Shown here piece after piece: positions 1-64,000 of a stretch of DNA of 64,000 bases. Numbering within the stretch: the first letter of the stretch is position 1; the number at the start of each line of letters is the position of its first letter. The notes below the pieces were generated by a model. The model had not been told where the DNA came from and did not search any database. It saw only the letters and a program-made list of their open reading frames with translations. Position numbers and translations under genes: made by a program. Origin of the DNA: a bacterium UBP16_UBA6123 (GTDB taxonomy: Bacteria; Muiribacteriota; UBA9980); contig DIVV01000128.1 of the NCBI GenBank assembly GCA_002423385.1, positions 87 to 64,086 on the forward strand, given 5' to 3'.

Positions 1-825
1 GACTGCATGAACGTTGCTGCGCGCCTTTATTTCATCGTTGATTATGATATTTGCGTCATTACCCGCAGCGCGCTTAACGCGGCCATCGGTGGCCGAACTC
101 AGTGTTACCTTGAGATTGATAACGGCGTGAACGTTATATATTGAGTATTGGCCGTCGGCGCCCTGCTTTCCGGGCGGTTCTATCTTCCGGACGTTTATAA
201 GAACTTCGGTTACGTAAGGTATGATATCGAAAGCGTCGTTATTACCTTCTTTGTACTGGATAGCCGGATAATTCGAATTAACGTTCGCGCCGCGCCATAT
301 TATCTGAACCGGCACTTGCGTTCCGCCCATCTCGGTGAAAGTCGCGACTTCCGACTTTGCCATAAGCTGGCTTTTAATATTGGGCGTACATTTGAAAAAA
401 GAAATAATAGGCCCGTTGGTAGGCACGGTGATGGGCGCATCGCCGGGGCATGATTTATAACGCAGATAATAATTTTCAAGGCCCGTGATACCGCCGTTAT
501 TAAGGTCGCTGCTCGGCTTGATATATGAAAATTTAAGCGGTGCAACTGTGCCGTAAATCATGGTACCGTCTTCAAATATCATCGACGGATAAGTGGATTT
601 TTCGATATTATCGCGGATGCGCTTGAGACCATTGACGAGTTTACGCTGAGCTTCAGCCTTCCAGTAACCTATATTAAACGTTGTAAGAGCGGAATTTTGA
701 AGCTGAAAAACGCCGTAAAAAAGCATGGCAAAAACCGTCACGGCGACGAGCATTTCCAGAGCGGTAAAAGCGCGGCGGCCCGGTTTAAATTTATGTTGAG
801 ACTTAAATGCTGAAAAAAGAATCAT
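1..825 (-). CDS. Pseudopilin / prepilin-type N-terminal cleavage-methylation domain protein (3' end beyond window start)
   Basis: Hand translation from ATG at 825-823 on the minus strand gives MILFSAFKSQHKFKPGRRAFTALEMLVAVTVFAMLF... with no stop codon down to position 1. It has the class III signal (G/A-F-T-L-x-E followed by a hydrophobic helix). The ORF track omits it because it runs off the window. Confidence 0.6.
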   Translation of the reverse strand, partial: MILFSAFKSQHKFKPGRRAFTALEMLVAVTVFAMLFYGVFQLQNSALTTFNIGYWKAEAQRKLVNGLKRIRDNIEKSTYPSMIFEDGTMIYGTVAPLKFSYIKPSSDLNNGGITGLENYYLRYKSCPGDAPITVPTNGPIISFFKCTPNIKSQLMAKSEVATFTEMGGTQVPVQIIWRGANVNSNYPAIQYKEGNNDAFDIIPYVTEVLINVRKIEPPGKQGADGQYSIYNVHAVINLKVTLSSATDGRVKRAAGNDANIIINDEIKARSNVHAV

Positions 826-861
826 AGTTACTACCCCCTTAAAAATAGAGGCGAATTTTAT

Positions 862-1602
862 TTAATCTTTAACGACCATATAGCCAATATCTACCATGGT
901 ACGATAGACTGAGTTACACTGCGATGCTGAAACTCCATTGCCGAAGGCTTTATTCATCATGTAGGTATTGCCGGAATCTTCTGAGCCTTCGGCCACGAAT
1001 TCGACCATATCGGAAATATTATTATTATGCTGTGATATAAGCCTGATTTGCTTAACCATGCAATCGCCTTTAAAAGGATCGTTAGTCGGGTTGGTTGTAT
1101 CGGCAGCATAAAATAAATCGGATTTAGCGGCAACAAGCCGTCCGAGCAACTGCACGTCTCCGACGGGATTCGGATTGGTTATATGAAATCCGACAAAAAA
1201 TTCAAGATAATTTGGCGTTCCGTCAGTCACGGCAGACGGGTCTGAAACGAATCCGGGAATATTAACAAAAACGTTCGGAATAAATTTTTTAATATCTGTC
1301 GGCGACGGTGCCTTAGTTTCGTCAACCCAACCTTTAGACCATCTGACCGCATCGTAAAATTCGGTAGGGAGCGCCCTTATTTTAAGAAGCCCCATTTGAA
1401 CCGCGCCTTTAGCTAAAAATTGCGCGCGCAGCGATTCTTTAACTTTAAATTCAACAAGGCGCACCTCGCGGTTATGCTGAAAAAGAGTGGTCGCGAATAC
1501 CAGCAGAAAAGTGCAGACCGTAAGCGTTACTAATATGGCCATACCGCCGTTCGTTTTATGATCACAAAATTTATATTTAAGCATATAACACCGTCCTGTC
1601 AA
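862..1602 (-). CDS. GspK-like minor pseudopilin / hypothetical secreted protein
   Basis: 246-aa ORF with N-terminal NGGMAILVTLTVCTFLLV hydrophobic segment. The GspK-like leader lacks the Glu+5. It lies between two canonical pseudopilin genes on the same strand. Confidence 0.4.
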   Translation of the reverse strand: MTGRCYMLKYKFCDHKTNGGMAILVTLTVCTFLLVFATTLFQHNREVRLVEFKVKESLRAQFLAKGAVQMGLLKIRALPTEFYDAVRWSKGWVDETKAPSPTDIKKFIPNVFVNIPGFVSDPSAVTDGTPNYLEFFVGFHITNPNPVGDVQLLGRLVAAKSDLFYAADTTNPTNDPFKGDCMVKQIRLISQHNNNISDMVEFVAEGSEDSGNTYMMNKAFGNGVSASQCNSVYRTMVDIGYMVVKD

Positions 1603-1627
1603 GCGTCGTCATTAATGAGACGCTGAG

Positions 1628-2389
1628 TTATTTTTCAAGATTGGCCTTAAATGTAACTAACGAATAATCGTGTTGATACTGTCTCGTAACGCCGGTTCGC
1701 GGAGTGCCCCAGTTAATAAACAGCGTTATTTTCATTAGTTTTCCGTCTAAAAAAACACTACTTATTTTTTTATCAGCGGGAGGCGTTCCATCCGGATCGA
1801 CCGTATCGAACGAAGGAATCTGTCCGATCGTCGTAATAGGCGTATCGATGCCGACATTAAGCAGATACCTGAAAGTTTTATCAATCTGTTGTATTCTAAG
1901 TTTGTATATAATCGGTTCAAATTGCCTGCTCGGTTCGGCGTACTGCCATGTTTTACCAGCGGCGATACCCGGGCCGTTATGCAGCAGTTCCTTATCGAAG
2001 ACCGGCACGTCGCCGTTGGTACTGTCTTTGATATCGAGCAGGTTAACTATCTCAACGGATTTAATATCCAGATCGTTATTCAACCCATTAAGTCTTGCCG
2101 CGGCTATAATATCGCTGTATTTAACGCGTTCGAGCAGGGTATCTAAAATACGGGTGGACTGATGCATCATCGCGCCGTAAGCTTCACTTATATTGGTTTC
2201 TTTGGCGTTATTTGTCATCAGCGCCGTTACGGGAATTATGGCGGCTACCATAATAAGCATGGCCACCATTATTTCTACGAGAGTAAAAGCGCTGCGGGCG
2301 TTAAGATAATTTAAAAATAAACTGATATAATTGCTTGTTTTCAAGGCCCCATTTCCCGCTCTGCGCTTATCGTTTAGCATAGAATTCAT
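1628..2389 (-). CDS. Pseudopilin with prepilin-type N-terminal methylation motif
   Basis: Contains SAFTLVEIMVAMLIMVAAI (G/A-FTLxE plus hydrophobic helix). The true start is probably an internal Met just upstream of this motif. Confidence 0.6.
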   Translation of the reverse strand: MNSMLNDKRRAGNGALKTSNYISLFLNYLNARSAFTLVEIMVAMLIMVAAIIPVTALMTNNAKETNISEAYGAMMHQSTRILDTLLERVKYSDIIAAARLNGLNNDLDIKSVEIVNLLDIKDSTNGDVPVFDKELLHNGPGIAAGKTWQYAEPSRQFEPIIYKLRIQQIDKTFRYLLNVGIDTPITTIGQIPSFDTVDPDGTPPADKKISSVFLDGKLMKITLFINWGTPRTGVTRQYQHDYSLVTFKANLEK

Positions 2390-2487
2390 AATAACTCACC
2401 CCCCTTTTTTAAAACTTCTCCCCTACTCTAAATTATAACATAAAAGTGAATGTGGTGTCAACTTTGGGAACAAGATATATAACAAAC

Positions 2488-2846
2488 AAAAGCGCGCTCA
2501 TAAGCCGGATTCTGTTTATCTGCCATCTATCTGGCTTTTACGTTGCCGTAAAAGTCATAGCGGCCAACCCGGCGCCTTAGCGCGTTAGCGCTGAAAAAAG
2601 GCGGTTTATAGGCGCCTGTTAGGCCTTGCATCGCATGGGGTTTACCGTCAACCGGCGTCGCCGCCGGCCGGGTGAGCTCTTACCTCGCCATTTCAACCTT
2701 ACCGCGTAGCGGCGGTGTAATTTCTGTGGCACTTTCCTTAAACGGTCGCTTGCGCTTCCGCCCACTGGCCGTTAACCAGCATGCTGCCTTTAGATGTCCG
2801 GACTTTCCTCAAAAACATAGTTTTCGCGGCAGATCGGCGCGCTTTT
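2488..2846 (-). ncRNA. rnpB: RNase P RNA (bacterial type A)
   Basis: Minus strand reads 5'-AAGCGCGCC...GAGGAAAGUCCGGAC... (P4 5' strand consensus GGAAAGUCCGG), ...GGUAAGAGCUCACC... (GGUAAGAGCGCACC consensus), ...ACAGAAUCCGGCUUAUGAGCGCGCUU-3' (ACAGAAcCCGGCUUA). The 5' AAGCGCGC pairs with the 3' GCGCGCUU as P1. Length is about 360 nt. The overlapping plus ORF 2672..2920 is spurious. Confidence 0.75.
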
Positions 2847-2871
2847 GTTTGTTTTTATTTTTAATTAATAG

Positions 2872-3837
2872 TTATTCGTCGTATTTTTTTTTGCGGTACT
2901 CTCTTTTTTTCTTTCTGTAGTAACTTTTAACAACGTCTTTTATTACTTCGTAAAGATGGCCGAAGTAAAAACCGCGTTCATAAGTTACGATTCTTTTCAT
3001 ATCGTAGTAACCGCAATGATTGCAGGAGAGAACTTCAATAGTGAGCCCGGGTTTGTCTTTTTCGGGCACTTCGATAGTTTCTTCGTTAATTTTAAGTTTA
3101 TAATAGCATTTAGGACAGCGGATTCTACTGCGCACGCGGATCGCAGCGTAAGCTACCGCCGCAAAAAGTAATATACCGAGATAAAACCATACCGAGAATG
3201 ACCATTTTACCTTAGCGCCGTCTTCGGCGGCTTTTTTCTGCTTAATCATTTCGTCGGTAAATTTTTGCTTGGCGTACTCATCGGTGATTTTTTGTGAAAT
3301 AGCGCGGGCGCCTTCTAAAATAGCGCGGCCTATATATTCATTCGCGCCGTCGCGCGACTTTCCACCCGCGACAAGGTCTGCCGCGGCTTTATTGGCTTCG
3401 TTAAGTATTGGAATTATATTTTCGTTTAATATTTTTTCGCCGTAAGCGAGCGGAAACATAAATTGAATGCGGGGCATTACTTCGAGATTAACGGTGCCTC
3501 TATCGAGATTTATAAGCATGATAATAGCGCCGTCTATATCAGGACGCAAATCGCCGTAATTTTTTAAAAGCCGCGAAGCGTAAATGCCCGTATCATAAGG
3601 CCTGGTATTTTGAAGCATTACTACGATCAAATCGATCCTGGTTTTCTGGGATAAATTCTGACATATATTATTTATGCTGGTAATAAAATCCGCTTCAAGT
3701 TTTTGAGTATGATCGTTTACAAAGCCATTAATATTTACAAGGCCGGTGTCATAAGTAATCACATAATACACATAACCGCCGAGCGCTATAATTAAAGCTG
3801 CCGTCAGGGCCAGAAGATATTTATATAACTTTTGCAT
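2872..3837 (-). CDS. TPM-domain (TLP18.3/Psb32/MOLO-1-like) membrane protein with C-terminal double CxxC zinc ribbon
   Basis: Signal/TM, TPM-like core (NGFVNDHTQKLEADF...IDGAIIMLINLDRGTVNLEVMP...ILEGARAI), a TM segment, then CPKC...CNHC. Confidence 0.5.
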   Translation of the reverse strand: MQKLYKYLLALTAALIIALGGYVYYVITYDTGLVNINGFVNDHTQKLEADFITSINNICQNLSQKTRIDLIVVMLQNTRPYDTGIYASRLLKNYGDLRPDIDGAIIMLINLDRGTVNLEVMPRIQFMFPLAYGEKILNENIIPILNEANKAAADLVAGGKSRDGANEYIGRAILEGARAISQKITDEYAKQKFTDEMIKQKKAAEDGAKVKWSFSVWFYLGILLFAAVAYAAIRVRSRIRCPKCYYKLKINEETIEVPEKDKPGLTIEVLSCNHCGYYDMKRIVTYERGFYFGHLYEVIKDVVKSYYRKKKREYRKKKYDE

Positions 3838-3846
3838 TTCACATCT

Positions 3847-4545
3847 CTATTCTAAGAAAATAATTCGCTGACAGTTAGGACAGCAGACCATAGCGGTTTT
3901 AAATTTAATCTGGCTGAGGGTATTATCGGATATTGAAAGATGGCACCCCGAGCATATTTTTTTAGAAACAACCGCGACGGCAACTCCATTTTTTGAAATC
4001 ATTAATTTATCGTAAATTTCAACTGCGGCAGCGGGAATCCCCGATACGAATTCACGGCGGTGAGCGCTTAATTTATCGAGTTCTTCTTTGTGGGCGGCCA
4101 TTTTTTCGTTGATTAATAACATTTCTTCGCTAAATTCGGCTTTTTTTAATTCGAGCTCGGCTTTTAATTTTTTTATCCTGGCGGATAATTTTTCCTGCTT
4201 TTCCATCGAAGCGATTATTTTTTCTTCGAGCGCGCCCTTATCGGCGTTTAATTTTTCCAGTTCGGAATTGTACTTGCCAAGTTCTTTTTCAGTTTTAATA
4301 AGTAAAAATCTGTCATTTATTTTTTTTATCTGCGTTTCGATAAATTCGACTTCTTTTTCTAATTTAGCCGTTTCAATTGAATTAGCCTTCGCTTTATTTT
4401 CATAAGATTCGATATCCGATTCAATTTTTTTTACTTCGGCCGTCATCAGATTTTTCTGCCCCGATAGCGAATCCATTTCACAAACGGCGGTTTTAATCGC
4501 TATATCATATTTCTGCAAGTTGTACAATAATTCGTTATTTTCCAA
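3847..4545 (-). CDS. COG1579-type coiled-coil protein with C-terminal C4 zinc ribbon
   Basis: Long coiled coil ending CSGCHLSIS...CCPNC. Sits immediately downstream of a Nif3-family gene, which is the conserved yqfO neighbourhood. Confidence 0.6.
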   Translation of the reverse strand: MENNELLYNLQKYDIAIKTAVCEMDSLSGQKNLMTAEVKKIESDIESYENKAKANSIETAKLEKEVEFIETQIKKINDRFLLIKTEKELGKYNSELEKLNADKGALEEKIIASMEKQEKLSARIKKLKAELELKKAEFSEEMLLINEKMAAHKEELDKLSAHRREFVSGIPAAAVEIYDKLMISKNGVAVAVVSKKICSGCHLSISDNTLSQIKFKTAMVCCPNCQRIIFLE

Positions 4546-4547
4546 TT

Positions 4548-5672
4548 TTAAACAATCTCCATCGGATTTTTCTGAATTTTTTCATTATATTTATAGCTAA
4601 GACTGCACTTTTCTTCAGTTTCGATTTCGACGATAAGTTTTGAAAGGCACTCACCGAAGTTGATCTCGGTGGCAAAATGCGAGCAGTCGATAGTATAAAG
4701 CCCGCTGGCTTTTAATTCTAACGCCCTGTGGTAGGTTATATCGCCGCTTATAAAAAGATCGCATTTTTTTTCGAGCGCGGCTTTATAAAAATCAAAGCCA
4801 GAACCATTTACCATGGCTACTTTTTTAATATATTCAGGCCGGCCGCCAGCCGCGGTAAATATAGGTTCGCCCGCCGAAGACATAATTTTTTTTAGTTTTT
4901 CAATAATTTTTTCAGCCGGCGCTTTTTCCGCCAATTCGCCATAAACACCATAACCATATGTTTTGCAGGTATTTTTAAGTTGAAATATATCGTAAGCCGG
5001 TTCCTCGTAAGGGTGGTTTTTAATAAGAGCGCCGCTCACATCATTTAAAAGGCACTCATTAAATACCATTTCAAGTTTAATTTCTTTAGTTCTTTCAAGT
5101 ATAAACGGTTTTCCGACCGCCGGATTCGAGGCCGCGCCGCCCATGAACTCGCCGGCGCCTTCCGTCATGTAAGCGCACTGGCTGTAATTGCCTATAACAC
5201 CGGCCCCCGCGTCGCACAGAGCCTTTTTCAGAGCGGCGCAGCTTTCGGGCGGAACAAAAACAGCTATTTTATAAAGATATTCATAATCGGTAACACTCAG
5301 CGGTTTCACATTTTGTAAACCTAATTTTTCGGCTATGTTATAAGACTGATTATAAATGGATTTATCGAAATTGGTATGTAAAACGATAAGATTGACGCCG
5401 TTTTGAATAAGTTTAATGAGAAGCGAGCCCGTATAATCGTCGGCGCGAAGGTTTTTTAACTGATTGAAAATAAGCGGATGATGGGCAATAATTACATTGC
5501 ATTTATTTTTGAGCGCATAATCGATCGTTTCGCCGCAAATATCGAGCGCGGAGGTTATGCCGGTCACTTCCCCGGAAATATCTCCGGCGATAAAACCGAC
5601 GTTATCCCACTTTTCACAATGCCTGAATGGGACTTTTTTATTAAGCAATGAAACTAATCGAGATATTTTCAT
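4548..5672 (-). CDS. Nif3-family dinuclear metal-centre protein (YqfO/GTP cyclohydrolase 1 type 2 homologue)
   Basis: NVIIAHHPLIF motif, about 370 aa with inserted PII-like domain, paired with COG1579 gene. Confidence 0.8.
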   Translation of the reverse strand: MKISRLVSLLNKKVPFRHCEKWDNVGFIAGDISGEVTGITSALDICGETIDYALKNKCNVIIAHHPLIFNQLKNLRADDYTGSLLIKLIQNGVNLIVLHTNFDKSIYNQSYNIAEKLGLQNVKPLSVTDYEYLYKIAVFVPPESCAALKKALCDAGAGVIGNYSQCAYMTEGAGEFMGGAASNPAVGKPFILERTKEIKLEMVFNECLLNDVSGALIKNHPYEEPAYDIFQLKNTCKTYGYGVYGELAEKAPAEKIIEKLKKIMSSAGEPIFTAAGGRPEYIKKVAMVNGSGFDFYKAALEKKCDLFISGDITYHRALELKASGLYTIDCSHFATEINFGECLSKLIVEIETEEKCSLSYKYNEKIQKNPMEIV

Positions 5673-5674
5673 TG

Positions 5675-6052
5675 TTAAACGGTCTCGTTCGACTTTATGG
5701 AAAGCACTTCTCTAATTTTATCAGAAAGCTTGTCGTAATCGATAGGTTTAGTTACGTAGCCCGAAATGCCAAGGTTCATCATCTGGATTACCTGGCATAT
5801 ATAGCCGTAGGCCGTTATGACTATTACGGGAAGCTCTTTATTATACTCGCGTAATTTTTTCAAAGTGCCGTAACCGTCGAGTTTGGGCATACGCATGTCG
5901 AGAAGCATTATATCGGGTTTTTCGGATTCGACAAGTTTCAGGCCTTCTTCGCCGTCGGCGGCGCAGACGACCGAAAACCCCTTATCTTTAAAAAAGTCAA
6001 TGAAAATAACCCTTAAATCTTCTTCATCTTCGCATATTAAGATTTTTTCCAA
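5675..6052 (-). CDS. Single-domain response regulator (CheY-like receiver)
   Basis: ILICEDEEDLR...DIMLLDMRMPKLDG...VIVITA receiver signature, 125 aa. Confidence 0.75.
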   Translation of the reverse strand: MEKILICEDEEDLRVIFIDFFKDKGFSVVCAADGEEGLKLVESEKPDIMLLDMRMPKLDGYGTLKKLREYNKELPVIVITAYGYICQVIQMMNLGISGYVTKPIDYDKLSDKIREVLSIKSNETV

Positions 6053-6081
6053 GACAGTGCTCCTTAATAGTATGTTAATAA

Positions 6082-6933
6082 TTACTTACCGCACGGCTGC
6101 AAGGCCGCTTCGAATTCGGCAAAAGCCTCATCTATGGCTTTTCCAACGAAATCGACGGGAACGGCGGAGTTATTTTCCGCCCCACAACTTATCATATCAT
6201 TTTTTTTTAAAAAAATCAAGTATTCTATGTTACGCGCACCTTTTAATTTTGGAGATCCGGTCAATCCATGTGGAAAAAACCCCAGCCGGCCGAAGTTTTC
6301 AATGAAATTTAATATAATTCTTCGATGAATTTTTTTATCAAGGACCACTCCGCCTTTTTTAACTTCCGGCGCCTCCGCTTCAAACTGCGGCTTAATTAAT
6401 ATAACCGCTTCGCTTTTATCATGGCTGAATTCGACAAACTTATCGATAAATTTTAAAACCGAAATAAAAGAAACGTCGCAGACTATCATATCCGCTTTGT
6501 CGATTCCGGCGGCACTCAAAGAAAAATCTTTAATATGGCTCTGCTCGAAAGCCGTCACTCTATCATCATTTTTTATCTTAGGATGAAGCACGCCGGTTCC
6601 CACGTCAATACAAACCACTCTTTCAGCGCCGCATTTCAGCATCAGTTGCGTAAAGCCGCCAGTTGACGCGCCGATATCCACGCATATTTTTCCGGCAAAA
6701 TCGAGGCCGAATCGTTGCCTGGCGCGCAGCAACTTGTATGCGCCCCGGCCTACGAATTCATCGTCGGGATTTTTAAAATCTATTACGGAATCGGAATCGA
6801 CCTTTTCGCCGGGTTTTTTAATGATTTTTCCGCCGATTGAAACGCGGCCCTCAAAAATATAAGCCATGGCGCGCGTCCTGGATTCACATATATTGCGTTT
6901 TGCGAGCAGTAAATCTATTCTTTCTTTTGACAT
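6082..6933 (-). CDS. tlyA: TlyA-family rRNA 2'-O-methyltransferase (S4 + FtsJ-like) with C-terminal extension
   Basis: N-terminal S4-like segment, VGRGAYKL, VDIGASTGGFTQ SAM motif; 283 aa. Confidence 0.7.
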   Translation of the reverse strand: MSKERIDLLLAKRNICESRTRAMAYIFEGRVSIGGKIIKKPGEKVDSDSVIDFKNPDDEFVGRGAYKLLRARQRFGLDFAGKICVDIGASTGGFTQLMLKCGAERVVCIDVGTGVLHPKIKNDDRVTAFEQSHIKDFSLSAAGIDKADMIVCDVSFISVLKFIDKFVEFSHDKSEAVILIKPQFEAEAPEVKKGGVVLDKKIHRRIILNFIENFGRLGFFPHGLTGSPKLKGARNIEYLIFLKKNDMISCGAENNSAVPVDFVGKAIDEAFAEFEAALQPCGK

Positions 6934-8849
6934 TTTTCACCGGGCTTTAAAATACTTAATACGGCTTCGGTTATCGCCGCCGCATCGATTTTGATTATAC
7001 CTCTGAGTTTAGAGTTGGGCCCGTGTTCGACGAAACGATCGGGCAGGCCTAGAAGTTTTACTTTTTTCGAGTTATATCCAGCCTCATAAAGGCGGGCGGT
7101 TATTTCTTCTCCTACACCGCCTTTCAAGGAATTTTCCTCGATGCATACGATATGCTCGAATCTTTCGCCGATTTCGATAATTAATTCATTGCTTATCGGC
7201 TTGGCGAAACGTATATCTATGATTTCACACGAAATGGAATATTTTTCACTTAATTCGCAGTGCGCTATTTTACATTCGCCCAGAGCGGTGCCGCAGGAAA
7301 CCAGAAGCGCATCGCCGCCGCGCGCGGCTATATTATATTGGCCTGGTTTTAAGGTTTCGTATTCATAACAGCAGTCTTCCGACAGCGATTTTTGCGGATT
7401 GAAGTTTTCGGCCTTTCCCTTCGGATACCTTATAACCACGGGGCATTTATAGTTATATGCCGCGTTATAAACCGCGTTTTTAAGTTCATGCGCGTCGGAT
7501 GGCGCCATTATTATGACGTTAGGGACCATCTTAAACATCGAAATATCGAAGGCGCCGTGATGCGTAGGCCCGTCTTCGCCGACGAGGCCGGCCCTGTCTA
7601 AACAGAGCACTACATGAAGGTTTTGAAGCGCGATATCGTGTATGAACTGATCCAGGGCGCGCTGCGAAAAGGTGGAATAAAGCGCCACGAAAGGGATCTG
7701 ACAGGTCAGCGAGAGGCCGGCCGCAAAGGTTAGCGCGTGCTGCTCGCATATTCCCACATCGAAAAAACGCGTCTTATATTTAAGGGCGAACCCGGATAAC
7801 CCCGTGCCATCGCACATCGCGGCGGTTATACATACGATTTTATTTTCTTTCGACGCTAAATCCATAATCGTATCGCCGAATATATCGGTATAAGTTTTAT
7901 TTTCACAGACGGCCTTCGACGGCGCGGCGGTTTCGAGGCAAAACAATCCGCCGCTGTGGTACTTTTCGGGGGCCGCTTCGGCGGGCGAATATCCTTTTCC
8001 TTTTTTGGTTATGGCATGAATTATAACAGGCCCGTCGAAATCTTTAGCATTTTCGATAGTAGTCACTATCTGTTCGACGTTATGTCCGTCGATCGGCCCT
8101 AAATACTTAAGTCCGAGCTCTTCAAAAATCATTCCGGGCACCACGAGATATTTCAAAGAGGACTTAACGCGCTCGACAAATTTTGCCACATTGCTTCCAA
8201 AAACCGGTATCATCTTTAAAAGCGCCTCAATATCCTCTTTAACCTTGTTATACACCCAGCCCACTCTTATTTTTTCAAGATAAACGGCCAGGGCGCCCAC
8301 ATTCGGCGAAATAGCCATTTCGTTATCGTTAAGTATTATCATGAGTTTGCTTTTAGTATGGCCGAGGTGATTGAGCGCCTCGAAGGCCATACCGGTAGAA
8401 AGCGAAGCGTCGCCAATAATCGCGCCTACGTAATAATTATCGCCATTAAGATCGCGACCCGCGGCATAACCGGCCGCCGCTGATATCGAAGTGGACGAAT
8501 GACCGGTGCCGAATGCGTCGTAAACGGATTCATTCAGTTTCGGAAATCCAGACAGGCCGCCATACTGCCTGAGCGTTTCAATTTTATTAAGGCGGCCGCT
8601 CAATATTTTATGCGCGTAGCACTGATGGCCGACGTCAAAAACAAAGCGATCGCGGCTTAAATCAAAAACGCGGTGAAGCGCGACGCTCAATTCGACCGCG
8701 CCGAGATTCGAAGCTAAGTGGCCGCCGTTTTTAGAGACTACTTCCACCATTATATTTCTTATTTCACTGCAAAGCCTGTCAATTTCCGGATATGACAATT
8801 TTTTTAAATCGGCCGGCACGCTTATTTTTTCTAAGATACTCATAAACAA
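6915..8849 (-). CDS. dxs: 1-deoxy-D-xylulose-5-phosphate synthase
   Basis: GGHLASNLGAVEL, FDVGHQCYAHKILSGR, TPP-binding and transketolase-like domains; 644 aa. Confidence 0.9.
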   Translation of the reverse strand: MFMSILEKISVPADLKKLSYPEIDRLCSEIRNIMVEVVSKNGGHLASNLGAVELSVALHRVFDLSRDRFVFDVGHQCYAHKILSGRLNKIETLRQYGGLSGFPKLNESVYDAFGTGHSSTSISAAAGYAAGRDLNGDNYYVGAIIGDASLSTGMAFEALNHLGHTKSKLMIILNDNEMAISPNVGALAVYLEKIRVGWVYNKVKEDIEALLKMIPVFGSNVAKFVERVKSSLKYLVVPGMIFEELGLKYLGPIDGHNVEQIVTTIENAKDFDGPVIIHAITKKGKGYSPAEAAPEKYHSGGLFCLETAAPSKAVCENKTYTDIFGDTIMDLASKENKIVCITAAMCDGTGLSGFALKYKTRFFDVGICEQHALTFAAGLSLTCQIPFVALYSTFSQRALDQFIHDIALQNLHVVLCLDRAGLVGEDGPTHHGAFDISMFKMVPNVIIMAPSDAHELKNAVYNAAYNYKCPVVIRYPKGKAENFNPQKSLSEDCCYEYETLKPGQYNIAARGGDALLVSCGTALGECKIAHCELSEKYSISCEIIDIRFAKPISNELIIEIGERFEHIVCIEENSLKGGVGEEITARLYEAGYNSKKVKLLGLPDRFVEHGPNSKLRGIIKIDAAAITEAVLSILKPGEKCQKKE

Positions 8850-8871
8850 TCACATTCTTTTCATACTTAAC

Positions 8872-9795
8872 TTAATTCGAGCGTGTAGCTATATAAGAAG
8901 TTAATTTCTTCAATAAATTCGCTCTATCGCCAAAAGGCTCGAGCAATAGAAGAGTTTTCTGCTGAAATTCATCTATTTTCCGGCGCGCCGTTTCAGGTCC
9001 GAACAGCGACAAAAAAGTCAGTTTATTTTTGGCGCCGTCTTTGCCGGGGGTTTTACCGAGTTCTTCCCTGGTGGCCGTATGATCGAGAAGGTCGTCGGAC
9101 ATCTGGAATAGAAGTCCGAGCGCGACGCCGAAATCTTCGATTAAATTTACGTCTTTGATGCTCGCTTTCGCCACGAAAGCACCCGCTTTGGCCGCCGCGG
9201 CTATTAATGCGGCCGTTTTTCTTTTATGTATTTCAAAAAGAATAAGTTCGCTTATATTTTTTTCGCGCCCGGCAATTTCTTCCGTCATTATATCCATAAC
9301 CTGGCCGCCGATCATCGAAAGATTTCCGGCCGCGCCGGCGGCGGTTTCAATTATCAAATTGGCCACGTCCGCTTTAATCGAAGTGGTTTTAGGCACTCTT
9401 GAAAGTATTTCAAAAGCCTTCGTCAAAAGCGCGTCGCCGGCGAGAATCGCGACAGCCTCGCCATAAACCTTATGATTGGTGAGCTTGCCGCGGCGGTAAT
9501 CGTCGTTATCCATCGCAGGCAAATCATCGTGTACTAACGAATAGGTATGTATCAATTCAAAAGCGGAAGCTACCGGCAGGGCGTCTTCTAAATTGCCCGA
9601 AAACAATTTACAGCAAAGCAAAGTAATTATAGGCCTGATACGCTTGCCGCCGGCGAAAACTGAGTAGCGCATCGCCTCGTGAAGTTTATTCGGCATGACG
9701 TTTTCAGGCGGAAGAAGCTGATCGAGGCTTGCCTCAACCGCTTTTTTATAATCCTTAAGAACTTCGCTTAAATTCTGGTTATGATCGATATACAT
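8872..9795 (-). CDS. ispA: Polyprenyl (farnesyl/geranylgeranyl) diphosphate synthase
   Basis: Two DDxxD motifs (LVHDDLPAMDNDDYRRGK and FQMSDDLLD); classic dxs-ispA-xseB-xseA arrangement. Confidence 0.85.
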   Translation of the reverse strand: MYIDHNQNLSEVLKDYKKAVEASLDQLLPPENVMPNKLHEAMRYSVFAGGKRIRPIITLLCCKLFSGNLEDALPVASAFELIHTYSLVHDDLPAMDNDDYRRGKLTNHKVYGEAVAILAGDALLTKAFEILSRVPKTTSIKADVANLIIETAAGAAGNLSMIGGQVMDIMTEEIAGREKNISELILFEIHKRKTAALIAAAAKAGAFVAKASIKDVNLIEDFGVALGLLFQMSDDLLDHTATREELGKTPGKDGAKNKLTFLSLFGPETARRKIDEFQQKTLLLLEPFGDRANLLKKLTSYIATRSN

Positions 9796-9861
9796 GGTTT
9801 CAGTCCTCTTCTAAAATTAATTTTTTTTAACGAGATATCGCCGCGTCAACGCCCGAAGGCA

Positions 9862-10158
9862 TCAGTCGCGCGGCCCTTCGATTTCGTCGCGTTTATACGG
9901 CGCGGGCGCGCACTCGCCCGTCGCGTTATTTTTAACTAATATCTCTATCTTTTTTTCAAGCGCGTCGAGTTTTTCCTTACAAAAATTATAATATTTGACG
10001 CCGGTTTCGTAGTTATTAATGGATTCTTCCAGCGAAAGCTCTTCATTTTCGAGCGATTCAAGTATATCTTCAAGTTTTTCAAGCCCCTGCTCGAATTTAA
10101 GCCCTTCAAATTCCTGGTTCGCCATGGCTGGTTTAGCCGCTTCTTTTTTCTGAGCCAT
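9862..10158 (-). CDS. xseB: Exodeoxyribonuclease VII small subunit
   Basis: FEQGLEKLEDILESLENEELSLEESINNYETG; start placed at internal Met (MAQKKE) to avoid overlap with xseA. Confidence 0.75.
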   Translation of the reverse strand: MAQKKEAAKPAMANQEFEGLKFEQGLEKLEDILESLENEELSLEESINNYETGVKYYNFCKEKLDALEKKIEILVKNNATGECAPAPYKRDEIEGPRD

Positions 10159-10181
10159 AAATATCACACCTTTTATAAATT

Positions 10182-11534
10182 TCAATCGATAGTCGCATTT
10201 ATATCGCCGTCGATAAATTTTAAAGTTATTTTATCGTTAGAGGCGAGTTCATTTTTCGACTTTATTATTTTTGAGCGATTCGCCGATCTTACGATCGAAT
10301 AGCCGAGCTGCAGGACCTTTTTATAATCGTAAACCCCGAATTTAAGCCACGATGAATCCAGCCGGGCCGCCGCCGCGGCAAAACGCTTAGCCATCGCCGA
10401 AGACGCCATTTTATTTATATCGCAGGCGCGTTGCCTGTATTTATCGATCATGGGCTTAAAACGGACAAGCAGGTTAAGCGGCGAGCGCCGTTCAAGCCGG
10501 GTGCGCGCGTCCATGCAGCGGCGCGAAAGCAGCGAGCGCATTTTAATATCAATACGGTCTAAATGCATCCGCAGATTTTCAAGTTTTTTATCAGGGGCAT
10601 GCAGCGCTATTTTCTGCCTATATAAAAACAACGCGCCCTTATTTTTTTCGAGACTGACCGTTAAATTAAGCGTTAATCTTTCTTTTATTTTGTTAAGATA
10701 ATCAATTTTTTCATTTTTTGAAAAAACGGCGAGTTCAGCCGCCGCCGAAGGCGTAGGAGCGCGAAGATCGCTCACGAAATCGCTGATCGTAAAATCGGTC
10801 TGGTGTCCTACGGCGGATATTACGGGTTTAGCGCTGTTATAAATGGCGTCGGCCACGGCTTCTTCGTTAAACGGCCACAGCTCTTCGATAGAGCCGCCGC
10901 CGCGGGCAAGAATTATAACGTCTATATCTTCGATGGCATTGAGCCTCGCGATAGCGGCGCATATAGATAAAGCCGCCTGCTGGCCCTGGACGTAGGCCGG
11001 GGCCACTAACACCGGCATATTAACAAAACGCCTGTTGACTATATTAATTATATCGCATACTACCGAGCCTTCGGGAGCCGTAACTATACCTATACGGCGC
11101 GGCAAGACCGGTATTTCACGCTTACGGGCCGGGTCGAAATATCCTTTTTTCTCTAATTTTTCTTTTAACTCGATATATTTTTTATATAAATCGCCGGCGC
11201 CTTCCTTTTCAATCGACGAAGCATAAAGCTGATATTCGCCCCGCTGCTGGTAAACGCTGACATAGCCTCTGATAATAACGGCGGTACCGTTTTGCGGCAT
11301 AAATTTAAGGAGCCGGTTATAATTTTTAAACATCACGCAATTTAATTTAGAAGAATTATCTTTTATTGAAAAATAAAAATGGCCGGAAGCTAAGTGATTG
11401 GTAAAATTGGATATTTCACCTTTTACGGCCACATAAGTGAGCTCACTGTCATTAGCGAATAAATCGGCTATATATTTATTGACTTCGCTTACAGTGTAAA
11501 ATTTTTTAGAATCCTGCGCTAAAGTAAACTGCAA
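10182..11534 (-). CDS. xseA: Exodeoxyribonuclease VII large subunit
   Basis: OB-fold N-terminus (VKGEISNFTNHLASGHFYFSIKD), 450 aa, directly upstream of xseB. Confidence 0.85.
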   Translation of the reverse strand: MQFTLAQDSKKFYTVSEVNKYIADLFANDSELTYVAVKGEISNFTNHLASGHFYFSIKDNSSKLNCVMFKNYNRLLKFMPQNGTAVIIRGYVSVYQQRGEYQLYASSIEKEGAGDLYKKYIELKEKLEKKGYFDPARKREIPVLPRRIGIVTAPEGSVVCDIINIVNRRFVNMPVLVAPAYVQGQQAALSICAAIARLNAIEDIDVIILARGGGSIEELWPFNEEAVADAIYNSAKPVISAVGHQTDFTISDFVSDLRAPTPSAAAELAVFSKNEKIDYLNKIKERLTLNLTVSLEKNKGALFLYRQKIALHAPDKKLENLRMHLDRIDIKMRSLLSRRCMDARTRLERRSPLNLLVRFKPMIDKYRQRACDINKMASSAMAKRFAAAAARLDSSWLKFGVYDYKKVLQLGYSIVRSANRSKIIKSKNELASNDKITLKFIDGDINATID

Positions 11535-11539
11535 TTTAT

Positions 11540-12304
11540 TTACTCGTCTCCTTCATAATCATCGTCGTCTTTATTTATTTCTTCGACCTTAAGTTTCGGA
11601 TTGATCCTGCGAACGATGCCGCGGCAGAATTTACGAGCCCAGTCGTTTATTTCGCTCTCGTCGTCAAAAAAATGCCGTTCGTTATCATAATCAAAAATCG
11701 AGCGTTCTATTAATTTTTTTTCCGCATCCACGCTTAATCCTATGAAAGCTAAAAAAGCGACAAGGCCGAATATGGTTGCCAGCATTCCCGGAAAGAAGAA
11801 AGTAGCCATAAGCGAACGGACGTAGGTAGCCGTGATCGACATTGTTATACCGGCCGCCAGCAGGCCGAAACTTGAATAAATAACCAGCGAATAAAATTTT
11901 ATATGCGGTATGACCCCGGAGCGATATTCTTCGAAAGCCGTCTTTTCGCGTTCAACCTTGCGCAGCTTGGCCCGCGTCACTTTTTCTTCTTCGAGCTTTT
12001 TCTGTTCCTCTTTTTCAGAATTCCTGCGTTCAGCTTCCTCGCGCGAAACCCACTCGCCTTCAAGCAAAACGAAACCGCGGGCCATCATTTCCCGCGTGCG
12101 GATCTGTTCGCGGACTTTATCGAATTCAGCATCCGGCTGACCTGCGGCCGCCGCAGCGTCGTCTTTTTCAGTCTGCTGCTGTTGCTGGTGCTGCCGCTGC
12201 TGCCGTTTTTGTTTTTTTTCGCGGTTCTCGCGCTCTATTTCCTCGATTTTCTTTATCTCTTCGAGTTTTATCTTTTCAAGTTCTTCACTGCTGAGTTCGG
12301 GCAA
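11540..12304 (-). CDS. Hypothetical membrane protein with charged/poly-Q N-terminal region
   Basis: 254-aa ORF; KE-rich coiled-coil, QQRQHQQQQQ stretch, two predicted TM helices; no recognisable domain. Confidence 0.35.
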   Translation of the reverse strand: MPELSSEELEKIKLEEIKKIEEIERENREKKQKRQQRQHQQQQQTEKDDAAAAAGQPDAEFDKVREQIRTREMMARGFVLLEGEWVSREEAERRNSEKEEQKKLEEEKVTRAKLRKVEREKTAFEEYRSGVIPHIKFYSLVIYSSFGLLAAGITMSITATYVRSLMATFFFPGMLATIFGLVAFLAFIGLSVDAEKKLIERSIFDYDNERHFFDDESEINDWARKFCRGIVRRINPKLKVEEINKDDDDYEGDE

Positions 12305-12307
12305 AAG

Positions 12308-13645
12308 CTACACCCCCATGCTTGCAATGAAATTAGTCGTAATATCGCCCTTTAAGAATTTTTCATTATTAAGCAGTTTTTCAAAAAAAGCTATATTAAC
12401 CGTCAATCCTTCAAAGCGAACTTCGGCTAACGCTCTTTTCATACGGGTTATAGCTTCTTTACGAGTTTCGCCCCACGCGATAATCTTAGCGATCATCGAA
12501 TCGTAATGAGGCGGGATCGAATATCCTGAATATACATGCGTATCCACGCGTATGAATGGGCCGCCGCACGGGATATAATTAACGATAGTGCCGACCTGCG
12601 GCATAAAGTGATTAGCCGGATCTTCCGCGCATATTCTGCATTCGATGGCGTATCCGCGAAATTTAATATCGGACTGCTTAAATGAAAGTTTCGCGCCGCC
12701 GGCCACTAATATTTGCTCTTTCACTAAATCGATACAGGTGACCATTTCGGTAACGGGATGCTCGACCTGTATGCGCGAATTCATTTCCATAAAGTAATAA
12801 TTTTTATTTTCGTCCATGATGAATTCGATGGTACCGGCGCTTGTATATTTAACCGATTTAACCACTTTAACGGCTATATCGCCCATCTTGCGGCGCAATT
12901 CGTCGGTTAAAAACACTGACGGCGACTCTTCGACGAGTTTTTGGTGACGGCGCTGGATCGAGCAATCGCGCTCGCCTAAATGGACGGCGTTGCCGTAATT
13001 ATCCGCTATTATTTGAAATTCGATGTGGCGGGCGTGTTCAATGTATTTTTCCATATAAACTTCATCGTTGCTAAAAGCCATACGCGCTTCGTTTTTAGCT
13101 ATTTCAAAACTGCTTTTAAGTTCGGCCCTGTCGCGCACAATCCTCATGCCCTTGCCGCCGCCGCCGCCGGAAGCCTTGATTATCAAAGGGTATCCGACTG
13201 TTTCAGCATGACGGAGGGCTTCTTCGATAGACTCCAATGGCGGCGTGCCGGGAACTATCGGAACGCCGGCCGCCGTCATCGCGGCGCGCGCCTCTGACTT
13301 ATCGCCCATAAGCGTTATTATTTTAGGTTCCGGTCCTATAAAAGTCAATTGATGTTTTTTGCATATATCAGCGAAATCGGCATTTTCCGATAGAAATCCA
13401 TAACCCGGATGGACGGCGTCGCAGCCTGTAATTTCAGCGGCCGAAATAATATTGGGCACATAAAGATAACTTTCCTTGGGGTTAGCCGGTCCTATACACA
13501 CGGCCTTATCGGCGAGTTTACAATGAAGGCTTTCCGCGTCGGCCTGCGAGTAAACTGCTACCGTTTCAATTCCGAGCTCGCGGCAGGCCCTTATTATTCT
13601 TAAGGCAATTTCGCCGCGGTTGGCTATTAAAACTCTTTTTATCAT
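12308..13645 (-). CDS. accC: Acetyl-CoA carboxylase biotin carboxylase subunit
   Basis: MIKRVLIANRGEIALRIIRAC N-terminus, ATP-grasp motifs, 445 aa. Confidence 0.9.
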   Translation of the reverse strand: MIKRVLIANRGEIALRIIRACRELGIETVAVYSQADAESLHCKLADKAVCIGPANPKESYLYVPNIISAAEITGCDAVHPGYGFLSENADFADICKKHQLTFIGPEPKIITLMGDKSEARAAMTAAGVPIVPGTPPLESIEEALRHAETVGYPLIIKASGGGGGKGMRIVRDRAELKSSFEIAKNEARMAFSNDEVYMEKYIEHARHIEFQIIADNYGNAVHLGERDCSIQRRHQKLVEESPSVFLTDELRRKMGDIAVKVVKSVKYTSAGTIEFIMDENKNYYFMEMNSRIQVEHPVTEMVTCIDLVKEQILVAGGAKLSFKQSDIKFRGYAIECRICAEDPANHFMPQVGTIVNYIPCGGPFIRVDTHVYSGYSIPPHYDSMIAKIIAWGETRKEAITRMKRALAEVRFEGLTVNIAFFEKLLNNEKFLKGDITTNFIASMGV

Positions 13646-13663
13646 CTGGTTTATCCCGCCTTT

Positions 13664-14116
13664 TTAATTATTTATGCGTATTTTAAACAGAGGCTGACCG
13701 AACATTACCGCCGCGCCCTCATCGGCGAGTATTTCATCCATTACGCCGCTGTAGGGCGAACTGATTTCGTGTTCTATATTCATGGCCTCTATCATGCAGA
13801 TAGTCTGATTCTTTTTAACCTCGTCGCCTGTTTTAATCGGCTCGAGTTTTTCGGATGTCATAGTCGAATAAAAACGGCCTACTATGGGAGCCGTTATTAT
13901 TTTATAAAATTCGCTTTCTTTTTTTTCACGGGCGGTTTCGGCGCTCTGCCTTTCGGCCGCGGCGGCCGTGTTATCTATCCCCTGGATAGTTTCGCCGTCT
14001 TCGTTATAAGGCCTGAATTTAATCTTGAGGTTCACCTCGCCGTCTTTCATTGAAAATTCATTGTAGCGGCTTTGTTTTATAAATTTAATAAAACTTTTGA
14101 TGGTGTTGACGTTCAT
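13664..14116 (-). CDS. accB: Biotin carboxyl carrier protein-like (BCCP), biotinyl-lysine replaced by Asn
   Basis: BCCP N-terminus (MNVNTIKSFIKFIKQS...) and biotinyl domain, but the E(A/V)MKM motif reads CMIEAMNIEHEI (confirmed by hand translation of 13770-13800). Start set at internal Met, giving a 2-nt gap to mazG. Confidence 0.65.
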   Translation of the reverse strand: MNVNTIKSFIKFIKQSRYNEFSMKDGEVNLKIKFRPYNEDGETIQGIDNTAAAAERQSAETAREKKESEFYKIITAPIVGRFYSTMTSEKLEPIKTGDEVKKNQTICMIEAMNIEHEISSPYSGVMDEILADEGAAVMFGQPLFKIRINN

Positions 14117-14118
14117 TT

Positions 14119-14922
14119 TTATTTTTCCTCCATAACAGGCTTTTTCTTGGCTAATTCCCATAATTTATCCATTTCGGCCATAGTAAGTTCTTTGAACGGC
14201 CGGCCGTAATGCTCGCCGCAATTGCGCTCGATGAATCCGACGCGGTCGATGAATTTAGTAATTGAAGCCACCAGAGCGGTTTCGGGATTTATCGAAAGGT
14301 GGCGCGACAGATTTATCAAAGAAAAAAAAGTGTCGCCGAGTTCTTTTTCGATTTTATCGCGGTCGCCGCATTTAATCTCATGGGTAAGTTCCTCGAGTTC
14401 TTCTCTGACTTTAACCATGGTTTCATCGCGGCCGGTAAAATCGAATCCCATGTTGGCAAGGCGTTTTTGAACTTTATAAGCCCACAGCAATGGCGGCAGG
14501 CTCATTACAAGATCTTCGCTTATATTTTTTTGACGCTTTTTACGCTTGATTTCATCCCATTTTTTAATAACGTCGCCGGAATCGCTCACGCTGCCTTCGC
14601 TGAATACGTGTGGATGACGCTCGATCAATTTAGACGATACTTTATCGAGTATTACGCCCATGTCGAATTGATTATCTTCGCTGCCTATTTTAGCGCAAAG
14701 CGCTATCAATAAAAGAATATCGCCGAGCTCGTCGGCGGTTTTCTCGCTGTCGCCGTTAATCACTTCGTGATTGAGTTCATAGCATTCTTCAAGAAAAAAA
14801 TCCTTCATGGTGCCAAGCGTCTGCTCGCGATCCCACGGACAGCCTTTTTCAGGGTCGCGCAGCCTGTCGATTATATCTAAAAAACTATTGAATTTATTTA
14901 AAATTTCTTCCCGGTTGTTCAT
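14119..14922 (-). CDS. mazG: MazG nucleoside triphosphate pyrophosphohydrolase
   Basis: RLRDPEKGCPWDREQT, tandem MazG EExxE motifs; 267 aa. Confidence 0.8.
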   Translation of the reverse strand: MNNREEILNKFNSFLDIIDRLRDPEKGCPWDREQTLGTMKDFFLEECYELNHEVINGDSEKTADELGDILLLIALCAKIGSEDNQFDMGVILDKVSSKLIERHPHVFSEGSVSDSGDVIKKWDEIKRKKRQKNISEDLVMSLPPLLWAYKVQKRLANMGFDFTGRDETMVKVREELEELTHEIKCGDRDKIEKELGDTFFSLINLSRHLSINPETALVASITKFIDRVGFIERNCGEHYGRPFKELTMAEMDKLWELAKKKPVMEEK

Positions 14923-14942
14923 TAAATGCCTTCTCTTTTCTA

Positions 14943-17324
14943 TTATCTTTGAAATAGCTTCTGTTCGATGGCTTTTTGAATATTAATTTCATTAAGCTCG
15001 CACGCATACGATTCTTTAAGCGACTCGATGTAGCTCATCAGCGCTTTTTTTTGCGACGCGCCGCTTATTTTTTCTTTTATTCTGCTCTTAACTTCGTTAA
15101 ATTCAAGCGGGCGGACCTGTTCTAGTTTAATAATGTGAAATCCGAAGTGGGTGAGCACCGGTTTTGAAACCCCGCCAGCCTTAAGTTTACTGACCGCCTC
15201 CGAAAAATTTTCGACCATATCGTCATAGGTAAACGATGGCAGAAGGCCGCCTTCATTTTTAGAAACGTCATCGGAATATTGCCGGGCTAGCTGAACGAAA
15301 TCCTGCGTATCTATTTTTTCGTATACGCTCTGAGCTTTCTGTCTGGCTGCTTCGACTTCATTCTGATCGTTCGAATTTTTAACCGATATTAAAATGTGGC
15401 GCACCTGAAATTCGGCTTTATTTCTATTAAAGTAATCTTTAAGTTCTTTAGCTGAAGGCTCTTCTAATTTTTTAGTCACCTCTTCAAATATTAAGGCGCG
15501 CGCTAATAACTTATTTTCGATATCCTTCATTTCTTTTTTAAACGCGGGTGAATTTTGAATTTGGGCCAGTTGCGCTTCTTTTTTAAGTATGATTCTGTTG
15601 ATTATCTTCTCGACTATCGCCAGCCGATCGGCGAATTTATTAAAATCGCTTTTATGGAATGAAGGAAGTTGAGATATGCTTTCGTTGTAATTCAACCTGG
15701 TAATTTTAACGCCATCGACTTCGGCGAGCACTTCGTTAAGATTATCGAAGGATTTTACCGCCGTATCGCTCGCCGATGCGCTCCTGGCTTCGGTAGAAGC
15801 CGCCTGGGAGCTGGAAGTTTCCTCATCGGCGGTTTCTTTATTTTTATCTTTACCATTTTTTCCGGCGGGCGCTTTCTTATCTTTTTTGGCCGTAGTTTTG
15901 CTTTTTTTAGAATTAGCTTTCTTTTTAGACGCCTGACCATTTTTTTTGGGTGCGGGTTTTACAGCTTTATCAGCGGCTGCGCCGATCCCTGATTCCGCTG
16001 TCGCCTTCCCGCCGTTATTGGTTTTTGGGCCGACCGCCGTCAAATCGCCTTTAGCGGCGTCCGATCCGTTATTTTTACCGGCGGATTCATCTGAAATATC
16101 GGCTAAAATCGAATTCGACTGCTGGCCAACTTCGATAGTATCGGCCGCGCCGCCTATTTTATCGCGGTATATGCGGATATTGTATTTAGCCTTAACGGTT
16201 TTAAGCCATTGTTCAAGACGGTCGTTTTCGATTTTAGACTTCAATTCGCTTTCGATAAGATTTTTAACATCGGCGAGCGGGATAGTTTTCGAATCGTTTT
16301 TTTCAAGCACCTTGAGTATGTAAAATCCGTTGTTGCCCTTGATTACATTGGTATATTCACCGAGATTACGCGAAAAAGCTTCGTTAATTATTGAATTATC
16401 GCTGTACATGTCGCGTCTGAAAGTTCCAAGCACTCCGTTTTTATGTGTTTTATCGTCTGAATGCTTCTCCCATACTTTTTCAAAATGAGTGCCGAGATCG
16501 AGTTCCATCTTGGCTTTTTCAATACGGGTGCGGGCGAGTTGAATCGAGTTTGAATCGTCGGGATTGTATTTGACGAAGATATTAGCCAGCGTTACGCAAT
16601 CTTTGATTTGAAAGCGCGCCTGTTTATTATCTTCGTAAAATTTAAGAATATCGGGTTCCGTTATGGTAACCGATTTAATAATGTCGTCTTTGATCTGTTT
16701 ATAATAACTTTCAATGAGAAGATTTTCGAAAGCCTTCTCTACCTGGATTTTTAATTCTTCGCGTGCCGCGAGCGCCTTAGCTTCCGCTTCCATTATTACA
16801 ATCTGGTTAACAATGACAACTTCAGTCAAAAAGCTCTTCAGTTTATCGAAAGTATTTAAGAAAACCCTTGAATTTTGTGGAAGTTTAAGATATTCATCGA
16901 TTGCATCGTTAGCCGTTATCAATTTATTTTTGATTTTAGCCAATATGAGCGAATCGGAAGAGCTCTGGGAGGCCGCCGCGCCGCTGGAGCCTGTAATAAG
17001 AGGTATCGAGCGTTTAACGACCTGTTCGGTAATAATGGGGATCAAAACGTTTGAGAGTTCGGCGGGTTTAAGTGAATTTTTTGATGCGCCGCCATATTTT
17101 TCAAACGCCCGGTTAACTTCTTCGGCGACTATCTGTCTGACGTGATTTTCGAATTTAACGTCGGGATTTTGCTCGACATCGTAGGCAAATACCGTATAAG
17201 CGCAGGTCAGGAACAGAAAAGCAAAAAAGCAGAATAAAGAAAGTTTATTAAAACCGTATTTTTTTTTAGTGATCACTACAGATGATTTGGGCAATAAGTT
17301 TAAAATTATTTTTAATAAGTGCAT
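14943..17324 (-). CDS. Periplasmic PpiC/parvulin-type peptidyl-prolyl isomerase (SurA/PpiD-like) with long K/A/S-rich low-complexity insert
   Basis: N-terminal signal-anchor; parvulin signature QVRHILISV...FGFHIIKLEQV near C-terminus; central about 110-aa lysine-rich linker. Confidence 0.6.
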   Translation of the reverse strand: MHLLKIILNLLPKSSVVITKKKYGFNKLSLFCFFAFLFLTCAYTVFAYDVEQNPDVKFENHVRQIVAEEVNRAFEKYGGASKNSLKPAELSNVLIPIITEQVVKRSIPLITGSSGAAASQSSSDSLILAKIKNKLITANDAIDEYLKLPQNSRVFLNTFDKLKSFLTEVVIVNQIVIMEAEAKALAAREELKIQVEKAFENLLIESYYKQIKDDIIKSVTITEPDILKFYEDNKQARFQIKDCVTLANIFVKYNPDDSNSIQLARTRIEKAKMELDLGTHFEKVWEKHSDDKTHKNGVLGTFRRDMYSDNSIINEAFSRNLGEYTNVIKGNNGFYILKVLEKNDSKTIPLADVKNLIESELKSKIENDRLEQWLKTVKAKYNIRIYRDKIGGAADTIEVGQQSNSILADISDESAGKNNGSDAAKGDLTAVGPKTNNGGKATAESGIGAAADKAVKPAPKKNGQASKKKANSKKSKTTAKKDKKAPAGKNGKDKNKETADEETSSSQAASTEARSASASDTAVKSFDNLNEVLAEVDGVKITRLNYNESISQLPSFHKSDFNKFADRLAIVEKIINRIILKKEAQLAQIQNSPAFKKEMKDIENKLLARALIFEEVTKKLEEPSAKELKDYFNRNKAEFQVRHILISVKNSNDQNEVEAARQKAQSVYEKIDTQDFVQLARQYSDDVSKNEGGLLPSFTYDDMVENFSEAVSKLKAGGVSKPVLTHFGFHIIKLEQVRPLEFNEVKSRIKEKISGASQKKALMSYIESLKESYACELNEINIQKAIEQKLFQR

Positions 17325-17431
17325 ACAAGCATCAATACAAATTAATGTATTCTCCTTAATATAAGAATTTTTTGTTCATTCTATCATATTTCGGAAAATA
17401 AATCAATTTAATATTTTGGATAATAATAAAC

Positions 17432-19204
17432 TTACTCTTTCGCGCCCGCTTTTTTCAGCACGGCCGCGACATCGCCGAATCCTTTTTCAACCGCGAATTT
17501 TAAAGCGGTCACTCCGTTTTTTGTTCTGGCGTTAAAGTCGGCCCCGGCTTTTATAAGAAAAGCCGCCGCCCTGGCGTGTCCCCTGCCTGCGGCGATAATA
17601 ACGGGCGTAAGCCCTTTAGCGTTGCGGGCGTTCACCTCGGCCTTCGCCTCTATAAGAGCTTTGATTAAATCGAGTCGGCCGCTGGCGGCCGCAAGCATAA
17701 GCGCGGTCGTTCCATTTTTATCGGCCGCGTTTACATCGGCGTTTTTAGATATGAGTTTAAGCATTTTATCAAGATCGCCTTCGGAAACGGCGGCGCAAAG
17801 TTCGCCGCTCAGACGCGAATCGGGCGTTTCTTTACTTTTTCCCGTCACGGGCGAAGTTCCAGCGGCGGACGAACCGGCCTTTACGCCGGCGTTGTTATCG
17901 CTGTTAACCCCGGTTCCGGCATTATCTATGCCGGCGTTACCTGCGCCGGCATCGTCGACGCGCGCGTTATCTGTGCCGGTGTTATCTATGCCGGCATTAT
18001 CGGTGAGTGCATCGTCCGCCCCGGCGGTTTTTAAAAAATTCATTATTTTCCGGTTTCCCTTATCGCTTGCAATAGCATAAGCCGTGCGGCCGTCGTTATC
18101 GCGAAGGTTCACATCCGCTCCTGCGCCCACTAAAAGCCTCACCGTGCTTATGCCGCCGGAGTGCGCGGCGCACATAAGGGCGTTCTGGCCGGAGGCATCC
18201 TGAAAATTAACATCCGCTTTCTTTTCGATAAGAAAAGCGGCGATATCGTCGAGACCGCGTCCGGCCGCGGCCATTAAAAGCGAGTTTCCAGAGGAATCGA
18301 GCGAATCGATAGCGTCTGCGGCAACGGCGTTTTTCAATGTGTCTAAATCGCCGCGGGCTAAAGCGTCAAAAAGATCGGCTGAATTTTTTTCGGATTCATC
18401 CGTTTTAAAAGCCCCGCCGGCCGAACCAGTCCCGCCGACCGCGCCGGACGAGCCTTGCGCCGCCGCTTTTTTCTGCTGCTGTTGCTGCTTTGGCTGTTGC
18501 AGCGCGGTTCTGCCCATGAATTTATTAAAAATCAGTTTTATTATGAGAAGCAAAACGAGTCCACCGAGCGAATATAAGGCATATTTCATAAACGGATCTT
18601 CGCCGGCCGGAAGGTTTTTAAGGTATCCGGCAAGTTCGGACTTGCCCCGGTTCAACGCGATGGTATAAGCGCTGTACCCCTGCGAATCGCGGGCGCCCGG
18701 ATCGGCGCCGTTAGTAACGAGAAATTCGGAAGTCGTCGTTTCGTCACGCGCGGAAAGCGCGGCGTACATAAGGGCGCTTGCCCCGCCGCTGTCGCGGGCG
18801 TTGACGTCGGCGCCTTTAGTTACGAAAAGTTTTACTATTTCGAGATTAGACGATGACGCCGCGTTCATAAGAACCGTAATGCCTTCGTTATCGGCGGCCC
18901 TGACATCCGCGCCTTTTTCGACAAGAAGTTTTACCAGCGCAAGATCGCCGTGGTAAGCCGCCTTCATAAGCGGCGTCGCTCCGCCGGCGTCTTTATAATT
19001 AACGTCCGCGCCTTTATCGATAAGATTTTTTATATCCACATAGCTCTGACGATCGGCATCGATAATAAGCTGCGCATCGGGCTTTTTTTCAGACTGCGCC
19101 CGCGCCGGCGGCTGATTTAAAATAAAGGCCGCTGACATTATAGCCATAACTATTACAAACGCCGTCCGTCTCATCAAAAAACCTCTCAAAATGATAATTT
19201 TCAC
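17432..19204 (-). CDS. Secreted ankyrin-repeat protein
   Basis: Signal peptide, multiple GxTPLMxAAxxG ankyrin repeats in two blocks separated by TM-like segment, poly-Q and a degenerate (NAGID/NAGTD) repeat tract. Confidence 0.7.
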   Translation of the reverse strand: MKIIILRGFLMRRTAFVIVMAIMSAAFILNQPPARAQSEKKPDAQLIIDADRQSYVDIKNLIDKGADVNYKDAGGATPLMKAAYHGDLALVKLLVEKGADVRAADNEGITVLMNAASSSNLEIVKLFVTKGADVNARDSGGASALMYAALSARDETTTSEFLVTNGADPGARDSQGYSAYTIALNRGKSELAGYLKNLPAGEDPFMKYALYSLGGLVLLLIIKLIFNKFMGRTALQQPKQQQQQKKAAAQGSSGAVGGTGSAGGAFKTDESEKNSADLFDALARGDLDTLKNAVAADAIDSLDSSGNSLLMAAAGRGLDDIAAFLIEKKADVNFQDASGQNALMCAAHSGGISTVRLLVGAGADVNLRDNDGRTAYAIASDKGNRKIMNFLKTAGADDALTDNAGIDNTGTDNARVDDAGAGNAGIDNAGTGVNSDNNAGVKAGSSAAGTSPVTGKSKETPDSRLSGELCAAVSEGDLDKMLKLISKNADVNAADKNGTTALMLAAASGRLDLIKALIEAKAEVNARNAKGLTPVIIAAGRGHARAAAFLIKAGADFNARTKNGVTALKFAVEKGFGDVAAVLKKAGAKE

Positions 19205-19232
19205 TAATTTTCTAATCGTTTTTTTTAATTTA

Positions 19233-19440
19233 CAAATTCAGATGCAAATTCAGTTACAAATTCAGGCCGCAAACGCGTTAAATTACTTCATGCCCTTTAA
19301 CATATCGGCATTTTCCTGCCCGCCCTTAGCGTTTTGCACGACAATCGAATTTAATTCAAATTCAATTCAATTCAAATTTAAATACATGTCAAATTTAATT
19401 CAAATTTAAATCTCATATTTAAATACATTGAAATTTAAAG
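19233..19440. promoter_or_regulatory. AT-rich divergent promoter region with short tandem repeats (caaattcag x3; aatttaattcaaatt variants)
   Basis: Seen directly in sequence between divergent genes; no coding potential. Confidence 0.35.
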
Positions 19441-19559
19441 GAAAATATCATATCATATAACATCATACTATGCGGTTCGGGCCTGTAAAATAAAACGCCC
19501 TGTTTTATTTTCGACCGAAAAAACCATCAGGATAAAAATATATAATCGGAGGCATTATT

Positions 19560-19874
19560 ATGAACGATTTCAATTCAAAATTCTGGAAGGTAATGGCGGT
19601 ATTATTCGTATCCTCGATTTTTTTCCTCGGTTACGCGATACTCAACGGCGGCGCCGGCGGAAACGCGATATTGCCGCAGAAGGCCTTAGCAGAAGGTTCT
19701 CTGGCTCCCGGCAGCGGCTACTACGCCGAAACGCTCGGCACGAGCATCCAGGACGCGGCGATCTTTATATGGAAATATGACGACTACGGCGTGCCCATAA
19801 GAGTTTCCGTCGCCTACAGACAGAAAGATTGGGTTTCCAATACTTACGACATAAAACCGGAAGATAAAAAATAA
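19560..19874 (+). CDS. Small hypothetical membrane-anchored protein
   Basis: 104-aa ORF with an N-terminal TM helix; no recognisable domain. Confidence 0.3.
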   Translation: MNDFNSKFWKVMAVLFVSSIFFLGYAILNGGAGGNAILPQKALAEGSLAPGSGYYAETLGTSIQDAAIFIWKYDDYGVPIRVSVAYRQKDWVSNTYDIKPEDKK

Positions 19875-19879
19875 GTGAT

Positions 19880-20415
19880 ATGGATATCAATCAGCTTAAA
19901 ACGGAGAATGAAAAATTAAAATCCGAATGTACAAGACTCGGTTCTGAAGTCGAAACATTGCGCCGGCGTCTTGAAAAATATGAGGTACCGCGTCTGAAAA
20001 GGCTGATATTATTTTTGACGAAAAGACTTTCTGGCCTGTATTTTCAAACGATATCACCTCTGCTTCGAGGGAGGTCGTAATCCTCAGTCCTTTCATGAAA
20101 CCCGCAAGAACGAGGCTGGTTATTAAAAATCTTTCCATTGCAGCCGCTCAGGGTGCGGATATATCCGTTGTGACCAGGCCGCCGGATGATTACAAGGAAG
20201 ATAGCGGAAGGATCGTCGCGGAACTTGCCGGATTATTAGAAGACGCGCACGTTAAGGTCTCATATAAAAAGAATATGCATCAGAAATACGCGATAATCGA
20301 CCGCCGCATAGTCTGGTACGGCAGCATGAATTTTATGAGTTTTGGCTCGAGTGGAGAAAGTTTGATGCGCCTTGAAAGTTATGAGATAGCGGGCGAACTT
20401 CTTGCGAACGTTTAA
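19880..20415 (+). pseudogene. Frameshifted remnant of a PLD-superfamily (HKD) nuclease
   Basis: Frame beginning after TGA at 19981 encodes ...DIIFDEKTFWPVFSNDITSASREVVILSPFMKPARTRLV...MHQKYAIIDRRIVWYGSMNF (HxK-x4-D...GSxN motif). Upstream coiled-coil ORF 19880..20080 is in another frame. No intact N-terminal domain is present. Confidence 0.45.
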
Positions 20416-20950
20416 AATTCTGAAGATTTTCCATAAGCTCAGATACGCTTGCCGGTTCGGTCGAAACAATTTTCAATAATAATTTTACTTGTTCGGTTAC
20501 TTGAGCGGTCGTTTTATCAACTTTTGTCTTCTGGTAAGGCTTTTCATCTTTTTTAGCCTCAACCAGCGGTAGCCTGAATTCGAACGCTTTTCTTCCGCGA
20601 TCATTTACATACTCCGGTTCCGGATGTCCCTGCTCCACCCACTGTGCCTTCATCATGCGAAGCCCGGTTCCGGCCTGCTCGCATAATGCAAGGCGCCTGA
20701 ACGCTGCCGCGATCTTCGGATTGCGCGCTTCTTTTTCGCCCGGTTCCATAAGGTTCGCATAGTTACCGAATACGTCGCCGGGATTCCAGAGCCAGACGAC
20801 ATCCTTATAAAATTTGATGACCGCCTTTCTGCTGTGATCGCCATAATCTTGATGAATGAGCAAATTGATTGCCGCCTCGCGGAATACGCGATATCATGGT
20901 TTACCTTGTCGTCCGCTCGAAGCGCGCTTAGAAAGTCGTTCTGGACCTTA
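20333..20950 (-). pseudogene. Internally deleted, frameshifted remnant of a Schlafen/AlbA_2 + HATPase_c_4 protein (paralogue of 24475..26025)
   Basis: Two frames carry ANANGGWIVFGVVATKDDYQPVGVELVDKVQNDFLSALRAD and LIHQDYGDHSRKAVIKFYKDVVWLWNPGD...EQAGTGLRMM. They correspond to SNTEGGNLVFGIKDNGGG...VEKLQNDFLSTLRGE and VNVLIHRDYFDNTQARMRIFNDRIETYNAG...ETAGSGMLKI of the intact 516-aa gene. The first piece is fused in frame to the AbiEii ORF. Confidence 0.5.
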
Positions 20951-21804
20951 TCGACGAGTTCGACGCCAACCGGCTGGTAATCGTCTTTTGTGGCAACGAC
21001 GCCGAAAACTATCCAGCCGCCATTAGCGTTAGCAAATACCGACCATTTTTCCTGATTTTCCCTTGAAGCCGCGAAATCATCGCTAAAAACAATATCGAGG
21101 CTGCCGATTAAAGTTTTTCTGTTTTCAAATGTTCTGGTTATTGCCTCATAAAGATCGCTCATTTTGAGTAGATTGGTTTTGGATAAAAATGCGATATCAT
21201 AGAAATCCTTCATCCTGCTATTTAGAAATCCGAGTTTGGCTACTGCTTCAAGTTTCTCAGAAATGGCGGATGACAAAGAATAAACGTAAATTTCAGGACG
21301 CGGATTTTGTTCCAGTAATACCGGGTATTCAATCAGAACAGGTCCAGAAACTATAACGTCCCCAAATCCCATATCGATTTGGATATTTTTTTCGGCTTTT
21401 TCAAGCGTTGCCGACAGTGTGATTCGCGCCCCGGCGTAATCGGCATCTTTATTTATTTTTTCAATGCTTATGCCTTCACTATTGAAAGTTACGCCGTCTT
21501 CGCAGGTGATCTGAAGAATCTCTTTGATTTTTTTGACAATGCTTTCGGTTTCGTTCGATGTTGACCTTGCAAGTAAATCTATATCTTTGGTCGGCCTGGT
21601 TCCGGCGATTTCATACGAAACGAAAAGCAACGCGCCTTTCAAAACGAATTGCTCGCGATACCTTGAAATTGAAAGCCTGTATAAAAGTCTTTCCTGGAAA
21701 TATTGCGTCAGTATCGAATCGAATATCCGGCCGCCTTTATGGGCCAGGTTCAAAAGTTTCTCTTTTACTGAAGCAGCTGTATTTTTTATAGTTTTCTTAC
21801 TCAA
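20653..21804 (-). CDS. AbiEii/AbiGii-family nucleotidyltransferase toxin (type IV TA), C-terminally fused in frame to AlbA_2 remnant
   Basis: N-terminal about 270 aa match the DUF1814/AbiEii architecture and lie immediately downstream of an AbiEi antitoxin gene. The toxin portion probably ends near 21000; remaining residues derive from the adjacent remnant gene. Confidence 0.55.
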   Translation of the reverse strand: MSKKTIKNTAASVKEKLLNLAHKGGRIFDSILTQYFQERLLYRLSISRYREQFVLKGALLFVSYEIAGTRPTKDIDLLARSTSNETESIVKKIKEILQITCEDGVTFNSEGISIEKINKDADYAGARITLSATLEKAEKNIQIDMGFGDVIVSGPVLIEYPVLLEQNPRPEIYVYSLSSAISEKLEAVAKLGFLNSRMKDFYDIAFLSKTNLLKMSDLYEAITRTFENRKTLIGSLDIVFSDDFAASRENQEKWSVFANANGGWIVFGVVATKDDYQPVGVELVDKVQNDFLSALRADDKVNHDIAYSARRQSICSFIKIMAITAERRSSNFIRMSSGSGIPATYSVTMRTLWNRAKKKRAIRRSRQRSGALHYASRPEPGFA

Positions 21805-21813
21805 TTCATAACC

Positions 21814-22410
21814 TCATTGCTCGACGAGCGCCTTGAGATAAGGAGTTATTATATTTTTCACCCTGCATTTCGCAGCATAATCAAGCAATTTACCGATGTC
21901 ATATTTATTTTTTCTAATATAGTTTTTGAGCCCTTCTATTGCGATATCTTCGCCAATCTTCTTTCTGAACCTGAAAAGATCGCATATGGTTTTTTCGAGT
22001 TCATATACTCTGATGGCGCCTCCGGCGGCAGATGCCTTTATGATTCCCAGCTCATGCAGTCTTTTCGAAAAATAAAAGAAGTTTACAGGCGGGTAAGAAA
22101 GCGTTATTTTTCTGCCGCTGTTGGGAATGGCCGCATAGATAACCGAAGGGTTTTGAAGCGTCATGCCATAATACTCGAGAGCGGAAATCAGACATATCAC
22201 GATCGAAGGATTGGCATTGCATACATCTACCAGTCCGGAATTTTCACGAACATTATAATTCGACAATTTATACAATCCGGGCTTGATCTTGGAAATAACT
22301 TTATCGGCGAGAGCTTTAGCGATATTTCTTGTATATATGCCAGCGGCGACAAGATCTTTTGACCTTGCATATCCCTTATTTTGTTTTAAAAATTTTACCA
22401 GTTTATCCAT
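21814..22410 (-). CDS. AbiEi-family antitoxin / transcriptional regulator (type IV TA)
   Basis: 198 aa; N-terminal wHTH-like (YARSKDLVAAGIYTRNI...GLYKL) and C-terminal LEKTICDL motif typical of AbiEi; 9-nt gap to AbiEii. Confidence 0.65.
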   Translation of the reverse strand: MDKLVKFLKQNKGYARSKDLVAAGIYTRNIAKALADKVISKIKPGLYKLSNYNVRENSGLVDVCNANPSIVICLISALEYYGMTLQNPSVIYAAIPNSGRKITLSYPPVNFFYFSKRLHELGIIKASAAGGAIRVYELEKTICDLFRFRKKIGEDIAIEGLKNYIRKNKYDIGKLLDYAAKCRVKNIITPYLKALVEQ

Positions 22411-22534
22411 AATTTAACCCGCTCGATGATTAGTTTTTACTGTATTTTAATTACATATACATTCATTTCTAATCAAATTATACTATAAAAATTCGAAAAT
22501 TTCAAGTTGTTTATTATTCCTTTAATCAGTTTAT

Positions 22535-22580
22535 AAGAGCCAGCCACTGGATTTGAACCCGCGGCCCCAGGGTTTACGAT
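22535..22580 (-). repeat. Diverged 3' half of a tRNA-Thr gene (putative att-type direct repeat of tRNA-Thr at 46442..46514)
   Basis: gccagccactggatttgaacccgcggccccagggtttacga aligns with gccaaccacgggagtcgaacccgcgacctgcggtttacga of the intact tRNA (about 80% identity from the 3' end through the anticodon), in the same orientation. Confidence 0.5.
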
Positions 22581-23012
22581 TTTGATTTTCGGAGTTGGGT
22601 CAAGTTGGGTTATCTTTGAAAGCCTTTTTTTATCAACGGTTTTATTTTTTACCGTTTAAGTCTGATTAGCGGTCCTTAGGTCTAATTTTGTTAAAAGTGG
22701 TGCCAATTTGGTGCCAAGTTCGATTCAGGTTTTAATAGGGTTTTCAAGGCAAGCGCTTTAAAAACCTTTTATATGTTGGTATTTTCAATAAATCAGTATC
22801 TTCTTTAAGAATTTTTAAGCCTTTAATTCGAAAGCCTTTGTTCATATGTTTAACTTGTATATATACATACTAAAGACAAGATATTACATTTCAGTTTTTT
22901 CCTTGTTTTCCATTATTTACAGCCATGATGAAAGGTATTGCTTAAACTAAAAATATTTGTTATAATAAGTATATATACAAGTTAAAACGAAGGCGGCAAA
23001 GGAAAACGAAAT

Positions 23013-23888
23013 ATGGCTTTATCAAGGCTCGAAGCGGCTAAATCAAATATATTGGAATTTTTCGAATCACAGCCCGAAACCATTTTTAAGCGGACTGCTA
23101 TAGAAAAAATATTTAAAGATAACTTTAAGACCTGGAACCTGGCACACACGATAACCGTCCTTAAATTTATAAATTTTTTAAAGGAACACGGAAAACTTCG
23201 TGAGTTGACGTTTAAGTTTCCCATACAAAAAATCGTCAGATACGTCTGGGGCGGAACACCCTCCTTATACCAAATCGCCTCGACATTTTATCCTGATTCT
23301 TACTTCACCCATTATACGGCGGTTTATTTACACGAACTTACGGACCAGGTCCCCCGGTCCGTCTATATCAACTTCGAACAGCCCGCTAAAGCCTTCCGCG
23401 ACAGCGAATTAGTCCAGGAACGAATCAACCACGCCTTCACCAATAAGCAACGGATAACCAACAATTTCGCCGCTTATGAAGAGTTTAAAATTTATTTATT
23501 GAACGGAATGTATACGAAAAAGACTGGCGTTATTGAAATGACCGGCCCGGATGGTGAAAAAATATCCGTCACCAGCCTCGAACGAACGCTAATCGACATA
23601 ACCGTCAGGCCAGCCTATGCCGGCGGAGTGTTTGAAGTTTTACGGGCATACAAGGCCGCTCGGGAGCGCGTATCGGTTAATAAACTCACGGCTATGCTCA
23701 AACGGCTGAACTACGTCTATCCCTATCATCAGGCCATTGGTTTTTATCTTGAAAAAGCCGGCTACAAAGAAACGCAAATTAATCTTCTGAAAAAATTCGC
23801 CATAGAATTTGATTTTTATCTAACGCACCAGATAAAAGAAAAAGGGTACTCGAAAAAGTGGCGGTTATATTACCCCAGGGGCTTCTAA
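23013..23888 (+). CDS. Orphan AbiEi-like antitoxin-family protein (AbiEi_3/4-like C-terminal domain)
   Basis: 291 aa; SLYQIASTFYPDSYFTHYTAVYLHELTDQVP and SLERTLIDI motifs typical of AbiEi-type regulators; no cognate nucleotidyltransferase downstream. Confidence 0.4.
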   Translation: MALSRLEAAKSNILEFFESQPETIFKRTAIEKIFKDNFKTWNLAHTITVLKFINFLKEHGKLRELTFKFPIQKIVRYVWGGTPSLYQIASTFYPDSYFTHYTAVYLHELTDQVPRSVYINFEQPAKAFRDSELVQERINHAFTNKQRITNNFAAYEEFKIYLLNGMYTKKTGVIEMTGPDGEKISVTSLERTLIDITVRPAYAGGVFEVLRAYKAARERVSVNKLTAMLKRLNYVYPYHQAIGFYLEKAGYKETQINLLKKFAIEFDFYLTHQIKEKGYSKKWRLYYPRGF

Positions 23889-24128
23889 TTTATCCGCCAT
23901 GGCGGCCACGTAATCGAAATAATAGTCGAAATCTTTAAGCACGGCGCTTTTTTTAACCGTGTCTTTAAGCGAGCTATAGTCCTGCTCGTGATATGACCTG
24001 TATTCTTTTATTTTGCCGATAAGGGCCAGAGGGACTTTCTTAGCGCCATAAGCTCGTCATCCGAAACCATGGCTATTATCACCAGATTTTTTATGTGGTC
24101 GAAAGTGCTTATTTCCAAAACATTGCCT

Positions 24129-24425
24129 CTAATCAAGATTTTTGATTTTATTTTTAGTCCCGCATACCGGACATTTATAAATATTTTTCCACTTCTTTTT
24201 AAACCGCAATCCGCTGTCGTTAGAACTCCTGGAACCCCGATGATAAGTCACAAGGCGTCCATCGAACGTTACATCTTCCACGAGGTCGCATCCGGCGCAT
24301 TTTATGAGCTCGCGTTCATCCATAAACAAACCAAGTTTAGCCGCTTCTTTTTGAAGTGCGGCTATTCGCCTCGCCAGTGGCAGAATACTTGAAAGGAGTT
24401 CGTCATGCACTTTTTTCTTACCCAT
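24129..24425 (-). CDS. Small zinc-ribbon protein, hypothetical
   Basis: 98 aa with CAGC...CPVCG; 49 nt downstream of the AlbA_2/HATPase gene on the same strand. Confidence 0.3.
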   Translation of the reverse strand: MGKKKVHDELLSSILPLARRIAALQKEAAKLGLFMDERELIKCAGCDLVEDVTFDGRLVTYHRGSRSSNDSGLRFKKKWKNIYKCPVCGTKNKIKNLD

Positions 24426-24474
24426 CGATTTACCCGCCGGAAAATATTATTTGAGCTCCAGGCCTATCAAAAAT

Positions 24475-26025
24475 TCACGAGATAACTTTTTTACCTTTGT
24501 CGGTCGTAACATATTTTTGTTTGGAACTGTTGGGTTTATCAGGCACGGTTAGTTCGAGCAGGCCATCATCAATCAATGGGACGATATATTTATTCCTGAA
24601 CTTAGTCCTATTATTTAATTGAAACAGCGACATTATTTCTACCATCGACCGTGGCTGAACGCAACATTTAAGGATTTCAAGAGATTCCGAACTTAGTCCC
24701 AACTTAGTCCCAACTTGGTCCCGACTTGGTCCCGACTTGGTGCCGACTTGATGCTGACCGGGTACCAACTTAATGACCGAACGTTTTTCTTCCATCGGGA
24801 ACGTCATCTTGAAATAATAATTAGCGACATTATTATCGATAACCGGCGTCTTATAATTCAGCTGCTTCCATGCGCTAAAAATCTTAAGCATTCCACTGCC
24901 GGCGGTTTCGGCAAATCCTACCATGCGAAAAAGTTTTGCTATCAAGGGATTACGAGGTGCAGTGGCCTCGTTGCTTATTATTTCTTCGACGGTCTTGGGT
25001 GCAGCGCCGGCGTTGTAGGTCTCGATTCTATCGTTAAAAATTCTCATTCTGGCCTGGGTATTGTCGAAGTAGTCACGATGTATTAAAACATTGACCAGGG
25101 CCTCGCGCATGGCAATCACGATAGGAACGTTCTCGGTTCTGGTTATATTGTCAGGTTCCATCATGAAGGGAATCTCGACCTTGCTTTTTATGTAGTTCAT
25201 AGCCTCATAGAAGGTCTGGAAGAGATTGACTTCATAAATCTTCCGGTCATCCCAGCGAATATCAGGAAACCCTTTTTCACGGGAACGTATCAGGTAAATG
25301 TCGAACTCATAGGCCGGAAAACGACTGCGGATACTATCTTCCTTCCCGAATACAAGAAGTCCGGCCATGGTCAGTTCTTCCTTGCCTGAAACCGGATTAA
25401 CTTTCAGACATCCGAGCTTCATAAGCAGTTCCGCCGTTTTTAACTTATGAAAGAGGCTCTCGGGTAGTCTTAATTCAAGCAAATTCTTATATTCTGATAC
25501 TGTTTTCGAATCGATATCCTTGACGCCGTATCCTTCAAGTATCATAGAATCGGAAGAAAACTCTGACGCCTCACGCAACATCCGGTTAACTTCCTCACGG
25601 CTGCATTTATAGTCGCCGCTGCCGCGCCTTATGTATGTATTGCGGATATCGCCGCCGAAGTAAATCGGCTTACAGTTTCGCGGCATCGAGTTTATGTGGA
25701 ACAGCAGGACCTTCTTGCCATCGAAGTCAAGAATATGAGCCTTAGAGGACAGCTGAATATTGAACTTTTCACCGCGCAGAGTTGAAAGAAAGTCATTCTG
25801 AAGCTTTTCGACGTTCTCGACACCGGTAATCTCGAACTTGCCTCCACCATTATCCTTAATACCGAATACAAGATTGCCGCCTTCGGTATTTGAAAATGAG
25901 CTGACGGTTTCCCAGGCGCTCTTCGGCACTTCGTTTTTAGCAGCTTTAACTTCGAAGTCTTCCCATTCGTGCATTTTAAGACGTTCGAGTAAGACTTTCT
26001 TTTTTAAAATGGCGGATATTGGCAT
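24475..26025 (-). CDS. Schlafen-like AlbA_2 + HATPase_c_4 + C-terminal wHTH protein (RecG-C-terminal-like putative regulator/ATP-binding protein)
   Basis: N-terminal ETVSSFSNTEGGNLVFGIKDNGG (AlbA_2), central VNVLIHRDYFDNTQ...ETAGSGMLKI (HATPase_c_4), C-terminal wHTH-like tail; contains a 12-nt tandem repeat at 24688-24785. Confidence 0.6.
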   Translation of the reverse strand: MPISAILKKKVLLERLKMHEWEDFEVKAAKNEVPKSAWETVSSFSNTEGGNLVFGIKDNGGGKFEITGVENVEKLQNDFLSTLRGEKFNIQLSSKAHILDFDGKKVLLFHINSMPRNCKPIYFGGDIRNTYIRRGSGDYKCSREEVNRMLREASEFSSDSMILEGYGVKDIDSKTVSEYKNLLELRLPESLFHKLKTAELLMKLGCLKVNPVSGKEELTMAGLLVFGKEDSIRSRFPAYEFDIYLIRSREKGFPDIRWDDRKIYEVNLFQTFYEAMNYIKSKVEIPFMMEPDNITRTENVPIVIAMREALVNVLIHRDYFDNTQARMRIFNDRIETYNAGAAPKTVEEIISNEATAPRNPLIAKLFRMVGFAETAGSGMLKIFSAWKQLNYKTPVIDNNVANYYFKMTFPMEEKRSVIKLVPGQHQVGTKSGPSRDQVGTKLGLSSESLEILKCCVQPRSMVEIMSLFQLNNRTKFRNKYIVPLIDDGLLELTVPDKPNSSKQKYVTTDKGKKVIS

Positions 26026-26063
26026 GTTAGAACTCCATAAAAAACTTTTTGAATATTAAGAAA

Positions 26064-28469
26064 TCAGTTTTTAGTTAAATTTTTATTTTGGGAAGAGGTT
26101 GAATCATAATAATCATTTAACCACTTAGGCCAAGGCTGAATTTTAAGATACTTCTTTTGAGTCCATTCACAAAGCGGACTAATATTTTGCCAATATAAAC
26201 GCCTTTTTAAAAATTCAGGCTGGTCATTGAGGCTTAACGTCAGTATAGTTTTATTTAAAAACAATTCTTCGCCAGTCAAAATTATTACGTCGTTATAAAG
26301 TTTAGTCTGCTTAAATATATTTCTGTTTAAATTAATAAATTTTTCAAGCAACTCTATTTCTGTTGAATTTAAATTACTTCCTAATTTGGCAAAAACGACA
26401 GTAACTCCGGGAAAACAATTAACTATCGTTTCCATTCGCGAAAAATCATCTTGAGTAAATTCATTATAAGATTTACATTCAACAAATAAGGTATCATAAT
26501 GATTTTCTTCTGAATGCATGTCGGTTTTCACAAACATAGCTAGGTCAACTTCAAAGTTAATTTTTTTATCTTTATTCTTTAAAATTGTTCCAATTATAGG
26601 GGTAGTCTTAAGTTCCAAAATGCTTGAAAAAAACCTTAATGCTAATAAAACAGACAAAGCACCATCAGATTTTTTTATATCGCTAAAAGGGCCGATAACG
26701 CGATACGACCATTTAACATCTTGGGGAGAATGGGATGGTATTTCAAATCTATCTAAGCAATTCGGGCATTGAACTTCATAATCAAAAGTTTTTAATGAAT
26801 GCCAACCACGCTTGCTGCAATGCGGGCATTGGATTTCAACTCCTAACTTTATTATATTCATTTTAATTAAGTCTTGAATTATAACTTTAGGATTATAATT
26901 TTTACTATCGCGACTATTATAGTTTTTGAATATCTTCCCCAACAGTTCATTTTTGCAATTGTTTTCATGATTGTATATCTTGTTAAGTTTCCCATTAAGG
27001 CTCTCTGCATTACAACTGGTTTCCGAAACGTCCGTCAATAATTTGATTAAATCACTTTTAGCTAAAACTGACACTTTATGTAAAGTGCCGACCTGCTTTA
27101 GCATTTGCTTGGCGCTCTTACCTGCTGACGAAAAATCACAATTCCAGTCTCTGCCTCTAAACCAATTCAAAAATATGCTCTCAGAGCTAGGAATTTTCAT
27201 TTCAATTTCTGAATCTAATCGATTTACAAAATATGATATTTCACCTGAATTTTTGACCAAATATTTATTATCAAAAGATGAGAAAAAACTAAGACCATAA
27301 GTATTTAAAGAGCGAGGTAAAACTTCAGGAACTAAAAAATCATCATGATGAATATTTAGTTTGAAATCATTCGAACAATAAATCGGCCGATATTCTGAGT
27401 ATCGATTGATAAAACAAGGCAATAAAGGAGTGATATTTATTGATGAATGGTAATCAGAAAAACTTTGATTTTTATTATCTACTTCGAATCGAGAAAAATT
27501 ATTATTATCTTTATTTATACAAGGAAAAAATAGTTGAATACCAACATCAACCTGAGGTGAAATAGAATTATAATAAGATTTAAATAAACCTGCGATATGC
27601 TTAAGAATTTTATCATCCGAAATTGAACGACTTTTTATAATAAAAACATGGCAACGAACATTATCAGTAAAGAAATCCGGGACATATGCCTTGCAAGCAA
27701 AATCCGCATATTTTTTAATATCGTCATCTGAAAAGTTACTTGGAACAGGCCAGATATTAATTCCTGTTGCACGCAAATTCCAAAAATCAATAATATCGGA
27801 ATAATTTTCTTGGTCAAGCAAATAAAAGTAGTTGTTATGAACTCCATTCTTCGAAAACCTTTTGATATTGAAAGTATTAAGGAATAAGATATAATTATTT
27901 CTCGCTGCGTGCCACTTATAAAACTCATTACTTAAATTCTTTGGACTCTCGGGAAAATTTTGAACGATTCCTTTTAATAATGATTTTTCATTTTCAAACG
28001 CAAGTTTTCCAAATAATGCTGTTAAAAATAATTCATTTTGAACATCAAAAATTGGAATTATCATTTTTTCATACTGTTGTCTCGCATTATCTAATAAATA
28101 GTCACTTATTTCTAAAATATTGCATCCATAAATATTTGTATTTCTGTCAATTAATTCCGAAGAATCAATAATTTTTCGGCTTCCGATTTCAAAGTTTATT
28201 TGGTCAATATCACCAAATTTCACAATAATATCCGGATCAAATGCTTCGATATAGCCCGAAAGAATTTTATCAATATCTTCTACGTCAAAATATTTGTCAC
28301 GCCAAATTTCTGGGATACTATTATAAACCGGAATTATCGGATTATAAATGCCTCCCCAGAGCAATGTATTTATATTTATAGCTTCCAGCAAGACCTTTTT
28401 ATCGCCTGGCGGAACTAAAAAAGCAAATCTCAAAGGTCTAAGAGTTATATCAATGTTTCCATTGGCCAT
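26064..28469 (-). CDS. Large hypothetical protein (801 aa) with paired CxxC zinc ribbon and possible C-terminal PD-(D/E)xK-like motif
   Basis: CPHCSKRGW...CPNCLDRF; near the C-terminus VKTD...(15 aa)...FVECKSY. No P-loop. Very AT-rich. The start lies 4 nt after the stop of the 343-aa gene. Confidence 0.4.
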   Translation of the reverse strand: MANGNIDITLRPLRFAFLVPPGDKKVLLEAININTLLWGGIYNPIIPVYNSIPEIWRDKYFDVEDIDKILSGYIEAFDPDIIVKFGDIDQINFEIGSRKIIDSSELIDRNTNIYGCNILEISDYLLDNARQQYEKMIIPIFDVQNELFLTALFGKLAFENEKSLLKGIVQNFPESPKNLSNEFYKWHAARNNYILFLNTFNIKRFSKNGVHNNYFYLLDQENYSDIIDFWNLRATGINIWPVPSNFSDDDIKKYADFACKAYVPDFFTDNVRCHVFIIKSRSISDDKILKHIAGLFKSYYNSISPQVDVGIQLFFPCINKDNNNFSRFEVDNKNQSFSDYHSSINITPLLPCFINRYSEYRPIYCSNDFKLNIHHDDFLVPEVLPRSLNTYGLSFFSSFDNKYLVKNSGEISYFVNRLDSEIEMKIPSSESIFLNWFRGRDWNCDFSSAGKSAKQMLKQVGTLHKVSVLAKSDLIKLLTDVSETSCNAESLNGKLNKIYNHENNCKNELLGKIFKNYNSRDSKNYNPKVIIQDLIKMNIIKLGVEIQCPHCSKRGWHSLKTFDYEVQCPNCLDRFEIPSHSPQDVKWSYRVIGPFSDIKKSDGALSVLLALRFFSSILELKTTPIIGTILKNKDKKINFEVDLAMFVKTDMHSEENHYDTLFVECKSYNEFTQDDFSRMETIVNCFPGVTVVFAKLGSNLNSTEIELLEKFINLNRNIFKQTKLYNDVIILTGEELFLNKTILTLSLNDQPEFLKRRLYWQNISPLCEWTQKKYLKIQPWPKWLNDYYDSTSSQNKNLTKN

Positions 28470-28473
28470 ATTT

Positions 28474-29505
28474 TCATTCCATCCAATGCCTTGAAGGGGA
28501 TGATATTTTTTTCCCCCTCACAAATTTTAAATGTAGAGCTCTTTTAATCTTAACGTTAAGGAGTTTCATTGCGGACACACTTTTCGAAAGATTGATAATA
28601 TCACTTTGAGATTTTATTACTTTAGTAAGGCGACATATATTATAAAGAATATTAAAAAGAATTTGGTCTGAATTCGCTAAATCATCTGAGTTAATATCCT
28701 TATACTCGCCCGTATGAACGTATTTACATCTTTTCTTGTATAAGCCATCCATAAGTTTTGCCCAATATTCAGTTTCATTATTTGTCATCCATCCAAACAT
28801 CCCAACAACATTATCAATAATATCATCAATTTTGGAGGATAATAATGATTCAATAGCAATCATGTTATATAAAAATGAATCGTGAATTTTATGTGTAAGT
28901 TGACTTTTACCCGCTAAAATTGCAGCATTTCTGATTGAAAATTTCCAATTTTCATTTATAGCGCCGAAATCTTTATTTAATATTTTAATTAAATATGGAA
29001 AAAAATGATTTTTAATGTATTTGGCCCATTTATTATCAAGTAAATATTCACAAGTTGGAAAATGTATGCCCTTGCTTTCAAATAAATCTTTTTGAATATC
29101 GTAACATAAAATTTCATCCTGCAAATTAAGTGTTGCATCAGTATATGGATTGCCAAAAAAATATCTTCTTCTTCTATCTACTCTAAAAAATTGCGAAGAA
29201 GCTAAAATAAAAACAGAATCTTCAATTTGTTTAAACTCTCTGTCGAGTGATACAAGACCGTCATTGTTAGTTTTTATTATCGCATATGTTTCTGCTTTGC
29301 TAAAAAATTTATAGTTAAATATTTTCATCCATTTTTGTTTTTTTACATAAGATGAAATAGGGCTTTTAAATCCTATTTTGTTTCTGATACGCGATATTTT
29401 GTCCGCTGATACGAAACGGACTTGCTCTATCTGATATTCACCTTTTAACTCTTCAGAAATCTTTAAATTATAAATTGGAAAACACAATATCCATTTATTT
29501 GCCAT
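28474..29505 (-). CDS. Hypothetical protein (343 aa) with HEPN-like R-x4-H motif, possibly Abi-like
   Basis: LYKKRCKYVHTGEY matches the Rx4-6H HEPN signature. Start ATG is 1 nt after the brxL stop. Very AT-rich. Confidence 0.35.
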   Translation of the reverse strand: MANKWILCFPIYNLKISEELKGEYQIEQVRFVSADKISRIRNKIGFKSPISSYVKKQKWMKIFNYKFFSKAETYAIIKTNNDGLVSLDREFKQIEDSVFILASSQFFRVDRRRRYFFGNPYTDATLNLQDEILCYDIQKDLFESKGIHFPTCEYLLDNKWAKYIKNHFFPYLIKILNKDFGAINENWKFSIRNAAILAGKSQLTHKIHDSFLYNMIAIESLLSSKIDDIIDNVVGMFGWMTNNETEYWAKLMDGLYKKRCKYVHTGEYKDINSDDLANSDQILFNILYNICRLTKVIKSQSDIINLSKSVSAMKLLNVKIKRALHLKFVRGKKISSPSRHWME

Positions 29506-29506
29506 T

Positions 29507-31534
29507 TTAACTAACCCCCAGCGCCTTAAACACAGCGTCTATCGGGTCGGCATAGAACGAAATCTGGAACTTCGAGAACAGGTCCGCAGGAACGGTCGGA
29601 ATCTGAGATACCGACGACATTGGAAGAAGGATTTTACGGGCACCGGCATCGCAGGCAACCTGTAAGGTATTGGCGAGGTTATCGAGCGAAGCGATGGTGC
29701 CGCCCAGGGTCATCGAACCTATAACGGCCATCTGTTCCTGAATGGGTTTATTTAAGATGCCCGAGCATAAAGTAATAAGGGTGGTCAGGGATAGTTCATC
29801 AGAGGCGCCAGCCCCCTGAAGGTCGATGATATGAATCATGAAGTCTTTATTATCGGTCTTTATGGTGGCGCTGATTCGCGATGCGTTAGCCTTGAAATAG
29901 TTAAAGCCCGTGTTGATGCTTTCCTTTACATTAACTGACTTTCCAGCGCCGGTCTTAACGAATTTACCAGAACCATCCAGGATTTGAAGTTCGAGTTTAT
30001 AAACGCCGAACATATCGCTGTCGCCGCGAGCAACGGTATAGATATGTCCGGCCTTGCCTACCCCTTCCGGAATGAGAACATTGCCGCCCTGTTCCGGCAC
30101 TGAAACGAAAAACTCGTCGAAGGATTCGTTATCGATATACGAGAAATGGACATCGTAAAATTCCATTCCGCCGAGCTTCTTTAATTGTTCTTTTATCCTG
30201 CGGCGGGTTTCAAGCGCATAGGTCAGGCATTCCTTAACGTTGTCGATAGTATATTTTTCGTCGGGGAATAGAAGTTTAAGCATCCCCGAAACAGTCTTTT
30301 TAACCGCTATAACGTCACGCTGGTTAAGATTGCTGCCGAGTTTAAAGAATTTAGTAATAGAGTCAGAGAAATTACGCTTACGCATTTCTCTTAAGAACTC
30401 AGCAAGATAATCGACAATGAATCCGAACTTATTGGTAAAATACTCAGGTCGCATCTTGGGTATTTCCCAGCCGGGTATATAGTTATGGAACCTATCGAAG
30501 AAAGCCGTATCAATCATCGTTTCAGGAAATGGCTCGAACAGGTGGGATGTCTTTACAAGAGTTTCGACGCTCTGGTTAATATTGCCGACGAACACCATAG
30601 AAGCATTGGCAGAAATGGCATCCTTGCCTCGCGCGAAGGAACCGGACGCCATAAAATCCTTCATAATCTGAACGCCGTCTCGGTCTTTAAACGATATTCC
30701 GGCGACCTCATCAAAAGCCACTACATCCCAGAGCCCGACAAGTCCGACGGTCTTGGAGGCCATATTATAAAACAGGTTCGCCACCGTCGTCTGCCCGCCC
30801 GAAACGAGAATCGAATTGGGCGAAATTTCTTTATAGATATGAGACTTACCCGTTCCTCGCGGCCCAAGTTCACAAAGATTATAATTATTTTCGCATAGCG
30901 GAATCATTCGTGCGAGCAGATGCCACTTCTCACGGTATTTAAACTGTTCGGGCTCCATGCCCACCGAGCGCAGCAGAACGTCAATCCATTCTTCTTTCGT
31001 AAACTTCTTACGCCCTTCAAAGACTTCGTCCATATCCATGTTAGGCATCTGGATAGGCTTCAGGCTCTGTATTTCAAACGGCGAATGAAATTTCGTATCG
31101 TCATTGAAGTTATATTCGATTTGCAGAATACACCATATTCCGCCCGCAAGAAGTTTTTCGAACTCCTTTACATAGTTCGCGGAAACTTCTACGTCCTTAA
31201 TCCCCAGGTTTAAAAGGGTAGCGACATACATATCTTTTTTTTCGTTGAGCCTGACGGTAACTTTATCAATTATTGAATAGCGGCCGGATTCTTTTATCTT
31301 CGACTTGACCTTTTCGGCTTCATCGGGCCGGACATAATTTTCCGCCAGAATCTTTTTAACGCTCTTAACGCCTTCGGTTATCTCGTCTTCGTTAGACGTG
31401 GCGCAATACATTCCAAGAAGATACTCAAGAACGTAAACAGGAACGTTCGCACCTTCTTTAATAAGTTTCGTAAGGTCTTTGCGGACGACCTTTCCAGGAA
31501 ATACCTCATTTAATTTCAAATCAAGAACATCCAT
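29507..31534 (-). CDS. brxL: BREX system Lon protease-like protein BrxL
   Basis: 675 aa; N-terminal ATPase-like region (GPRGTGKSH) and C-terminal Lon proteolytic-like domain (DLQGAGASDELSLTTLITLCSGIL...VIGSMTLGGTI); follows pglZ. Confidence 0.8.
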   Translation of the reverse strand: MDVLDLKLNEVFPGKVVRKDLTKLIKEGANVPVYVLEYLLGMYCATSNEDEITEGVKSVKKILAENYVRPDEAEKVKSKIKESGRYSIIDKVTVRLNEKKDMYVATLLNLGIKDVEVSANYVKEFEKLLAGGIWCILQIEYNFNDDTKFHSPFEIQSLKPIQMPNMDMDEVFEGRKKFTKEEWIDVLLRSVGMEPEQFKYREKWHLLARMIPLCENNYNLCELGPRGTGKSHIYKEISPNSILVSGGQTTVANLFYNMASKTVGLVGLWDVVAFDEVAGISFKDRDGVQIMKDFMASGSFARGKDAISANASMVFVGNINQSVETLVKTSHLFEPFPETMIDTAFFDRFHNYIPGWEIPKMRPEYFTNKFGFIVDYLAEFLREMRKRNFSDSITKFFKLGSNLNQRDVIAVKKTVSGMLKLLFPDEKYTIDNVKECLTYALETRRRIKEQLKKLGGMEFYDVHFSYIDNESFDEFFVSVPEQGGNVLIPEGVGKAGHIYTVARGDSDMFGVYKLELQILDGSGKFVKTGAGKSVNVKESINTGFNYFKANASRISATIKTDNKDFMIHIIDLQGAGASDELSLTTLITLCSGILNKPIQEQMAVIGSMTLGGTIASLDNLANTLQVACDAGARKILLPMSSVSQIPTVPADLFSKFQISFYADPIDAVFKALGVS

Positions 31535-31553
31535 AACGGCTCCTTAAAACCTT

Positions 31554-34196
31554 TTAAAAATCGTCAAAGTCGTTTCCAATCCCAATATTGATATTGTAGA
31601 TTTCTTTCATGTATTCGCTATCCGTATCGACATCGTTGGCTACAAGATAATAATTCCTGCTCTTTTCATAGTTTCCGTTCTTAACGGTCAATTGAATTTT
31701 TTTCTCGCGTTCGTCGGCGTTCTTCGATGCGCTGTCGAACACAATCGTTTTCGAATCACTTATCATCCTGTAAATACCATCAGGCGTTATATCATATAAA
31801 GCAATAGAGAGTTCGCGCGGCTTAAGTTTATCCTCTAACCTATCCTTCTGAAACAAGGTAACGCTGAATCGATTATTAGTTATCTTACGCATCGTCGAAG
31901 TCAGCGTTATATCGACCTTACGCTGCGGTATTCCATCTAATTTCTTTCCTTTAATGTGCCGACAGCTGATTACCGGAATAACGACTTCCTGAAGCGAAGC
32001 TCCGCCATGGACATAATTGACGCCGCCGCCCTGAGCCTTAAACCGGTTGTTGCCATTTGGGACTATCACCGAAAGCCCCGAATTTTGTTTGCCGAGGTAA
32101 TCGAGGACTATATTAAGCGTTCCTTCCTGCCCATTGAGATGTTTACCCAGCATAAAACGCTTATTTTTGCTTATATAGTTTGAACTATCGACTTCAACCC
32201 TGTCGCTCTCTTCGAGCGGCTTCCGGCTATATATAAAACCGTGGTCAGAAGTTATTACGATATTATTGCCGTTGAGATTCATTATCTTCTTGACGCCGGC
32301 AATCAATCTGTTTATGGCATTTTCAACCGCCTCAAAAACTTGAGCCTCGCTCTGAGGATTATCGCCTATGGAATCAATAGAATCGTCGTAAACATAAAAT
32401 ACACGATTTTCAGATACAAATTTTCTTCCGTTATCGCTATTCATGGCCATAAGTTCATCAATCTTAATGGCGACCGAATCGGGTCGCTTTTCTTTAAGGA
32501 TTTTATCCCTGTTGTCGATTCCGGAAGAGTCAAGGTCATTTACCGTTACATGACCGTTATCGGTCACTCTAATAGCCTCTCTGACGTGTTTAAGGGGTAA
32601 TAACGATGCCATGCCCAGTTGAGTATATGATGGGATGACTCCGAGCATCGACGTCAGAGTGATTTCAGTCCTCGTTTCTTTATCGATGCGGCGGGAAAGT
32701 TCTTCTGCAATTTCAAAACGAAGGCCGTCCGATATAATAATAAAAATTTTATCGCGGTCGTTTTTATCCAGAACGGGAATTTCGATATGCTCCCTGTAGA
32801 ACTCGAACTGCCTTTTAATGCCTTCGAGTTTCAGGTCCCAGCTCTGCAATTGCTTTCCGGCGATAGTGTTTTCTTCCTTCACCAAAGCGGTCCACTCACT
32901 TGACAGGTTAAACAGATACCAATTAACGTAAAGGTCTTCGACTCTTTCAACGAGATTCTTCAAGATATCGGCCACCTTAGTTTTAGCGTAGTAGAAGTAA
33001 AAATTTCTGTATGCCTGGTCAAACTTATAGTAATCCGAGCAGTATCCCTTAAAAAATTCATTGACGGTCGCATGTTTGAAGCCGTCATTATACTTCGATT
33101 TCAACTCGAAAAGGTCAATGGCGGCATTAATCGCAAGATAAATATCAGAGTAGTTTTCATACCAGGTCATGTTACGGCGCTTTTCAATGATGCCCCTGAA
33201 TTTTTCATGGTCGGCGGAACCTTCAAGCAGTCCATTAATGATGCTCAGAATAACCGCCTTATCTATAATATCGAATGTCGAGCACTCTAAATAGTCTTTA
33301 ACGTCGAGGCCTTTAATAACATTTTTAAAATTTATTTCGCTTTCTATTTCAACCGCGAATTGCCGGTATGAAGTTCCGTCAATTTTATGATTAACCCAGT
33401 TATCAACGAATACATGAGCATTGTTATGAACGGCCAGCAGGAACTTGTTAAGGGCGGCCGGAAAAGCCAGGCCGCGATAATCGTTATGGAAATGGGTAAT
33501 CAAAAAGCATATCATTAAATTTTTAAGCGATTTCTTATCGGTTTTGTAGCCATATTTACGTTCGACCAGCAACCAGAACTTATTAATTTCATAATACTTT
33601 TGAATATCCTGGTAATTGTCGTTGCTTTCGGCTTCGAGCCCTCCGGATAAAACGGCGCGGACGATACTATCGGCATCAGTGTTTTTAATGCCTGACAGAA
33701 CCGCCATAAAACAAAGGGCAAGCTCCGCTTCGTTGATATCCTGATTGATAAGCGCTTTAATCGCCTGGTACCGCTTAGAACTATCAAAAAACTTAAGATT
33801 ATTCTGGATTACCTGTCTTAATGAACGGTCATGCAATCCAAGGTCATTATAAATGACCGAAGCCTTATCAGCTGAAAACTCATCTGAATATAAATAAATA
33901 TCCAGCAGCCAGTTCTCATCGTCCGGCGGCTTCGCTTCAGGCGAATAAACGATGATGTTTTTAGATTTCAATTCTTTTTCAATCAGATGTTTAACCTGAA
34001 ACTCATTTTTTTCGACGGTGATTTTTTCAAACCCGGCGATATCGAGCGCATCAAAGTCTTCACGAAACGCGGCTCCATCGTCATACCAGAATATGACCTG
34101 CCGGGCTTTACCGTGTTTCTGGCTGTGCTTACTTATTAAAATTTCTATCCCCTGTTTGATTTTATCTAAGTTCAATTTTAAACTCCTAGCGCTCAA
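31554..34196 (-). CDS. pglZ: BREX alkaline-phosphatase-superfamily protein PglZ
   Basis: 880 aa; PglZ domain hallmarks IVITSDHGF and NYVHGGASLQEVVIPV. Confidence 0.85.
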   Translation of the reverse strand: MSARSLKLNLDKIKQGIEILISKHSQKHGKARQVIFWYDDGAAFREDFDALDIAGFEKITVEKNEFQVKHLIEKELKSKNIIVYSPEAKPPDDENWLLDIYLYSDEFSADKASVIYNDLGLHDRSLRQVIQNNLKFFDSSKRYQAIKALINQDINEAELALCFMAVLSGIKNTDADSIVRAVLSGGLEAESNDNYQDIQKYYEINKFWLLVERKYGYKTDKKSLKNLMICFLITHFHNDYRGLAFPAALNKFLLAVHNNAHVFVDNWVNHKIDGTSYRQFAVEIESEINFKNVIKGLDVKDYLECSTFDIIDKAVILSIINGLLEGSADHEKFRGIIEKRRNMTWYENYSDIYLAINAAIDLFELKSKYNDGFKHATVNEFFKGYCSDYYKFDQAYRNFYFYYAKTKVADILKNLVERVEDLYVNWYLFNLSSEWTALVKEENTIAGKQLQSWDLKLEGIKRQFEFYREHIEIPVLDKNDRDKIFIIISDGLRFEIAEELSRRIDKETRTEITLTSMLGVIPSYTQLGMASLLPLKHVREAIRVTDNGHVTVNDLDSSGIDNRDKILKEKRPDSVAIKIDELMAMNSDNGRKFVSENRVFYVYDDSIDSIGDNPQSEAQVFEAVENAINRLIAGVKKIMNLNGNNIVITSDHGFIYSRKPLEESDRVEVDSSNYISKNKRFMLGKHLNGQEGTLNIVLDYLGKQNSGLSVIVPNGNNRFKAQGGGVNYVHGGASLQEVVIPVISCRHIKGKKLDGIPQRKVDITLTSTMRKITNNRFSVTLFQKDRLEDKLKPRELSIALYDITPDGIYRMISDSKTIVFDSASKNADEREKKIQLTVKNGNYEKSRNYYLVANDVDTDSEYMKEIYNINIGIGNDFDDF

Positions 34197-34854
34197 ACCA
34201 TAGCCTTAAAGTCTCTACAAATTTATTGAAAGCCCTATCTTGACAACCATTTACGCTAACTTTTTCGGCAATTTCTTTATATATCGAGGAAGAGCGTGGC
34301 TTTTTGATTTTTTGCAATACCGCTTCAAGAGCTTCTTTAGGGCGTTGAGGCTTAATTTGCTGTAAATTTTTAATGAATCCTTCATTTAAGAGCCATTGTT
34401 GTAATCCGACTGGCTGATTTCTCCAGCCGATAATTCCACTTAAACAAGGCGAGTTACTCCAAACCCAATTTTCAAGTTCAGGGTAAATAGCAATTACTTC
34501 TGAACGGTCCGCCCAGCCATTTTGCCTTAGTTTCACCTTGATTTTTTCTTCAATTTCTTCCACACTTTTATCTTCACTTCCACTCCCTTCATAGTCAAAT
34601 AGCATTAAAGCATATTTATATCTTGAAGAAAGAGGCATTAAGAAATCAACCCCATTTTTACAACATCCAGGGTCATGCCCCGGATGAGTGAAAATATCGA
34701 ATTTATCTCTGGCAATTGATATTCCAAGCGATGTTTGCCTATTTAATAACAAACTATTTATTGATTCTTTCATCGTATTATCTGCAACAAGAACAACAAG
34801 TTCTTTTTCTTTCTCGACAGGTAAAGCAATACCTTTTTGAAAAATTTTTTTCAT
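34186..34854 (-). CDS. Hypothetical 222-aa protein, partner of the upstream AAA ATPase (possible DUF4276/RloB/Toprim-like effector)
   Basis: Start ATG shares one nucleotide with the ATPase stop (TAATG at 34852-34856); overlaps pglZ start by 11 nt; no confident motif match. Confidence 0.35.
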   Translation of the reverse strand: MKKIFQKGIALPVEKEKELVVLVADNTMKESINSLLLNRQTSLGISIARDKFDIFTHPGHDPGCCKNGVDFLMPLSSRYKYALMLFDYEGSGSEDKSVEEIEEKIKVKLRQNGWADRSEVIAIYPELENWVWSNSPCLSGIIGWRNQPVGLQQWLLNEGFIKNLQQIKPQRPKEALEAVLQKIKKPRSSSIYKEIAEKVSVNGCQDRAFNKFVETLRLWFER

Positions 34855-36110
34855 TACAGCACCCCACCAGCAAAAAGAATACTTAAATTAGGATTATTCT
34901 TCCAATCTTTAAGTGCGGGATGTTCATTGCCCGAAACAATCACTGTAGCGCCACCATCGGTTTTATTAAAACATAACACATCACTCGTTTTGGACATACT
35001 TAATATAACCGGCGAATGTGTCGCAAGAAAGATTTGAGCATCATATACTGAAGATAAAGACTGATAAACGGATTCCATCGCACTGGGATGAATTCCGTTT
35101 TCAGGTTCTTCAATTAAATATATTCCATTAAAATTTTGAAGATATGCCAGAAGCGTCAACGCTAAAAATCTAAGCGTGCCATCTGAAGCCATCCACGAGG
35201 GAACTTCAATGTTATTTTTGTAAACTATTTTTAAGTATCGATGCTTATTATCGGGAAACTCAATAGTAATTATATCTATAATATCGGGCAATGCACATTG
35301 AATATGCTTTATCCAATCCCGAAATCTATCTTTATCCGTAGTACGAAGTTCCTCAATAACCCACGGAAGATTGGAGCCATCGGATTTGAACATTTTTGGC
35401 TGTCCGGGAGGACTTGCTACACGAATAAGCTGACTATTTAGCACTATTTTTTGAATTCCTTGAGTTAAAAGTTTTTTAAACCACATGGTTACCGGAAACA
35501 TCGATTTGTCTTCCGGCAAATTAGCTAATGCGGTTTTTTTAGCTCCAAACTTGAAAGACGGACTCCATTTTTTTTCTTTTACAGGCACTTCAGAATTAAA
35601 ATGGTCGTTCCCTTTTGGTGTTTTACATAGTATCGTTTTAATACCCGTTAAATCCTTTGTAAATAATGATTGCGGGGGAGAAGGCTCGTTATCTATTAAA
35701 AGTCCCGAATTACGAATTAATCGTTTGATAGATGGTTTCAACAATAATTTTTCTTCAAGAATACCAATTTCATTGGTTTTCATAAGTCCGATTCGAACTT
35801 GATAACGAATAATTTTATATGTCGATTCATTATAAGTTTTTATATATTTTTCAGGTATTTCAGCTTCTATTGCAAGTTCGAAGAAATCGCTTTCGCCTTT
35901 CCATACCAGGTCATGAAAGTTTTGCGTTCTATCGGAAATCGCTTTATCGACACCATCCGAAACGAGGCTTCCTAAAAAGGCGATAACATCCAGAAACGTC
36001 GTTTTTCCGCTTGCGTTAGGCCCGACAAGAACATGAAAATTACTCAACTTTTGTGCAATATGTCGTAAGCATTTATAATTTATGGTTTCGATTAATTTAA
36101 TCATTTTCAA
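34854..36110 (-). CDS. AAA_21/ABC-type ATPase (OLD/RloA/AriA-like ATP-binding protein)
   Basis: Walker A VLVGPNASGKTT, C-terminal IYLIEEPENGIHP (Walker B/D-loop) and LATHSP H-loop motif typical of AAA_21/AAA_15 defence ATPases. Confidence 0.6.
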   Translation of the reverse strand: MKMIKLIETINYKCLRHIAQKLSNFHVLVGPNASGKTTFLDVIAFLGSLVSDGVDKAISDRTQNFHDLVWKGESDFFELAIEAEIPEKYIKTYNESTYKIIRYQVRIGLMKTNEIGILEEKLLLKPSIKRLIRNSGLLIDNEPSPPQSLFTKDLTGIKTILCKTPKGNDHFNSEVPVKEKKWSPSFKFGAKKTALANLPEDKSMFPVTMWFKKLLTQGIQKIVLNSQLIRVASPPGQPKMFKSDGSNLPWVIEELRTTDKDRFRDWIKHIQCALPDIIDIITIEFPDNKHRYLKIVYKNNIEVPSWMASDGTLRFLALTLLAYLQNFNGIYLIEEPENGIHPSAMESVYQSLSSVYDAQIFLATHSPVILSMSKTSDVLCFNKTDGGATVIVSGNEHPALKDWKNNPNLSILFAGGVL

Positions 36111-36164
36111 CCTCTAAAACTAACTTTTAAAATATGGCATTATAATTACCTTAGAACCTTATTA

Positions 36165-36920
36165 TCATTCAAGCATTATTCCAAAACATTTTTCATATTC
36201 TTTTAAAATGTCTTTATGTTGTTCGGCCATAATCTGATTATATTCTTGCTGGCGCTCGTATTCTATCAGATTCATTTCATTATCAAGCATTTTATCCAAT
36301 TCATGTTCTAAAATTAAAAACTCATTTTCAATATCTTTTTCAGCATGCAAAGTATTAATACATGTTTCAAAAAACAAATATATTTCATCCATTATGTCTT
36401 TAAAGTTTTCGATGTCAATCCATTGTTCATGATTTATTACCATATTTAAATGCTTATCGAAAGGATACCTGAAATAAAATGAATTTTCATCCTTAAGCGA
36501 AAATTCATTGATGTAATTTTCCGCCACATCAATATCTACATCACATACCTCATTATTTTTCAATATCTGCTTTACTTTTTGTTGCCAAACTTTATTGATA
36601 TCATGACTAACGGCTTTAATAAATTTTATTTTATTTTCAGTGGACTCATTGGAAAAAACAATATAAATGTACTTTAATACTAATTCCAAATAGTGCCTAT
36701 ATAAGAAGAGAACTGGATATATCAAGGTGTCATAGGATTTTGAACTATCATCGTTCAATATTTTTTCAACCAAAGCATCAGCACCATTTTTATACCCTAA
36801 ATAATATCCCATCAATCTCAATTCTGACTTTCCCCAACCAATCTGACTTAACTTCGTTGAGGGCCTGGTCTCAAAAAGACTTTTTCGTTTTTTAAAAATT
36901 TGTATGTGGGTTATAGTCAT
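36165..36920 (-). CDS. Hypothetical 251-aa protein translationally coupled to pglX
   Basis: ATGA overlap with pglX stop at 36917-36920; AT-rich; no recognisable domain. Confidence 0.35.
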   Translation of the reverse strand: MTITHIQIFKKRKSLFETRPSTKLSQIGWGKSELRLMGYYLGYKNGADALVEKILNDDSSKSYDTLIYPVLFLYRHYLELVLKYIYIVFSNESTENKIKFIKAVSHDINKVWQQKVKQILKNNEVCDVDIDVAENYINEFSLKDENSFYFRYPFDKHLNMVINHEQWIDIENFKDIMDEIYLFFETCINTLHAEKDIENEFLILEHELDKMLDNEMNLIEYERQQEYNQIMAEQHKDILKEYEKCFGIMLE

Positions 36921-39900
36921 TGCTCATCATCGCCCTCAGAGTCGGCTGCACTCTTAGTCTTCCATTCACACGCCTTCAGCAGGTCATCCTTCTTAAAGTA
37001 AGTGTCGTAATAAACAAGGTCCCCGCCGCCCTTCTCAGGGTTACCGAATCTTGTATAGTTGTATGCGACACCATCATCGAGGTCAATTTCTATTTTCTTA
37101 TCGGCAAAGTGCTTCAACAACTCGTCATATTTACGAATTTCGACGATATGCTCATCGATTTCCTTGAGTCGTTTATCGTTCTGTTTTTTTTGTTTGGCGT
37201 CGCCGCTCTGCGATATGTTTTCGAGCGTGCGTTTTTCGGTTTCAAGTTTAACCAGCAACTGCAAGAGGTAATCAACTCTGATTTTAGCGAGCATTGACGG
37301 CGTGTAGCGATGCATGTAAATCAATACATTAAATGCCCGCTTCTTTCCTGAAGTAAATAGCCAGTAAATTGGTCGTTTTTGATAAGTCTGAAGGTGGTCG
37401 CGATAAAACTCGGTCAAGAAGTATTTACGGATTTTTTGGTCGGTAGATTCATTTGAGGTCTTGCCAAGTGCCTCAGCTATAAAATCAAGATTCTGGGTGA
37501 GGTTTTTCTCACCAAATGTTACTTTGACGAAGTCAATAAAACGAGCGACTATGTCGTCGTTGAACCATGCATCACCGAGGACCGGGATAATACCGTCGTC
37601 GTCAACTTGATAGGTTTTATAGTTGTCTTTGTTAAATTCGCCGCCTGCAAAGATAAGGCCTTCTTTATCGAGAGAATAACGTCCCATCATACAGCCGATT
37701 GCGTAAGATATAAAAGATTTTATTTCACGCTCTTTATCCGCTTTTCTGATAGTGACGTCTTTATCTTCAACTTCTGGCGTCATTTCATCCTGAAGACCAT
37801 AAATATCAATAAAAACGCGGTTTAACTCTTTTTCGTTTTTTTTGAGTTGATTAAACTGGTCTTCGGTAAAATTTTTCCAGTTTTCAAAAATTTCAGACAA
37901 AGTATGAATTGATGAAAAATTTAAAAACGGATGTTTTTCGAAGTCCCATGCAATTTCAAAAGAGTTCCATTCGTGACGTGAAATTTCAATGTTTTTTTTA
38001 CAAATTTCGCGAATTTCCTGGTTATGTTCAGATGAAAAAATAACAGGTATTTTTTTTATTTCTCCTGCTTGATAATTCAATGTCGGTGCAAGAATTTTTA
38101 CAATTTCTAATATTATTTTCGAATTAACAAGTGCTAAAGTATAATAATCACAATCACCATTAAATACTATTGATGGAGAAGCATCATCAAAAAAAACATC
38201 ACAATCATCGTATCTAAAGCTAATATTTAAAGAAGTTATTTTAGACCATACTATATGATGTAAATTATAATATTTCGAAGCCCCTAATCCACTTCCGTCG
38301 AATTTTTTTAATTCATAGGCATTATTATGCCATTTAATAACACTATCAAAGTTGCCGTACCATCTTCTAAATGCACCTCCTTTAGAGTATTTATTCCAAT
38401 TTCTATTATCAAAATCTTCTTTTGAAACTTCATACCAATATCTAATAAAACGATCATTGTTACCGGTAAATATACCTTTAATAATAGCTTTTGAATATTT
38501 TTCGAGACATGTATTATCATTAAAAACATTAATCATTTTTTTGCTTATCCAATACGCTATTGGGAAACCTGGGATTTTAGAAAATTCTGATGTTTTTAAA
38601 GAATATCTATATGTTACATCTGGATTGCCGATAGCTTCACGTGTTTTAATAGGTTGATTATCAGCCCCAGAAAAAGCACTTAATCTAATATAATCACCAT
38701 TAACATTAATCATTTTATTTTTAAATACATATGTGCATGCCGGAACACAAGCGGCTTCAAACGCATTATATTCTAATTGTATTAAAGATAAAATCGTTTT
38801 ATTTCCAATAATTTCTTTTCTTAGTTTTTCGTAAGATTGAATAAACATCCATACAAATGGTGTAACAAATCCCAAATATCCAGATTCTAAAGAAAAATCA
38901 AAACATCTTTCTATAAACGCTGAAAACAAATCTGTCTTTGTATTAGAATAATTTTTACCTAAAAACATAGAAATTTCAGGATTCATATATTTATTTCCAA
39001 CATAAGGAGGATTTGTAACCACACAGTGATATTTACTGTTCAATATATTAGCAATTAATGTAACCTTTTTCAGTATGACTGAGTTCAAGCATTGATACAT
39101 ATCTCCTGAGCTTTCCATCTGATTCAAGGCTTTTTCAATAGAATCTAAGTCTAAAGTTGGTATTTTAATTAAAGAACCGTATGTTTTAGAATTTAAAAAT
39201 TTTTCAATTAATAAATCAACTTTCGAGTTATTTACATCAATATTATTAGTTTCTACAAAACAATGAACATTCAGATAAGCGTTATCATCAAATATTTTAT
39301 GAGTCTTTGACCTTGCTTTCATTAATATAGAAAAGCAAGATAATTGGATGGCGCGTTCATCTATATCAAGCCCATAAAGGTTATTTTTTAAAATTATTTT
39401 GGGTATTTCGCGTTCAATATAGCCGGATTCTTTATACATTTCAAATAACAAATCAAAAGCATAAACAAGGATATGTCCCGAGCCACAAGCGGGGTCAAGA
39501 AACTTAATTTCTTCTGGTTTAATACTGTTAAAAGCATTAGCCTTAATTTCTTTTTTTTCTTCATCAGTAAGGTTTCTCGGCTCAATATAAAATTCCATTT
39601 TAGAACGTAAATTTGAATCTGGGTAAGCCTCTAACCATAAACGCCCAAGTGTGTTATCTACCATATACCTGACCATCCAGTCAGGAGTATAGAGTTGCGT
39701 TACTGTTGGAATTTCATTGTTTTTATATTTCTTTTTCGCTTTTATTAGTTCGTCTTTTCTTTCGAACATGTAGAACTGATACATCCAGCCGATAATTTCA
39801 ACATTTTTCCAGTCTTCCTCGGGTATTTCAGATACAAGGTCGCGAACGATAGACCCTTCATTTAAAAGACCGTCGGGAAGCAATAATTCGGTATAATCTC

Positions 39901-40420
39901 TTGAATCGTCAATCTTTTCAAACATAAAAGGCATCCAGCTATGGAGCTGATTGCACTTGGCGATTATAAGCATTCTATAAAGTTCTTCGGTCCTGGATTC
40001 ATCCTTTAACTTCGCTACCTTCGCAGAATCGATGCCAGGTAGGTCAAGCGATTCGGCATGAATGATAATATCCGGGTCATGACGGCCTTCGGTGCTCGAT
40101 GACAGGACACGCTCGATATATCCGTTGCACTCCATGAAACGCAGCGCGATAAGCCTGTTAAACCAGGTATAAGCTACTTCTTCAACAGCCTGCTCGAACC
40201 CCTTTGATTTAACGGAGTTATTAAGGTTTTCCCATTTAACTTTTATCTGTCGATTGTAAGTTTTGCCGTTAATCGTTATCGAATCACCAGTAGTAGTGAC
40301 CGTTTTAAGATTCTGAGCGGCATCTTCCGTAATGCTATAAAAGTGCGCCCTGGTCTTTATCTGATTTATGAGCTTCTGTCTGGCGCTTATGGCAAATCTT
40401 TTCAATATCGACGTATCCAT
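36917..40420 (-). CDS. pglX: BREX N6-adenine DNA methyltransferase PglX
   Basis: 1167 aa; AYTWFNRLIALRFME, FLDPACGSGHILVYAFD (motif I) and VVTNPPYVG (motif IV). Confidence 0.85.
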   Translation of the reverse strand: MDTSILKRFAISARQKLINQIKTRAHFYSITEDAAQNLKTVTTTGDSITINGKTYNRQIKVKWENLNNSVKSKGFEQAVEEVAYTWFNRLIALRFMECNGYIERVLSSSTEGRHDPDIIIHAESLDLPGIDSAKVAKLKDESRTEELYRMLIIAKCNQLHSWMPFMFEKIDDSRDYTELLLPDGLLNEGSIVRDLVSEIPEEDWKNVEIIGWMYQFYMFERKDELIKAKKKYKNNEIPTVTQLYTPDWMVRYMVDNTLGRLWLEAYPDSNLRSKMEFYIEPRNLTDEEKKEIKANAFNSIKPEEIKFLDPACGSGHILVYAFDLLFEMYKESGYIEREIPKIILKNNLYGLDIDERAIQLSCFSILMKARSKTHKIFDDNAYLNVHCFVETNNIDVNNSKVDLLIEKFLNSKTYGSLIKIPTLDLDSIEKALNQMESSGDMYQCLNSVILKKVTLIANILNSKYHCVVTNPPYVGNKYMNPEISMFLGKNYSNTKTDLFSAFIERCFDFSLESGYLGFVTPFVWMFIQSYEKLRKEIIGNKTILSLIQLEYNAFEAACVPACTYVFKNKMINVNGDYIRLSAFSGADNQPIKTREAIGNPDVTYRYSLKTSEFSKIPGFPIAYWISKKMINVFNDNTCLEKYSKAIIKGIFTGNNDRFIRYWYEVSKEDFDNRNWNKYSKGGAFRRWYGNFDSVIKWHNNAYELKKFDGSGLGASKYYNLHHIVWSKITSLNISFRYDDCDVFFDDASPSIVFNGDCDYYTLALVNSKIILEIVKILAPTLNYQAGEIKKIPVIFSSEHNQEIREICKKNIEISRHEWNSFEIAWDFEKHPFLNFSSIHTLSEIFENWKNFTEDQFNQLKKNEKELNRVFIDIYGLQDEMTPEVEDKDVTIRKADKEREIKSFISYAIGCMMGRYSLDKEGLIFAGGEFNKDNYKTYQVDDDGIIPVLGDAWFNDDIVARFIDFVKVTFGEKNLTQNLDFIAEALGKTSNESTDQKIRKYFLTEFYRDHLQTYQKRPIYWLFTSGKKRAFNVLIYMHRYTPSMLAKIRVDYLLQLLVKLETEKRTLENISQSGDAKQKKQNDKRLKEIDEHIVEIRKYDELLKHFADKKIEIDLDDGVAYNYTRFGNPEKGGGDLVYYDTYFKKDDLLKACEWKTKSAADSEGDDEQ

Positions 40421-40437
40421 TACATGACCACCTTAAT

Positions 40438-43400
40438 TTAAACAATTTCTATGCGTTTATTATTTTTGATATGCTGTTCCAGATTGATTTTGAGTTCTGA
40501 AATATAATCTTCGACATCCTGTTGAGTCTCCAAATACATTTTTTTAGTCAGCGCTTTAGGGCTCACTGGTATGGTTTGCTTTAAAATAACCTTTTTTAAC
40601 TCAGGACCGGCACCGACGGAATTACCTCCAGAAGCTGGAGTAACATGTTTTTTTTGAATACTTTCAATTACATCATTGATAAACTGCTTGGAATCGGTTA
40701 TCAGATTTTTAATATCGCTTTGACGAGCAATCAGCGAATCAAGCGTCTGAGAGTTGTTTATCGAGCATTCCAGTATATCGAATTTATTAACGATGGGGTC
40801 ATTTGAAACATCCTTAACCCCTAATTCTTCCCAATTGATTATGAAATCTTTGCGTGCTTTACCTAGAGCACCTGCAACAACTTTCATCTTCTCTTCTATC
40901 AACCTGGAAATATGTTCTTTGATACTTTTACAAATATCCGATAACCTGGGAATATTTGAATACGGCGAAGGCATATTCAATATCTTTTTTAACTCTGAAA
41001 TCTTACTTAGTACCGCTTCATCGCTTATATGAATGATATTGCTTTCAGCTATTTCCCTGCATTCGAGGGCGTCATCGAAATGCCGGCGCTGCGAGGCAAA
41101 AAAACCTTCAATAACGCTCATGTCATCGATGTGGTCTTTAAAATCATCGAACCTGGAAGTTATGCAAGCGAATAACTCGGCCATATCCTTAATTTGAAGC
41201 GCATCTGATAGAAGTTCAATGCCGGCTTCAATCATTTTCAAGCAGGGGTAACGATTCTTTTCAGATTCGTATTTAAATTCTTTGAGCGCTACGTGCTTGC
41301 CCTCAAACTCAGTTTTCAGCAGTTCGAATAATTCCGCCTCTTCTGATGGAACATTTACCTTTTTAAAATAATCACGGTATAACTGCTGGGCGTTCAATAC
41401 ATCTTTCGGAGACGATTTCTTTTTAACCGATATTACATACTTTTCAAACATATTCTGATTAAGAATCTTATCGGCCAGGTCTTTTTCTGTGTGACTGACG
41501 GTTTCAGAATCTTTGAATAGAATTATTTCGCCTTTCCGCAAAAGGGTGGCCATTACTCCCGCTATATCGACATTCGGCCATCCATATGGCTTTAATGAAA
41601 ATTTTTCGTATAAGGTTTTCAATGTAACTTTAAAGTTTATATGAGCCTTCATATTGATGAAGTCTAACATTTCCTTTCTGGCAAGGCTGTTCACTTCCTT
41701 GCCGTCAAGGTCTGTCTGAACAAATTCATTCGCCGTCAGTATCCGTTTGATGTCTTTTTCGTCCTTCAAAAATAATGTTATATAAGATAATTTCGTATAG
41801 ACGTTAGTTATAAGTTTTTCAAGACCATTATTGATGGCCAGTTTCACATCCTTAAGCTTAACTTCGAATTTTTCGTTGCAGACGTAGTAATCTGCGCCGG
41901 CAACCAATCCGACCAGCATATTTTTGATACGGGTTTTGCGGTTGGTATTGTCCTGCGCCTTCGACTCAAGAATCTTTTTTATTGAATCGGGAAGAGACAT
42001 CGAATTCTTTGTCCTGATATATTTTTCAGTTTTTAGCATCTCCGAAATTTCATCTATAAAGAAGCTGTCTCTGGCTATCTTAATCAGAAGTGTCGAATTA
42101 TCGGCAGTTTCATATAAGCATTTAAGGTCGTTAAATAACTGATAGTCATCATGATGCGGGGTAACGATTTTAATCGTGATGTCATTCTGCTGATGACCGT
42201 GCGCCACATCATCAACTAATCTATTAAATGAATAATCTTTGATGTTTTTATAACGGTATTTTTTATCCGAGTAAACCTCATTCCACATCAAATCATTAAT
42301 ATAGTTGGTGACTTCGCGTTCATCGTAAGTCACCTTTTTAATTTCTCTGCTTACATCCTGTTCTTCATCGGTAAGGAAGTAGTATTCATCGTTATTACGC
42401 TGAATCAGAGTCTGTTTTTCAAGCCGGTCGAGAGCGGCCTCGATGTTTTTTCTTAACTGGAGCTTGTCCTGGTCAATTTCGGAGCATGAAAGCGTCGTAA
42501 TATTATCAATGTTCGGCTTTATCTCTTTTATGTATTTAATCATGAACAGGGTCTTTAAAATTTCGACGTCAAAATCCTTAAGTTTCGAATTGCCGGCGGC
42601 CTGCATGATAACGCGCTTAATAGCGGCATCCAGAAAACCTTCTATGGCCGAATAAAATGTGTAGAACGGAACCAGGATGTCGGGCGTTCTGTCCTTGTAA
42701 ACACACGCGGCAACCTGGAACGAATCGAGCATCGAGCGTTCGCCCTGCGAGAGGTGCTTGCCTGACGCTCCGGTTCGCCTTATGGCTTCGAATACCCTTT
42801 GAAGAAGCGTGAACTGATAAGGAACGAACGGGTATGCAGTAACGAAATCTTCCGACGAACTATAATTCTTAAGCTCAACCGTAGTATTCTGAGAAAAGCA
42901 TAGCTGGCTCTTTAAGGTCGGTTCCTTTTCCTTATAGATGTCCGTCAATTCCGAAACCGCCTCCGGCTTCTTAGTTAAAAGCCTTTTTTTAATTACCTCG
43001 TCGGTATTTGCGCTCGACAGATTCAGGCGAGTGTTAAAACGCCCCTGTATCTTGGAAAAATCCATATCTCTTATTCTTCCGACCAGCGAGTCAATATCGT
43101 CCTGAGCAGTAACGATAACCCAGGCATTGCCGCCGCACTTTATACCAAGGTCTTCGACGACGGTCTGTAAATTCAACATCAGGTTCGGGTTGTCGGCAAT
43201 ATACTGGCCGACTTCGTCGACTAAAAAGATTACCCGGTGGTTCTTTCCTTTAGCCTTAATGTGCTTACTGACGAGCTCCGCAAACTTGCTTATGGATTCT
43301 TTATACCAGTCATCCAATTTATCCAGCCACCGATGAGCCGATTCAGAGGTCATGCCGAACGCTTTAATGAGAGAATCGACGATTTCGTCCTGAATCAAAA

Positions 43401-44001
43401 AGAAGGAGGAACGAGATTCCTCCCATGACTCACCGTGAACCTGAGTAAATATTTTTTTAAATTCTTCGTACTTTCCTTCACCATCGAGCATTCTTTCGAA
43501 TTCGGCAACCTGAGGCAGCTCGCCGCAATAACCGCATTTTTCATTGAAGACTTTCAGAAATACGCTTACTATAGCATCTTTCTTGCTTTTAGAATCGGAG
43601 TCAGCCTTGCTGTCGATGTTGAAAAGAATGACGTCGGATGAAGACTGACTGCAAACTTTCAACTGCCCATAAAGCATCTGGTCGGCGACTTTATCCTTAA
43701 AGAAATCAAGCGCCTGCTTGCTTTTTGCCTCACGATTTTCGAGCAGGTAAGATAAAATTTTTAAGAGGTGCGATTTACCGGAACCAAAGAAGCCGCTAAT
43801 CCAGACGCCAATCTTGTCTGTAGGTCTCTGAAGCGAAGAGGTATAAAACTCATAAAATTTATGAAATATTTTATCGAGCTCTTTTGTAATTACATATTCA
43901 TCGAGTTCCTGAAATATGTTTTCGCTATCGTCCTGTCCGACCTTGATAACGCCGTTGATATTTCTCGTTATATCCTTCTGGAATAGGTCTTTAATATTCA
44001 T
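40438..44001 (-). CDS. brxC: BREX P-loop ATPase BrxC/PglY
   Basis: 1187 aa; N-terminal Walker A GFFGSGKSHLLKILSYLL; size and position between brxB and pglX. Confidence 0.8.
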   Translation of the reverse strand: MNIKDLFQKDITRNINGVIKVGQDDSENIFQELDEYVITKELDKIFHKFYEFYTSSLQRPTDKIGVWISGFFGSGKSHLLKILSYLLENREAKSKQALDFFKDKVADQMLYGQLKVCSQSSSDVILFNIDSKADSDSKSKKDAIVSVFLKVFNEKCGYCGELPQVAEFERMLDGEGKYEEFKKIFTQVHGESWEESRSSFFLIQDEIVDSLIKAFGMTSESAHRWLDKLDDWYKESISKFAELVSKHIKAKGKNHRVIFLVDEVGQYIADNPNLMLNLQTVVEDLGIKCGGNAWVIVTAQDDIDSLVGRIRDMDFSKIQGRFNTRLNLSSANTDEVIKKRLLTKKPEAVSELTDIYKEKEPTLKSQLCFSQNTTVELKNYSSSEDFVTAYPFVPYQFTLLQRVFEAIRRTGASGKHLSQGERSMLDSFQVAACVYKDRTPDILVPFYTFYSAIEGFLDAAIKRVIMQAAGNSKLKDFDVEILKTLFMIKYIKEIKPNIDNITTLSCSEIDQDKLQLRKNIEAALDRLEKQTLIQRNNDEYYFLTDEEQDVSREIKKVTYDEREVTNYINDLMWNEVYSDKKYRYKNIKDYSFNRLVDDVAHGHQQNDITIKIVTPHHDDYQLFNDLKCLYETADNSTLLIKIARDSFFIDEISEMLKTEKYIRTKNSMSLPDSIKKILESKAQDNTNRKTRIKNMLVGLVAGADYYVCNEKFEVKLKDVKLAINNGLEKLITNVYTKLSYITLFLKDEKDIKRILTANEFVQTDLDGKEVNSLARKEMLDFINMKAHINFKVTLKTLYEKFSLKPYGWPNVDIAGVMATLLRKGEIILFKDSETVSHTEKDLADKILNQNMFEKYVISVKKKSSPKDVLNAQQLYRDYFKKVNVPSEEAELFELLKTEFEGKHVALKEFKYESEKNRYPCLKMIEAGIELLSDALQIKDMAELFACITSRFDDFKDHIDDMSVIEGFFASQRRHFDDALECREIAESNIIHISDEAVLSKISELKKILNMPSPYSNIPRLSDICKSIKEHISRLIEEKMKVVAGALGKARKDFIINWEELGVKDVSNDPIVNKFDILECSINNSQTLDSLIARQSDIKNLITDSKQFINDVIESIQKKHVTPASGGNSVGAGPELKKVILKQTIPVSPKALTKKMYLETQQDVEDYISELKINLEQHIKNNKRIEIV

Positions 44002-44026
44002 GGTTCCTCCAGTAATAGGTCCTCTG

Positions 44027-44599
44027 TTATTTGACGAGCTGAAATGCTCGGTAATAATTGTCGTCTTTAATCAAACCGAAAAGCCTTAATTCCTTGCAGT
44101 CGTACATCCCCGGGAAGAACGCCACAAGCGGAATTTTATCAAACACATGATGAAGATTATTCAGGATGGTATGCGACCTGACGAGCGGCCAGGCAGAACC
44201 TATTCCCGTCAAAAAAACAAGTTTATGAGTGCTTTCATCATAGGCAGCTTTAATTTTATCTATAACCGCTTCCGGTTTTACTATCGGCTTCATTGCTTTG
44301 TGAAGGGCTTCTTTCCCCTTCTTTTTTTCCATATCAAAGCATTTGTCAAGCAGCTTTTTCTCCTGTAATATTTCGAGGATGATGTCGTATATGCTGATGT
44401 TTAAAATAACGACCTCGGGTCTTACTTTTTTCATCTGTTTAATAAGAAATTCGGTATGCCTGCGAACTATGCCTTCATATTTCGGCTCGTAGTCGAAGAT
44501 ATAAAAACCGATTTCATTCCCGATTCCTCTGTTCTTCAGGAAATTATCCTCTTTAATGATGTCTAGTATTTTATCGAGGCGCTCTTCAATCTTACCCAT
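44027..44599 (-). CDS. brxB: BREX protein BrxB (DUF1788-like)
   Basis: 190 aa; ...RGIGNEIGFYIFDYEPKYE... typical BrxB N-terminus; between brxA and brxC. Confidence 0.6.
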   Translation of the reverse strand: MGKIEERLDKILDIIKEDNFLKNRGIGNEIGFYIFDYEPKYEGIVRRHTEFLIKQMKKVRPEVVILNISIYDIILEILQEKKLLDKCFDMEKKKGKEALHKAMKPIVKPEAVIDKIKAAYDESTHKLVFLTGIGSAWPLVRSHTILNNLHHVFDKIPLVAFFPGMYDCKELRLFGLIKDDNYYRAFQLVK

Positions 44600-44604
44600 G
44601 CTCT

Positions 44605-45273
44605 CTACCTTATCAAAAAATATTTTCGATACGCATCATCACGGTTGCGCTGGATTTCATCTATCAACACCTTCGGCACCATGACGTTCAGTATCCGATA
44701 ATCGCTCTTTTCTTTTTTCAAGTACCCCGACTCCATCGCCATCTTCAACAATACCTGCTTAACCTTCTTCATAGTGGATTCAGTCCATGTGGTGACCTTA
44801 TCGTCCTGCTCCTTCTTATGCGCGAGCCAGATGTCTACTTCGGGAATCCTCAATAGCGGTTCCATTAACAGTAGCTTTTCGTATAGCAGCTCCGCCATGA
44901 ACTCCCGTAATAGCCTGTATCTGACTAGCAGGGCATAAAACAATATCAGCCTGGACGTTTCGGTATCAGACTCATCGATTAGTTTTACGCAATCAGCTGG
45001 AAGAAGGGATAAACGAAGTTTAACTTCGGCAAGATGCTTGAGGTTGGTGTTCTTTTTATCGCACTGAAAGGCATTGCGGTTAATGACTTCGTCGCGTATC
45101 GAACCGTCGTCATACCCTGCGCAAACCATCTTGACGACTATCCGCGTTTCCCGGTAGAGAAAGGGATTGCCGGTCATGGTCGCCGTATATTCAGTGATTT
45201 CATTAGTTTTCATAACAAACACCTTCGCAATTTCTATTGGGAATATTATATTATAAATAAGCTTATTTATCAA
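44605..45273 (-). CDS. brxA: BREX protein BrxA (DUF1819-like)
   Basis: About 200 aa, first gene of the operon; true start probably the internal Met at about 45213 (MKTNEITEYTATMTGNPFLYRETR). Confidence 0.55.
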   Translation of the reverse strand: MINKLIYNIIFPIEIAKVFVMKTNEITEYTATMTGNPFLYRETRIVVKMVCAGYDDGSIRDEVINRNAFQCDKKNTNLKHLAEVKLRLSLLPADCVKLIDESDTETSRLILFYALLVRYRLLREFMAELLYEKLLLMEPLLRIPEVDIWLAHKKEQDDKVTTWTESTMKKVKQVLLKMAMESGYLKKEKSDYRILNVMVPKVLIDEIQRNRDDAYRKYFLIR

Positions 45274-45302
45274 TAAAAATTTTCTGTCACGAGGTATCCA
45301 CT

Positions 45303-45770
45303 TTAGCAGGCGAGCTTATCCAGAGCGTCGGCTAATTTAATCAGCTTAGCGGAGTATGCCAGATGCTTAATGACGGCATCCAGGTCGCGTGAGGCTTTAG
45401 GAGCCGCAACCTTAACAGCGACTTTTTCTTTTCTCGACTTGCCGGCTCTGGTGGCCCTGGTGACTACGAGCTTAGATGAGACTTTGAACTTGCGACCTTC
45501 AGGCTTAACCTTTTTAGTTTTAACGGCCTTTTCTTTTTTTACTTTTTCGGGTTTCTTATCACTGCCGGCGGAAGTTAAAACCGCTTTCTTCAGCTTCGGC
45601 CGTCTCTTAACTTTAGGAACGTTTCCGAACTCTTCCTTTATTATGGAAGCTATAGTCGAGCGGCGCTCGTCGGTAAATTCGACTTTACCGGAAAATACTT
45701 CTTCTGGAAGTCCAAAGAAGGTCTTTAACGAACCCGTAACTGAGAAGGGCGTTATCTTTAAAGAGCCCAA
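45303..45770 (-). CDS. Lysine-rich histone H1-like / basic DNA-binding protein
   Basis: 155 aa; central KKxK/AKxK low-complexity region (about 35% Lys) flanked by short structured ends; immediately upstream of brxA on the same strand. Confidence 0.4.
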   Translation of the reverse strand: MGSLKITPFSVTGSLKTFFGLPEEVFSGKVEFTDERRSTIASIIKEEFGNVPKVKRRPKLKKAVLTSAGSDKKPEKVKKEKAVKTKKVKPEGRKFKVSSKLVVTRATRAGKSRKEKVAVKVAAPKASRDLDAVIKHLAYSAKLIKLADALDKLAC

Positions 45771-45879
45771 GACAGTTCACTCGAGACGGTATCTATAAGT
45801 CCGCTATAAAAACACCTTAAAACGGCCTTTAAAACCCGCATAAACATATTGCGAATTTTCGGAAATTTACCTTTTTAGA

Positions 45880-46266
45880 ATGGACTCATCTATACCTGAG
45901 CCCATAATAGGATTATTAGAGCAGTATCGAATGGAGCAGAACGGACACAGGGAAAAGGTAGGCTCTTTATGGCACGCGAGTGACCTTCTCTTTACTCAAT
46001 GAGACGGAACTCCGATGTATCCGGACTCCGTATCAAGATGGTTCGGCCGCCTGATTCGGGCGCACAACCTGCCTCACATCCGCTTTCATGACCTACGGCA
46101 TACTGCGGCCTCGATGATGATATCGAAAGGCATCGATATCAAGACCGTCAGCGGCATTCTGGGCCACGCCGACATCAAGACCACGCTTAACATATACGCC
46201 CACGTATTCGATTACAAGAAAGCAGAAGCCGCCGAAAAGATGGCGGAGCTGATAAAATTATCTTAA
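45880..46266 (+). pseudogene. Tyrosine recombinase/integrase C-terminal fragment with in-frame TGA
   Basis: ...LEQYRMEQNGHREKVGSLWHASDLLFTQ*DGTPMYPDSVSRWFGRLIRAHNLPHIRFHDLRHTAASMMISKGIDIKTVSGILGHADIKTTLNIYAHV (R...HxxR...Y catalytic region). N-terminal domains absent; TGA at 46000-46002. Confidence 0.6.
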
Positions 46267-46399
46267 CTGAGCGGGCGTGAAATAACTCGTCAAAAGGCCA
46301 TTTTTAAGACATCCTCAAAACCGTTGAAAATCAATCACTTTCAAAGCGTGGTCCCCAATTTGTGCCCAATTCCCAAAAATTATTAAAAAAAGAGTTTCG

Positions 46400-46437
46400 T
46401 ATAAAAACCAAAAACCCCCGCTTTCGCGAGGGTTTTG
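46400..46437 (-). terminator. Rho-independent terminator downstream of tRNA-Thr
   Basis: Hairpin ACCCCCGC-TTTC-GCGAGGGT (one mismatch) followed on the minus strand by UUUUUGGUUUUU. Confidence 0.45.
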
Positions 46438-46441
46438 TAGA

Positions 46442-46514
46442 AGCCAACCACGGGAGTCGAACCCGCGACCTGCGGTTTACGAAACCGCTGCTCTACCAAC
46501 TGAGCTAAGTTGGC
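46442..46514 (-). tRNA. tRNA-Thr (anticodon CGU)
   Basis: GCCAACTTAGCTCAGTTGGTAGAGCAGCGGTTTCGTAAACCGCAGGTCGCGGGTTCGACTCCCGTGGTTGGCT folds as a cloverleaf with 7-bp acceptor, GTTCGACTC T-loop and anticodon loop TTCGTAA. Confidence 0.85.
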
Positions 46515-46574
46515 TGGTTGAACTAATTATATCATAAGTAAAAAAAAAATTCAACTATTTTTTTTGAAATATTT

Positions 46575-49115
46575 TTATTTTTGCTCCTGCGAAGTATCTG
46601 CTGAGGCCTGCCAGCTTCTTATCTTGTCGGAATACTGTTTGATGAGGCGGTTCGACGATTCTTCCGTCGCGGTTTCAACGTAAAGATGGAAGAACGGCCG
46701 GTCCGGATCGGGTATTATCAGTATCCAGTCGTTATTATCGAAGCAAATTTTAACGCCGTCGATAAGCTCGATATTTAGATTTTTAGTATCTTCGATAAGA
46801 TTGCGCATAACGGTGCCCTTACATTCCCACGGACAGGGCAGTTGAACTTTAATCAGCCTTGAGGCCGGAATTTCCTTTTCGATTTCAGAAAGCGGCTTTT
46901 TGACTACCGCGAGCATTTCGAGCAGTTTGCACAAAGTTACCATGCCGTCCGATGCGGGCTGAAAACCCGGAAAGCCGAAACTGCCGACACCGTCGCCAAC
47001 AAGAGTTACGTTTTCACTCAACGCCGCTTCCATCATGTTACGCAGCATAGTTTTAGTCCTGACCACCTTGCAGCCAAAACCGGCGGCCATTTCCTCGATG
47101 ATCTTGGATGCGATGACGGGAACCGCTATCGCGGTGCCGGGGCCGGAGGTTTTCATTACCAGATAGCTCATTATGGATAAAAGCATATCGTCGGTAAGAA
47201 TTCGGCCGGTTTCATCGACCAGATGTATTTTTTCGGTGCTCGCATCGAACATAACGCCGAAAGCAGCGCCGAGCGACTGCACTATATTCGAAAGCTGACG
47301 CAGCGAAGCGGAAAACATCTGCGGGTCCTGAGTGAGACGCTTTTCATCGACGAAGGCGTTTAATGAAACCGCGTCAACGCCAAGCTGGCCCAATATTTGA
47401 GGAAATATAATAGAGGCCGCGCCGTATGCGTAATCGATAACTATTTTAAACGGCGACTGTTTTATAGTTTCGGTGTTTATGAATTTTAAAAGGCCCTCGC
47501 AGTAAATATCGACCGTACGGTGCGGAAAGTGGATCGTGCCGGTATCTTCGCAGCCGGCGCGGGCGAAATCTTCTCTAAAGAAAAAACGCTCGATGGCCTT
47601 CTGTTTTGCGACCGAAAGCGCCATACCGTTCGAATCGTAAAATTTTATTTCGATAAGTTTCGGATCTACGGCCGATTTACGAGTGTGTATACAACATTTG
47701 TGATTGTTAGCCGGCAACTGGTAACGGGCAACGGGCGGCGGCATGACCTGAAGATCGTAAACGTTGCAGCCGCACGATAAAATACCCGATATAAGCGCGC
47801 GGTTAATAAGGCGCGAAGTTTTATGCGAATCGCGGGAAGTGGCTACATTGGCCTGTTTGCCGAAGAACGCGCCGCAGGCCGCGCCCACTTTAGAGGCGAA
47901 TTCAGGCGTAATTTCGATATTGCCGAGGCCGGAAATACCGGTTGCGCCGAAAAGATATTTATTCCATTTTTCGCCCCATACAAGACTGGTGGCAAGAGTG
48001 GAACCAGCGTCAACGAATTTATGCGGCCATATTTTAATATTAGCCTTGAGCATGGTGTCTTCGCCGATGTGACATTCGTCAGCGACCACGACGCCTTCTG
48101 ATATATAAGCGTTGTTTAATATACGGCAATGCCTGCCTATTATGGCTTCTTTGATGATCACGTGCTGGCCGATATAGCAGTCGTTCCAGATAATACTGCC
48201 GGATATATTAGCGTTTGATTCGACTATGCAGTTATCGCCGATCACCGAATTTGCAAGTGACGCGCCGCGCTTGATAAGGCAGTTTTTGCCGATGACGACG
48301 CCGCCGCGCAGCTCGACGCGGTCTTCGATAACGCTGTTTTCGCCGGTTATTACGTCTTTACCGATAACATTCATGCGCGTGCCTGGAATATTAACGCTGA
48401 CGCGGCCTTCGAGAATATCGCGATGGGCGAGAAGATATTCGGACAGATCGCCGATATCTTTCCAGTAACCGTCAGCGATATAGCCATAAAGCGGTTCTTT
48501 ATTTTTTAATAAAAGAGGGAAGAGGTCTTTTGAAAAATCGAATTCACGGCCTTCAGGTATGTATTTTAAAGCCTCCGGCTCTATAATATAAATGCCGGTA
48601 TTGACGGTATCGGAAAAAACCTCGCCCCATGACGGCTTTTCTAAAAAGCGCGTTATTCTTCCATCGCGGTCGGTTATTACAACGCCGTACTGCAAAGGAT
48701 TTTCAACGCGGGTTAATACGATGGTTATCATGGCGTTTTTCGATTTATGATATTCGATAGCGTTTTTCAAATTAAAATCGGTGAGCACGTCTCCGGAGAT
48801 AACTATAAACGGCTCGTTTAAATGCTTACGCGAAAAGCCGACGGAGCCGGCCGTGCCATAATCCTCGGTGGCGGATACATACGACATCTTTATGCCGTGC
48901 GACGAACCGTCGCCGAAATGAGAAGTAACCTGTTCGGGCTGAAAATATAATATCGATAAAACGTCTTTCAGGCCGTAGCGTTTGAGCAGCTCGACGATAT
49001 GAGTCATCATCGGCTTATTCACAACCGGAACCATAGGTTTTATATTAGTGCAGGTAATCGGTCTCAAGCGGGTACCGAATCCGCCGGCCATTATAACCGC
49101 CTTATTCATAAACAC
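46575..49115 (-). CDS. Bifunctional sugar-1-phosphate nucleotidyltransferase (mannose-1-P guanylyltransferase-like, with LbH domain) / phosphomanno-phosphoglucomutase
   Basis: N-terminus MAGGFGTRLRPITCTNIKPM (NTP-transferase G-x-G-T-R-L), hexapeptide repeats, then a PGM/PMM four-domain region; 846 aa. Confidence 0.65.
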   Translation of the reverse strand: MFMNKAVIMAGGFGTRLRPITCTNIKPMVPVVNKPMMTHIVELLKRYGLKDVLSILYFQPEQVTSHFGDGSSHGIKMSYVSATEDYGTAGSVGFSRKHLNEPFIVISGDVLTDFNLKNAIEYHKSKNAMITIVLTRVENPLQYGVVITDRDGRITRFLEKPSWGEVFSDTVNTGIYIIEPEALKYIPEGREFDFSKDLFPLLLKNKEPLYGYIADGYWKDIGDLSEYLLAHRDILEGRVSVNIPGTRMNVIGKDVITGENSVIEDRVELRGGVVIGKNCLIKRGASLANSVIGDNCIVESNANISGSIIWNDCYIGQHVIIKEAIIGRHCRILNNAYISEGVVVADECHIGEDTMLKANIKIWPHKFVDAGSTLATSLVWGEKWNKYLFGATGISGLGNIEITPEFASKVGAACGAFFGKQANVATSRDSHKTSRLINRALISGILSCGCNVYDLQVMPPPVARYQLPANNHKCCIHTRKSAVDPKLIEIKFYDSNGMALSVAKQKAIERFFFREDFARAGCEDTGTIHFPHRTVDIYCEGLLKFINTETIKQSPFKIVIDYAYGAASIIFPQILGQLGVDAVSLNAFVDEKRLTQDPQMFSASLRQLSNIVQSLGAAFGVMFDASTEKIHLVDETGRILTDDMLLSIMSYLVMKTSGPGTAIAVPVIASKIIEEMAAGFGCKVVRTKTMLRNMMEAALSENVTLVGDGVGSFGFPGFQPASDGMVTLCKLLEMLAVVKKPLSEIEKEIPASRLIKVQLPCPWECKGTVMRNLIEDTKNLNIELIDGVKICFDNNDWILIIPDPDRPFFHLYVETATEESSNRLIKQYSDKIRSWQASADTSQEQK

Positions 49116-49460
49116 ACCCCCAACTTTATTCCGTCCAGATATAATATTTTTAGAATATAAGACTGGATTTAATATATCAGACTAATATAACAAAAATATT
49201 TAAAAATCTCAAGAAAAAAAGAAAAAGAAATTAAATAGAGGACGGCGAGTATAAAAAAGATGAGCCCGCTCCAGAAAGTCAAAAAATGGCAAAAATGTGC
49301 CTGAAAACCATTGAAAAATCGTTATTTAAGTTAGATAAATCGACTATTTGGAATGGAGTCAAAGATTATTGCCATTCGGCAAAATTAATTGTGTTTTAAA
49401 AAAAGTGTGTTTTAAAAAAAGTGTGTGATTAAAAGTGTGTGATTAAAAAAAGCCTTTCTG

Positions 49461-49500
49461 AAAAACAAAAAAACGAAGAGGGAGTGGCTCTTCGTTTTTC
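49461..49500. terminator. Bidirectional intrinsic terminator
   Basis: Perfect 9-bp stem AACGAAGAG/CTCTTCGTT with GGAGTGG loop, T-run on plus side and A-run (T-run on minus) on the other. Confidence 0.45.
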
Positions 49501-49595
49501 TGCGGTTAGTTCTCTCGTCTTCTATCTAAGAGAATTTTTCAACTTACATATTATATTTCGGATGAATTTGATTTTACTTTATAGTTTTTTAAAAA

Positions 49596-49765
49596 AATAT
49601 TTTTATTTTTATTCTTATTCTTATTTTTATTCTTAATTCTTATTCTCATTCTTATTTTTATTGTTATTGTTATTGTTATTTTAATTCTTAACTCTTATTC
49701 TTATTTTTATTGTTATTGTTATTTTAATTCTTAACTCTTATTCTTATTTTTATTCTTATTTGATT
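49596..49765. repeat. AT-rich tandem-repeat tract (ttattc hexamers and two about 50-nt higher-order units) in the 3' region of the dac gene
   Basis: ttattcttattcttatttttattctt...ttattgttattgttattttaattcttaactcttattcttattt repeated twice. Confidence 0.5.
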
Positions 49766-49798
49766 ATACTTTACTCTTTTATTGTAGTGATTATAAGA

Positions 49799-51154
49799 CT
49801 AACGGCTAACGCTTATCGTGGATAAAGTAACGCTGGTTTTCTGCGGTTCGCTTCCAGAAAGGGCCGCTGGTTTTTCCGCGCTCGATTTTAAAGCTATATT
49901 CGATGCGTTTAAATATTTATCGCAATCTATCAGGGCCATCGTATCGGTTACGACGTCTCTGGCTTTTAAAACTATTATAATCATCTGTTTTCCGCCGTAA
50001 GAATAAGCCGTAGCAAGACATCTTCCGGCCGCTCTTGTGTAACCCGTTTTAATTCCTTTGACACCCGGATTTTTACCGAGCAGTTTATGACGGTTTGATA
50101 AATTAATCGTACGCGTCACTTCGACTAATTTAGTAACTTCTTTTTCTTTTTCTTTTGATTTTGCGGCGATTTTAGAGTTTTTCTTAGAGGAAGATTTTAA
50201 TGCGGTTTTACTCTTTTTATCCTTTTTATTTGATTTAACGACAACTTCTTTTTGAGTTATAATTTTAACCTGATGTTTTCTCGTTCCAACGATTTTAGCG
50301 AAAACAGGATTCTTCATAGCATACCCCGAAAGAATCGCGAGGTCATAAGCAGTTGAATGATGCCTGCTATCGGGCATTCCGTTCGGATTAACAAAGTAAC
50401 TGTTGACCGCGCCGATCTCTTTAGCCTGTTCGTTCATTAATTTAGCGAATTTAGCGACGCTTCCGGCTACTTCTTCGGCTATAGCTATACACGCATCGTT
50501 AGCCGAATGAAGAAGCGACATATAAAGCAGATCCAGCAGCGTAGTCTTATCGCCTTTTTTTAATCCGAGCGATACGCCGTCGCTTCTTACGTAAATATCG
50601 TGTTTTATAGTTATGGTTTCCTTTAAATTTCTTTTGGAATCTAAAAGCACTATCGCCGTCATAATTTTAGTAAGCGAGGCCGGCGCCATTTTCTTAAAAG
50701 GATCTTTGCTGTAAAGAAGTTTGCCATTGCCCTCGTCAAGCACTACTATCGACTGCGAAGTCAAAATATCTTCCAGCGACTCGGGCTCGTTTTTTTCTTC
50801 TGAAGAAGTTTTAATGACTTTTTTCGCCGTCGTCTTTTTTGCCTTCGTCCGAACGCTCTTTTTTGATGAGCTGACTTTTTTTACGGACGATTTAGTCGAT
50901 ATTATTCCCTGCCTCGAAGCAAAAAGTTCTTCGATAGTCTGAGGATTGCTCTTAATTTTATTCAGCTCGCCCGACTCTTTATGCTTGCTCTGCTGGGCGG
51001 AAAGCAATTTATTTAAAGTATCGTCAAGCTCTCCCGCGTTAGCGCTTAAATTAAAAAACTTGAGCTGCGGGGTATAAAAAGCCAATATCAGTATCATTAC
51101 TATTATACTTTTTATTAATTTTACGATTCTTTTTAAATTCATTAAAATACTCAC
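49799..51154 (-). CDS. Serine-type D-Ala-D-Ala carboxypeptidase (PBP5/DacA-like, peptidase S11) with lysine-rich inserts
   Basis: ASLTKIMT (SxxK), LLHSANDA (SxN), KTGYT (KTG); signal-anchor N-terminus; 451 aa. Confidence 0.75.
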   Translation of the reverse strand: MSILMNLKRIVKLIKSIIVMILILAFYTPQLKFFNLSANAGELDDTLNKLLSAQQSKHKESGELNKIKSNPQTIEELFASRQGIISTKSSVKKVSSSKKSVRTKAKKTTAKKVIKTSSEEKNEPESLEDILTSQSIVVLDEGNGKLLYSKDPFKKMAPASLTKIMTAIVLLDSKRNLKETITIKHDIYVRSDGVSLGLKKGDKTTLLDLLYMSLLHSANDACIAIAEEVAGSVAKFAKLMNEQAKEIGAVNSYFVNPNGMPDSRHHSTAYDLAILSGYAMKNPVFAKIVGTRKHQVKIITQKEVVVKSNKKDKKSKTALKSSSKKNSKIAAKSKEKEKEVTKLVEVTRTINLSNRHKLLGKNPGVKGIKTGYTRAAGRCLATAYSYGGKQMIIIVLKARDVVTDTMALIDCDKYLNASNIALKSSAEKPAALSGSEPQKTSVTLSTISVSR

Positions 51155-51277
51155 CCAACTTTAGTTATTAAATTTATTCAAAATTCTTTAGATGTATCGG
51201 TATAATTGTGATTGATTTTATATTTATGTTGAATTTAATTTAAAATTATGTTAGTATAAGCCAAAAAATCGCATGGG

Positions 51278-52606
51278 GTGGTTAGTTTGTTGTTTAATAT
51301 TAACTTTTATTTTTCAAGTAAAAAGTATTATAATAAATATCAGTCAACCGGCTTAAAAATTTTTTTTATTTTCATGCCGGCAGTCCTTCTTAGTTATATA
51401 TCAATCAATACCTGTGTACCCGCATCAGATTCAGCGTCAACCCGCTTCAGCCGATCCGCGGCGTATCTACTTATGCCCGCTCAGGCCTTAGCCCGGCAAA
51501 CTTCCGATTCGTCTTCAGCCGAAATCGAATACAAAACCACGCATGATAAAGCAGTAAGCGATACCGGCCCGGTTGAAATTCAAGCGGCTGATTCCTCCGA
51601 AGTTTTTTCCGCCGGCATTCCGCAGGCCGTTGCCAAACCGCTTTCAACTGAACAGATATCTAAAATTAGCGAAATAATAAATAAGTTCGCCGACAATATT
51701 TATAATTCCAAAATAAGCGCCGCGTCAAAACTTTGCATAAATACGCAGAGCGATTTTTTATCGAAAGATTTTATCGACGATTTTAAAAGCACAAAAGGCG
51801 CCCCGCTCAAAATTAAAGATATCAGCGGCTCGGCGGATGAGACCATAAGCGTTATATTAGAATACGGCGGCGATAAAAAAGAAGATATAATGATACAAGA
51901 ATTTGTTTTGCTTTATAACGCGCAAACGAATAATTTTTTGATTGCCAATATTTTCGATCGGCTTTATGAGAGCATAAACGAAGATAAAAAAAAGTGCATG
52001 GCCAATTGCTCGTTTTTAGAAAACGCGCTGCTGTTTTTTCAAAGGATATTGCCTGATTTTTCATTTTCAAACGAATTCAGGGGCGATGCGGCTTTTAAAA
52101 AACTTATAGACGCGGGATTTCTTACGCATATGCCTCAATGCCCCTCAAAAGGCGTTTATATTTGCCTCGTATCAAATAATGCCGAGCTTAATTCCTACGA
52201 AATAATGGTGGGATGTTCCGAGCACGGCTACCTGTCTGAAATTTCAAAGTTATACACTAACCTCGATAATTCCGAAAAATTATACGCGGAACTCGAAAAT
52301 GAAGGGCTGCGCTTATCCCGCGAACATTGCGGCGAAAGGCTTTTAAAAATGTTCAATTCCCGAGAAATTGAAAAAAATATTTACGAATCTATCCGAACCG
52401 AAGATATCGCAGGCGCTCTCGAACTATTCAAACAACTTCAAAAAGAAGAAAAACACCTCGGCGAATTATATCCGGCATTAAGCGACTCGCTGCTGCAGAT
52501 CGATCACGAAACCGCGGCGGTAACGATATTAAAAGAAGCCGCGGAGTACTATCCCGGCTGGCCTATAATAAAAGACAAACTTAGCGAAACCGGTAATAAT
52601 CGATAA
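51278..52606 (+). CDS. Hypothetical exported protein (possible lipoprotein)
   Basis: 442-aa ORF; likely start at internal MPAVLLSYISINTC (lipobox-like); no recognisable domain. Confidence 0.35.
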   Translation: MVSLLFNINFYFSSKKYYNKYQSTGLKIFFIFMPAVLLSYISINTCVPASDSASTRFSRSAAYLLMPAQALARQTSDSSSAEIEYKTTHDKAVSDTGPVEIQAADSSEVFSAGIPQAVAKPLSTEQISKISEIINKFADNIYNSKISAASKLCINTQSDFLSKDFIDDFKSTKGAPLKIKDISGSADETISVILEYGGDKKEDIMIQEFVLLYNAQTNNFLIANIFDRLYESINEDKKKCMANCSFLENALLFFQRILPDFSFSNEFRGDAAFKKLIDAGFLTHMPQCPSKGVYICLVSNNAELNSYEIMVGCSEHGYLSEISKLYTNLDNSEKLYAELENEGLRLSREHCGERLLKMFNSREIEKNIYESIRTEDIAGALELFKQLQKEEKHLGELYPALSDSLLQIDHETAAVTILKEAAEYYPGWPIIKDKLSETGNNR

Positions 52607-52621
52607 TTTTTGTTTTTATTT

Positions 52622-54301
52622 TTATTTCATCTGATATTCGATGCGCGGATTAAGCGGCTGAACCATGGGCTTGTTTATATCCTGCGGCCCGAGATAAATA
52701 GTTTTATTCTCGGTGAATATGGTAGGCACTAAACCGTACTGCAGTTGAACGCCGTCAAAAAGTATTTCGCGCTCCCGATCGTCGGCGGAACAACCGCCAA
52801 GATAAATAGCGTAGCGCAGCGTGCCGTCGAAAACAAACTTATCAGGCGTAAACGACATGAAAATCCTTACCCACTGGTCATATCTGCCATCGCGAAAAAA
52901 AGGCGTCCAATAAATGCCTGCTTTTTTTATAGCCGCGTTTTTATCGGCCGAAGTAAAAAATTTCTTTTCTTTATAGTTGACTTCTATTTTTTCTTTGCCG
53001 TCGATGTATCGAGCGGGGTTTAGAAGATAATCGTCTCCGAGCATTCCGCTGAATTTATAACGAGCGGCGCTCATATTAAAAAGATTATTCACTCTTATTA
53101 AATAATGGTTAAGCTCATCCGGCTTTCCATTGACGCGAAAAGCTCCGAAGCCTATTATGGCCGTCGATTCCGGCGCTAAAGCCTTATTGCCGCTAAATTT
53201 AACGTTAGCCGAAAGAGAAAGTCCTAATTCGATAGACTTAGTAAGCGATTCGGGGTCTAATTCCTGGTAAAAAACAGGATTACCGCCAAGGCCAAAATTA
53301 AGTTCGGGCAAATTAAAGTTAACCGCATATTCCGCATCCGCCTGCGTGTATGAATCCATGTAATTAACGCCGAGATTTAAAGCGCGCTTGCGGCCGTTTG
53401 AATAAGGCTGGGTGGAAATATAATCGAGCTGATAATTGCTCTTGATCGTACTCATTATAGCATCGACGCCGGCCTGGACTTCTTTATAGGCCGCTTCACG
53501 AAAGACTCCGCCGGTCGCATAAGCCACACGGGTGGCGGCCGAACCGAAAAAACTTCCGTCCGCCGTTTCGCCAGGTGCGTTTAATTTTAAAAAATTAACG
53601 GTCGGCCTGTGCTCCGGGGAAATCGAATTAATATTTTCGAGAACCGCTTCATTAACAAAAAAAGGATCGGCGGTAACGTAAATTATATGCTTATTTCCGA
53701 GCTGCCGCGATAGCTTTTCGGCGGCGAATAATATCAGCTCGTCGGCCGTGCGGGTATAATCTATCACGCGCTCGATGGCGCCGGCGTTAAAAAGTTTTTT
53801 ATCACCGGTAAAATCAAGAGCGCAGATATCCGTGCAAAATGTAAATAATGCCATTTTATCGAGGCTTTCAAGATAAGAAGCCGCGCGGGTTAAAGATTTT
53901 TGGGCCATATCGCTGCGGCCGCCTTTAATGAGGCTGGAATCGATAATTAAGGCTAAACTTATAGTTTCCGCGGTACGCATCATGTTAACGCTCTGTGGAA
54001 CGCGATTTTCACTTAAAATAAAGTTGGTTGAAGACAGGCCGTTTTCTGATAAGTTATCTTGATTTCTGAAGTATAATTTAATATTTATGTGCGGAAACTC
54101 ATCCGTTTTTATCTGCGTTATATCTAACCAGAAGCCTTCAGGTTCGGCTGCGGCCGGACCAGGCACGATAACGAAACTAAAGAACAGAGAAACGGTTATA
54201 AACATAAGCATAAGCAGAGGCTTAAAGCAATATATTTCCGGTTCTAAAATATGGAGCCCCGCGGCCTCGCCGCAAATACTACCGCTTAACTTCAAAATCA
54301 T
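52622..54301 (-). CDS. Hypothetical secreted protein, possible vWA-like N-terminal domain
   Basis: Signal peptide/TM, LALIIDSSLIKGG...FTFCTD resembling a degenerate MIDAS; 559 aa. Confidence 0.35.
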   Translation of the reverse strand: MILKLSGSICGEAAGLHILEPEIYCFKPLLMLMFITVSLFFSFVIVPGPAAAEPEGFWLDITQIKTDEFPHINIKLYFRNQDNLSENGLSSTNFILSENRVPQSVNMMRTAETISLALIIDSSLIKGGRSDMAQKSLTRAASYLESLDKMALFTFCTDICALDFTGDKKLFNAGAIERVIDYTRTADELILFAAEKLSRQLGNKHIIYVTADPFFVNEAVLENINSISPEHRPTVNFLKLNAPGETADGSFFGSAATRVAYATGGVFREAAYKEVQAGVDAIMSTIKSNYQLDYISTQPYSNGRKRALNLGVNYMDSYTQADAEYAVNFNLPELNFGLGGNPVFYQELDPESLTKSIELGLSLSANVKFSGNKALAPESTAIIGFGAFRVNGKPDELNHYLIRVNNLFNMSAARYKFSGMLGDDYLLNPARYIDGKEKIEVNYKEKKFFTSADKNAAIKKAGIYWTPFFRDGRYDQWVRIFMSFTPDKFVFDGTLRYAIYLGGCSADDREREILFDGVQLQYGLVPTIFTENKTIYLGPQDINKPMVQPLNPRIEYQMK

Positions 54302-55592
54302 ATCCTTTCGCCATAAAAAAAGAATAAAAATAATCTAAAAAAGGCTTCCATCCGGTTCTGGCGCAAATTTTCAAAGCGTCGTAACCATCGAATTTAGGCG
54401 CAGGCAAAGGCATATAAATCGAGATGCCGAACGAATTATAAGTAACGGGTATTTTTCCAAAATCGCCTATCGCCGAATTTTTAACGGTAGCATTAGTAAG
54501 CGACGCTAAAAATTCGCGCGAACTTTTCTCGACGCTCTGCTCGTGTATTTCTTCGTTAATGATGCGTCCGAAATCGAAGGCGTCGATAAACTCGCCGCTC
54601 GAATAACGCCTTACTTTTTTAATGACCGAAGCCGTGAATATATCGCGGTATTTGCTTTGCGCTAAAGCCTTCGTAAGCGCCTCTAAAAACGCGTCGAATT
54701 TTTCACTTATCATTTCGAGCTCCGCGGTTTTAATCGCTGAAAGAGTGGCTTTAACGCCGCTTTTTGCCATCTGTTTAAAATAATTATGCCAGGCTGAAAC
54801 GAATAAAAAACTGAAACGCTGAGCGGCCGTTATTTTCTGGCTGACGATCGGATTAAAAATTATATCGTAAGGCGTTCCGCATTCCGGGATGAATTCTTCG
54901 GAACCAATTATGTTAACCGCGTATTCGGATAATTCGTATATTAATTCGAGGCACTGAAAATTATTCGCGTCAAAATGTATGATATCGGCGCCGCGCCCGG
55001 CCGCCAGACGTATTTTTTCGAATGCCGCGCGCAGATTTTTAAGATTATTCCAATTATTCGCGGGTGAAGAAAAACTATATTTACTATTGATTATAGTTTC
55101 ACGATCGTATAAAGTAATAATTAAACCTTCGGTTTTATATTTCAAATAATGCTTTATGACGAAGTCGGAAAAAATCGCGGATAAGTTATCGTTTTCATTT
55201 ATTTTTTCGCGCAGAAGAGCTTTAGAAGATATTTTATTTAAATCGGCGTCGGGAACGATTTCATAAACCGTTTTAATGCCTTCCTTTTTATCGTACCACA
55301 GAGCGGTTATATTGATAAATCCGTCCTGCTTTATATTTTCGAGTTTATTTATCTCGCGCCCGGCGCTGCCGGCGCCATCATTTAAAAACACTAAATAAGT
55401 CCAGGCGGCTTCATGCATTGTCCGGCCGGAATCCGCGGCCAAAACGCAAAACGACGGATATAGAAGCGTCGCGGATAAAACCGCCATAAATAAATACGGG
55501 CGCGCAGCCGCGCACCCTTTTAAAATTAAAGCATATACTTTTTCACAAATTGAATTAAAATTATTATCGACTTGAAACATTAATTCGCCCAC
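54279..55592 (-). CDS. Hypothetical secreted protein (possibly clostripain/C11-like)
   Basis: 437 aa with signal peptide; candidate His (ADIIHFDANNF) and Cys (ECGTPYD) dyad positions; low confidence. Confidence 0.3.
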   Translation of the reverse strand: MGELMFQVDNNFNSICEKVYALILKGCAAARPYLFMAVLSATLLYPSFCVLAADSGRTMHEAAWTYLVFLNDGAGSAGREINKLENIKQDGFINITALWYDKKEGIKTVYEIVPDADLNKISSKALLREKINENDNLSAIFSDFVIKHYLKYKTEGLIITLYDRETIINSKYSFSSPANNWNNLKNLRAAFEKIRLAAGRGADIIHFDANNFQCLELIYELSEYAVNIIGSEEFIPECGTPYDIIFNPIVSQKITAAQRFSFLFVSAWHNYFKQMAKSGVKATLSAIKTAELEMISEKFDAFLEALTKALAQSKYRDIFTASVIKKVRRYSSGEFIDAFDFGRIINEEIHEQSVEKSSREFLASLTNATVKNSAIGDFGKIPVTYNSFGISIYMPLPAPKFDGYDALKICARTGWKPFLDYFYSFFMAKGYDFEVKR

Positions 55593-55680
55593 CCCTGTTT
55601 TATATATATCTTTTTTATACGCTCCGTCGCTGATTAAAACCTGGCTTTACTTGATTATAAAGTAAAACGCTAATCCGTTT

Positions 55681-56136
55681 TCAAATAAAATTGGAAATAA
55701 GATTATTACGGTTGATCGGCAGTTTTCCTTCTTTTATCATCATAAGGTTTTCGATATTTCTTATAAGCGTTTCGCGGCTGAAAGGCTTGGCTATATAGCA
55801 GTCTGCCCGATAAGTCACCAGCCCGTCATACTGCGCGAAGCTCGAATTATATGCCGTCATAAGCATTACAATTATATCTTTAGTTTCGGCGCTTGATTTT
55901 AAATTCTGACAAATTTCAAAACCGTTCATAATCGGCATATTGATATCTAAAATTATAAAATCAGGTTTTTCAGATTTTGCGCACTTAAAAGCGGTTGGCG
56001 AATTAGAAAACTTTTTCACCGCATACTGCCTTTTTTCATCGCTTAAAAGAATGGCTTCGAGCAAATCGAGATTGCACTCGTCATCGTCTATCAGAAATAC
56101 ATTATATTTTGAAACTGGCACGCTCATAACAATCAC
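55681..56136 (-). CDS. Single-domain response regulator (receiver) paralogue 1
   Basis: VFLIDDDECNLDLLEAIL...DFIILDINMPIMNGFEICQNLKSSA...MLMTAYNS. Confidence 0.65.
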   Translation of the reverse strand: MIVMSVPVSKYNVFLIDDDECNLDLLEAILLSDEKRQYAVKKFSNSPTAFKCAKSEKPDFIILDINMPIMNGFEICQNLKSSAETKDIIVMLMTAYNSSFAQYDGLVTYRADCYIAKPFSRETLIRNIENLMMIKEGKLPINRNNLISNFI

Positions 56137-56254
56137 CGTAATTTCTATTCGAATAACTATAAAAGCCGTTTTATCTTACGATATTACAGGCAGTATGATA
56201 ACAAATAATAAGGAAAAAGTCAAAGAAAATAAAGAAGAAAAGTCGTAATTATGG

Positions 56255-56704
56255 CTATATCACTTTCGATATAAAATTATTTTTATGCTCGGTAAGCCGC
56301 CTTGATTTAAGCAAAATGACGTTGTGGATATGTCTTATAAACTCTTCGCATTTAAAGGGTTTGGCCATATAATAATCGGCGCGGTAAACCAGAAGTCCGT
56401 CATGCCAGACGAAACTTGAATTATAAGCGGTAATTAAAATAACCGTAACCGAAGATATAGAGGCTGATGACTTTATTTTCTGGCAGACTTCGAATCCGTT
56501 CATGATCGGAAGATTGACATCGAGAATAAGAATATCAGGAGGGTCGAAATTTATAGCTTTTAAGGCTTCGGGCGAGCTGGAGTATTTTGAAACTTCATAA
56601 TAGTTCTCGGGATCGGCGTCGAGCATAGCTTCGATCAAATCGAGCGTGCTCTGATCGTCGTCTAACAAATAAATTTTGTAAAATGGCTGTTGGACATCGT
56701 TCAC
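56255..56704 (-). CDS. Single-domain response regulator (receiver) paralogue 2
   Basis: IYLLDDDQSTLDLIEAML...DILILDVNLPIMNGFEVCQKIKSSA...ILITAYNS; clear tandem paralogue of 55681..56136. Confidence 0.65.
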   Translation of the reverse strand: MNDVQQPFYKIYLLDDDQSTLDLIEAMLDADPENYYEVSKYSSSPEALKAINFDPPDILILDVNLPIMNGFEVCQKIKSSASISSVTVILITAYNSSFVWHDGLLVYRADYYMAKPFKCEEFIRHIHNVILLKSRRLTEHKNNFISKVI

Positions 56705-56829
56705 TCAAAACACCCGCCTGCACCGTAAACCGGCTATAAAAATTTTAAAAAACCATTAACGGAAACATTACTGCTACCTAATCTAATTATACCAGAATGC
56801 AAAGGTAATGTAAAGTTATTTTCATATAT

Positions 56830-56910
56830 TTTTATACTTTTATTTATGCTTTTATTTATACTTTTATTTATGCTTCTATTGCGCTTTAATTTCTAATTAT
56901 TTATGCTTTT
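56830..56910. promoter_or_regulatory. AT-rich tandem repeat (acttttatttatgctt units) in divergent promoter region
   Basis: tttatacttttatttatgcttttatttatacttttatttatgcttctatt between receiver gene and Bat-like operon. Confidence 0.35.
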
Positions 56911-57073
56911 CGCCTTTCTCCGTGTTTCGTTATTTTTCATCTAAATCTCATTCTGTCAAGTGTTTTCCATTACAGCACAGGATAATTTTTATAAAAAATA
57001 TAGAATTACGATTGACTTTTTTCGATGGTCTATGATATATATATGTATGCACACCAAAGTTAAATAGAAAAGA

Positions 57074-58171
57074 GTGATGAAAATGCTGATTAAACGCAAA
57101 GGTGTTTTTTATTGGCCCGTGTTTTTCATGCTTGTTTCATTGGCCTTTATCGCCTCCTTTCCATGCGGCGCGGCTCTGGCGCAAGGCGAATACAGTATAC
57201 AAACCCATACCGATAAACAAAGCATAACCGAGGGCGAACGATTCACGCTTACCGTAATAATTAGATCGAACTCCAGTATTACGACCGAACCCAAACAGCC
57301 TGACCTTAAAGATTTTGTGATCGACGGGCGCCAGCAGTTCAGCCGAATTTCGATCGTCAACGGCGCTCAGAGCGTCGAAGCCGGCTACCATTATTCTCTG
57401 CGGCCGCTCAAACCGGGCAAATTAATTATCGGCAGATTCGAAATTAACTACACCGACCCGGCCGGCGCGCCAAAAACCGCGCAGAGCGAACCGATAACTA
57501 TCGAAGTAAGCCCCGAAGCGATCGAAGAAGAACCCGCGCCGCCTTCCGTCGAAAGCGCCCCTCCAAAAGAAGAACAAATCGAGCGCGAAATAATATCAAA
57601 ACATCTTTTAGTTATCACTGCGGTTATCTTACTGGCTTTCGCCCTGATATGGTTCGTAATATGGCAGAGCGCTAAAAAAGAAAGAAAAATGGCTTATACA
57701 TCGGCCGGTAACGGCGATAAACTTCAAATCAACCTTCACAAAAACGACGGAACACGGCATGCCGACGCCCCGACAGGCGCCAGCAGAAACGCCTCAAACC
57801 CGTCATCCGGTTTAACCACGGCGGAAACTCGGGCAATAATAGATCCGTCCGCTACGTTAAAAAACATAATATCGCTTAAAAATGCGGGCGATTACAGGCA
57901 AATGTTCGTTCAAATACCAAAATACATCAAGCAGTGCGCGAGTTTTCAAACTAAAGACAACGGCGGATTATGCGAATTGACCAATCAGGAATTCATCGGC
58001 CGCGTCAATAAAATTCCGGGCATAGCTTCTCGCGAATCCGCTATAAACGATATCCTCTCACTTTGCGATTTGGTCAACTACGCTAAATATATTCCCGCGG
58101 AATCCGAAATCGATAATACGATCAAAGAATTAAATATCATAAGCCGTTTATTTGAAAGAGGTGGCAATTAG
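57074..58171 (+). CDS. BatD-like membrane protein with C-terminal DUF4381-like region
   Basis: Signal peptide, beta-rich periplasmic domain, TM (LLVITAVILLAFALIWFVIW), C-terminal segment similar to protein 61376..61966 (LCDLVNYAKYIPAESE vs CDLVKFAKFVPSEAE). Confidence 0.4.
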   Translation: MMKMLIKRKGVFYWPVFFMLVSLAFIASFPCGAALAQGEYSIQTHTDKQSITEGERFTLTVIIRSNSSITTEPKQPDLKDFVIDGRQQFSRISIVNGAQSVEAGYHYSLRPLKPGKLIIGRFEINYTDPAGAPKTAQSEPITIEVSPEAIEEEPAPPSVESAPPKEEQIEREIISKHLLVITAVILLAFALIWFVIWQSAKKERKMAYTSAGNGDKLQINLHKNDGTRHADAPTGASRNASNPSSGLTTAETRAIIDPSATLKNIISLKNAGDYRQMFVQIPKYIKQCASFQTKDNGGLCELTNQEFIGRVNKIPGIASRESAINDILSLCDLVNYAKYIPAESEIDNTIKELNIISRLFERGGN

Positions 58172-58174
58172 TCA

Positions 58175-59176
58175 ATGAACAACGAGATTAAAGAAATCCA
58201 GGAGCTGGTCAGGTCGAAAAGCGAGCTTACTTCAAAGATAACGGGCGAAATCAGAAAGGTGATCATAGGACAGGATCATCTCGTAGATTCGCTTTTAATA
58301 AGTTTTTTCTCCAACGGCCACATACTTTTAGAAGGCATGCCGGGCTTAGCTAAAACTATGGCTATAAAAACGCTTTCAGCAGCCATTAAAACTAAATTCG
58401 CGCGCATTCAGTTCACGCCCGACCTTCTGCCCGCCGATTTAGTCGGCACCCGTATCTACAATCAAAAAACCGGCGAGTTCGAAACTTCAAAAGGCCCGGT
58501 TTTCACTAATTTTTTATTAGCCGACGAAATCAACCGCTCGCCCGCTAAAGTGCAAAGCGCCCTGCTTGAAGCCATGGAAGAGCGCCAGGTCACTATCGAA
58601 AAAGAAACTTTTAAATTGGATGAGCCTTTTTTAGTAATGGCGACGCAGAACCCGGTCGAAACCGAAGGCACTTATCCGCTTTCCGAAGCGCAGGTGGACC
58701 GTTTCATGTTCAAAGTCATTATCGGCTATCCTTCAAGCGCCGACGAAAAAGAAATAATCAAAAAAATGGCGATCGAAAAAAATATTAAAACCGACATTAA
58801 AGTCAATGCCATTACAACGCCCGAAGAGCTGCTCGAAACAAGGCATCTAATCGATAAAATATATGTAGATGACAATATATTGACCTATGTGGTTAATTTA
58901 ATCAACGCCACGCGCACTCCTGAAAAATTTAAAATGAAAAATATAAAAGATTACATACGCTTCGGCGCATCGCCGCGCGCGTCGCTTTATTTAGTAGTGG
59001 CCGCCCGCGCGCACGCCTTTTTAAGAAAACGCGGCTATGTAATGCCGGAAGATATCAAATCGATAGCCTATAACGTTTTAAGGCACCGCATTATGCTCAC
59101 TTACGAAGCCGAAGCGGAAAACCTCACTACCGACGATATAATTAAAACGATACTGGACGGAGTCGAAATACCCTAA
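58175..59176 (+). CDS. MoxR-family AAA+ ATPase
   Basis: ILLEGMPGLAKT Walker A, LLADEINRSPAKVQSALLEAMEERQVT, FLVMATQNP; 333 aa. Confidence 0.85.
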   Translation: MNNEIKEIQELVRSKSELTSKITGEIRKVIIGQDHLVDSLLISFFSNGHILLEGMPGLAKTMAIKTLSAAIKTKFARIQFTPDLLPADLVGTRIYNQKTGEFETSKGPVFTNFLLADEINRSPAKVQSALLEAMEERQVTIEKETFKLDEPFLVMATQNPVETEGTYPLSEAQVDRFMFKVIIGYPSSADEKEIIKKMAIEKNIKTDIKVNAITTPEELLETRHLIDKIYVDDNILTYVVNLINATRTPEKFKMKNIKDYIRFGASPRASLYLVVAARAHAFLRKRGYVMPEDIKSIAYNVLRHRIMLTYEAEAENLTTDDIIKTILDGVEIP

Positions 59177-59206
59177 AATAATTATAGTTTATTAAAGATA
59201 AAAACG

Positions 59207-60091
59207 ATGATACCTAAAGAATTAATATCTCAAATAAGAAAAATAGAGATCAAAAGCAAAAAACTCGTCGATTCTTTATTCGCCGGAAATTTCCGTTCGG
59301 CGTTTAAAGGCCGCGGCCTCGAATTCGAGGGCATACGCCAGTATATAAGGGGCGACGATTACCGCAATATCGACTGGAAAGTCACGGCGCGAATGAACCG
59401 GCCGTTCATTAAAATTTACCGCGAAGAGCGCGAATTAGTGGTAATGCTGGTTATCGACGTTTCCGCCTCTTCGGCGTTCGGATCGCTCGGCCAGAACAAG
59501 CGCGAACTTGCCGCTGAATTTTGCGCCACCATAGCGCTTTCCGCCGTTTCCTCCGGCGACTCGGTCGGACTGCTGATGTTTAGCGATAAAATCGAAAACT
59601 TCATACCGCCTAAAAAAGGTAAAACTCATGCGCTCAGGCTTTTAAGAGAGATTTTATTTTTTACGCCCCGCTCGAGGCGCACGAATTTTTACGAAGCGCT
59701 CACTTTTTTAAACCGGGCTATCAAGCACCGCTGCATAACTTTTATGGTATCCGACTTCGAAGGCATTAACCAGCGCGACGAAAAGATGCTTTCGGTAACG
59801 AACCTCCGTCACGACACCATCTCCATCGTTTTAAACGACGACATGGACCTGATATCCGAAGATATCGGCTTAATCGATATATACGACCTTGAAACCGGCG
59901 AAACGCTCACCCTGGATACTTCCGACAAAAAAATTCTTGTCGGGCTGAAAAAAGAAAACTTAAAAAGGCGCGACAGGCTCAAACAAATATTCAGAAAATG
60001 CAATATAGATTTCATGCATCTATCCACCGGACATTCCATTCAAAAACCTATTATGGAATTTTTCCGGCGGCGCGAAACCGCTAAAAAATAA
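59207..60091 (+). CDS. DUF58 domain protein (vWA-like MoxR partner)
   Basis: FKGRGLEFEGIRQYIRGDDYRNIDWKVTAR...LVVMLVIDVSASSAFGS; 294 aa. Confidence 0.75.
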   Translation: MIPKELISQIRKIEIKSKKLVDSLFAGNFRSAFKGRGLEFEGIRQYIRGDDYRNIDWKVTARMNRPFIKIYREERELVVMLVIDVSASSAFGSLGQNKRELAAEFCATIALSAVSSGDSVGLLMFSDKIENFIPPKKGKTHALRLLREILFFTPRSRRTNFYEALTFLNRAIKHRCITFMVSDFEGINQRDEKMLSVTNLRHDTISIVLNDDMDLISEDIGLIDIYDLETGETLTLDTSDKKILVGLKKENLKRRDRLKQIFRKCNIDFMHLSTGHSIQKPIMEFFRRRETAKK

Positions 60092-60107
60092 CTCGGAGGT
60101 AATATCT

Positions 60108-61376
60108 GTGCCAAACGATAACAGCTCAAAACAAAATTTAATTTTTATCCTTCTTATTGCGCTTCTGGCGGTTTGTTTTTATAACATGCACCAGATAAGC
60201 GTTTTTGAAAAACGGACTGAAATAAAAATCGAACGCGCACGCGATTTCGCGGCTAAACTTGCCGCGCAAAAACTATACCACGAAGCCGCCGCGCATATCG
60301 AAAAATATTTAAGCGACGATTTAGTAACGCCTGAAGAAGTCGAATCGGCTTCGATTTATCTGGCTGATCTTTATTTCGAGCACATACAAAATTACGAAAA
60401 AGCCATGGCGGCTTATCTTAAAGTTCTATTCAAATTTCCGGCCACTAAATATAAAAACGACCTCGAACGGCGCGTCATAGAGTGCAAAGATCGTCTCGGC
60501 CGCCGCCTCGAAGCCGCCAATGACCTCGAAACGATCGAGCGCGGCCAGGCCGCTAAAATAACGCCGCCAAACGCCGGCCAGGCCGCGGCCACGGCCACCA
60601 ATGAAAACTCAATAGTAGTAGCCAAAATCGGCGATACAAGCATTACGATGACGGACTATCTCGGCGAGCTCGATTCTCTATTCAAGCAAAGTCAGATAGA
60701 TTTATCGAATCCGCAAAACCGCCGCAAACTTCTTAAAGACGTAATAGCCCGTAAAGTACTGCTTAAGCTCGCGAATTCTAAACGCTTTGACACCGACGCG
60801 CAAATATTAAAAAAAGTTAATTCGGCCAGAGAACAGATGATGATTGAAAAACTTTTAAACGACGAAGTATTTTCAAAAACCGAAGTCGATGAAATGTCTT
60901 TAAAACTCTACTACGATGCGCATAAAAACGAAATGCGCACGCCCGATAAGTATAAATTCGATTATCTGGTTTTAAACGATAATACCGAAGCCGTTTCGAT
61001 AGCTTTAAATAACGATTCCGTTAAATTTTCAAACTACGCCTCGCTTCAGACGCCTTTTGCGCCGCTGGGCGAAATTTCGGCAGCGGCCGAAATAGATTTA
61101 TCGGAAGCCACCACCGAAATTACGGCGGCCGTTCCGGGCGATATAATCAAAAAGGCCATTAAGAGGGTGGACGGCAGTTTCGCCGTGCTTAAACTCACTA
61201 ATTTTATAAAAGGCGATACGCTGCCTTTCGAAACTGTTAAAAACGATATACTCAGCCGCCTCACCGCGCAAAAACGCGAAAACGATATGCAAAATTATAT
61301 TATGAAAAATTTCGCGGAATTAAACGTAGTCATTTTCGACGAGGTTTTCAAACGCGAAACCGTTAAGGAAAAATAA
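60108..61376 (+). CDS. Membrane-anchored SurA-N-like/TPR-like protein of the Bat-like operon
   Basis: N-terminal TM, TPR-like helix pairs, then SurA N-terminal-like region; no parvulin signature. 422 aa. Confidence 0.3.
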   Translation: MPNDNSSKQNLIFILLIALLAVCFYNMHQISVFEKRTEIKIERARDFAAKLAAQKLYHEAAAHIEKYLSDDLVTPEEVESASIYLADLYFEHIQNYEKAMAAYLKVLFKFPATKYKNDLERRVIECKDRLGRRLEAANDLETIERGQAAKITPPNAGQAAATATNENSIVVAKIGDTSITMTDYLGELDSLFKQSQIDLSNPQNRRKLLKDVIARKVLLKLANSKRFDTDAQILKKVNSAREQMMIEKLLNDEVFSKTEVDEMSLKLYYDAHKNEMRTPDKYKFDYLVLNDNTEAVSIALNNDSVKFSNYASLQTPFAPLGEISAAAEIDLSEATTEITAAVPGDIIKKAIKRVDGSFAVLKLTNFIKGDTLPFETVKNDILSRLTAQKRENDMQNYIMKNFAELNVVIFDEVFKRETVKEK

Positions 61377-61966
61377 TGCGTACAGCCATTTTTGCCATAT
61401 TAATAATAACGGCGCATATATTTTTAATGCCGCACGCTTCAGCCGATGAAGAGATTCGCGATATTAAAAGCCTTATGAGTTATGAATTCGTTAAAGATAA
61501 TAAAACGCTCATACTCTCGCTGCTGGCTCTTCTTGCCGCGGTCATGGCGTTTTATTTATTTTTACGTTTAAGCCGCCGCAGGGAAGAAAGCGTGCTCGAA
61601 CCGCCCCCGCCGCCGCCCGTCCCTCACGACGAAACCGCGCTTGCCGCGCTTAAAGAGCTTATCGCTTCCGGCTCGCTCGAAGAAAAACGGTTCAAGGAAT
61701 TTTACACGCGCCTGTCGCATATAGTGCGCGTCTATACCGGCGGTTCACTCGAATTCAATTGCGCGGACCTTTATCTGGAAGAAATAACGATAAAACTCGA
61801 ATCGTTAAAAATTGCCCGGAACCATATCAGGGCTTTAGAAGCGCTCGAATCGAACTGCGACCTTGTCAAATTCGCGAAATTCGTTCCATCAGAAGCCGAG
61901 GCGCGCGAGGCTTTCGAATCGGCTGTTAATTTTATTAAAACGACTCGCGGGGGTAATTTCAGATGA
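61376..61966 (+). CDS. DUF4381-like single-pass membrane protein
   Basis: TM (LILSLLALLAAVMAFYLFL) followed by PPPPPPVP and conserved ...CDLVKFAKFVPSE...; ATGA overlap with upstream gene. Confidence 0.4.
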   Translation: MRTAIFAILIITAHIFLMPHASADEEIRDIKSLMSYEFVKDNKTLILSLLALLAAVMAFYLFLRLSRRREESVLEPPPPPPVPHDETALAALKELIASGSLEEKRFKEFYTRLSHIVRVYTGGSLEFNCADLYLEEITIKLESLKIARNHIRALEALESNCDLVKFAKFVPSEAEAREAFESAVNFIKTTRGGNFR

Positions 61967-63051
61967 TAACTTTCAAGCATCCGGCCCTGCTATACCTTTT
62001 AATTCTGCCCGCGCTGATATTTGCCTATACCATTTACCGCGATTCCCGCAAAAAAACCGGGATCGGTTTTTCTAATATAACGCTTTATCAAACCGCTTAT
62101 AAAAAAACTTATAAAACTTATCTGGCGGCGCTTTCCAATATTTTACGCGCGCTTATTATTATTTTATTGATAGTCGCAGCCGCCAGGCCGCAATTTGGCG
62201 AAGAAGAACAAAACACCACCAAACTGGGAATCGATATTTTTATAGCCCTCGACGTTTCAGGCTCCATGGCAGCCGAAGATCTCAAACCCGACCGCATAAC
62301 GGCGGCGCGCGAATTAACCGGCGATTTCATAAAGCAATTATCCGATCATCGGGTAGGGTTGGTAGTCTTCGCGGGCCGCTCGATGACGCTGTCGCCGCTT
62401 TCGACGGATATTTCTATAATGAGCGAAAGCGTTTCAAAAATTAATATCGGCGAAATGCCGATCGATGGAACCGCGATAGGCGATGCCATAGCCAACTGCG
62501 TATATAAGCTCAAAAACGATAAAAAAGCTAAAACTGCCGAAACCGCGCGCAACGGGCAAAAAAAAGACGCAGCCGATAAAGACGGCAAAAACGATAAAAA
62601 TAAAGTCAAATCGAAAATTATAATACTGCTTACCGACGGCGAAAATAATTCCGGCAATATCGAACCGATGCTTGCCGCTAAAATCGCCTACGACGAAAAA
62701 ATTAAAATTTACACCATAGGCATAGGATCTAAAGACGGCGCGCCAATACCCGTCACGCAGGGCGGCCGGAAATTTTACATGCGCAATCACGACGGATCTC
62801 TCGTAATTCCCAAACTCGACGAAAAACTTCTTCAGGAAATAGCTGAATTAACGGGCGGATTATACTTCAGAGCGACCGACGAAAAAAAATTAAAGGAAAT
62901 TTATGATATAATCAATAAACTTGAAAAGAGCGAAATAATAACTTCCAAATTCACGCTTTATTCCGAAAAAGCTCACTATCCTTTGTTTTTAGCCTTTATT
63001 CTTATGATATTCAATTTTATAATCGAATACAGGACTTTAATGAAACTATAA
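61963..63051 (+). CDS. von Willebrand factor A domain membrane protein (BatA-like)
   Basis: N-terminal TMs, MIDAS LDVSGSMAAED, ...ILLTDGENN; C-terminal TM; 362 aa. Confidence 0.8.
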   Translation: MITFKHPALLYLLILPALIFAYTIYRDSRKKTGIGFSNITLYQTAYKKTYKTYLAALSNILRALIIILLIVAAARPQFGEEEQNTTKLGIDIFIALDVSGSMAAEDLKPDRITAARELTGDFIKQLSDHRVGLVVFAGRSMTLSPLSTDISIMSESVSKINIGEMPIDGTAIGDAIANCVYKLKNDKKAKTAETARNGQKKDAADKDGKNDKNKVKSKIIILLTDGENNSGNIEPMLAAKIAYDEKIKIYTIGIGSKDGAPIPVTQGGRKFYMRNHDGSLVIPKLDEKLLQEIAELTGGLYFRATDEKKLKEIYDIINKLEKSEIITSKFTLYSEKAHYPLFLAFILMIFNFIIEYRTLMKL

Positions 63052-63087
63052 TAATAACGAAAGTTATCCGGGCGCAAAACATAAATT

Positions 63088-63585
63088 ATGATAATAAAAA
63101 ATCACCGAAGTTTTAAAACGAATATTAAATTTAATCTCAAGCTTAATGCTGATCTTCGCCTCTACACTAATTCTAAATTAGCCGTTACTTTCGTGGAGCT
63201 GATGATTTGCGTGAGCGTGATTTCAATAATAGCCGCATCCGCTCTCGCTTTAAGCGAAACAGGCTCCAGGCTTTCGCGGGAGTTCGAACTCAAATCGACG
63301 CTGCGGCTCGTTCGAAGCGCCATAGACCGATATTACGACAGATCGCTCGAAGAATCGCCGGCGCTCATGGATAACCTGCACTATCCCAGAAGTTTAAACG
63401 AGCTCGTCGAGAAAAAATTCATGCGCAAACTTCCGATAGACGCGTTTACGGGCCTTTCCGACTTCCGGCTGATATCTTCGACCGACGAGCCTGATTCGCT
63501 AAAAACCAACGGCGAAAATATATACGACATTAAAAGCTCCAGCGATTATATCGCGCTGGATAATTCAAAGGTGGACCAATGGTGA
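63088..63585 (+). CDS. GspG-like pseudopilin (type II secretion/type IV pilin-like)
   Basis: KLAVTFVELMICVSVISIIAA prepilin motif (start probably internal Met/Leu upstream of it); ...AIDRYY... GspG-like. Confidence 0.55.
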   Translation: MIIKNHRSFKTNIKFNLKLNADLRLYTNSKLAVTFVELMICVSVISIIAASALALSETGSRLSREFELKSTLRLVRSAIDRYYDRSLEESPALMDNLHYPRSLNELVEKKFMRKLPIDAFTGLSDFRLISSTDEPDSLKTNGENIYDIKSSSDYIALDNSKVDQW

Positions 63586-63968
63586 CTTGCTTTACAAAAA
63601 AATCATACGGCGCTTTCACTTTTATAGAAATAACCATGAGCATAGCCATAATAGCTATTTTATGCATGATAGCATATCCGGCGGCGACTCATTACGTTAA
63701 TAAAACTAAAGACGCCGCGCTGAAAAAAGACCTTTTCGTCCTGCGCGAAAGCATAGATAAATTTTATGCCGCCTATAACCGCTACCCGGCTTCGCTCGAA
63801 GAACTCGTCGAAAAAAAAATCATACGCGCGATTCCGATCGACCCGATTACATCTTCATACGACACCTGGATAATAATTCCGTCTAAAGAAGGCGAACGCG
63901 ACGTATTTAACGTAAAAAGCGGCGCGCCGGGAACCGACGGCGGGAAGATAGCCTATGAAACTTACTGA
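63579..63968 (+). CDS. GspG-like pseudopilin, tandem paralogue
   Basis: GAFTFIEITMSIAIIAIL prepilin motif; LRESIDKFYAAYNRYPASLEEL; 129 aa. Confidence 0.55.
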   Translation: MVTCFTKKSYGAFTFIEITMSIAIIAILCMIAYPAATHYVNKTKDAALKKDLFVLRESIDKFYAAYNRYPASLEELVEKKIIRAIPIDPITSSYDTWIIIPSKEGERDVFNVKSGAPGTDGGKIAYETY

Positions 63969-64000
63969 TTCCCCGGGCGGTCTCGCCCGTTTTAACCGGC

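What the first reader, a model, noticed from the sequence alone, without database searches (positions are those of the whole stretch)
13664..14116. BCCP (accB) lacking the biotin-attachment lysine
The biotinyl domain is recognisable and the gene sits in a normal accB-accC pair. The invariant E(A/V)MKM motif reads EAMNI: 13770-13800 translates to CMIEAMNIEHEI. The lysine that receives biotin is therefore replaced by Asn with no indel relative to the E. coli motif. A carrier that cannot be biotinylated would be catalytically dead in acetyl-CoA carboxylase.
Basis: seen in the sequence. Interest (0 to 1): 0.55.

Follow-up and report, generated by a model that had tools for sequence, protein, structure and literature searches.

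The report
Bacterial accB without its biotin lysine
In a whole group of uncultured bacteria (Wallbacteria and relatives), the gene that normally encodes the biotin-carrying subunit of acetyl-CoA carboxylase has lost the lysine that holds biotin yet is strongly conserved, so these bacteria must carry carboxyl groups for fatty-acid synthesis some other way.

Summary
The minus-strand gene at 13664-14116 encodes a 150-aa protein with full BCCP architecture. The hairpin reads CMIEAMNIEHEI, and Asn113 (AAT, 13778-13780) sits where every canonical BCCP has the biotinyl-lysine.

It is not a sequencing error. All 15 close homologues (44-97% identity, Wallbacteria MAGs) have Asn, encoded by AAT or AAC. 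More distant relatives have Gly or Asp. Twenty-six such proteins form one clade sharing further substitutions.

In every lineage examined the gene lies directly upstream of an intact accC, in the conserved accB slot, so it is the positional orthologue of accB. dN/dS is about 0.05, similar to accC at 0.03. All biotin carboxylase catalytic and biotin-binding residues I checked in AccC are kept.

My best reading is a non-biotinylatable subunit that still binds biotin carboxylase, acting as a scaffold or regulator. This would be a bacterial counterpart of plant BADC proteins, with the true biotin carrier encoded elsewhere.

I could not test that last point, because no whole-genome search was available. 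If no other carrier exists, the system is much stranger. I found no published description of this in bacteria.

The parts
13664..14116 (-). accB positional orthologue encoding a lysine-less BCCP ('BCCP*', 150 aa). It has an N-terminal BC-binding-type segment (about residues 1-35), a disordered linker (about 37-66), and a C-terminal biotinyl-type beta-sandwich with thumb (71-150).
   Evidence: AF2 model: pLDDT about 90 for residues 71-150. Foldseek against 1BDO, 4HR7 and 9A87: TM-score 0.84-0.89. dN/dS 0.045.
13763..13798 (-). Hairpin motif CMIEAMNIEHEI, replacing the canonical C(I/V)(I/V)EAMK(L/M)MNEI.
   Evidence: In the AF2 model, strands 105-111 and 114-119 flank the turn at residues 112-113.
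13778..13780 (-). Asn113 codon (AAT) at the position of the biotinyl-lysine.
   Evidence: Orthologues use AAT or AAC, never AAA or AAG.
14127..14131 (-). GGAGG ribosome-binding site, 10 nt upstream of the ATG and inside the 3' end of the upstream mazG-like gene.
   Evidence: Read directly from the sequence.
12308..13645 (-). accC, biotin carboxylase, apparently fully functional. It starts 18 nt downstream of BCCP*.
   Evidence: TIGR00514 scores 718 bits, above its cut-off. Best solved-structure match is a biotin carboxylase, 8hz5, at E = 1e-165; identity to E. coli AccC is 54%. Y82, K116, K159, H209, K238, E276, E288, N290, R292, E296 and R338 are all kept.
11540..12304 (-). Protein X: a coiled-coil protein with 2-3 transmembrane helices and no Pfam family. 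It follows accC in every lysine-less lineage. Whether it belongs to the system is uncertain.
   Evidence: position. (homology, E = 7e-11 and 2e-13); only 12 homologues were found, and the two hits that carry a source name are Wallbacteria.
14119..14922 (-). mazG-type NTP pyrophosphohydrolase directly upstream (context only). Its stop codon is 2 nt from the BCCP* start.

Best explanation
**What is shown.** This is the accB gene of a Wallbacteria-type bacterium, and in the whole lineage the biotin-accepting lysine has been replaced. The replacement is Asn here, and Gly or Asp in deeper branches. The protein keeps everything else that defines a BCCP:
- the N-terminal segment that in E. coli binds biotin carboxylase;
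- the flexible linker;
- the beta-sandwich domain with its thumb.

The gene lies 18 nt upstream of an intact accC on the same strand, so the two are probably co-transcribed, and it is under strong purifying selection.

**What follows from established chemistry.** It cannot receive biotin at the canonical site, so it cannot shuttle carboxybiotin.

**What is inferred.** The most likely role is a non-catalytic partner of biotin carboxylase. It would bind AccC through its N-terminal segment. It would either hold the BC subcomplex together or occupy carrier sites to tune activity, as the lysine-less BADC proteins do in plant plastid acetyl-CoA carboxylase. The actual carboxyl carrier would then be a second biotinylated protein or domain encoded elsewhere in the genome.

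The remodelled hairpin, E-A-M-[N/G/D]-[I/V]-E-H, is highly conserved. This suggests the hairpin tip still docks onto a partner surface.
For: **The trait is clade-wide, not an error.**
- 15 of 15 close homologues have EAMNIE.
- The Asn codon alternates between AAT and AAC, even between 97%-identical genomes.
- 26 lysine-less proteins (N, G or D) form one NJ clade among 260 BCCP-like sequences.
- They share these signature changes:
  - T81R: 17 of 26.
  - I108M: 26 of 26.
  - M115E: 26 of 26.
  - N116H: 22 of 26.
  - E138M: 20 of 26.

**It is the positional orthologue of accB.** It lies directly upstream of accC in the series accB-accC-X-xseA-xseB-ispA...dxs-tlyA in the N-, G- and D-type lineages. 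The D-type has efp upstream, as do canonical accB loci such as L028.

**The protein is functional.** dN/dS is 0.045 overall, 0.022 for the C-terminal domain and about 0 for the N-terminal segment. accC gives 0.03.

**AccC is intact.** It scores above the TIGR00514 cut-off, and every catalytic and biotin-contacting residue I checked is kept in 11 AccCs adjacent to BCCP*. A biotin substrate is therefore still expected.

**The fold is that of a BCCP domain.**

**There is precedent.** Plant BADCs lack the AMKL motif, are not biotinylated, and bind BC and BCCP as assembly or regulatory subunits (PMC11926652, read).
Against: - The key prediction, a second lysine-bearing biotin carrier in the same genome, was not tested. 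No tool here scans a whole MAG.
- No second biotinyl domain lies in the 64-kb window or within 10 kb either side of any of the 37 related loci.
- BADCs are extra paralogues alongside BCCP. Here the lysine-less copy occupies the ancestral accB slot itself, which fits 'the carrier was replaced' less comfortably than 'a spare copy decayed'.
- The very high conservation of the hairpin tip is not required by a pure scaffold role.
- Bootstrap support for the clade is weak on this 140-column alignment: 18 of 100 replicates recover it exactly, and 81 of 100 reach Jaccard 0.8 or more.
Confidence: 0.55

Rival explanations
1. This is the only BCCP homologue in these genomes. The BCCP*-AccC pair, perhaps with membrane protein X, then works without a covalently attached biotin. 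Options include using free or non-covalently held biotin, carboxylating another acceptor directly through carboxyphosphate, or serving a non-ACC role. Malonyl-CoA would come from a different enzyme.
For: - The lysine-less gene occupies the ancestral accB slot rather than being an extra copy.
- The hairpin has a new, tightly conserved acidic/His motif, with M+2 to E in 26 of 26 and N+3 to H in 22 of 26.
- The residue equivalent to E. coli E147 is Met in 20 of 26. From memory, E147 is needed for BirA recognition, so this is what one expects if BirA no longer acts on the protein.
- Protein X is found only in these lineages and always follows accC.
Against: - AccC keeps the residues that contact biotin, Y82 and R338, and is 54% identical to E. 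coli biotin carboxylase. Nothing in its sequence points to a new substrate.
- From general knowledge, free biotin is a very poor biotin carboxylase substrate.
- The DNA examined covers only the same syntenic region, so absence of a second carrier there says little. In most bacteria accA/accD and other biotin enzymes lie elsewhere in the genome.
Confidence: 0.25
2. Biotin, or another prosthetic group, is attached at a different residue or by a non-canonical ligase, so the protein remains a working carrier.
For: - The domain, thumb and hairpin geometry are all kept.
- Conserved lysines exist about 10 residues upstream of the hairpin tip: K102 is at least 90% conserved in the Wallbacteria subfamily.
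Against: - Those upstream lysines are also common in canonical BCCPs and are not at the hairpin tip.
- The tip residue varies among Asn, Gly and Asp across the clade. None of these is a known biotin acceptor, and Gly cannot be modified on a side chain.
- The E147-equivalent residue (by my recollection, important for BirA recognition) is replaced in most members.
Confidence: 0.05
3. The substitution is a sequencing or assembly error, or a recent inactivating mutation in a decaying gene.
For: Asn (AAT/AAC) is one third-position change away from Lys (AAA/AAG).
Against: - The same residue is present in all 15 close homologues, and in 36 related loci fetched from NCBI, ENA, JGI and Logan.
- Synonymous AAT/AAC variation occurs at the codon.
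- dN/dS is 0.045, with the C-terminal domain at 0.022.
- The reading frame is intact and has a strong ribosome-binding site.
Confidence: 0.01

Closest known systems
Canonical bacterial BCCP (AccB, TIGR00531; E. coli structures 1BDO and 4HR7)
   Same: - Same length and three-part architecture.
- End-to-end match to the TIGR00531 model.
- Gapless C-terminal alignment to E. coli BCCP, including the thumb.
- Same fold, TM-score 0.84-0.88.
- Same genomic slot upstream of accC.
   Different: - It lacks the biotinyl-lysine.
- It scores below the family's curated cut-off (88.5 against 115.2 bits).
- It has coordinated changes at positions that are nearly invariant in canonical BCCPs: T81R, I108M, M115E, N116H and E138M.
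Plant BADC proteins (biotin attachment domain-containing; non-catalytic subunits of plastid heteromeric ACCase)
   Same: Both are BCCP-like proteins that lack the AMK(L/M) biotinylation motif and so cannot be biotinylated. BADCs bind BC and BCCP and act as assembly 'glue' and/or inhibitors (PMC11926652). That is the role proposed here.
   Different: - BADCs are described as unique to plants (abstract of PMC11926652) and are extra paralogues next to genuine BCCP1 and BCCP2.
- Here the lysine-less protein is bacterial, is the positional accB orthologue, and has its own conserved replacement motif.
- Coexistence with a real BCCP is not shown.
- Common descent with BADC was not tested, and independent origin is more likely.
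Other biotinyl or lipoyl carrier domains (B. subtilis BLAP/YngHB, transcarboxylase 1.3S, lipoyl domains of E2 enzymes)
   Same: Same Biotin_lipoyl (PF00364) barrel-sandwich fold.
   Different: - Those proteins carry a modifiable lysine.
- They lack the BCCP N-terminal segment and the thumb.
- They score much lower here: sucB, PDH E2 and PRK05889 give 18-34 bits, against 88.5 bits for BCCP.

Membership tests
BCCP / AccB (TIGR00531) | Full-length architecture: N-terminal BC-binding segment, linker, and C-terminal biotinyl domain with thumb. | tested here: met
   The model is matched at positions 1-155 of 156 by residues 1-147. The alignment to E. coli BCCP starts at residue 1 and has no gap in the C-terminal domain. 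The AF2 model and Foldseek agree.
BCCP / AccB (TIGR00531) | Biotin-accepting lysine in the (A/V)MK(M/L) hairpin. | tested here: not met
   Asn113 sits at this position. Lys is present in 233 of 233 canonical sequences compared.
BCCP / AccB (TIGR00531) | Score at or above the curated equivalog cut-off. | tested here: not met
   88.5 bits against a cut-off of 115.2. NCBI names relatives 'hypothetical protein' or 'biotin/lipoyl-containing protein', though one Wallbacteria homologue (P0012) is named a BCCP subunit.
BCCP / AccB (TIGR00531) | Encoded directly upstream of accC, i.e. positional orthology with accB. | tested here: met
   accC starts 18 nt downstream. The same arrangement is seen in all lineages examined. 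Canonical loci for comparison are L025 and L028.
BCCP / AccB (TIGR00531) | Biotinylated in vivo and able to carry carboxybiotin between BC and CT. | not testable with these tools
   This needs a streptavidin blot or mass spectrometry, plus enzyme assays.
Biotin_lipoyl domain (Pfam PF00364) | Domain score above the gathering threshold. | tested here: met
   58.3 bits against 22.1, residues 74-146.
BADC-type non-catalytic BCCP-like subunit (functional class) | BCCP homologue lacking the biotinylation motif. | tested here: met
BADC-type non-catalytic BCCP-like subunit (functional class) | Coexists with a genuine biotinylated BCCP in the same genome. | not testable with these tools
   No whole-MAG search was available. 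None lies in the window or within 10 kb either side of the related loci.
BADC-type non-catalytic BCCP-like subunit (functional class) | Physically binds BC and/or BCCP. | not testable with these tools
   Support is indirect only: the N-terminal segment is conserved (dN about 0 against L017), and the gene sits directly upstream of accC on the same strand.
Plant BADC family (common descent) | Groups with plant BADC sequences rather than with bacterial BCCPs. | not tested
   No BADC sequence was compared. The nearest relatives found are bacterial BCCPs.
AccC biotin carboxylase (TIGR00514), for the partner gene | Score above the cut-off and an intact catalytic and biotin-binding residue set. | tested here: met
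   718 bits against 626.5. All residues checked are kept.

The most novel reading that the evidence does not exclude
Wallbacteria and allied lineages have no covalently biotinylated BCCP at all. Their intact biotin carboxylase would then work with a lysine-less carrier homologue whose remodelled hairpin, E-A-M-N/G/D-I/V-E-H, has taken on a new role. That role might be holding biotin non-covalently, gating the BC active site, or, with the lineage-specific membrane protein X, forming a membrane-tethered complex. This would be a different way of running or controlling the first step of fatty-acid synthesis.
Probability: 0.15. Interest if true: 0.9.

Novelty: new variant of a known kind. Interest (0 to 1): 0.62.

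Why it matters
The biotinyl-lysine of BCCP is among the most invariant residues in metabolism. In this study's comparison set it was Lys in 233 of 233 canonical sequences.

Here a bacterial lineage has an accB orthologue that lost this residue long ago. It has since kept the protein, and a new hairpin motif, under strong selection next to an intact biotin carboxylase.

If a second carrier exists, this is the first bacterial counterpart of plant BADC subunits. The literature I read describes BADCs as unique to plants. That would offer a simple prokaryotic system for studying how non-catalytic BCCP-like subunits assemble or restrain acetyl-CoA carboxylase.

If no second carrier exists, the textbook mechanism of the multi-subunit carboxylase does not apply in these organisms.

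There is also a practical annotation point. Some pipelines label these genes 'acetyl-CoA carboxylase biotin carboxyl carrier protein' (for example P0012, P0017, P0018 and P0059). Metabolic reconstructions would then wrongly credit these genomes with a working carrier.

Tried and rejected
**1. Sequencing error or pseudogene.** Rejected on clade-wide conservation, synonymous AAT/AAC variation and dN/dS of about 0.05.

**2. Lipoyl-domain or other non-BCCP paralogue.** Rejected. The match to the BCCP model is end to end and lipoyl families score far lower. The gene sits in the accB slot.

**3. Search for a second biotin carrier, BirA or AccA/AccD.**
- None lies in the 64-kb window.
- None lies in the 526 kb of related loci.
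- No tool scans a whole MAG.
- The closest canonical hits carried no organism names.
- The contexts of the two checked, P0106 and P0022, do not share the Wallbacteria gene order.
- This question stays open.

**4. Collection scans.** The metagenome and GTDB scans with the family alignment returned only more members with the same context. No locus showed accB(K) next to BCCP*.

**5. Extending past the window edge.** The last contig look-up, for the window gene at 862-1602, found nothing on record.

**6. P0091.** This lysine-less BCCP-like protein is an independent case inside an NRPS cluster and is not part of the clade.

**7. Literature.** Five searches found no description of a bacterial lysine-less accB. 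The original BADC paper (Salie et al. 2016) is not in the held library.

**8. Structure of the complex.** I did not attempt a fused AccC-BCCP* prediction. The tool returns no coordinates or inter-chain confidence, so it could not test docking.

Full report
**1. The observation**

The finding lies on the minus strand. The ORF runs 13664-14116 and encodes 150 aa. A longer ORF reaching 14161 overlaps the upstream mazG-like gene and is not the real start. A GGAGG ribosome-binding site sits at 14127-14131, 10 nt before the ATG at 14116, and all homologues begin at the equivalent Met.

The motif CMIEAMNIEHEI is encoded at 13763-13798, and Asn113 is AAT at 13778-13780. E. coli BCCP aligns from residue 1 to 155. 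There is no gap in the C-terminal 80 residues, and K122 falls exactly on Asn113.

Family scores are as follows:

| Model | Score | Cut-off | Coverage |
|---|---|---|---|
| Pfam Biotin_lipoyl | 58.3 bits | 22.1 | residues 74-146 |
| TIGR00531 BCCP | 88.5 bits | 115.2 | end to end, but below cut-off |
| TIGR00514 accC (gene at 12308-13645) | 718 bits | 626.5 | full length |

accC starts 18 nt downstream of the BCCP-like gene.

**2. It is not an error but a clade-wide trait**

A search of 5.8 billion proteins gave 15 homologues at 44-97% identity. Every one reads EAMNIE. One is annotated Candidatus Wallbacteria.

Across the DNA of orthologous loci, the Asn codon is AAT in some and AAC in others. 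The 97%-identical genome L017 uses AAC, whereas the window uses AAT. No orthologue has AAA or AAG, even though each is one substitution away.

For the unsaturated pair window versus L017 (dS = 0.31), Nei-Gojobori dN/dS values are:

| Region | dN/dS |
|---|---|
| Whole BCCP-like gene | 0.045 |
| Biotinyl-type C-terminal domain | 0.022 |
| N-terminal segment | about 0 |
| accC | 0.03 |

The protein is therefore functional and constrained.

**3. The family is wider than the Asn form**

A profile of the Asn family was scored against 1.84 billion representative proteins. It gave two family representatives at 257-265 bits, and then a drop to 123 bits.

Among the next-best hits, and in a second word-indexed search, were further lysine-less BCCP-like proteins:
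- Gly at the site: P0139 from Candidatus Wallbacteria HGW-Wallbacteria-1, plus P0165, P0017 and P0059.
- Asp at the site: P0166, P0171 and P0154, from unclassified MAGs that include marine samples.
- Asn at the site: P0018, P0021 and P0055.

In an alignment of 260 BCCP-like proteins, 233 have Lys, 20 Asn, 4 Gly and 3 Asp.

In a neighbour-joining tree, 26 of the 27 lysine-less sequences form one clade. When nine motif columns are masked, the clade gains one canonical sequence. Bootstrap support is weak for so short a protein: 18 of 100 replicates recover the clade exactly and 81 of 100 nearly so.

The clade has a coordinated signature at positions that are near-invariant in canonical BCCPs:

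| Window position | Canonical BCCPs | Lysine-less clade |
|---|---|---|
| 81 (VG-T-FY) | T | R, 17 of 26 |
| 108 | I | M, 26 of 26 |
| 113 | K | N, G or D |
| 115 (K+2) | M | E, 26 of 26 |
| 116 (K+3) | N | H, 22 of 26 |
| 121 | E or D | P, 21 of 26 |
| 138 (PV-E-YGQ; E. coli E147) | E | M, 20 of 26 |

From my own knowledge, E. coli E147 is one of the residues needed for recognition by the biotin ligase BirA. Its loss fits a protein that BirA no longer handles.

The 27th sequence, P0091, is an independent case inside an NRPS cluster.

**4. It is the positional orthologue of accB**

Every lineage examined shows the same gene order:
- Asn type: ppiC-mazG-BCCP*-accC-X-xseA-xseB-ispA-dxs-tlyA.
- Gly type: the same backbone.
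- Asp type: efp-BCCP*-accC-X-xseA-xseB-ispA-ispD-ispE-dxr-ispF-dxs.

efp-accB-accC is the arrangement at canonical loci, for example aroQ-efp-accB(K)-accC in L028. From my own knowledge, accB-accC...xseA-xseB-ispA-dxs-tlyA is also the order in Bacillus subtilis.

So the lysine-less gene is the ancestral accB in place, not an inserted extra paralogue. A scan of GTDB species genomes found it in 8 species, all Wallbacteria-type MAGs, including GWC2_49_35.

**5. The partner enzyme is intact**

The window AccC is a close match to solved biotin carboxylases (best hit 8hz5, E = 1e-165; 1bnc, E = 1.6e-156) and is 54% identical to E. coli AccC.

In all 11 AccCs encoded next to a BCCP* (Asn, Gly and Asp types), the following E. 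coli-numbered residues are kept: Y82, K116, K159, the glycine loop 163-166, E201, H209, E211, H236, K238, E276, E288, N290, R292, Q294, E296 and R338.

Its numbering agrees with the 1-440 to 1-440 match to 1bnc. Nothing suggests a change of substrate, so a biotin substrate is still expected.

**6. Structure**

The AlphaFold2 model predicts the following:
- an N-terminal helix plus hairpin, at moderate confidence;
- a disordered linker at residues 37-66;
- a confident C-terminal beta-sandwich at residues 71-150 (pLDDT about 90), with residues 112-113 at the turn between strands 105-111 and 114-119.

Foldseek matches the model to BCCP biotinyl domains: Arabidopsis BCCP1 (9A87), E. coli (1BDO, 4HR7) and Pyrococcus horikoshii BCCP. 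Target TM-scores are 0.84-0.93 at 1-2 Å rmsd.

**7. What it most likely does**

*Shown:* it is a BCCP-architecture protein without the acceptor lysine. It is conserved, and it lies immediately upstream of an intact biotin carboxylase gene on the same strand, consistent with co-transcription.

*Follows from established chemistry:* it cannot serve as a covalent carboxybiotin carrier.

*Inferred:* it still binds AccC. The N-terminal segment is the most constrained part. It would act as a non-catalytic scaffold or regulator, and a second biotinylated carrier elsewhere would do the chemistry.

This is what plant BADC proteins do. They are BCCP homologues lacking the AMKL motif, are not biotinylated, and are described both as 'glue' for the BC-BCCP subcomplex and as inhibitors (PMC11926652). 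That paper calls BADCs unique to plant ACCase. Five literature searches found no bacterial equivalent.

I give this reading a confidence of 0.55.

The main rival, at 0.25, is that no other carrier exists and the pair works differently. The points in its favour are:
- the lysine-less gene occupies the ancestral accB slot;
- the hairpin tip motif is the best-conserved part of the protein;
- a lineage-restricted membrane and coiled-coil protein X always follows accC.

The two readings are separated by a whole-genome search for biotinyl domains, BirA and AccA/AccD. I could not run that search. Only the same syntenic region was available for each genome, and it holds no second biotinyl domain.

**8. 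Verdict**

- The feature is a new bacterial variant of a known protein kind.
- It is of clear interest to biotin-enzyme and lipid-synthesis specialists.
- It also flags an annotation trap, because several sources name these proteins as working BCCPs.

Noticed in passing
window 11540-12304 (-); also L014:11831-12955 and L015:11834-12859: Protein X has a charged coiled-coil region, a conserved 'G-x-V-x-x-EGEW-x-x-x-EE' motif, 2-3 transmembrane helices and no Pfam family. It always lies between accC and xseA in the Asn-, Gly- and Asp-type lineages. Only 12 homologues were found, and the two that carry a source name are Wallbacteria. In B. subtilis the slot after accBC holds rfaA/yqhY, an adaptor that targets AccC for degradation (bioRxiv 10.1101/2024.02.19.580884). 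X may therefore be a lineage-specific ACC partner or regulator.
   Followed up: partly
window about 29507-45273 (-): A complete type 1 BREX phage-defence island by Pfam:
- brxA, 44605-45273
- brxB, 44027-44599
- brxC, 40438-44001
- pglX, an Eco57I-type methylase, 36917-40420
- pglZ, 31554-34196
- brxL, 29507-31534

Three extra genes are inserted between pglX and pglZ:
- an AAA_21 ATPase, 34854-36110
- two ORFs with no Pfam hit, 36165-36920 and 34186-34854

   Followed up: partly
window 20653-28469: Next to the BREX island lie several further genes:
- an AbiEii/AbiEi toxin-antitoxin pair, 20653-22410
- a second AbiEi-like gene, 23013-23888
- a Schlafen/AlbA_2-HATPase_c_4 protein, 24475-26025
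- two large ORFs with no Pfam hit, 26064-28469 (801 aa) and 28474-29505 (343 aa)

The last two could be further defence genes.
   Followed up: no
proteins P0019, P0020 and P0023 (from; not in the window): These proteins resemble a TIR domain at the N-terminus by eye (not checked against Pfam). This is followed by two or more canonical, lysine-bearing BCCP-type biotinyl domains in tandem. They ranked among the best hits to the family profile. I do not know of this architecture as a described one.
   Followed up: no
L026:10001-10468 (protein P0091): An independent lysine-less BCCP-like protein (hairpin EILNIDYEI). It is not next to accC. It sits inside an NRPS, acyl-carrier-protein, acyl-CoA dehydrogenase and phosphopantetheinyl-transferase cluster.
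   Followed up: partly
window 17432-19204 (-) and 57074-63968 (+): A 590-aa ankyrin-repeat protein with a predicted signal or transmembrane segment and a Gln-rich spacer (by eye). Separately, a Bat/MoxR-DUF58-VWA 'aerotolerance'-type operon lies at the right end of the window.
   Followed up: no
P0012, P0017, P0018 and P0059: Annotation is inconsistent. JGI names lysine-less members (P0017, P0018, P0059) 'acetyl-CoA carboxylase biotin carboxyl carrier protein', and one NCBI MAG record (P0012) does the same. Other NCBI MAG records call relatives 'hypothetical protein' or 'biotin/lipoyl-containing protein'.
   Followed up: yes

Follow-up and report, generated by a model that had tools for sequence, protein, structure and literature searches.

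Is the segment of about 24 kb that separates an intact tRNA-Thr gene from a partial copy of it an integrative element that entered the chromosome at that gene, and, if so, can it still leave? The segment is part of a 64,000-nt stretch of DNA (the window; contig DIVV01000128.1 of assembly GCA_002423385.1, positions 87 to 64,086, forward strand), and all coordinates given here are window coordinates. The original prediction named four elements, that is, the tRNA, an integrase fragment, a tRNA-like copy, and a set of BREX genes, and all four were located at, or a few bases from, the positions it gave. In our reading, the segment is probably foreign DNA inserted into tRNA-Thr(CGU), that is, an integrative element that is bounded by attL and attR, carries BREX, and later lost its integrase. 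Its interior is almost entirely one 21-kb co-directional block, with 13 closely spaced minus-strand genes between the two ends. The GC content of the island genes (29-46%, compared with ~42-50% in the core flanks) makes the island mosaic, not uniformly different from its flanks.

The two ends of the island

The tRNA-Thr(CGU) gene (46442-46514, minus strand) is intact, as predicted; Rfam (65.6 bits) and ARAGORN (46440-46515, minus strand) agree, and its 3' end faces the island (lower coordinates). At the distal end, a fragment of the tRNA-Thr 3' half (22536-22580, minus strand) has the same orientation as the tRNA and spans the sequence from the anticodon loop (TCGTAAA) to the 3' end. The prediction had described this copy as ~80% identical to the tRNA and ~24 kb away from it; the alignment gives 33 identities in 42 positions (79%) with the window tRNA and 84-85% identity with the tRNA of eight relatives. 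The local-alignment scores (22 against the window tRNA, 28 against that of the relatives) exceed the best scores found anywhere on either strand of 20 block-shuffled windows (12-18).

The longest block of identity between the two tRNA-derived segments is a 9-nt core, CGCGGGTTC in the tRNA sense (GAACCCGCG on the plus strand), located at 46459-46467 in the tRNA and at 22555-22563 in the fragment. The tRNA and the fragment are reciprocal chimeras, with sequence exchanged around this core. On its 5' side, the window tRNA is the same as the tRNAs of the eight relatives and the fragment differs (CCCTGGGGC against CCGCAGGT); on its 3' side, the fragment tracks the relatives (2 mismatches in 19 positions), and 6 of the 19 differ between the window tRNA and the fragment. 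The T-loop (TTCGACT) and trailer of the window tRNA are unlike those of the eight relatives, with the differences confined to the sequence 3' of CGCGGGTTC. A reciprocal chimera around a core is the expected product of attB x attP recombination, so the attL/attR signature that had been predicted emerges strengthened from the alignment, as it does from the arm motif shared by the two ends (see below); the two differences between the fragment and the relatives' tRNA 3' of the core require that some decay be assumed.

In the mechanism that we propose, a lambda-type tyrosine integrase of the element would have recombined attP with the tRNA-Thr(CGU) gene, with strand exchange inside CGCGGGTTC, that is, in the 5' strand of the T-stem and the first bases of the T-loop. 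Sublocation classes for site-specific integration into tRNA genes were reportedly described by Williams in 2002. The attP would have brought its own slightly different tRNA-like 3' segment, which would now complete the working tRNA; the original 3' end would have been displaced by 24 kb, surviving as the 22536-22580 fragment. In these terms, the tRNA may be read as attL (a native 5' part and an element-supplied part 3' of the core) and the fragment as attR. The putative attB reconstructed in this way is ...GCAGGTCGCGGGTTCAAATCC(C/A)GTGG(T/C)TGGCTCTTATAAACTGATTAAAGG, the putative attP is ...CCGAAAATCAAAATCGTAAACCCTGGGGCCGCGGGTTCGACTCCCGTGGTTGGCTTCTACAAAACCC, and the sequence expected 3' of the tRNA at an unoccupied site is TATAAACTGATTAAAGG.... 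Because both junctions are legible as reciprocal chimeras, the exchange can be pinned to 9 nt without an empty site.

The sequences just inside the two ends resemble integrase arms. The integrase-proximal (P') arm (46267-46441) contains a terminator-like hairpin (~46410-46436) and, in a motif scan, a paired TTGG motif (46354-46369); it is conserved with, and matches (local score 111), the sequence downstream of the tRNA in locus L003, a relative with an intact integrase at the same tRNA. The distal (P) arm (22581-22760) has paired TTGG motifs at 22595-22609 (plus strand) and 22702-22717 (minus strand) and includes a 58-nt imperfect inverted copy of the P' arm (22586-22643); it resembles both the P' arm and the L003 arm, with scores that none of 500 shuffles reached. 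The motif TTGGS-N5-7-TTGGS is present just inside both ends and is conserved beside the intact integrase of L003; three of the five such sites in the 64-kb window are within 190 nt of the two junctions. Judged from sequence, these motifs are likely to be integrase binding sites, and the core is likely to contain the point of exchange.

The distal end adjoins other defense genes. Inside the island, an AbiEi-like 291-aa protein without a toxin partner is encoded at 23013-23888 (plus strand; Pfam AbiEi_1; PADLOC AbiEi, E 1.5e-22), preceded by a 46-nt imperfect inverted repeat (22849-22986). Outside the island, to the left of attR, genes for an AbiEi_4 antitoxin of AbiE (21814-22410; Pfam and PADLOC) and an AbiEii nucleotidyltransferase (20653-21804; Pfam E 8.3e-38, PADLOC E 3.5e-86) are adjacent, the arrangement that identifies an AbiE type IV toxin-antitoxin system. 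The variable region, with defense genes and gene debris, extends 3.3 kb past attR, to 19.2 kb; a search of 19.2-22.5 kb for an older second tRNA fragment gave nothing above the shuffle scores.

The AbiE genes outside the repeat-bounded interval, together with the mere 79% identity to the window tRNA and the failure to find an unoccupied site for comparison, are what might be expected if the fragment were not an att site at all, that is, if it were a chance match, or a pseudo-tRNA left to decay after a tRNA gene was duplicated long ago, in a chromosomal defense hot spot that was filled in some other way. We consider this highly improbable, however: the fragment scores above every shuffle, holds nothing of the tRNA upstream of the anticodon loop, takes part in the reciprocal chimera pattern, and is adjoined by cognate arm motifs. 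We continue with the fragment as attR.

The integrase remnant and the tRNA-Thr hot spot

The tyrosine integrase next to the tRNA is a pseudogene (45727-46266, plus strand; Pfam and tblastn). When the intact 385-aa integrase of L003 is used as the tblastn query, its residues 238-260 align with 45727-45795 and its residues 261-385 with 45889-46263, on the two sides of a 93-nt insertion (45796-45888) that has no second copy in the window or among the relatives' loci compared (L001-L096); positions 46003-46263 correspond to positions 102-170 of the 172 in Pfam Phage_integrase (E 1.1e-16). The prediction placed a C-terminal fragment with an in-frame TGA at 45880-46266; the fragment and the stop are as described, and the start is revised, because the remnant begins ~150 nt further left. 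The TGA (46000-46002) stands where L003 has TGG (Trp). Recoding of TGA was rejected as an explanation, because TGA ends 9 of the 34 long ORFs in the window and the ortholog has TGG.

[quoted passage not shown] The truncation, the insertion, and the nonsense codon bear out the predicted death of the integrase. The search for an excisionase that had been proposed as a check yielded no homolog in the window (tblastn, nothing better than E ~1), and no intact integrase is present within the 64-kb window. With the integrase disabled in these three ways and the excisionase absent, the island should not be able to excise by itself, and we infer that it is now fixed.

The relatives identify the kind of element that uses this site. 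In every relative whose contig runs past tRNA-Thr (L002, L003, L091), the site holds an integrase that belongs to the same broad family. L003 and L097 have, at the same tRNA, an intact orthologous integrase, an HTH_17 excisionase, and a DUF2779 gene (the L097 contig stops 23 nt after the integrase gene); L002 and L091 have other integrases of the family, whose members are mutually 38-48% identical. tRNA-Thr is, then, a hot spot, which at least three distinct integrases, all of one family, use in related strains, and this explains why assemblies break there: the contigs of six relatives end within 0-80 nt of tRNA-Thr, which suggests strain-variable content.

An unoccupied tRNA-Thr site was sought with a genome scan using the right-flank gene, a metagenome scan using the left-flank PpiC-like gene, and the homologs of the ankyrin and right-flank genes with their context; none was found, and the relatives compared carry different elements (L002, L003, L091) or break at the tRNA. 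Synteny is gone in the distant relatives (L004-L006, L084, and L096), which have no tRNA-Thr at that place. In Kapaibacteria and Ignavibacteria, accB-accC is still located 6-8 kb from the flank gene; these lineages were rejected for defining the site as too remote.

Fixation of the island could be challenged in trans, if the genome had a related integrase and excisionase at another locus or if an incoming element supplied them. Both arms retain their paired motifs and the 9-nt common core, and the same communities harbor several circulating integrases of this family; however, no intact integrase occurs in the 64-kb window, the core regions differ outside the 9-nt block, and the low mutual identity of the family integrases suggests different specificities. 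Excision in trans is accordingly an unlikely prospect, and we retain the reading of a fixed island.

A more serious question is whether the BREX genes arrived with the att ends. The gene block begins with a Lys-rich ORF of 155 aa (45303-45770, minus strand), which the integrase remnant overlaps and within ~40 nt of which it stops. This ORF is of doubtful status: it has no family match and its first 15 codons lie antisense to the remnant; it is annotated as a gene in JGI contig L081. The island retains no backbone gene of the kind found in relatives. That the integrase breaks off so close to the block raises the possibility that BREX was not the original cargo and was swapped in later. The att ends would then be real, and the BREX block would have replaced the backbone (integrase N-terminus, excisionase, and DUF2779) by later illegitimate recombination or cargo swap; alternatively, a pair of same-family elements would have inserted in tandem, with later deletion of the middle junction. 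The stop of the integrase at residue 238 and the overlapping ORF are consistent with such a composite history, as are the mosaic GC content (segments of 29-30% in a block of 35-46%) and the related elements themselves, which carry int-xis-DUF2779 and small unknown cargo and no BREX. In L089, a relative whose PpiC is 92.6% identical, Schlafen-type remnants like window positions 24122-24858 (inside the island) are located beside the ankyrin gene with no tRNA fragment, an arrangement not predicted by a simple single-insertion history. Against this, one internal deletion in a BREX-carrying element gives the same anatomy, and neither a third, internal att-like site nor a second tRNA fragment was found inside the island. 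We regard the composite history as a sizable minority possibility and favor the insertion of a BREX-carrying element that subsequently lost its integrase.

The BREX genes and their accessory genes

The prediction of a complete type 1 BREX system holds: all six genes are in one locus on the minus strand, full length and without internal stops. These are brxA (44605-45273; Pfam BrxA, E 1.2e-44), brxB (44027-44599; Pfam BrxB, E 2e-45), brxC (40438-44001; an ATPase with the Walker A motif GFFGSGKS and three Pfam BrxC domain families), pglX (36917-40420; the BREX-1 adenine methyltransferase, with NPPY at residue 470), pglZ (31554-34196; BREX-1 type A), and the Lon-like brxL (29507-31534; BrxL_N, BrxL_ATPase with E 1.3e-149, and Lon_C). 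PglX passes the NCBIfam model BREX_1_MTaseX (1321 bits, cutoff 500) and matches PDB 8C45 and 9EWZ with E ~1e-224; PglZ passes TIGR02687 (776.6 bits, cutoff 270) and matches Pfam PglZ; brxA, brxB, brxC, and brxL were identified by Pfam alone. By homology, N6-adenine methylation by PglX would mark the host DNA, and replication of unmarked phage DNA would be blocked. A BrxR-type regulator was not recognized in the locus.

Three genes, all on the minus strand, separate pglX from pglZ. The first, whose initial 4 nt overlap the pglX stop, encodes a 251-aa protein of no known family (36165-36920; GC 29%). The other two encode a MAD3-type ATPase (34854-36110; Pfam AAA_21/AAA_15; NCBIfam antiphage_MADS3, 499.9 bits, cutoff 420; PADLOC HEC-01A and mad3), with weak PDB similarity to PtuA and an OLD-family protein, and its MAD4-type partner (34186-34854; NCBIfam antiphage_MADS4, 213.4 bits, cutoff 160). 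MAD3 and MAD4 are accessory and are absent from some methylation-associated defense systems (MADS), and the detection model of the MADS authors makes MAD6, MAD7, and MAD8 mandatory (bioRxiv 10.1101/2023.03.30.534895); none of these three was found among the island ORFs scanned with NCBIfam and PADLOC, so the island does not qualify as MADS. The locus is a further instance of MAD3/MAD4 and other accessory genes wired into a type 1 BREX operon.

Three more minus-strand genes follow brxL. A 343-aa protein (28474-29505; GC 29%) has an RCKYVH motif (Rx4H) of the HEPN-domain kind and is possibly HEPN-like; an 801-aa protein (26064-28469; GC 30%) has a CPHC/CPNC zinc ribbon and a conserved D642...E664-C-K666 and is a possible PD-(D/E)xK nuclease. 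These two GC-poor genes follow brxL at spacings of 1 and 4 nt. The third ('gene A', 24475-26025; Pfam) encodes a 516-aa protein with Schlafen/AlbA_2, HATPase_c_4, and wHTH domains. Searches of families (Pfam and NCBIfam for the 801-aa protein), PADLOC, and PDB sequences gave no usable match for the 155-, 251-, 343-, or 801-aa proteins. The family of the 801-aa protein is nonetheless large (1795 clusters at 50% identity, E<=1e-3), with nearly all members ~800 aa, and some members also stand alone in viral or prophage contigs. Tentatively, the 343- and 801-aa genes may form an uncharacterized BREX auxiliary effector module, and the 801-aa family as a whole could be an unrecognized one of stand-alone anti-phage nucleases; this is a conjecture.

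Accessory genes of such classes are common and recurrent in BREX loci, and the Schlafen-histidine-kinase-wHTH architecture is a BREX-linked auxiliary (NAR 2026 survey, PMC12839542). The 'extra cargo' of the original prediction is present, and most of it looks like these known auxiliary types, so it is extra only in part.

Comparison with known systems

As in lambda-type integration into tRNA genes, transcription of the integrase runs towards attL, the tRNA regains its 3' part from the element, and the exchange appears to have occurred in a short common core with flanking arm repeats; it differs in that the putative exchange is in the T-stem/T-loop, yet the tRNA-like similarity of the P arm extends to the anticodon loop. 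Compared with the type 1 BREX systems of E. coli HS (BrxX, PDB 9EWZ) and Salmonella (PglX, PDB 8C45), the locus has the same six genes in the canonical order; unlike them, it has three extra genes between pglX and pglZ and three after brxL. In common with the surveyed auxiliaries (PMC12839542), it has a dyad of an ABC-type ATPase and its partner within the operon and an adjoining Schlafen-histidine-kinase-wHTH protein, and the possible HEPN and PD-(D/E)xK proteins fall in the surveyed classes; the 251-, 343-, and 801-aa proteins, by contrast, fit no curated family.

Of 41 defense hot spots in E. coli, 18 are at tRNA loci, and BREX is among the systems found on islands of this type (Hochhauser et al. 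2023, PMC10121019). The island has what marks a tRNA island, that is, an intact boundary tRNA, a distal direct repeat, and an adjacent integrase, the last as a pseudogene alone. It shares its layout with the 'integrase-only' tRNA defense islands (PMC10121019), which likewise have an intact tRNA, an adjoining phage-type integrase, and a partial tRNA repeat at the far end, as well as anti-phage cargo and varied elements at one tRNA among related strains. It departs from them in that its integrase is a pseudogene, no unoccupied site was observed, and its host belongs to an uncultured lineage near 'bacterium ADurb.Bin243' and Candidatus Wallbacteria. As a defense island of a familiar type, the locus is clear but unexceptional, and nothing in it alters current understanding; it offers a clean, self-consistent case of a defense island apparently assembled, and then immobilized, in a little-known uncultured lineage.

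The two ends of the island

The one tRNA gene of the window is a tRNA-Thr(CGU) at 46442–46514 on the minus strand (ARAGORN; Rfam, 65.6 bits), with its 3′ end towards lower coordinates. The original prediction described an island (22535–46514) bounded by this gene and by a same-orientation, ~80% identical copy of its 3′ half, and both are present. The tRNA-like fragment lies at 22536–22580 in the orientation of the tRNA-Thr, spans the anticodon-loop sequence TCGTAAA to the tRNA 3′ end, and is identical to the window tRNA at 33 of 42 positions, with one gap. In a scan of both strands of the whole window, the fragment gives a local-alignment score of 22 with the window tRNA and 28 with the tRNA sequence common to relatives, above the best scores of 20 block-shuffled windows (range 12–18). 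Against all fetched loci (blastn), the sole matches of the fragment region were to tRNA-Thr genes, those of eight relatives (84–85% over 44–46 nt).

We aligned the window tRNA and the fragment with the tRNAs of four loci from related organisms (L001, L002, L003, and L091). On the 5′ side of a shared 9-nt identity block, CGCGGGTTC, the window tRNA is that of the relatives and the fragment differs, with CCCTGGGGC where the relatives have CCGCAGGT; on the 3′ side, the window tRNA differs (T-loop GACTCC, trailer TC) and it is the fragment that resembles the relatives (T-loop AAATCC, trailer CT; two mismatches in 19). Judged from the sequences, this reciprocal chimera has the form that B-O-P′ and P-O-B′ products should take; it confines the exchange to the block (46459–46467 and 22555–22563) and implies that the working tRNA is a hybrid, the 3′ end of which was brought by the element. 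In addition, one D-loop base at 46500 differs from all relatives (GCTCAGTTGG in the window vs GCTCAGCTGG); it sits in the native 5′ half, and integration does not account for it.

The arms adjoining the two junctions are also related. The 175 nt from the tRNA to the integrase stop (the P′ arm) are kept in L003 (local score 111), and P′-arm sequence occurs twice, once inverted and once direct, in the 200 nt on the inner side of the fragment, with scores matched by none of 500 shuffles. Common to the arms are paired TTGG(G/C) boxes spaced 5–7 nt; just five such pairs occur in the 64 kb, three of them at 22595, 22702, and 46354, and we read them as candidate integrase arm-type sites. The reciprocal chimeras and the arm sequence at both ends support the predicted attL/attR, as ends of one element family; in line with the junction pattern, the island most likely arrived by site-specific recombination.

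The integrase remnant and the same site in relatives

About 175 nt beyond the tRNA is the end (46266) of a plus-strand open frame with similarity to the C-terminal region of Pfam Phage_integrase (E = 1.1e−16). Using the 385-aa integrase of L003 as a tblastn query against the window, residues 238–260 are found at 45727–45795 and residues 261–385 at 45889–46263; a 93-nt insertion with stops (45796–45888) lies between them, and residues 1–237, including the SAM-like domain and the box I arginine, are missing. The insertion has no second copy in the window or among loci L001–L096. The in-frame TGA at 46000, a normal stop codon in this window, is TGG in the L003 integrase; the tblastn alignment thus bears out the decayed integrase that had been described, with this stop and no N-terminal domains. 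A search for an excisionase found no homolog in the window; because the integrase is broken and an excisionase absent, the island would now be unable to excise alone.

We scanned genomes with the conserved gene adjoining the tRNA, which encodes a bifunctional sugar-phosphate nucleotidyltransferase/mutase; by this gene, the window belongs to an uncultured lineage close to ‘bacterium ADurb.Bin243’ and to MAGs labelled Candidatus Wallbacteria. In L003, the flank protein of which is 88% identical to that of the window, the tRNA-Thr is followed by the intact integrase, an HTH_17 excisionase-type gene, and a DUF2779 gene. Integrases of the same broad family, 38–48% identical to each other, are present in all relatives with contig past the tRNA (L002, 403 aa; L003; L091, 387 aa, with an HTH_17 gene); this tRNA-Thr is an integration hot spot. 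Six contigs (L001, L007, and L092–L095) end in the tRNA or ≤80 nt after it, which points to strain-level variation in downstream content, and two alternative elements, L091 and L097, occur in the same metagenome. The comparison with related genomes yields different elements at the same tRNA and, among the relatives compared, no unoccupied site.

The region around the probable attR

A PpiC-like gene and an ankyrin-repeat gene (17432–19204, minus; 590 aa, hydrophobic N-terminus) adjoin each other in the window's closer relatives L087 and L089 (in L089, 92.6% and 70% identity, respectively). Because this pair is conserved, the variable region starts at about 19.2 kb rather than at 22.5 kb, with the ankyrin gene at its left edge. 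The interval from this gene to attR contains a complete AbiEi/AbiEii pair (Pfam, PADLOC), what is left of a second Schlafen/HATPase_c_4 gene (about 20333–20990), a 106-aa PLD-domain fragment (20095–20415, plus; PLDc_2, E = 3.4e−11) that looks like the debris of an earlier nuclease gene, and a consensus-like promoter, read from sequence, immediately following the tRNA-like fragment; a piece related to the PLD-domain fragment is found, inverted, at 7196–7321 of L089. The AbiEi/AbiEii pair, when it inserted, cut the Schlafen gene at its 5′ end, so the AbiEii ORF reads into it and covers an AlbA_2-like remnant, residues about 252–383 (20333–21804, minus), after which a HATPase_c_4 piece is frameshifted (20333–20863). 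On the island side of attR, an orphan AbiEi-like gene (23013–23888, plus) has no toxin gene; the 46-nt imperfect inverted repeat that precedes it (22849–22986; 74% complementary) could be an operator.

In the L089 contig, the 8.2 kb ahead of the ankyrin gene lack a tRNA fragment; the contig's remnants resemble window positions 20912–20965 (94%), 24122–24164 (95%), and 24483–24858 (67–74%). L089 thus has debris of sequence from either side of attR, and the remnants are better accounted for by repeated turnover at the locus than by one clean insertion. The second of these segments is AT-rich, 43 nt long, and lies at the end of a 98-aa zinc-ribbon-like ORF; its counterpart (L089 6309–6351) adjoins a decayed Schlafen-type gene, and no further copy occurs in the window or in loci L001–L090. 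Farther left, the window encodes a bacterial class A RNase P RNA (2485–2845, minus; 260.7 bits).

The BREX block and its accessory genes

A series of 13 minus-strand ORFs occupies 24475–45770, neighbouring ORFs being separated by −11 to +54 nt. Six of them make up the type 1 BREX gene set, arranged canonically (brxA, brxB, brxC, pglX, pglZ, and brxL). PglX scores 1321 bits with the NCBIfam BREX-1 methyltransferase model (cutoff 500), contains an NPPY motif, and aligns with the Salmonella and E. coli proteins of known structure (E about 1e−224); PglZ scores 776.6 bits with the BREX-1 type A model (cutoff 270), and BrxC and BrxL have Walker A motifs. With no internal stops in any of the six, the complete type 1 system predicted between the ends is indeed there. 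By homology, PglX would methylate a host motif and the BREX complex would stop unmethylated phage DNA, with the accessory genes as presumed back-up effectors. Upstream of brxA, a Lys-rich, low-complexity 155-aa ORF (45303–45770, minus) without a family match is a candidate gene or regulator; over its first 15 codons it runs antisense to the integrase remnant. The end of that remnant is no more than about 40 nt from the block's first ORF, which it overlaps, and no backbone genes of the relatives' elements are left in the island; BREX may be original cargo or may have replaced the backbone later.

Between pglX and pglZ (34186–36920, minus) are equivalogs of MAD3 (499.9 bits, cutoff 420) and MAD4 (213.4 bits, cutoff 160) and a 251-aa gene of no assigned family, the start of which overlaps the pglX stop (translational coupling). 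MAD3 and MAD4 are accessory in MADS and absent from some systems (bioRxiv 10.1101/2023.03.30.534895); the mandatory MAD6–8 did not turn up in the island's ORFs, so we regard the two as a borrowed module, not a MADS system. Directly after brxL are two GC-poor (29–30%) minus-strand genes. The first encodes a 343-aa protein (28474–29505) with an RCKYVH (Rx4H) motif and no family match; the second encodes an 801-aa protein (26064–28469) with a CxxC...CxxC zinc ribbon and D642, E664, and K666 invariant over 27 homologs. The 801-aa family has 1795 representatives at E ≤ 1e−3 (clusters at 50% identity), some standing alone in four viral contigs (IMG/VR), and no PADLOC or PDB sequence match; the window protein has no Pfam or NCBIfam match. 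The third gene after brxL, also on the minus strand, encodes a 516-aa Schlafen/AlbA_2-HATPase_c_4-wHTH protein.

The predicted extra cargo is present, and most of it resembles gene types described as BREX auxiliaries: recurrent effectors reported in or beside BREX operons include ABC-ATPase/nuclease dyads, stand-alone HEPN proteins, PD-(D/E)xK nucleases, and Schlafen-kinase-wHTH proteins (2026 survey, PMC12839542), and by these classes the accessory architecture is ordinary. As a whole, the original observation is confirmed and its interpretation supported with refinements. BREX-carrying, integrase-associated, tRNA-linked defence islands are already well documented (PMC10121019), and this locus is a further case.

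What the first reader, a model, noticed from the sequence alone, without database searches (positions are those of the whole stretch)
26064..29505. Two uncharacterised genes fused onto the 3' end of the BREX operon directly after brxL
A 343-aa gene begins 1 nt after the brxL stop and an 801-aa gene begins 4 nt after that. This spacing implies co-transcription and translational coupling with a canonical type 1 BREX operon. Both are much more AT-rich than the BREX genes, suggesting a separately acquired cassette. The 343-aa protein carries an R-x4-H (KKRCKYVH) HEPN-type motif. The 801-aa protein carries a double CxxC zinc ribbon and a C-terminal D...ExK (VKTD-15aa-FVECK) arrangement reminiscent of PD-(D/E)xK nucleases, with no ATPase motif. 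This is the architecture expected of an HEPN RNase plus nuclease/sensor abortive-infection pair, but I cannot match it to any named system.
Basis: partly seen in the sequence, partly recalled or inferred. Interest (0 to 1): 0.85.

Follow-up and report, generated by a model that had tools for sequence, protein, structure and literature searches.

The report
Two stacked nuclease genes after BREX
Two AT-rich genes joined to the end of a BREX anti-phage operon are real, but they are two unrelated stand-alone nuclease genes (a predicted HEPN RNase and a large zinc-ribbon/restriction-type DNase from a widespread unnamed family), not a matched pair.

Summary
On the minus strand, a 343-aa gene (A, 28474-29505) starts 1 nt after the brxL stop. 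An 801-aa gene (B, 26064-28469) starts 4 nt after A. Both have about 29-30% GC, against 44-46% for the flanking genes.

The pair reading fails. No A relative lies in 80 B loci, and no B relative lies in 61 A loci. A sister BREX (BrxL 94% identical) lacks both genes.

Each family is a stand-alone gene in defence or mobile contexts. B sits between hsdS and hsdM in four type I R-M operons, and inside a second, distant BREX. B's family is large (5377 clusters at 50% identity) yet has no Pfam, NCBIfam or PADLOC model.

A 2026 paper already describes BREX loci that carry auxiliary HEPN and PD-(D/E)xK nucleases. This is therefore a new variant of a known pattern.

The parts
29507..31534 (-). brxL, the last core gene of the type 1 BREX operon. 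The operon also holds brxA 44605-45273, brxB 44027-44599, brxC 40438-44001, pglX 36917-40420 and pglZ 31554-34196.
   Evidence: PADLOC BrxL E=0. Pfam BrxL_N, BrxL_ATPase and Lon_C. The other core genes are confirmed.
29506..29506 (-). Single-base spacer between the brxL stop (TAA) and the gene A start (ATG).
   Evidence: Read directly from the sequence. No terminator-like site here.
28474..29505 (-). Gene A, 343 aa: a stand-alone HEPN-domain protein with an uncharacterised N-terminal alpha/beta region (residues 1 to about 158).
   Evidence: ORF. Homologues. AF2 model pLDDT 80, pTM 0.83. dN/dS 0.20.
28546..29028 (-). HEPN-like helical domain of A (residues about 160-320).
28714..28731 (-). RCKYVH, the R259-x4-H264 predicted catalytic motif of A.
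   Evidence: R259 and H264 are invariant in 17 homologues. It is the only Rx4-6H in the protein.
28470..28473 (-). Four-base spacer between the gene A stop (TGA) and the gene B start (ATG).
   Evidence: Read directly from the sequence.
26064..28469 (-). Gene B, 801 aa: a multidomain protein of a large unnamed family.
   Evidence: ORF. 5377 clusters at 50% identity with E<=1e-3, and the top 150 are all about 800 aa. 448 relatives among the GTDB species representatives. AF2 model pLDDT 77.6, pTM 0.78. dN/dS 0.195.
27135..28469 (-). N-terminal module of B. Residues 1 to about 300 are Rossmann-like alpha/beta. Residues about 305-445 are beta-rich. It carries invariant R11-P12, W38-G39-G40, P44, F77, D80, G154, W230-N231 and R233. 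No known relatives.
26862..27131 (-). Helical linker of B (residues about 447-536) with invariant S447 and G450. Residues 484-524 are modelled with low confidence.
26700..26852 (-). Zinc ribbon of B (residues about 540-590). C548, C551, C568 and C571 are encoded at 26757-26828.
   Evidence: All four Cys are invariant. Weak hits to Pfam and NCBIfam zinc-ribbon families. Beta-hairpins in the model.
26265..26693 (-). PD-(D/E)xK (restriction-endonuclease-like) domain of B (residues about 593-735). The predicted catalytic residues E640, D642, E664 and K666 are encoded at 26472-26552.
24475..26025 (-). Context: a 516-aa Schlafen/AlbA_2 + HATPase_c_4 + wHTH gene, 38 nt after B, with BREX-like GC. It is not part of the AT-rich cassette.
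   Evidence: Pfam hits. GC 0.444. A GGAG lies upstream of its ATG. This architecture is reported next to BREX in at least 1017 taxa (PMC12839542).

Best explanation
Genes A and B are two independent single-gene nuclease effectors acquired by horizontal transfer. They have been stacked into the variable slot at the 3' end of a type 1 BREX operon and are most likely transcribed with it.

Gene A:
- It is a stand-alone HEPN-superfamily protein.
- Its helical C-terminal domain carries the invariant Rx4H dyad that makes the RNase active site in this superfamily.
- Its N-terminal alpha/beta region most likely keeps the RNase off until an infection cue appears.
- When active, it would cut host RNA (tRNA or mRNA), stop growth and abort the infection.

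Gene B:
- It is a one-chain sensor-nuclease.
- A conserved orphan N-terminal module of about 450 residues is the likely sensor or regulator.
- A helical linker and a 4-Cys zinc ribbon are the likely nucleic-acid grips.
- A C-terminal PD-(D/E)xK domain is the likely metal-dependent DNase that cuts invading or cellular DNA.

Neither protein needs the other or needs BREX, because both families mostly occur alone. Placement behind brxL gives co-expression and a second line of defence if BREX is evaded.

What is shown: gene structure, composition, folds, motifs, family distribution and lack of co-occurrence.
What is inferred: co-transcription, nuclease activities, triggers and any anti-phage role.
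For: Structure and coupling:
- Same strand, 1-nt and 4-nt spacers, no terminator.

Foreign origin:
- GC3 is 0.23 and 0.25 against 0.52 and 0.51 in the flanking genes.
- A BREX with 94%-identical BrxL has neither gene and has different cargo in the pglX-pglZ slot.

A is HEPN:
- R259 and H264 are invariant.
- Three family members weakly hit three HEPN Pfam families.
- A homologue on a Legionella conjugative plasmid is annotated 'HEPN domain-containing protein'.

B is zinc ribbon plus REase:
- Invariant C548/C551/C568/C571, E640 and D642, and near-invariant E664 and K666.
- Strand order in the model.

Independence of A and B:
- 0 A relatives in 80 B loci, and 0 B relatives in 61 A loci.
- No recurrent partner for either family.

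Defence and mobile context for B:
- 31 of 80 loci have R-M, Schlafen-kinase, recombinase or integrase genes within 6 kb.
- Immediate neighbours are enriched for Eco57I/N6_Mtase, HsdS, HsdM, ResIII, GmrSD, AAA_15/21, HNH and transposases.
- B is embedded as hsdR-hsdS-B-hsdM, in the two most tightly packed cases (L031, L048) with stop/start overlaps of 4 nt and spacers of 5 nt or less, in L031, L036, L040 and L048.
- B is embedded between pglX and pglZ of a distant BREX in L034.

Defence and mobile context for A:
- Inside a DISARM-like SNF2-helicase/MmeI-type methylase/DEAD-helicase operon (L128).
- Next to type ISP, KAP NTPase and PRTase-CE genes.
- Next to HicAB, Dcm-Vsr and SIR2.

Other support:
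- Both genes are under purifying selection (dN/dS 0.20).
- Published framework: BREX loci widely carry auxiliary HEPN, PD-(D/E)xK, Schlafen and OLD-ABC nucleases (PMC12839542).
- A single-protein HEPN effector gated by a ligand pocket is shown for ApeA (bioRxiv 10.64898/2026.01.26.701840).
Against: - No experiment supports any activity or any anti-phage effect.
- Neither protein hits any PADLOC-DB 2.0 model.
- One A relative (P0012) sits among housekeeping genes near dnaA, so the defence context is not universal.
- 49 of 80 B loci showed none of the eight labelled neighbour families within 6 kb.
- Foldseek found nothing significant in PDB for B.
- Two B relatives (P0053, P0056) lack the ExK residues.
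- dN/dS of 0.20 is about ten times looser than for brxL (0.016).
- A and B share composition and a low dS (0.15 and 0.20, against 0.49 and 1.09 for the flanking genes). In this lineage they have therefore travelled together, which leaves some room for a local functional link.
Confidence: 0.6

Rival explanations
1. A and B are guards tied to the methylation-based system they sit in, like PrrC in a type I R-M locus. They stay silent while the BREX (or Hsd) complex is intact. They fire when a phage anti-restriction protein disables that complex.
For: - B is embedded in type I R-M operons between hsdS and hsdM in four loci (stop/start overlaps of 4 nt in L031 and L048), and inside a second, distant BREX.
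- A sits inside a DISARM-like methylase/helicase operon in L128.
- Here both genes are coupled to brxL.
- PMC12839542 proposes such backup effectors for BREX.
- The PrrC/EcoprrI precedent is from my own knowledge of the literature and was not checked here.
Against: - Most members of both families have no R-M or BREX gene beside them, so any guard function cannot depend on one specific partner complex.
- The host systems differ (BREX, type I, type ISP, DISARM-like) and share no protein that a guard could bind.
- Embedding in R-M loci is common for unrelated defence genes and may only reflect insertion-tolerant slots.
Confidence: 0.17
2. A and B form an obligate two-component abortive-infection system, with B as sensor or nuclease and A as HEPN RNase effector, or in a toxin/antitoxin-like relation.
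For: - The spacer is 4 nt, the strand is the same and the composition is the same.
- Both genes have a similarly low dS against the sister strain, lower than the flanking genes, so they have moved or persisted as one block.
- The arrangement is kept in a strain about 8% diverged.
Against: - 0 of 80 B loci hold an A relative, and 0 of 61 A loci hold a B relative.
- Both families have constant length and occur alone on plasmids and chromosomes.
- The only co-occurrence is within one lineage.
Confidence: 0.1
3. B is a modification-dependent (type IV-like) restriction endonuclease that complements BREX and R-M by cutting phage DNA carrying hypermodified bases. The N-terminal module reads the modification.
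For: - The architecture (N-terminal reader, C-terminal PD-(D/E)xK, no methylase, no ATPase) fits single-chain type IV enzymes.
- Neighbours include type I R-M and GmrSD genes, as in immigration-control regions.
- BREX plus a type IV enzyme (GmrSD) is a documented complementary pairing (cited in PMC12839542).
Against: - The AspBHI and MspJI matches have rmsd of 13-27 A, so they reflect the nuclease core only.
- The best structural matches are ligand-gated nucleases (Card1, Can2), not type IV enzymes.
Confidence: 0.08
4. The genes are not immune genes. They are cargo or maintenance functions of a mobile element (for example a recombination-associated nuclease and an addiction toxin), or they are decaying passengers.
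For: - Serine recombinases, integrases and DDE transposases recur near B.
- Both families occur on plasmids.
- dN/dS is relaxed relative to brxL.
- One A relative sits in a housekeeping region.
Against: - No mobile-element gene is a fixed neighbour of either family.
- In the window no recombinase or transposase gene was recognised among the neighbouring genes examined, which are other defence genes (BREX, OLD-type ATPase plus MAD4, Schlafen-kinase, AbiEi/AbiEii); terminal repeats were not searched for.
- The ORFs are intact in two diverged strains with dN/dS well below 1.
- Catalytic motifs are invariant across phyla.
Confidence: 0.05

Closest known systems
Auxiliary or 'backup' nuclease effectors linked to BREX loci (PMC12839542, NAR 2026)
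   Same: That survey reports stand-alone HEPN RNases, PD-(D/E)xK REases with N-terminal sensor modules, Schlafen-kinase-wHTH proteins and OLD-type ABC ATPases encoded within or next to BREX core operons. The window shows all four classes:
- A.
- B.
- The 516-aa Schlafen gene.
- The AAA_21 + MAD4 pair between pglX and pglZ.
   Different: - I found no sign in the text or the held supplements of that paper that these two particular families were described. A supplement search for HEPN and zinc-ribbon terms gave nothing relevant.
- Neither family has a Pfam, NCBIfam or PADLOC model.
- The paper treats such genes as functionally integrated with BREX. Here both families are mostly found away from BREX.
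ApeA (Gao_Ape; Apea-like HEPN, PF18739)
   Same: It is a single-polypeptide HEPN anti-phage effector. In ApeA the HEPN RNase cuts tRNA anticodon loops and is switched on by a small ligand bound in a pocket outside the active site (bioRxiv 10.64898/2026.01.26.701840). A has the same logic on paper: an extra non-catalytic region plus HEPN, no partner gene, and defence-island contexts.
   Different: - A does not match the HEPN_Apea Pfam model or any PADLOC model.
- Only one of 17 relatives gives a sub-threshold hit (E 0.014).
- A's oligomeric state, ligand and RNA target are unknown.
Card1 / Can2 / Can1 (CARF plus PD-(D/E)xK nucleases of type III CRISPR)
   Different: - No sequence similarity.
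- No DUF1887 or CARF Pfam hit.
- No CRISPR-Cas or cyclase families among the 25 commonest Pfam families of B's immediate neighbours.
- B is twice as long and has a zinc ribbon, a beta-rich middle domain and an orphan N-terminal region.
Shedu (SduA, DUF4263 nuclease with variable N-terminal sensors)
   Same: It is a single-gene defence nuclease with a variable N-terminal sensing part and a C-terminal PD-(D/E)xK. It has been linked to BREX neighbourhoods (PMC12839542).
   Different: - No DUF4263 Pfam hit and no PADLOC SduA hit.
- B's N-terminal module is conserved across the family rather than variable.
PrrC / RloC-type nucleases embedded in type I R-M loci (comparison from my own knowledge, not checked here)
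   Same: The position matches. B lies between hsdS and hsdM in four loci, and behind or inside BREX in two. A latent nuclease nested in a methylation-based restriction operon is the PrrC arrangement.
   Different: - PrrC and RloC are ABC-ATPase plus HEPN-like anticodon RNases.
- B has no ATPase motif and a DNase-type fold.
- Most B genes are not next to R-M genes.

Membership tests
HEPN superfamily (gene A) | All-alpha HEPN helical-bundle fold | tested here: met
HEPN superfamily (gene A) | Conserved Rx4-6H motif | tested here: met
   R259 and H264 (RCKYVH) are invariant in 17 homologues at 28-43% identity. It is the only such motif in the protein.
HEPN superfamily (gene A) | Metal-independent endoRNase activity | not testable with these tools
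   This needs purified protein or in vivo RNA analysis.
ApeA / Apea-like HEPN (gene A) | Match to the family profile (Pfam PF18739; PADLOC ApeA models) | tested here: not met
   The window protein gives no hit at E<=0.1 in Pfam or PADLOC. One of 17 relatives hits HEPN_Apea at E 0.014, below the family threshold.
PD-(D/E)xK nuclease superfamily (gene B, C-terminus) | Alpha-beta-beta-beta-alpha-beta core fold | tested here: met
PD-(D/E)xK nuclease superfamily (gene B, C-terminus) | Catalytic D ... (D/E)xK on the second and third core strands | tested here: met
   D642 (with E640) is invariant on strand 638-648. E664 and K666 are at least 90% conserved on strand 658-666. Superposition on a known active site could not be checked.
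Card1/Can2 family (gene B) | CARF (DUF1887) sensor domain and linkage to type III CRISPR-Cas | tested here: not met
   No CARF or DUF1887 hit in Pfam for the whole protein or for the N-terminal 300 residues of 16 members. No cas genes among the commonest neighbour families.
Shedu (gene B) | DUF4263 nuclease domain / PADLOC SduA profile | tested here: not met
   No hit at E<=0.1.
Type 1 BREX core | The operon holds brxA, brxB, brxC, pglX, pglZ and brxL | tested here: met
   All six genes give strong PADLOC or Pfam hits.
Type 1 BREX core | A and B are conserved components of BREX operons | tested here: not met
   A BREX with 94%-identical BrxL lacks both. Only 1 of 80 other B loci holds a full set of BREX genes, and no A locus does.
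Two-gene A+B system | Conserved co-occurrence and adjacency of the two families | tested here: not met
   hmmsearch with the A profile in 80 B loci gave 0 hits. The B profile in 61 A loci gave 0 hits. Limits: only the best 80 of 448 B loci were fetched, and many A contigs are short.
Type IV (modification-dependent) restriction enzymes (gene B) | A recognisable modified-base reader domain (SRA, EVE, PUA-like and so on) | tested here: inconclusive
   None was detected, but the N-terminal 450 residues are an orphan module of unknown function.
PrrC-like guard nucleases | Nested inside a restriction-modification operon | tested here: met
   hsdR-hsdS-B-hsdM in L031, L036, L040 and L048. pglX-...-B-...-pglZ in L034. 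This holds for a minority of the family only.
PrrC-like guard nucleases | ABC-type ATPase domain coupled to an anticodon nuclease | tested here: not met
   B has no Walker A motif. The nuclease fold is REase-type, not HEPN.

The most novel reading that the evidence does not exclude
Gene B stands for a large, phylum-spanning, so far unnamed family of single-chain immune nucleases. Its conserved orphan N-terminal module of about 450 residues (invariant R-P, WGG-P, FDPD and WNLR motifs) is a new kind of infection sensor or enzymatic domain. The family is repeatedly recruited into methylation-based restriction operons (type I R-M between hsdS and hsdM, type ISP, BREX) as a second-line effector that fires when those systems are evaded. 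Gene A would be a separate new HEPN abortive-infection family.
Probability: 0.25. Interest if true: 0.72.

Novelty: new variant of a known kind. Interest (0 to 1): 0.48.

Why it matters
The general pattern of extra nucleases riding on BREX operons was published in 2026, so the locus itself is not surprising.

The useful result concerns gene B:
- Its family has thousands of diverged members (5377 clusters at 50% identity).
- It is found in 448 of about 185,600 species representatives, across many bacterial phyla and at least one archaeon.
- Its 800-residue architecture is constant.
- Its N-terminal half matches nothing in Pfam or PDB.
- It is repeatedly nested inside restriction-type operons.

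That makes B a concrete, cheap-to-test candidate for a new single-gene anti-phage nuclease with an unknown sensing domain.

The analysis also shows that tight spacing and shared composition do not make two defence genes a system. Here the adjacency is confined to one lineage.

Tried and rejected
1. Sequence-profile searches of A, of B, and of B's N-terminal and C-terminal sub-alignments. Pfam, NCBIfam and PADLOC were searched with the whole proteins; the sub-alignments were searched against Pfam and PDB sequences only. Nothing was found beyond weak zinc-ribbon hits and three sub-threshold HEPN hits.
2. Foldseek of the B model against PDB gave no hit at E<=1e-3. The AFDB50 library was not available, so no comparison with predicted structures was possible.
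3. Pair hypothesis. I searched 80 B loci for A and 61 A loci for B, and found none. Rejected as a conserved system.
4. Search for a fixed partner of either family by clustering all neighbours within 6 kb. There is none: the commonest neighbour family is in 9 of 80 B loci and in 4 of 61 A loci.
5. Walker-A-like 'AAILAGKS' in A. Rejected as a P-loop because it lies inside a predicted helix and the Lys is Q or R in several homologues.
6. MADS link. Neighbours of B hit PADLOC mad2 and mad5 models. However, the MADS authors themselves class MAD2 and MAD5 as R-M-like and non-diagnostic (bioRxiv 10.1101/2023.03.30.534895), and B hits no mad model. It was not pursued as MADS membership.
7. Promoter scan. 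Promoter-like sites were 34 against 25.4 +/- 4.5 expected, which is uninformative in AT-rich DNA.
8. Literature searches for a description of the B family or of genes between hsdS and hsdM found nothing relevant. This is not proof of absence.
9. The two unknown genes flanking B inside the L034 BREX have no PDB sequence relatives.

Full report
**1. Observation**

All genes of interest are on the minus strand.
- brxL occupies 29507-31534.
- A 343-aa ORF (gene A) occupies 28474-29505, and an 801-aa ORF (gene B) occupies 26064-28469.
- The sequence reads ...GTT AGT TAA a ATG GCA... at the brxL/A junction and ...ATG GAA TGA aaat ATG GCC... at the A/B junction. The spacers are therefore 1 nt and 4 nt.
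- The upstream operon is a complete type 1 BREX. BrxA, BrxB, BrxC, PglX, PglZ and BrxL all match PADLOC or Pfam models with E-values from 1e-42 down to 0.
- A and B are strongly AT-rich: GC 0.287 and 0.304, GC3 0.230 and 0.252.
- brxL has GC 0.455 and GC3 0.522. The gene after B has GC 0.444 and GC3 0.509.
- No terminator-like hairpin lies between brxL, A and B. The excess of promoter-like matches is not meaningful in such AT-rich DNA.

**2. The genes are real**

- Both have full-length homologues.
- A metagenome contig from a sister strain (L087) carries the same brxL-A-B-Schlafen order. Amino-acid identities are 98.6%, 92.7%, 91.4% and 93.4%.
- dN/dS against that strain is 0.20 for A and 0.195 for B. 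This is purifying selection, although looser than for brxL (0.016) or the Schlafen gene (0.03).
- dS is only 0.15 (A) and 0.20 (B), against 0.49 (brxL) and 1.09 (Schlafen gene). This may mean the A-B block was exchanged between the two lineages more recently than its flanks. It may also partly reflect the extreme base composition. I leave it unexplained.

**3. Gene A**

- Pfam, NCBIfam and PADLOC give no hit.
- An alignment of 17 homologues (28-43% identical to A) shows 22 invariant positions. They include R259 and H264 of RCKYVH, plus D280, N285 and N289 in the next helix.
- The AlphaFold2 model is good (pLDDT 80, pTM 0.83). It shows an N-terminal alpha/beta region, a disordered stretch (about 120-150) and six helices from residue 185 to 315.
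- When all 17 members are scanned at a lax threshold, the three best Pfam hits are three different HEPN families, at E about 0.01 each and in three different members.
- A homologue on a Legionella longbeachae conjugative plasmid is annotated by its depositor's pipeline as 'HEPN domain-containing protein'.
- I conclude that A belongs to the HEPN superfamily but to none of the profiled families. This includes ApeA, whose models it does not match.

**4. Gene B**

There are again no family hits except weak zinc-ribbon matches.

An alignment of 37 homologues (18-33% identical to B, apart from the 91%-identical orthologue P0020 of the sister strain) has these conserved positions:
- Invariant: R11, P12, W38, G39, G40, P44, F77, D80, G154, W230, N231, R233, S447, G450, C548, C551, C568, C571, G603, E640, D642.
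- Near-invariant: E664 and K666.

The model (pLDDT 77.6, pTM 0.78) has these parts:
- Rossmann-like alpha/beta units at residues 1 to about 300.
- A beta-rich region at about 305-445.
- Helices at 447-536, partly low confidence.
- Beta-hairpins carrying the four Cys at 540-590.
- An alpha-beta-beta-beta-alpha-beta unit at 604-695. D642 sits on its second strand, and E664 and K666 on its third. This is the classical PD-(D/E)xK layout.

Structure comparisons:
- These are followed by FokI, N.BspD6I, R.BspD6I, HindIII, AspBHI, NucS and other restriction-type nucleases.
The conserved one is D642.
- The N-terminal 300 residues match nothing in PDB sequences or Pfam, even at E up to 10 for PDB and 1 for Pfam.
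- Foldseek finds no significant PDB match for the whole chain.

**5. Family size and spread**

- An exhaustive profile search finds 5377 clusters (50% identity) with E<=1e-3 and 1505 with E<=1e-30. The best 150 are nearly all full-length proteins of about 800 residues, the exceptions being shorter and mostly partial sequences.
- A pattern scan of one genome per species finds 448 relatives. The phyla include Poribacteria, Planctomycetota, Chloroflexota, Verrucomicrobiota, Patescibacteria, Acidobacteriota, Nitrospirota and Pseudomonadota, plus a Methanosarcinales archaeon.
- Family A is smaller in the searches I could run: 60 clusters at 90% identity, all about 350 residues, and 61 metagenome loci.

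**6. Are A and B a pair?**

- I called ORFs in the 80 best B loci (10 kb either side where available) and searched them with the A profile. There were no hits.
- I did the reverse in 61 A loci. There were no hits.
- Clustering all neighbours within 6 kb shows no recurrent partner for either family.
- A relatives stand alone in several settings:
  - next to HicAB, Dcm-Vsr and SIR2 genes;
  - on a conjugative plasmid near RelE and a type I-F CRISPR locus;
  - in one case among housekeeping genes near dnaA.
- A B relative stands alone on a Photobacterium plasmid.
- The only A-B adjacency is in the window's own lineage.
- A BREX operon whose BrxL is 94% identical (L152) ends at brxL and is followed by an unrelated secreted protein. 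It also carries different cargo between pglX and pglZ: a TIR_2-like protein and a DUF1016/YhcG nuclease.
- So A and B are variable cargo of a BREX slot, and the pair model is not supported.

**7. Context of each family**

For B, these neighbours recur within 6 kb, and at least 31 of the 80 loci carry one or more of them:

| Neighbour | Loci of 80 |
|---|---|
| HsdM-type methylase | 9 |
| Type ISP-like methylase-nuclease | 7 |
| Serine recombinase | 6 |
| Schlafen-kinase | 5 |
| Integrase | 5 |
| HsdR | 5 |
| HsdS | 5 |

- Among immediate neighbours, the commonest Pfam families are Eco57I, N6_Mtase, Methylase_S, ResIII, GmrSD_N and HsdM_N.
- In four loci (L031, L036, L040, L048) B sits directly after hsdS (hsdR-hsdS-B-hsdM where the contig extends far enough); in L031 and L048 the stop and start codons overlap by 4 nt or the spacer is 5 nt or less.
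- In L034 (a Verrucomicrobiaceae genome) B lies between pglX and pglZ of a distantly related type 1 BREX, with BrxL 49% and PglZ 29% identical to the window's.
- For A, L128 shows it with a stop/start overlap inside a DISARM-like operon: SNF2 helicase, MmeI-type methylase, A, an unknown gene, and a DEAD helicase.
- Other A loci have type ISP, KAP NTPase, PRTase-CE or primase-polymerase genes nearby.

**8. Comparison with published work**

- PMC12839542 (NAR 2026) reports stand-alone HEPN RNases, PD-(D/E)xK nucleases (some with N-terminal sensor modules), Schlafen-kinase-wHTH proteins and OLD-type ABC ATPases. It finds them recurrently encoded within or next to BREX core operons and interprets them as auxiliary or backup effectors.
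- The window is a textbook case. Besides A and B, it has an AAA_21/OLD-type ATPase and a MAD4-family protein between pglX and pglZ.
- It also has a Schlafen/HATPase_c_4/wHTH gene right after B, and AbiEi/AbiEii further on.
- For A, the nearest characterised analogue in logic is ApeA. ApeA is a single-protein HEPN tRNase switched on by deoxydinucleotides bound in a separate pocket (bioRxiv 10.64898/2026.01.26.701840). A is not a member of that family by profile.
- For B, the nearest analogues are sensor-REase fusions (Card1/Can2, Shedu). B lacks their defining domains and contexts.

**9. Most likely mechanism**

The steps below are inferred, not shown.
- The BREX promoter, or promoters inside it, drive a long transcript that continues through A, B and probably the Schlafen gene.
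- The very short spacers allow translation to re-initiate from gene to gene.
- A is held inactive by its N-terminal region or its oligomeric state. After a phage cue, its Rx4H site cleaves cellular RNA and stops growth.
- B binds nucleic acid through the helical and zinc-ribbon segment, and cleaves DNA with the D642/E664/K666 site under control of the conserved N-terminal module.
- The strict conservation of R11-P12, WGG-P, FDPD and WNLR in that module points to a defined pocket or active site, not to a passive scaffold.
- Both act independently of each other and of BREX, adding layers that a BREX-evading phage must also overcome.
- My confidence in this overall picture is about 0.6.
- The rivals are a PrrC-like guard tied to the host restriction system (0.17), an obligate A-B pair (0.10), a type IV-like reading for B (0.08) and a non-immune mobile-element function (0.05).

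**10. Limits**

- Only the best 80 of 448 B loci were examined. ORFs in fetched loci were called mechanically, and many A contigs are only 1-5 kb long.
- Defence-island enrichment was not compared with a matched background.
- No experiment exists for either family, as far as the searches here could find.

**11. Verdict**

- The 'pair' interpretation is not supported.
- The phenomenon is a published pattern. The two families, and especially B with its orphan N-terminal half and its habit of nesting in restriction operons, appear undescribed and are worth a direct phage-challenge test.
- Novelty: new variant of a known kind. Interest: 0.48.

Noticed in passing
window 34186-36920 (minus strand): Three AT-rich genes are inserted between pglX and pglZ of the BREX operon:
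- A 251-aa unknown gene (36165-36920, GC 0.287), whose start overlaps the pglX stop.
- A 418-aa AAA_21/AAA_15 OLD-type ATPase (34854-36110). Its best PADLOC hits are HEC-01A and mad3.
- A 222-aa protein (34186-34854) that passes the NCBIfam equivalog cut-off for MADS protein MAD4 (213 bits against 160).

This is a second cargo slot of the same operon. pglX itself is also low in GC (0.348).
   Followed up: partly
window 24475-26025 (minus strand): A 516-aa Schlafen/AlbA_2 + HATPase_c_4 + Fic-like C-terminal wHTH protein lies 38 nt after B, with a GGAG before its ATG. Its GC is BREX-like (0.444), so A and B look inserted between brxL and this gene. The same architecture recurs within 6 kb of B relatives in 5 of 80 loci.
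   Followed up: partly
window 26064-31534 compared with L087: Synonymous divergence from the sister strain is much lower in A (0.15) and B (0.20) than in the flanking brxL (0.49) and Schlafen gene (1.09). Either the A-B block was exchanged recently between the lineages, or the extreme AT bias distorts dS. This is unexplained.
   Followed up: no
L152 1154-3069: A BREX with 94%-identical BrxL carries different cargo between pglX and pglZ: a 264-aa TIR_2-like protein (E 3.4e-5, below the Pfam cut-off) and a DUF1016/YhcG PD-(D/E)xK nuclease. Nothing defence-like follows brxL. This is a clear example of slot-wise cargo exchange between near-identical BREX backbones.
   Followed up: partly
L034 8631-13371: In a Verrucomicrobiaceae genome a B relative sits between pglX and pglZ of a distant type 1 BREX. 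It is flanked by a 407-aa gene and a gene of about 320 aa, neither of which has PDB sequence relatives. The same 407-aa-size gene precedes B in L019.
   Followed up: partly
L037 272-889: A weak homologue (23% identity, E 1.7e-10) of the window's 251-aa unknown gene (36165-36920) lies about 1 kb upstream of a B relative in a Syntrophobacteraceae contig. This may hint at a link between that small protein and B, or it may be chance.
   Followed up: no
window 20095-23888: The defence island continues downstream:
- AbiEi (21814-22410) and AbiEii (20653-21804).
- A second, divergent AbiEi-like gene on the plus strand (23013-23888).
- A short PLDc_2 fragment (20095-20415).
- A 176-aa HATPase_c_4 fragment (20333-20863). 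It overlaps the end of the AbiEii ORF and looks like the remnant of a second Schlafen-kinase gene.
   Followed up: partly
window 24129-24425 (minus strand): A 98-aa ORF just after the Schlafen gene has two Cys pairs (CAGC...CPVC). It is called as a gene in the identical metagenome contig (L088) and has no Pfam hit.
   Followed up: no
window 45303-45770 (minus strand): A 155-aa lysine- and alanine-rich, histone-H1-like ORF lies directly upstream of brxA. It has no PADLOC or Pfam hit. It could be a nucleoid-associated or regulatory protein of the island.
   Followed up: no
window 28903-28926 (gene A residues 194-201): 'AAILAGKS' fits the loose Walker A pattern, and G199 and S201 are invariant in the family. 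However, it lies inside the first predicted HEPN helix and the Lys varies (Q or R). It is probably a structural or active-site-adjacent motif and not a P-loop.
   Followed up: partly
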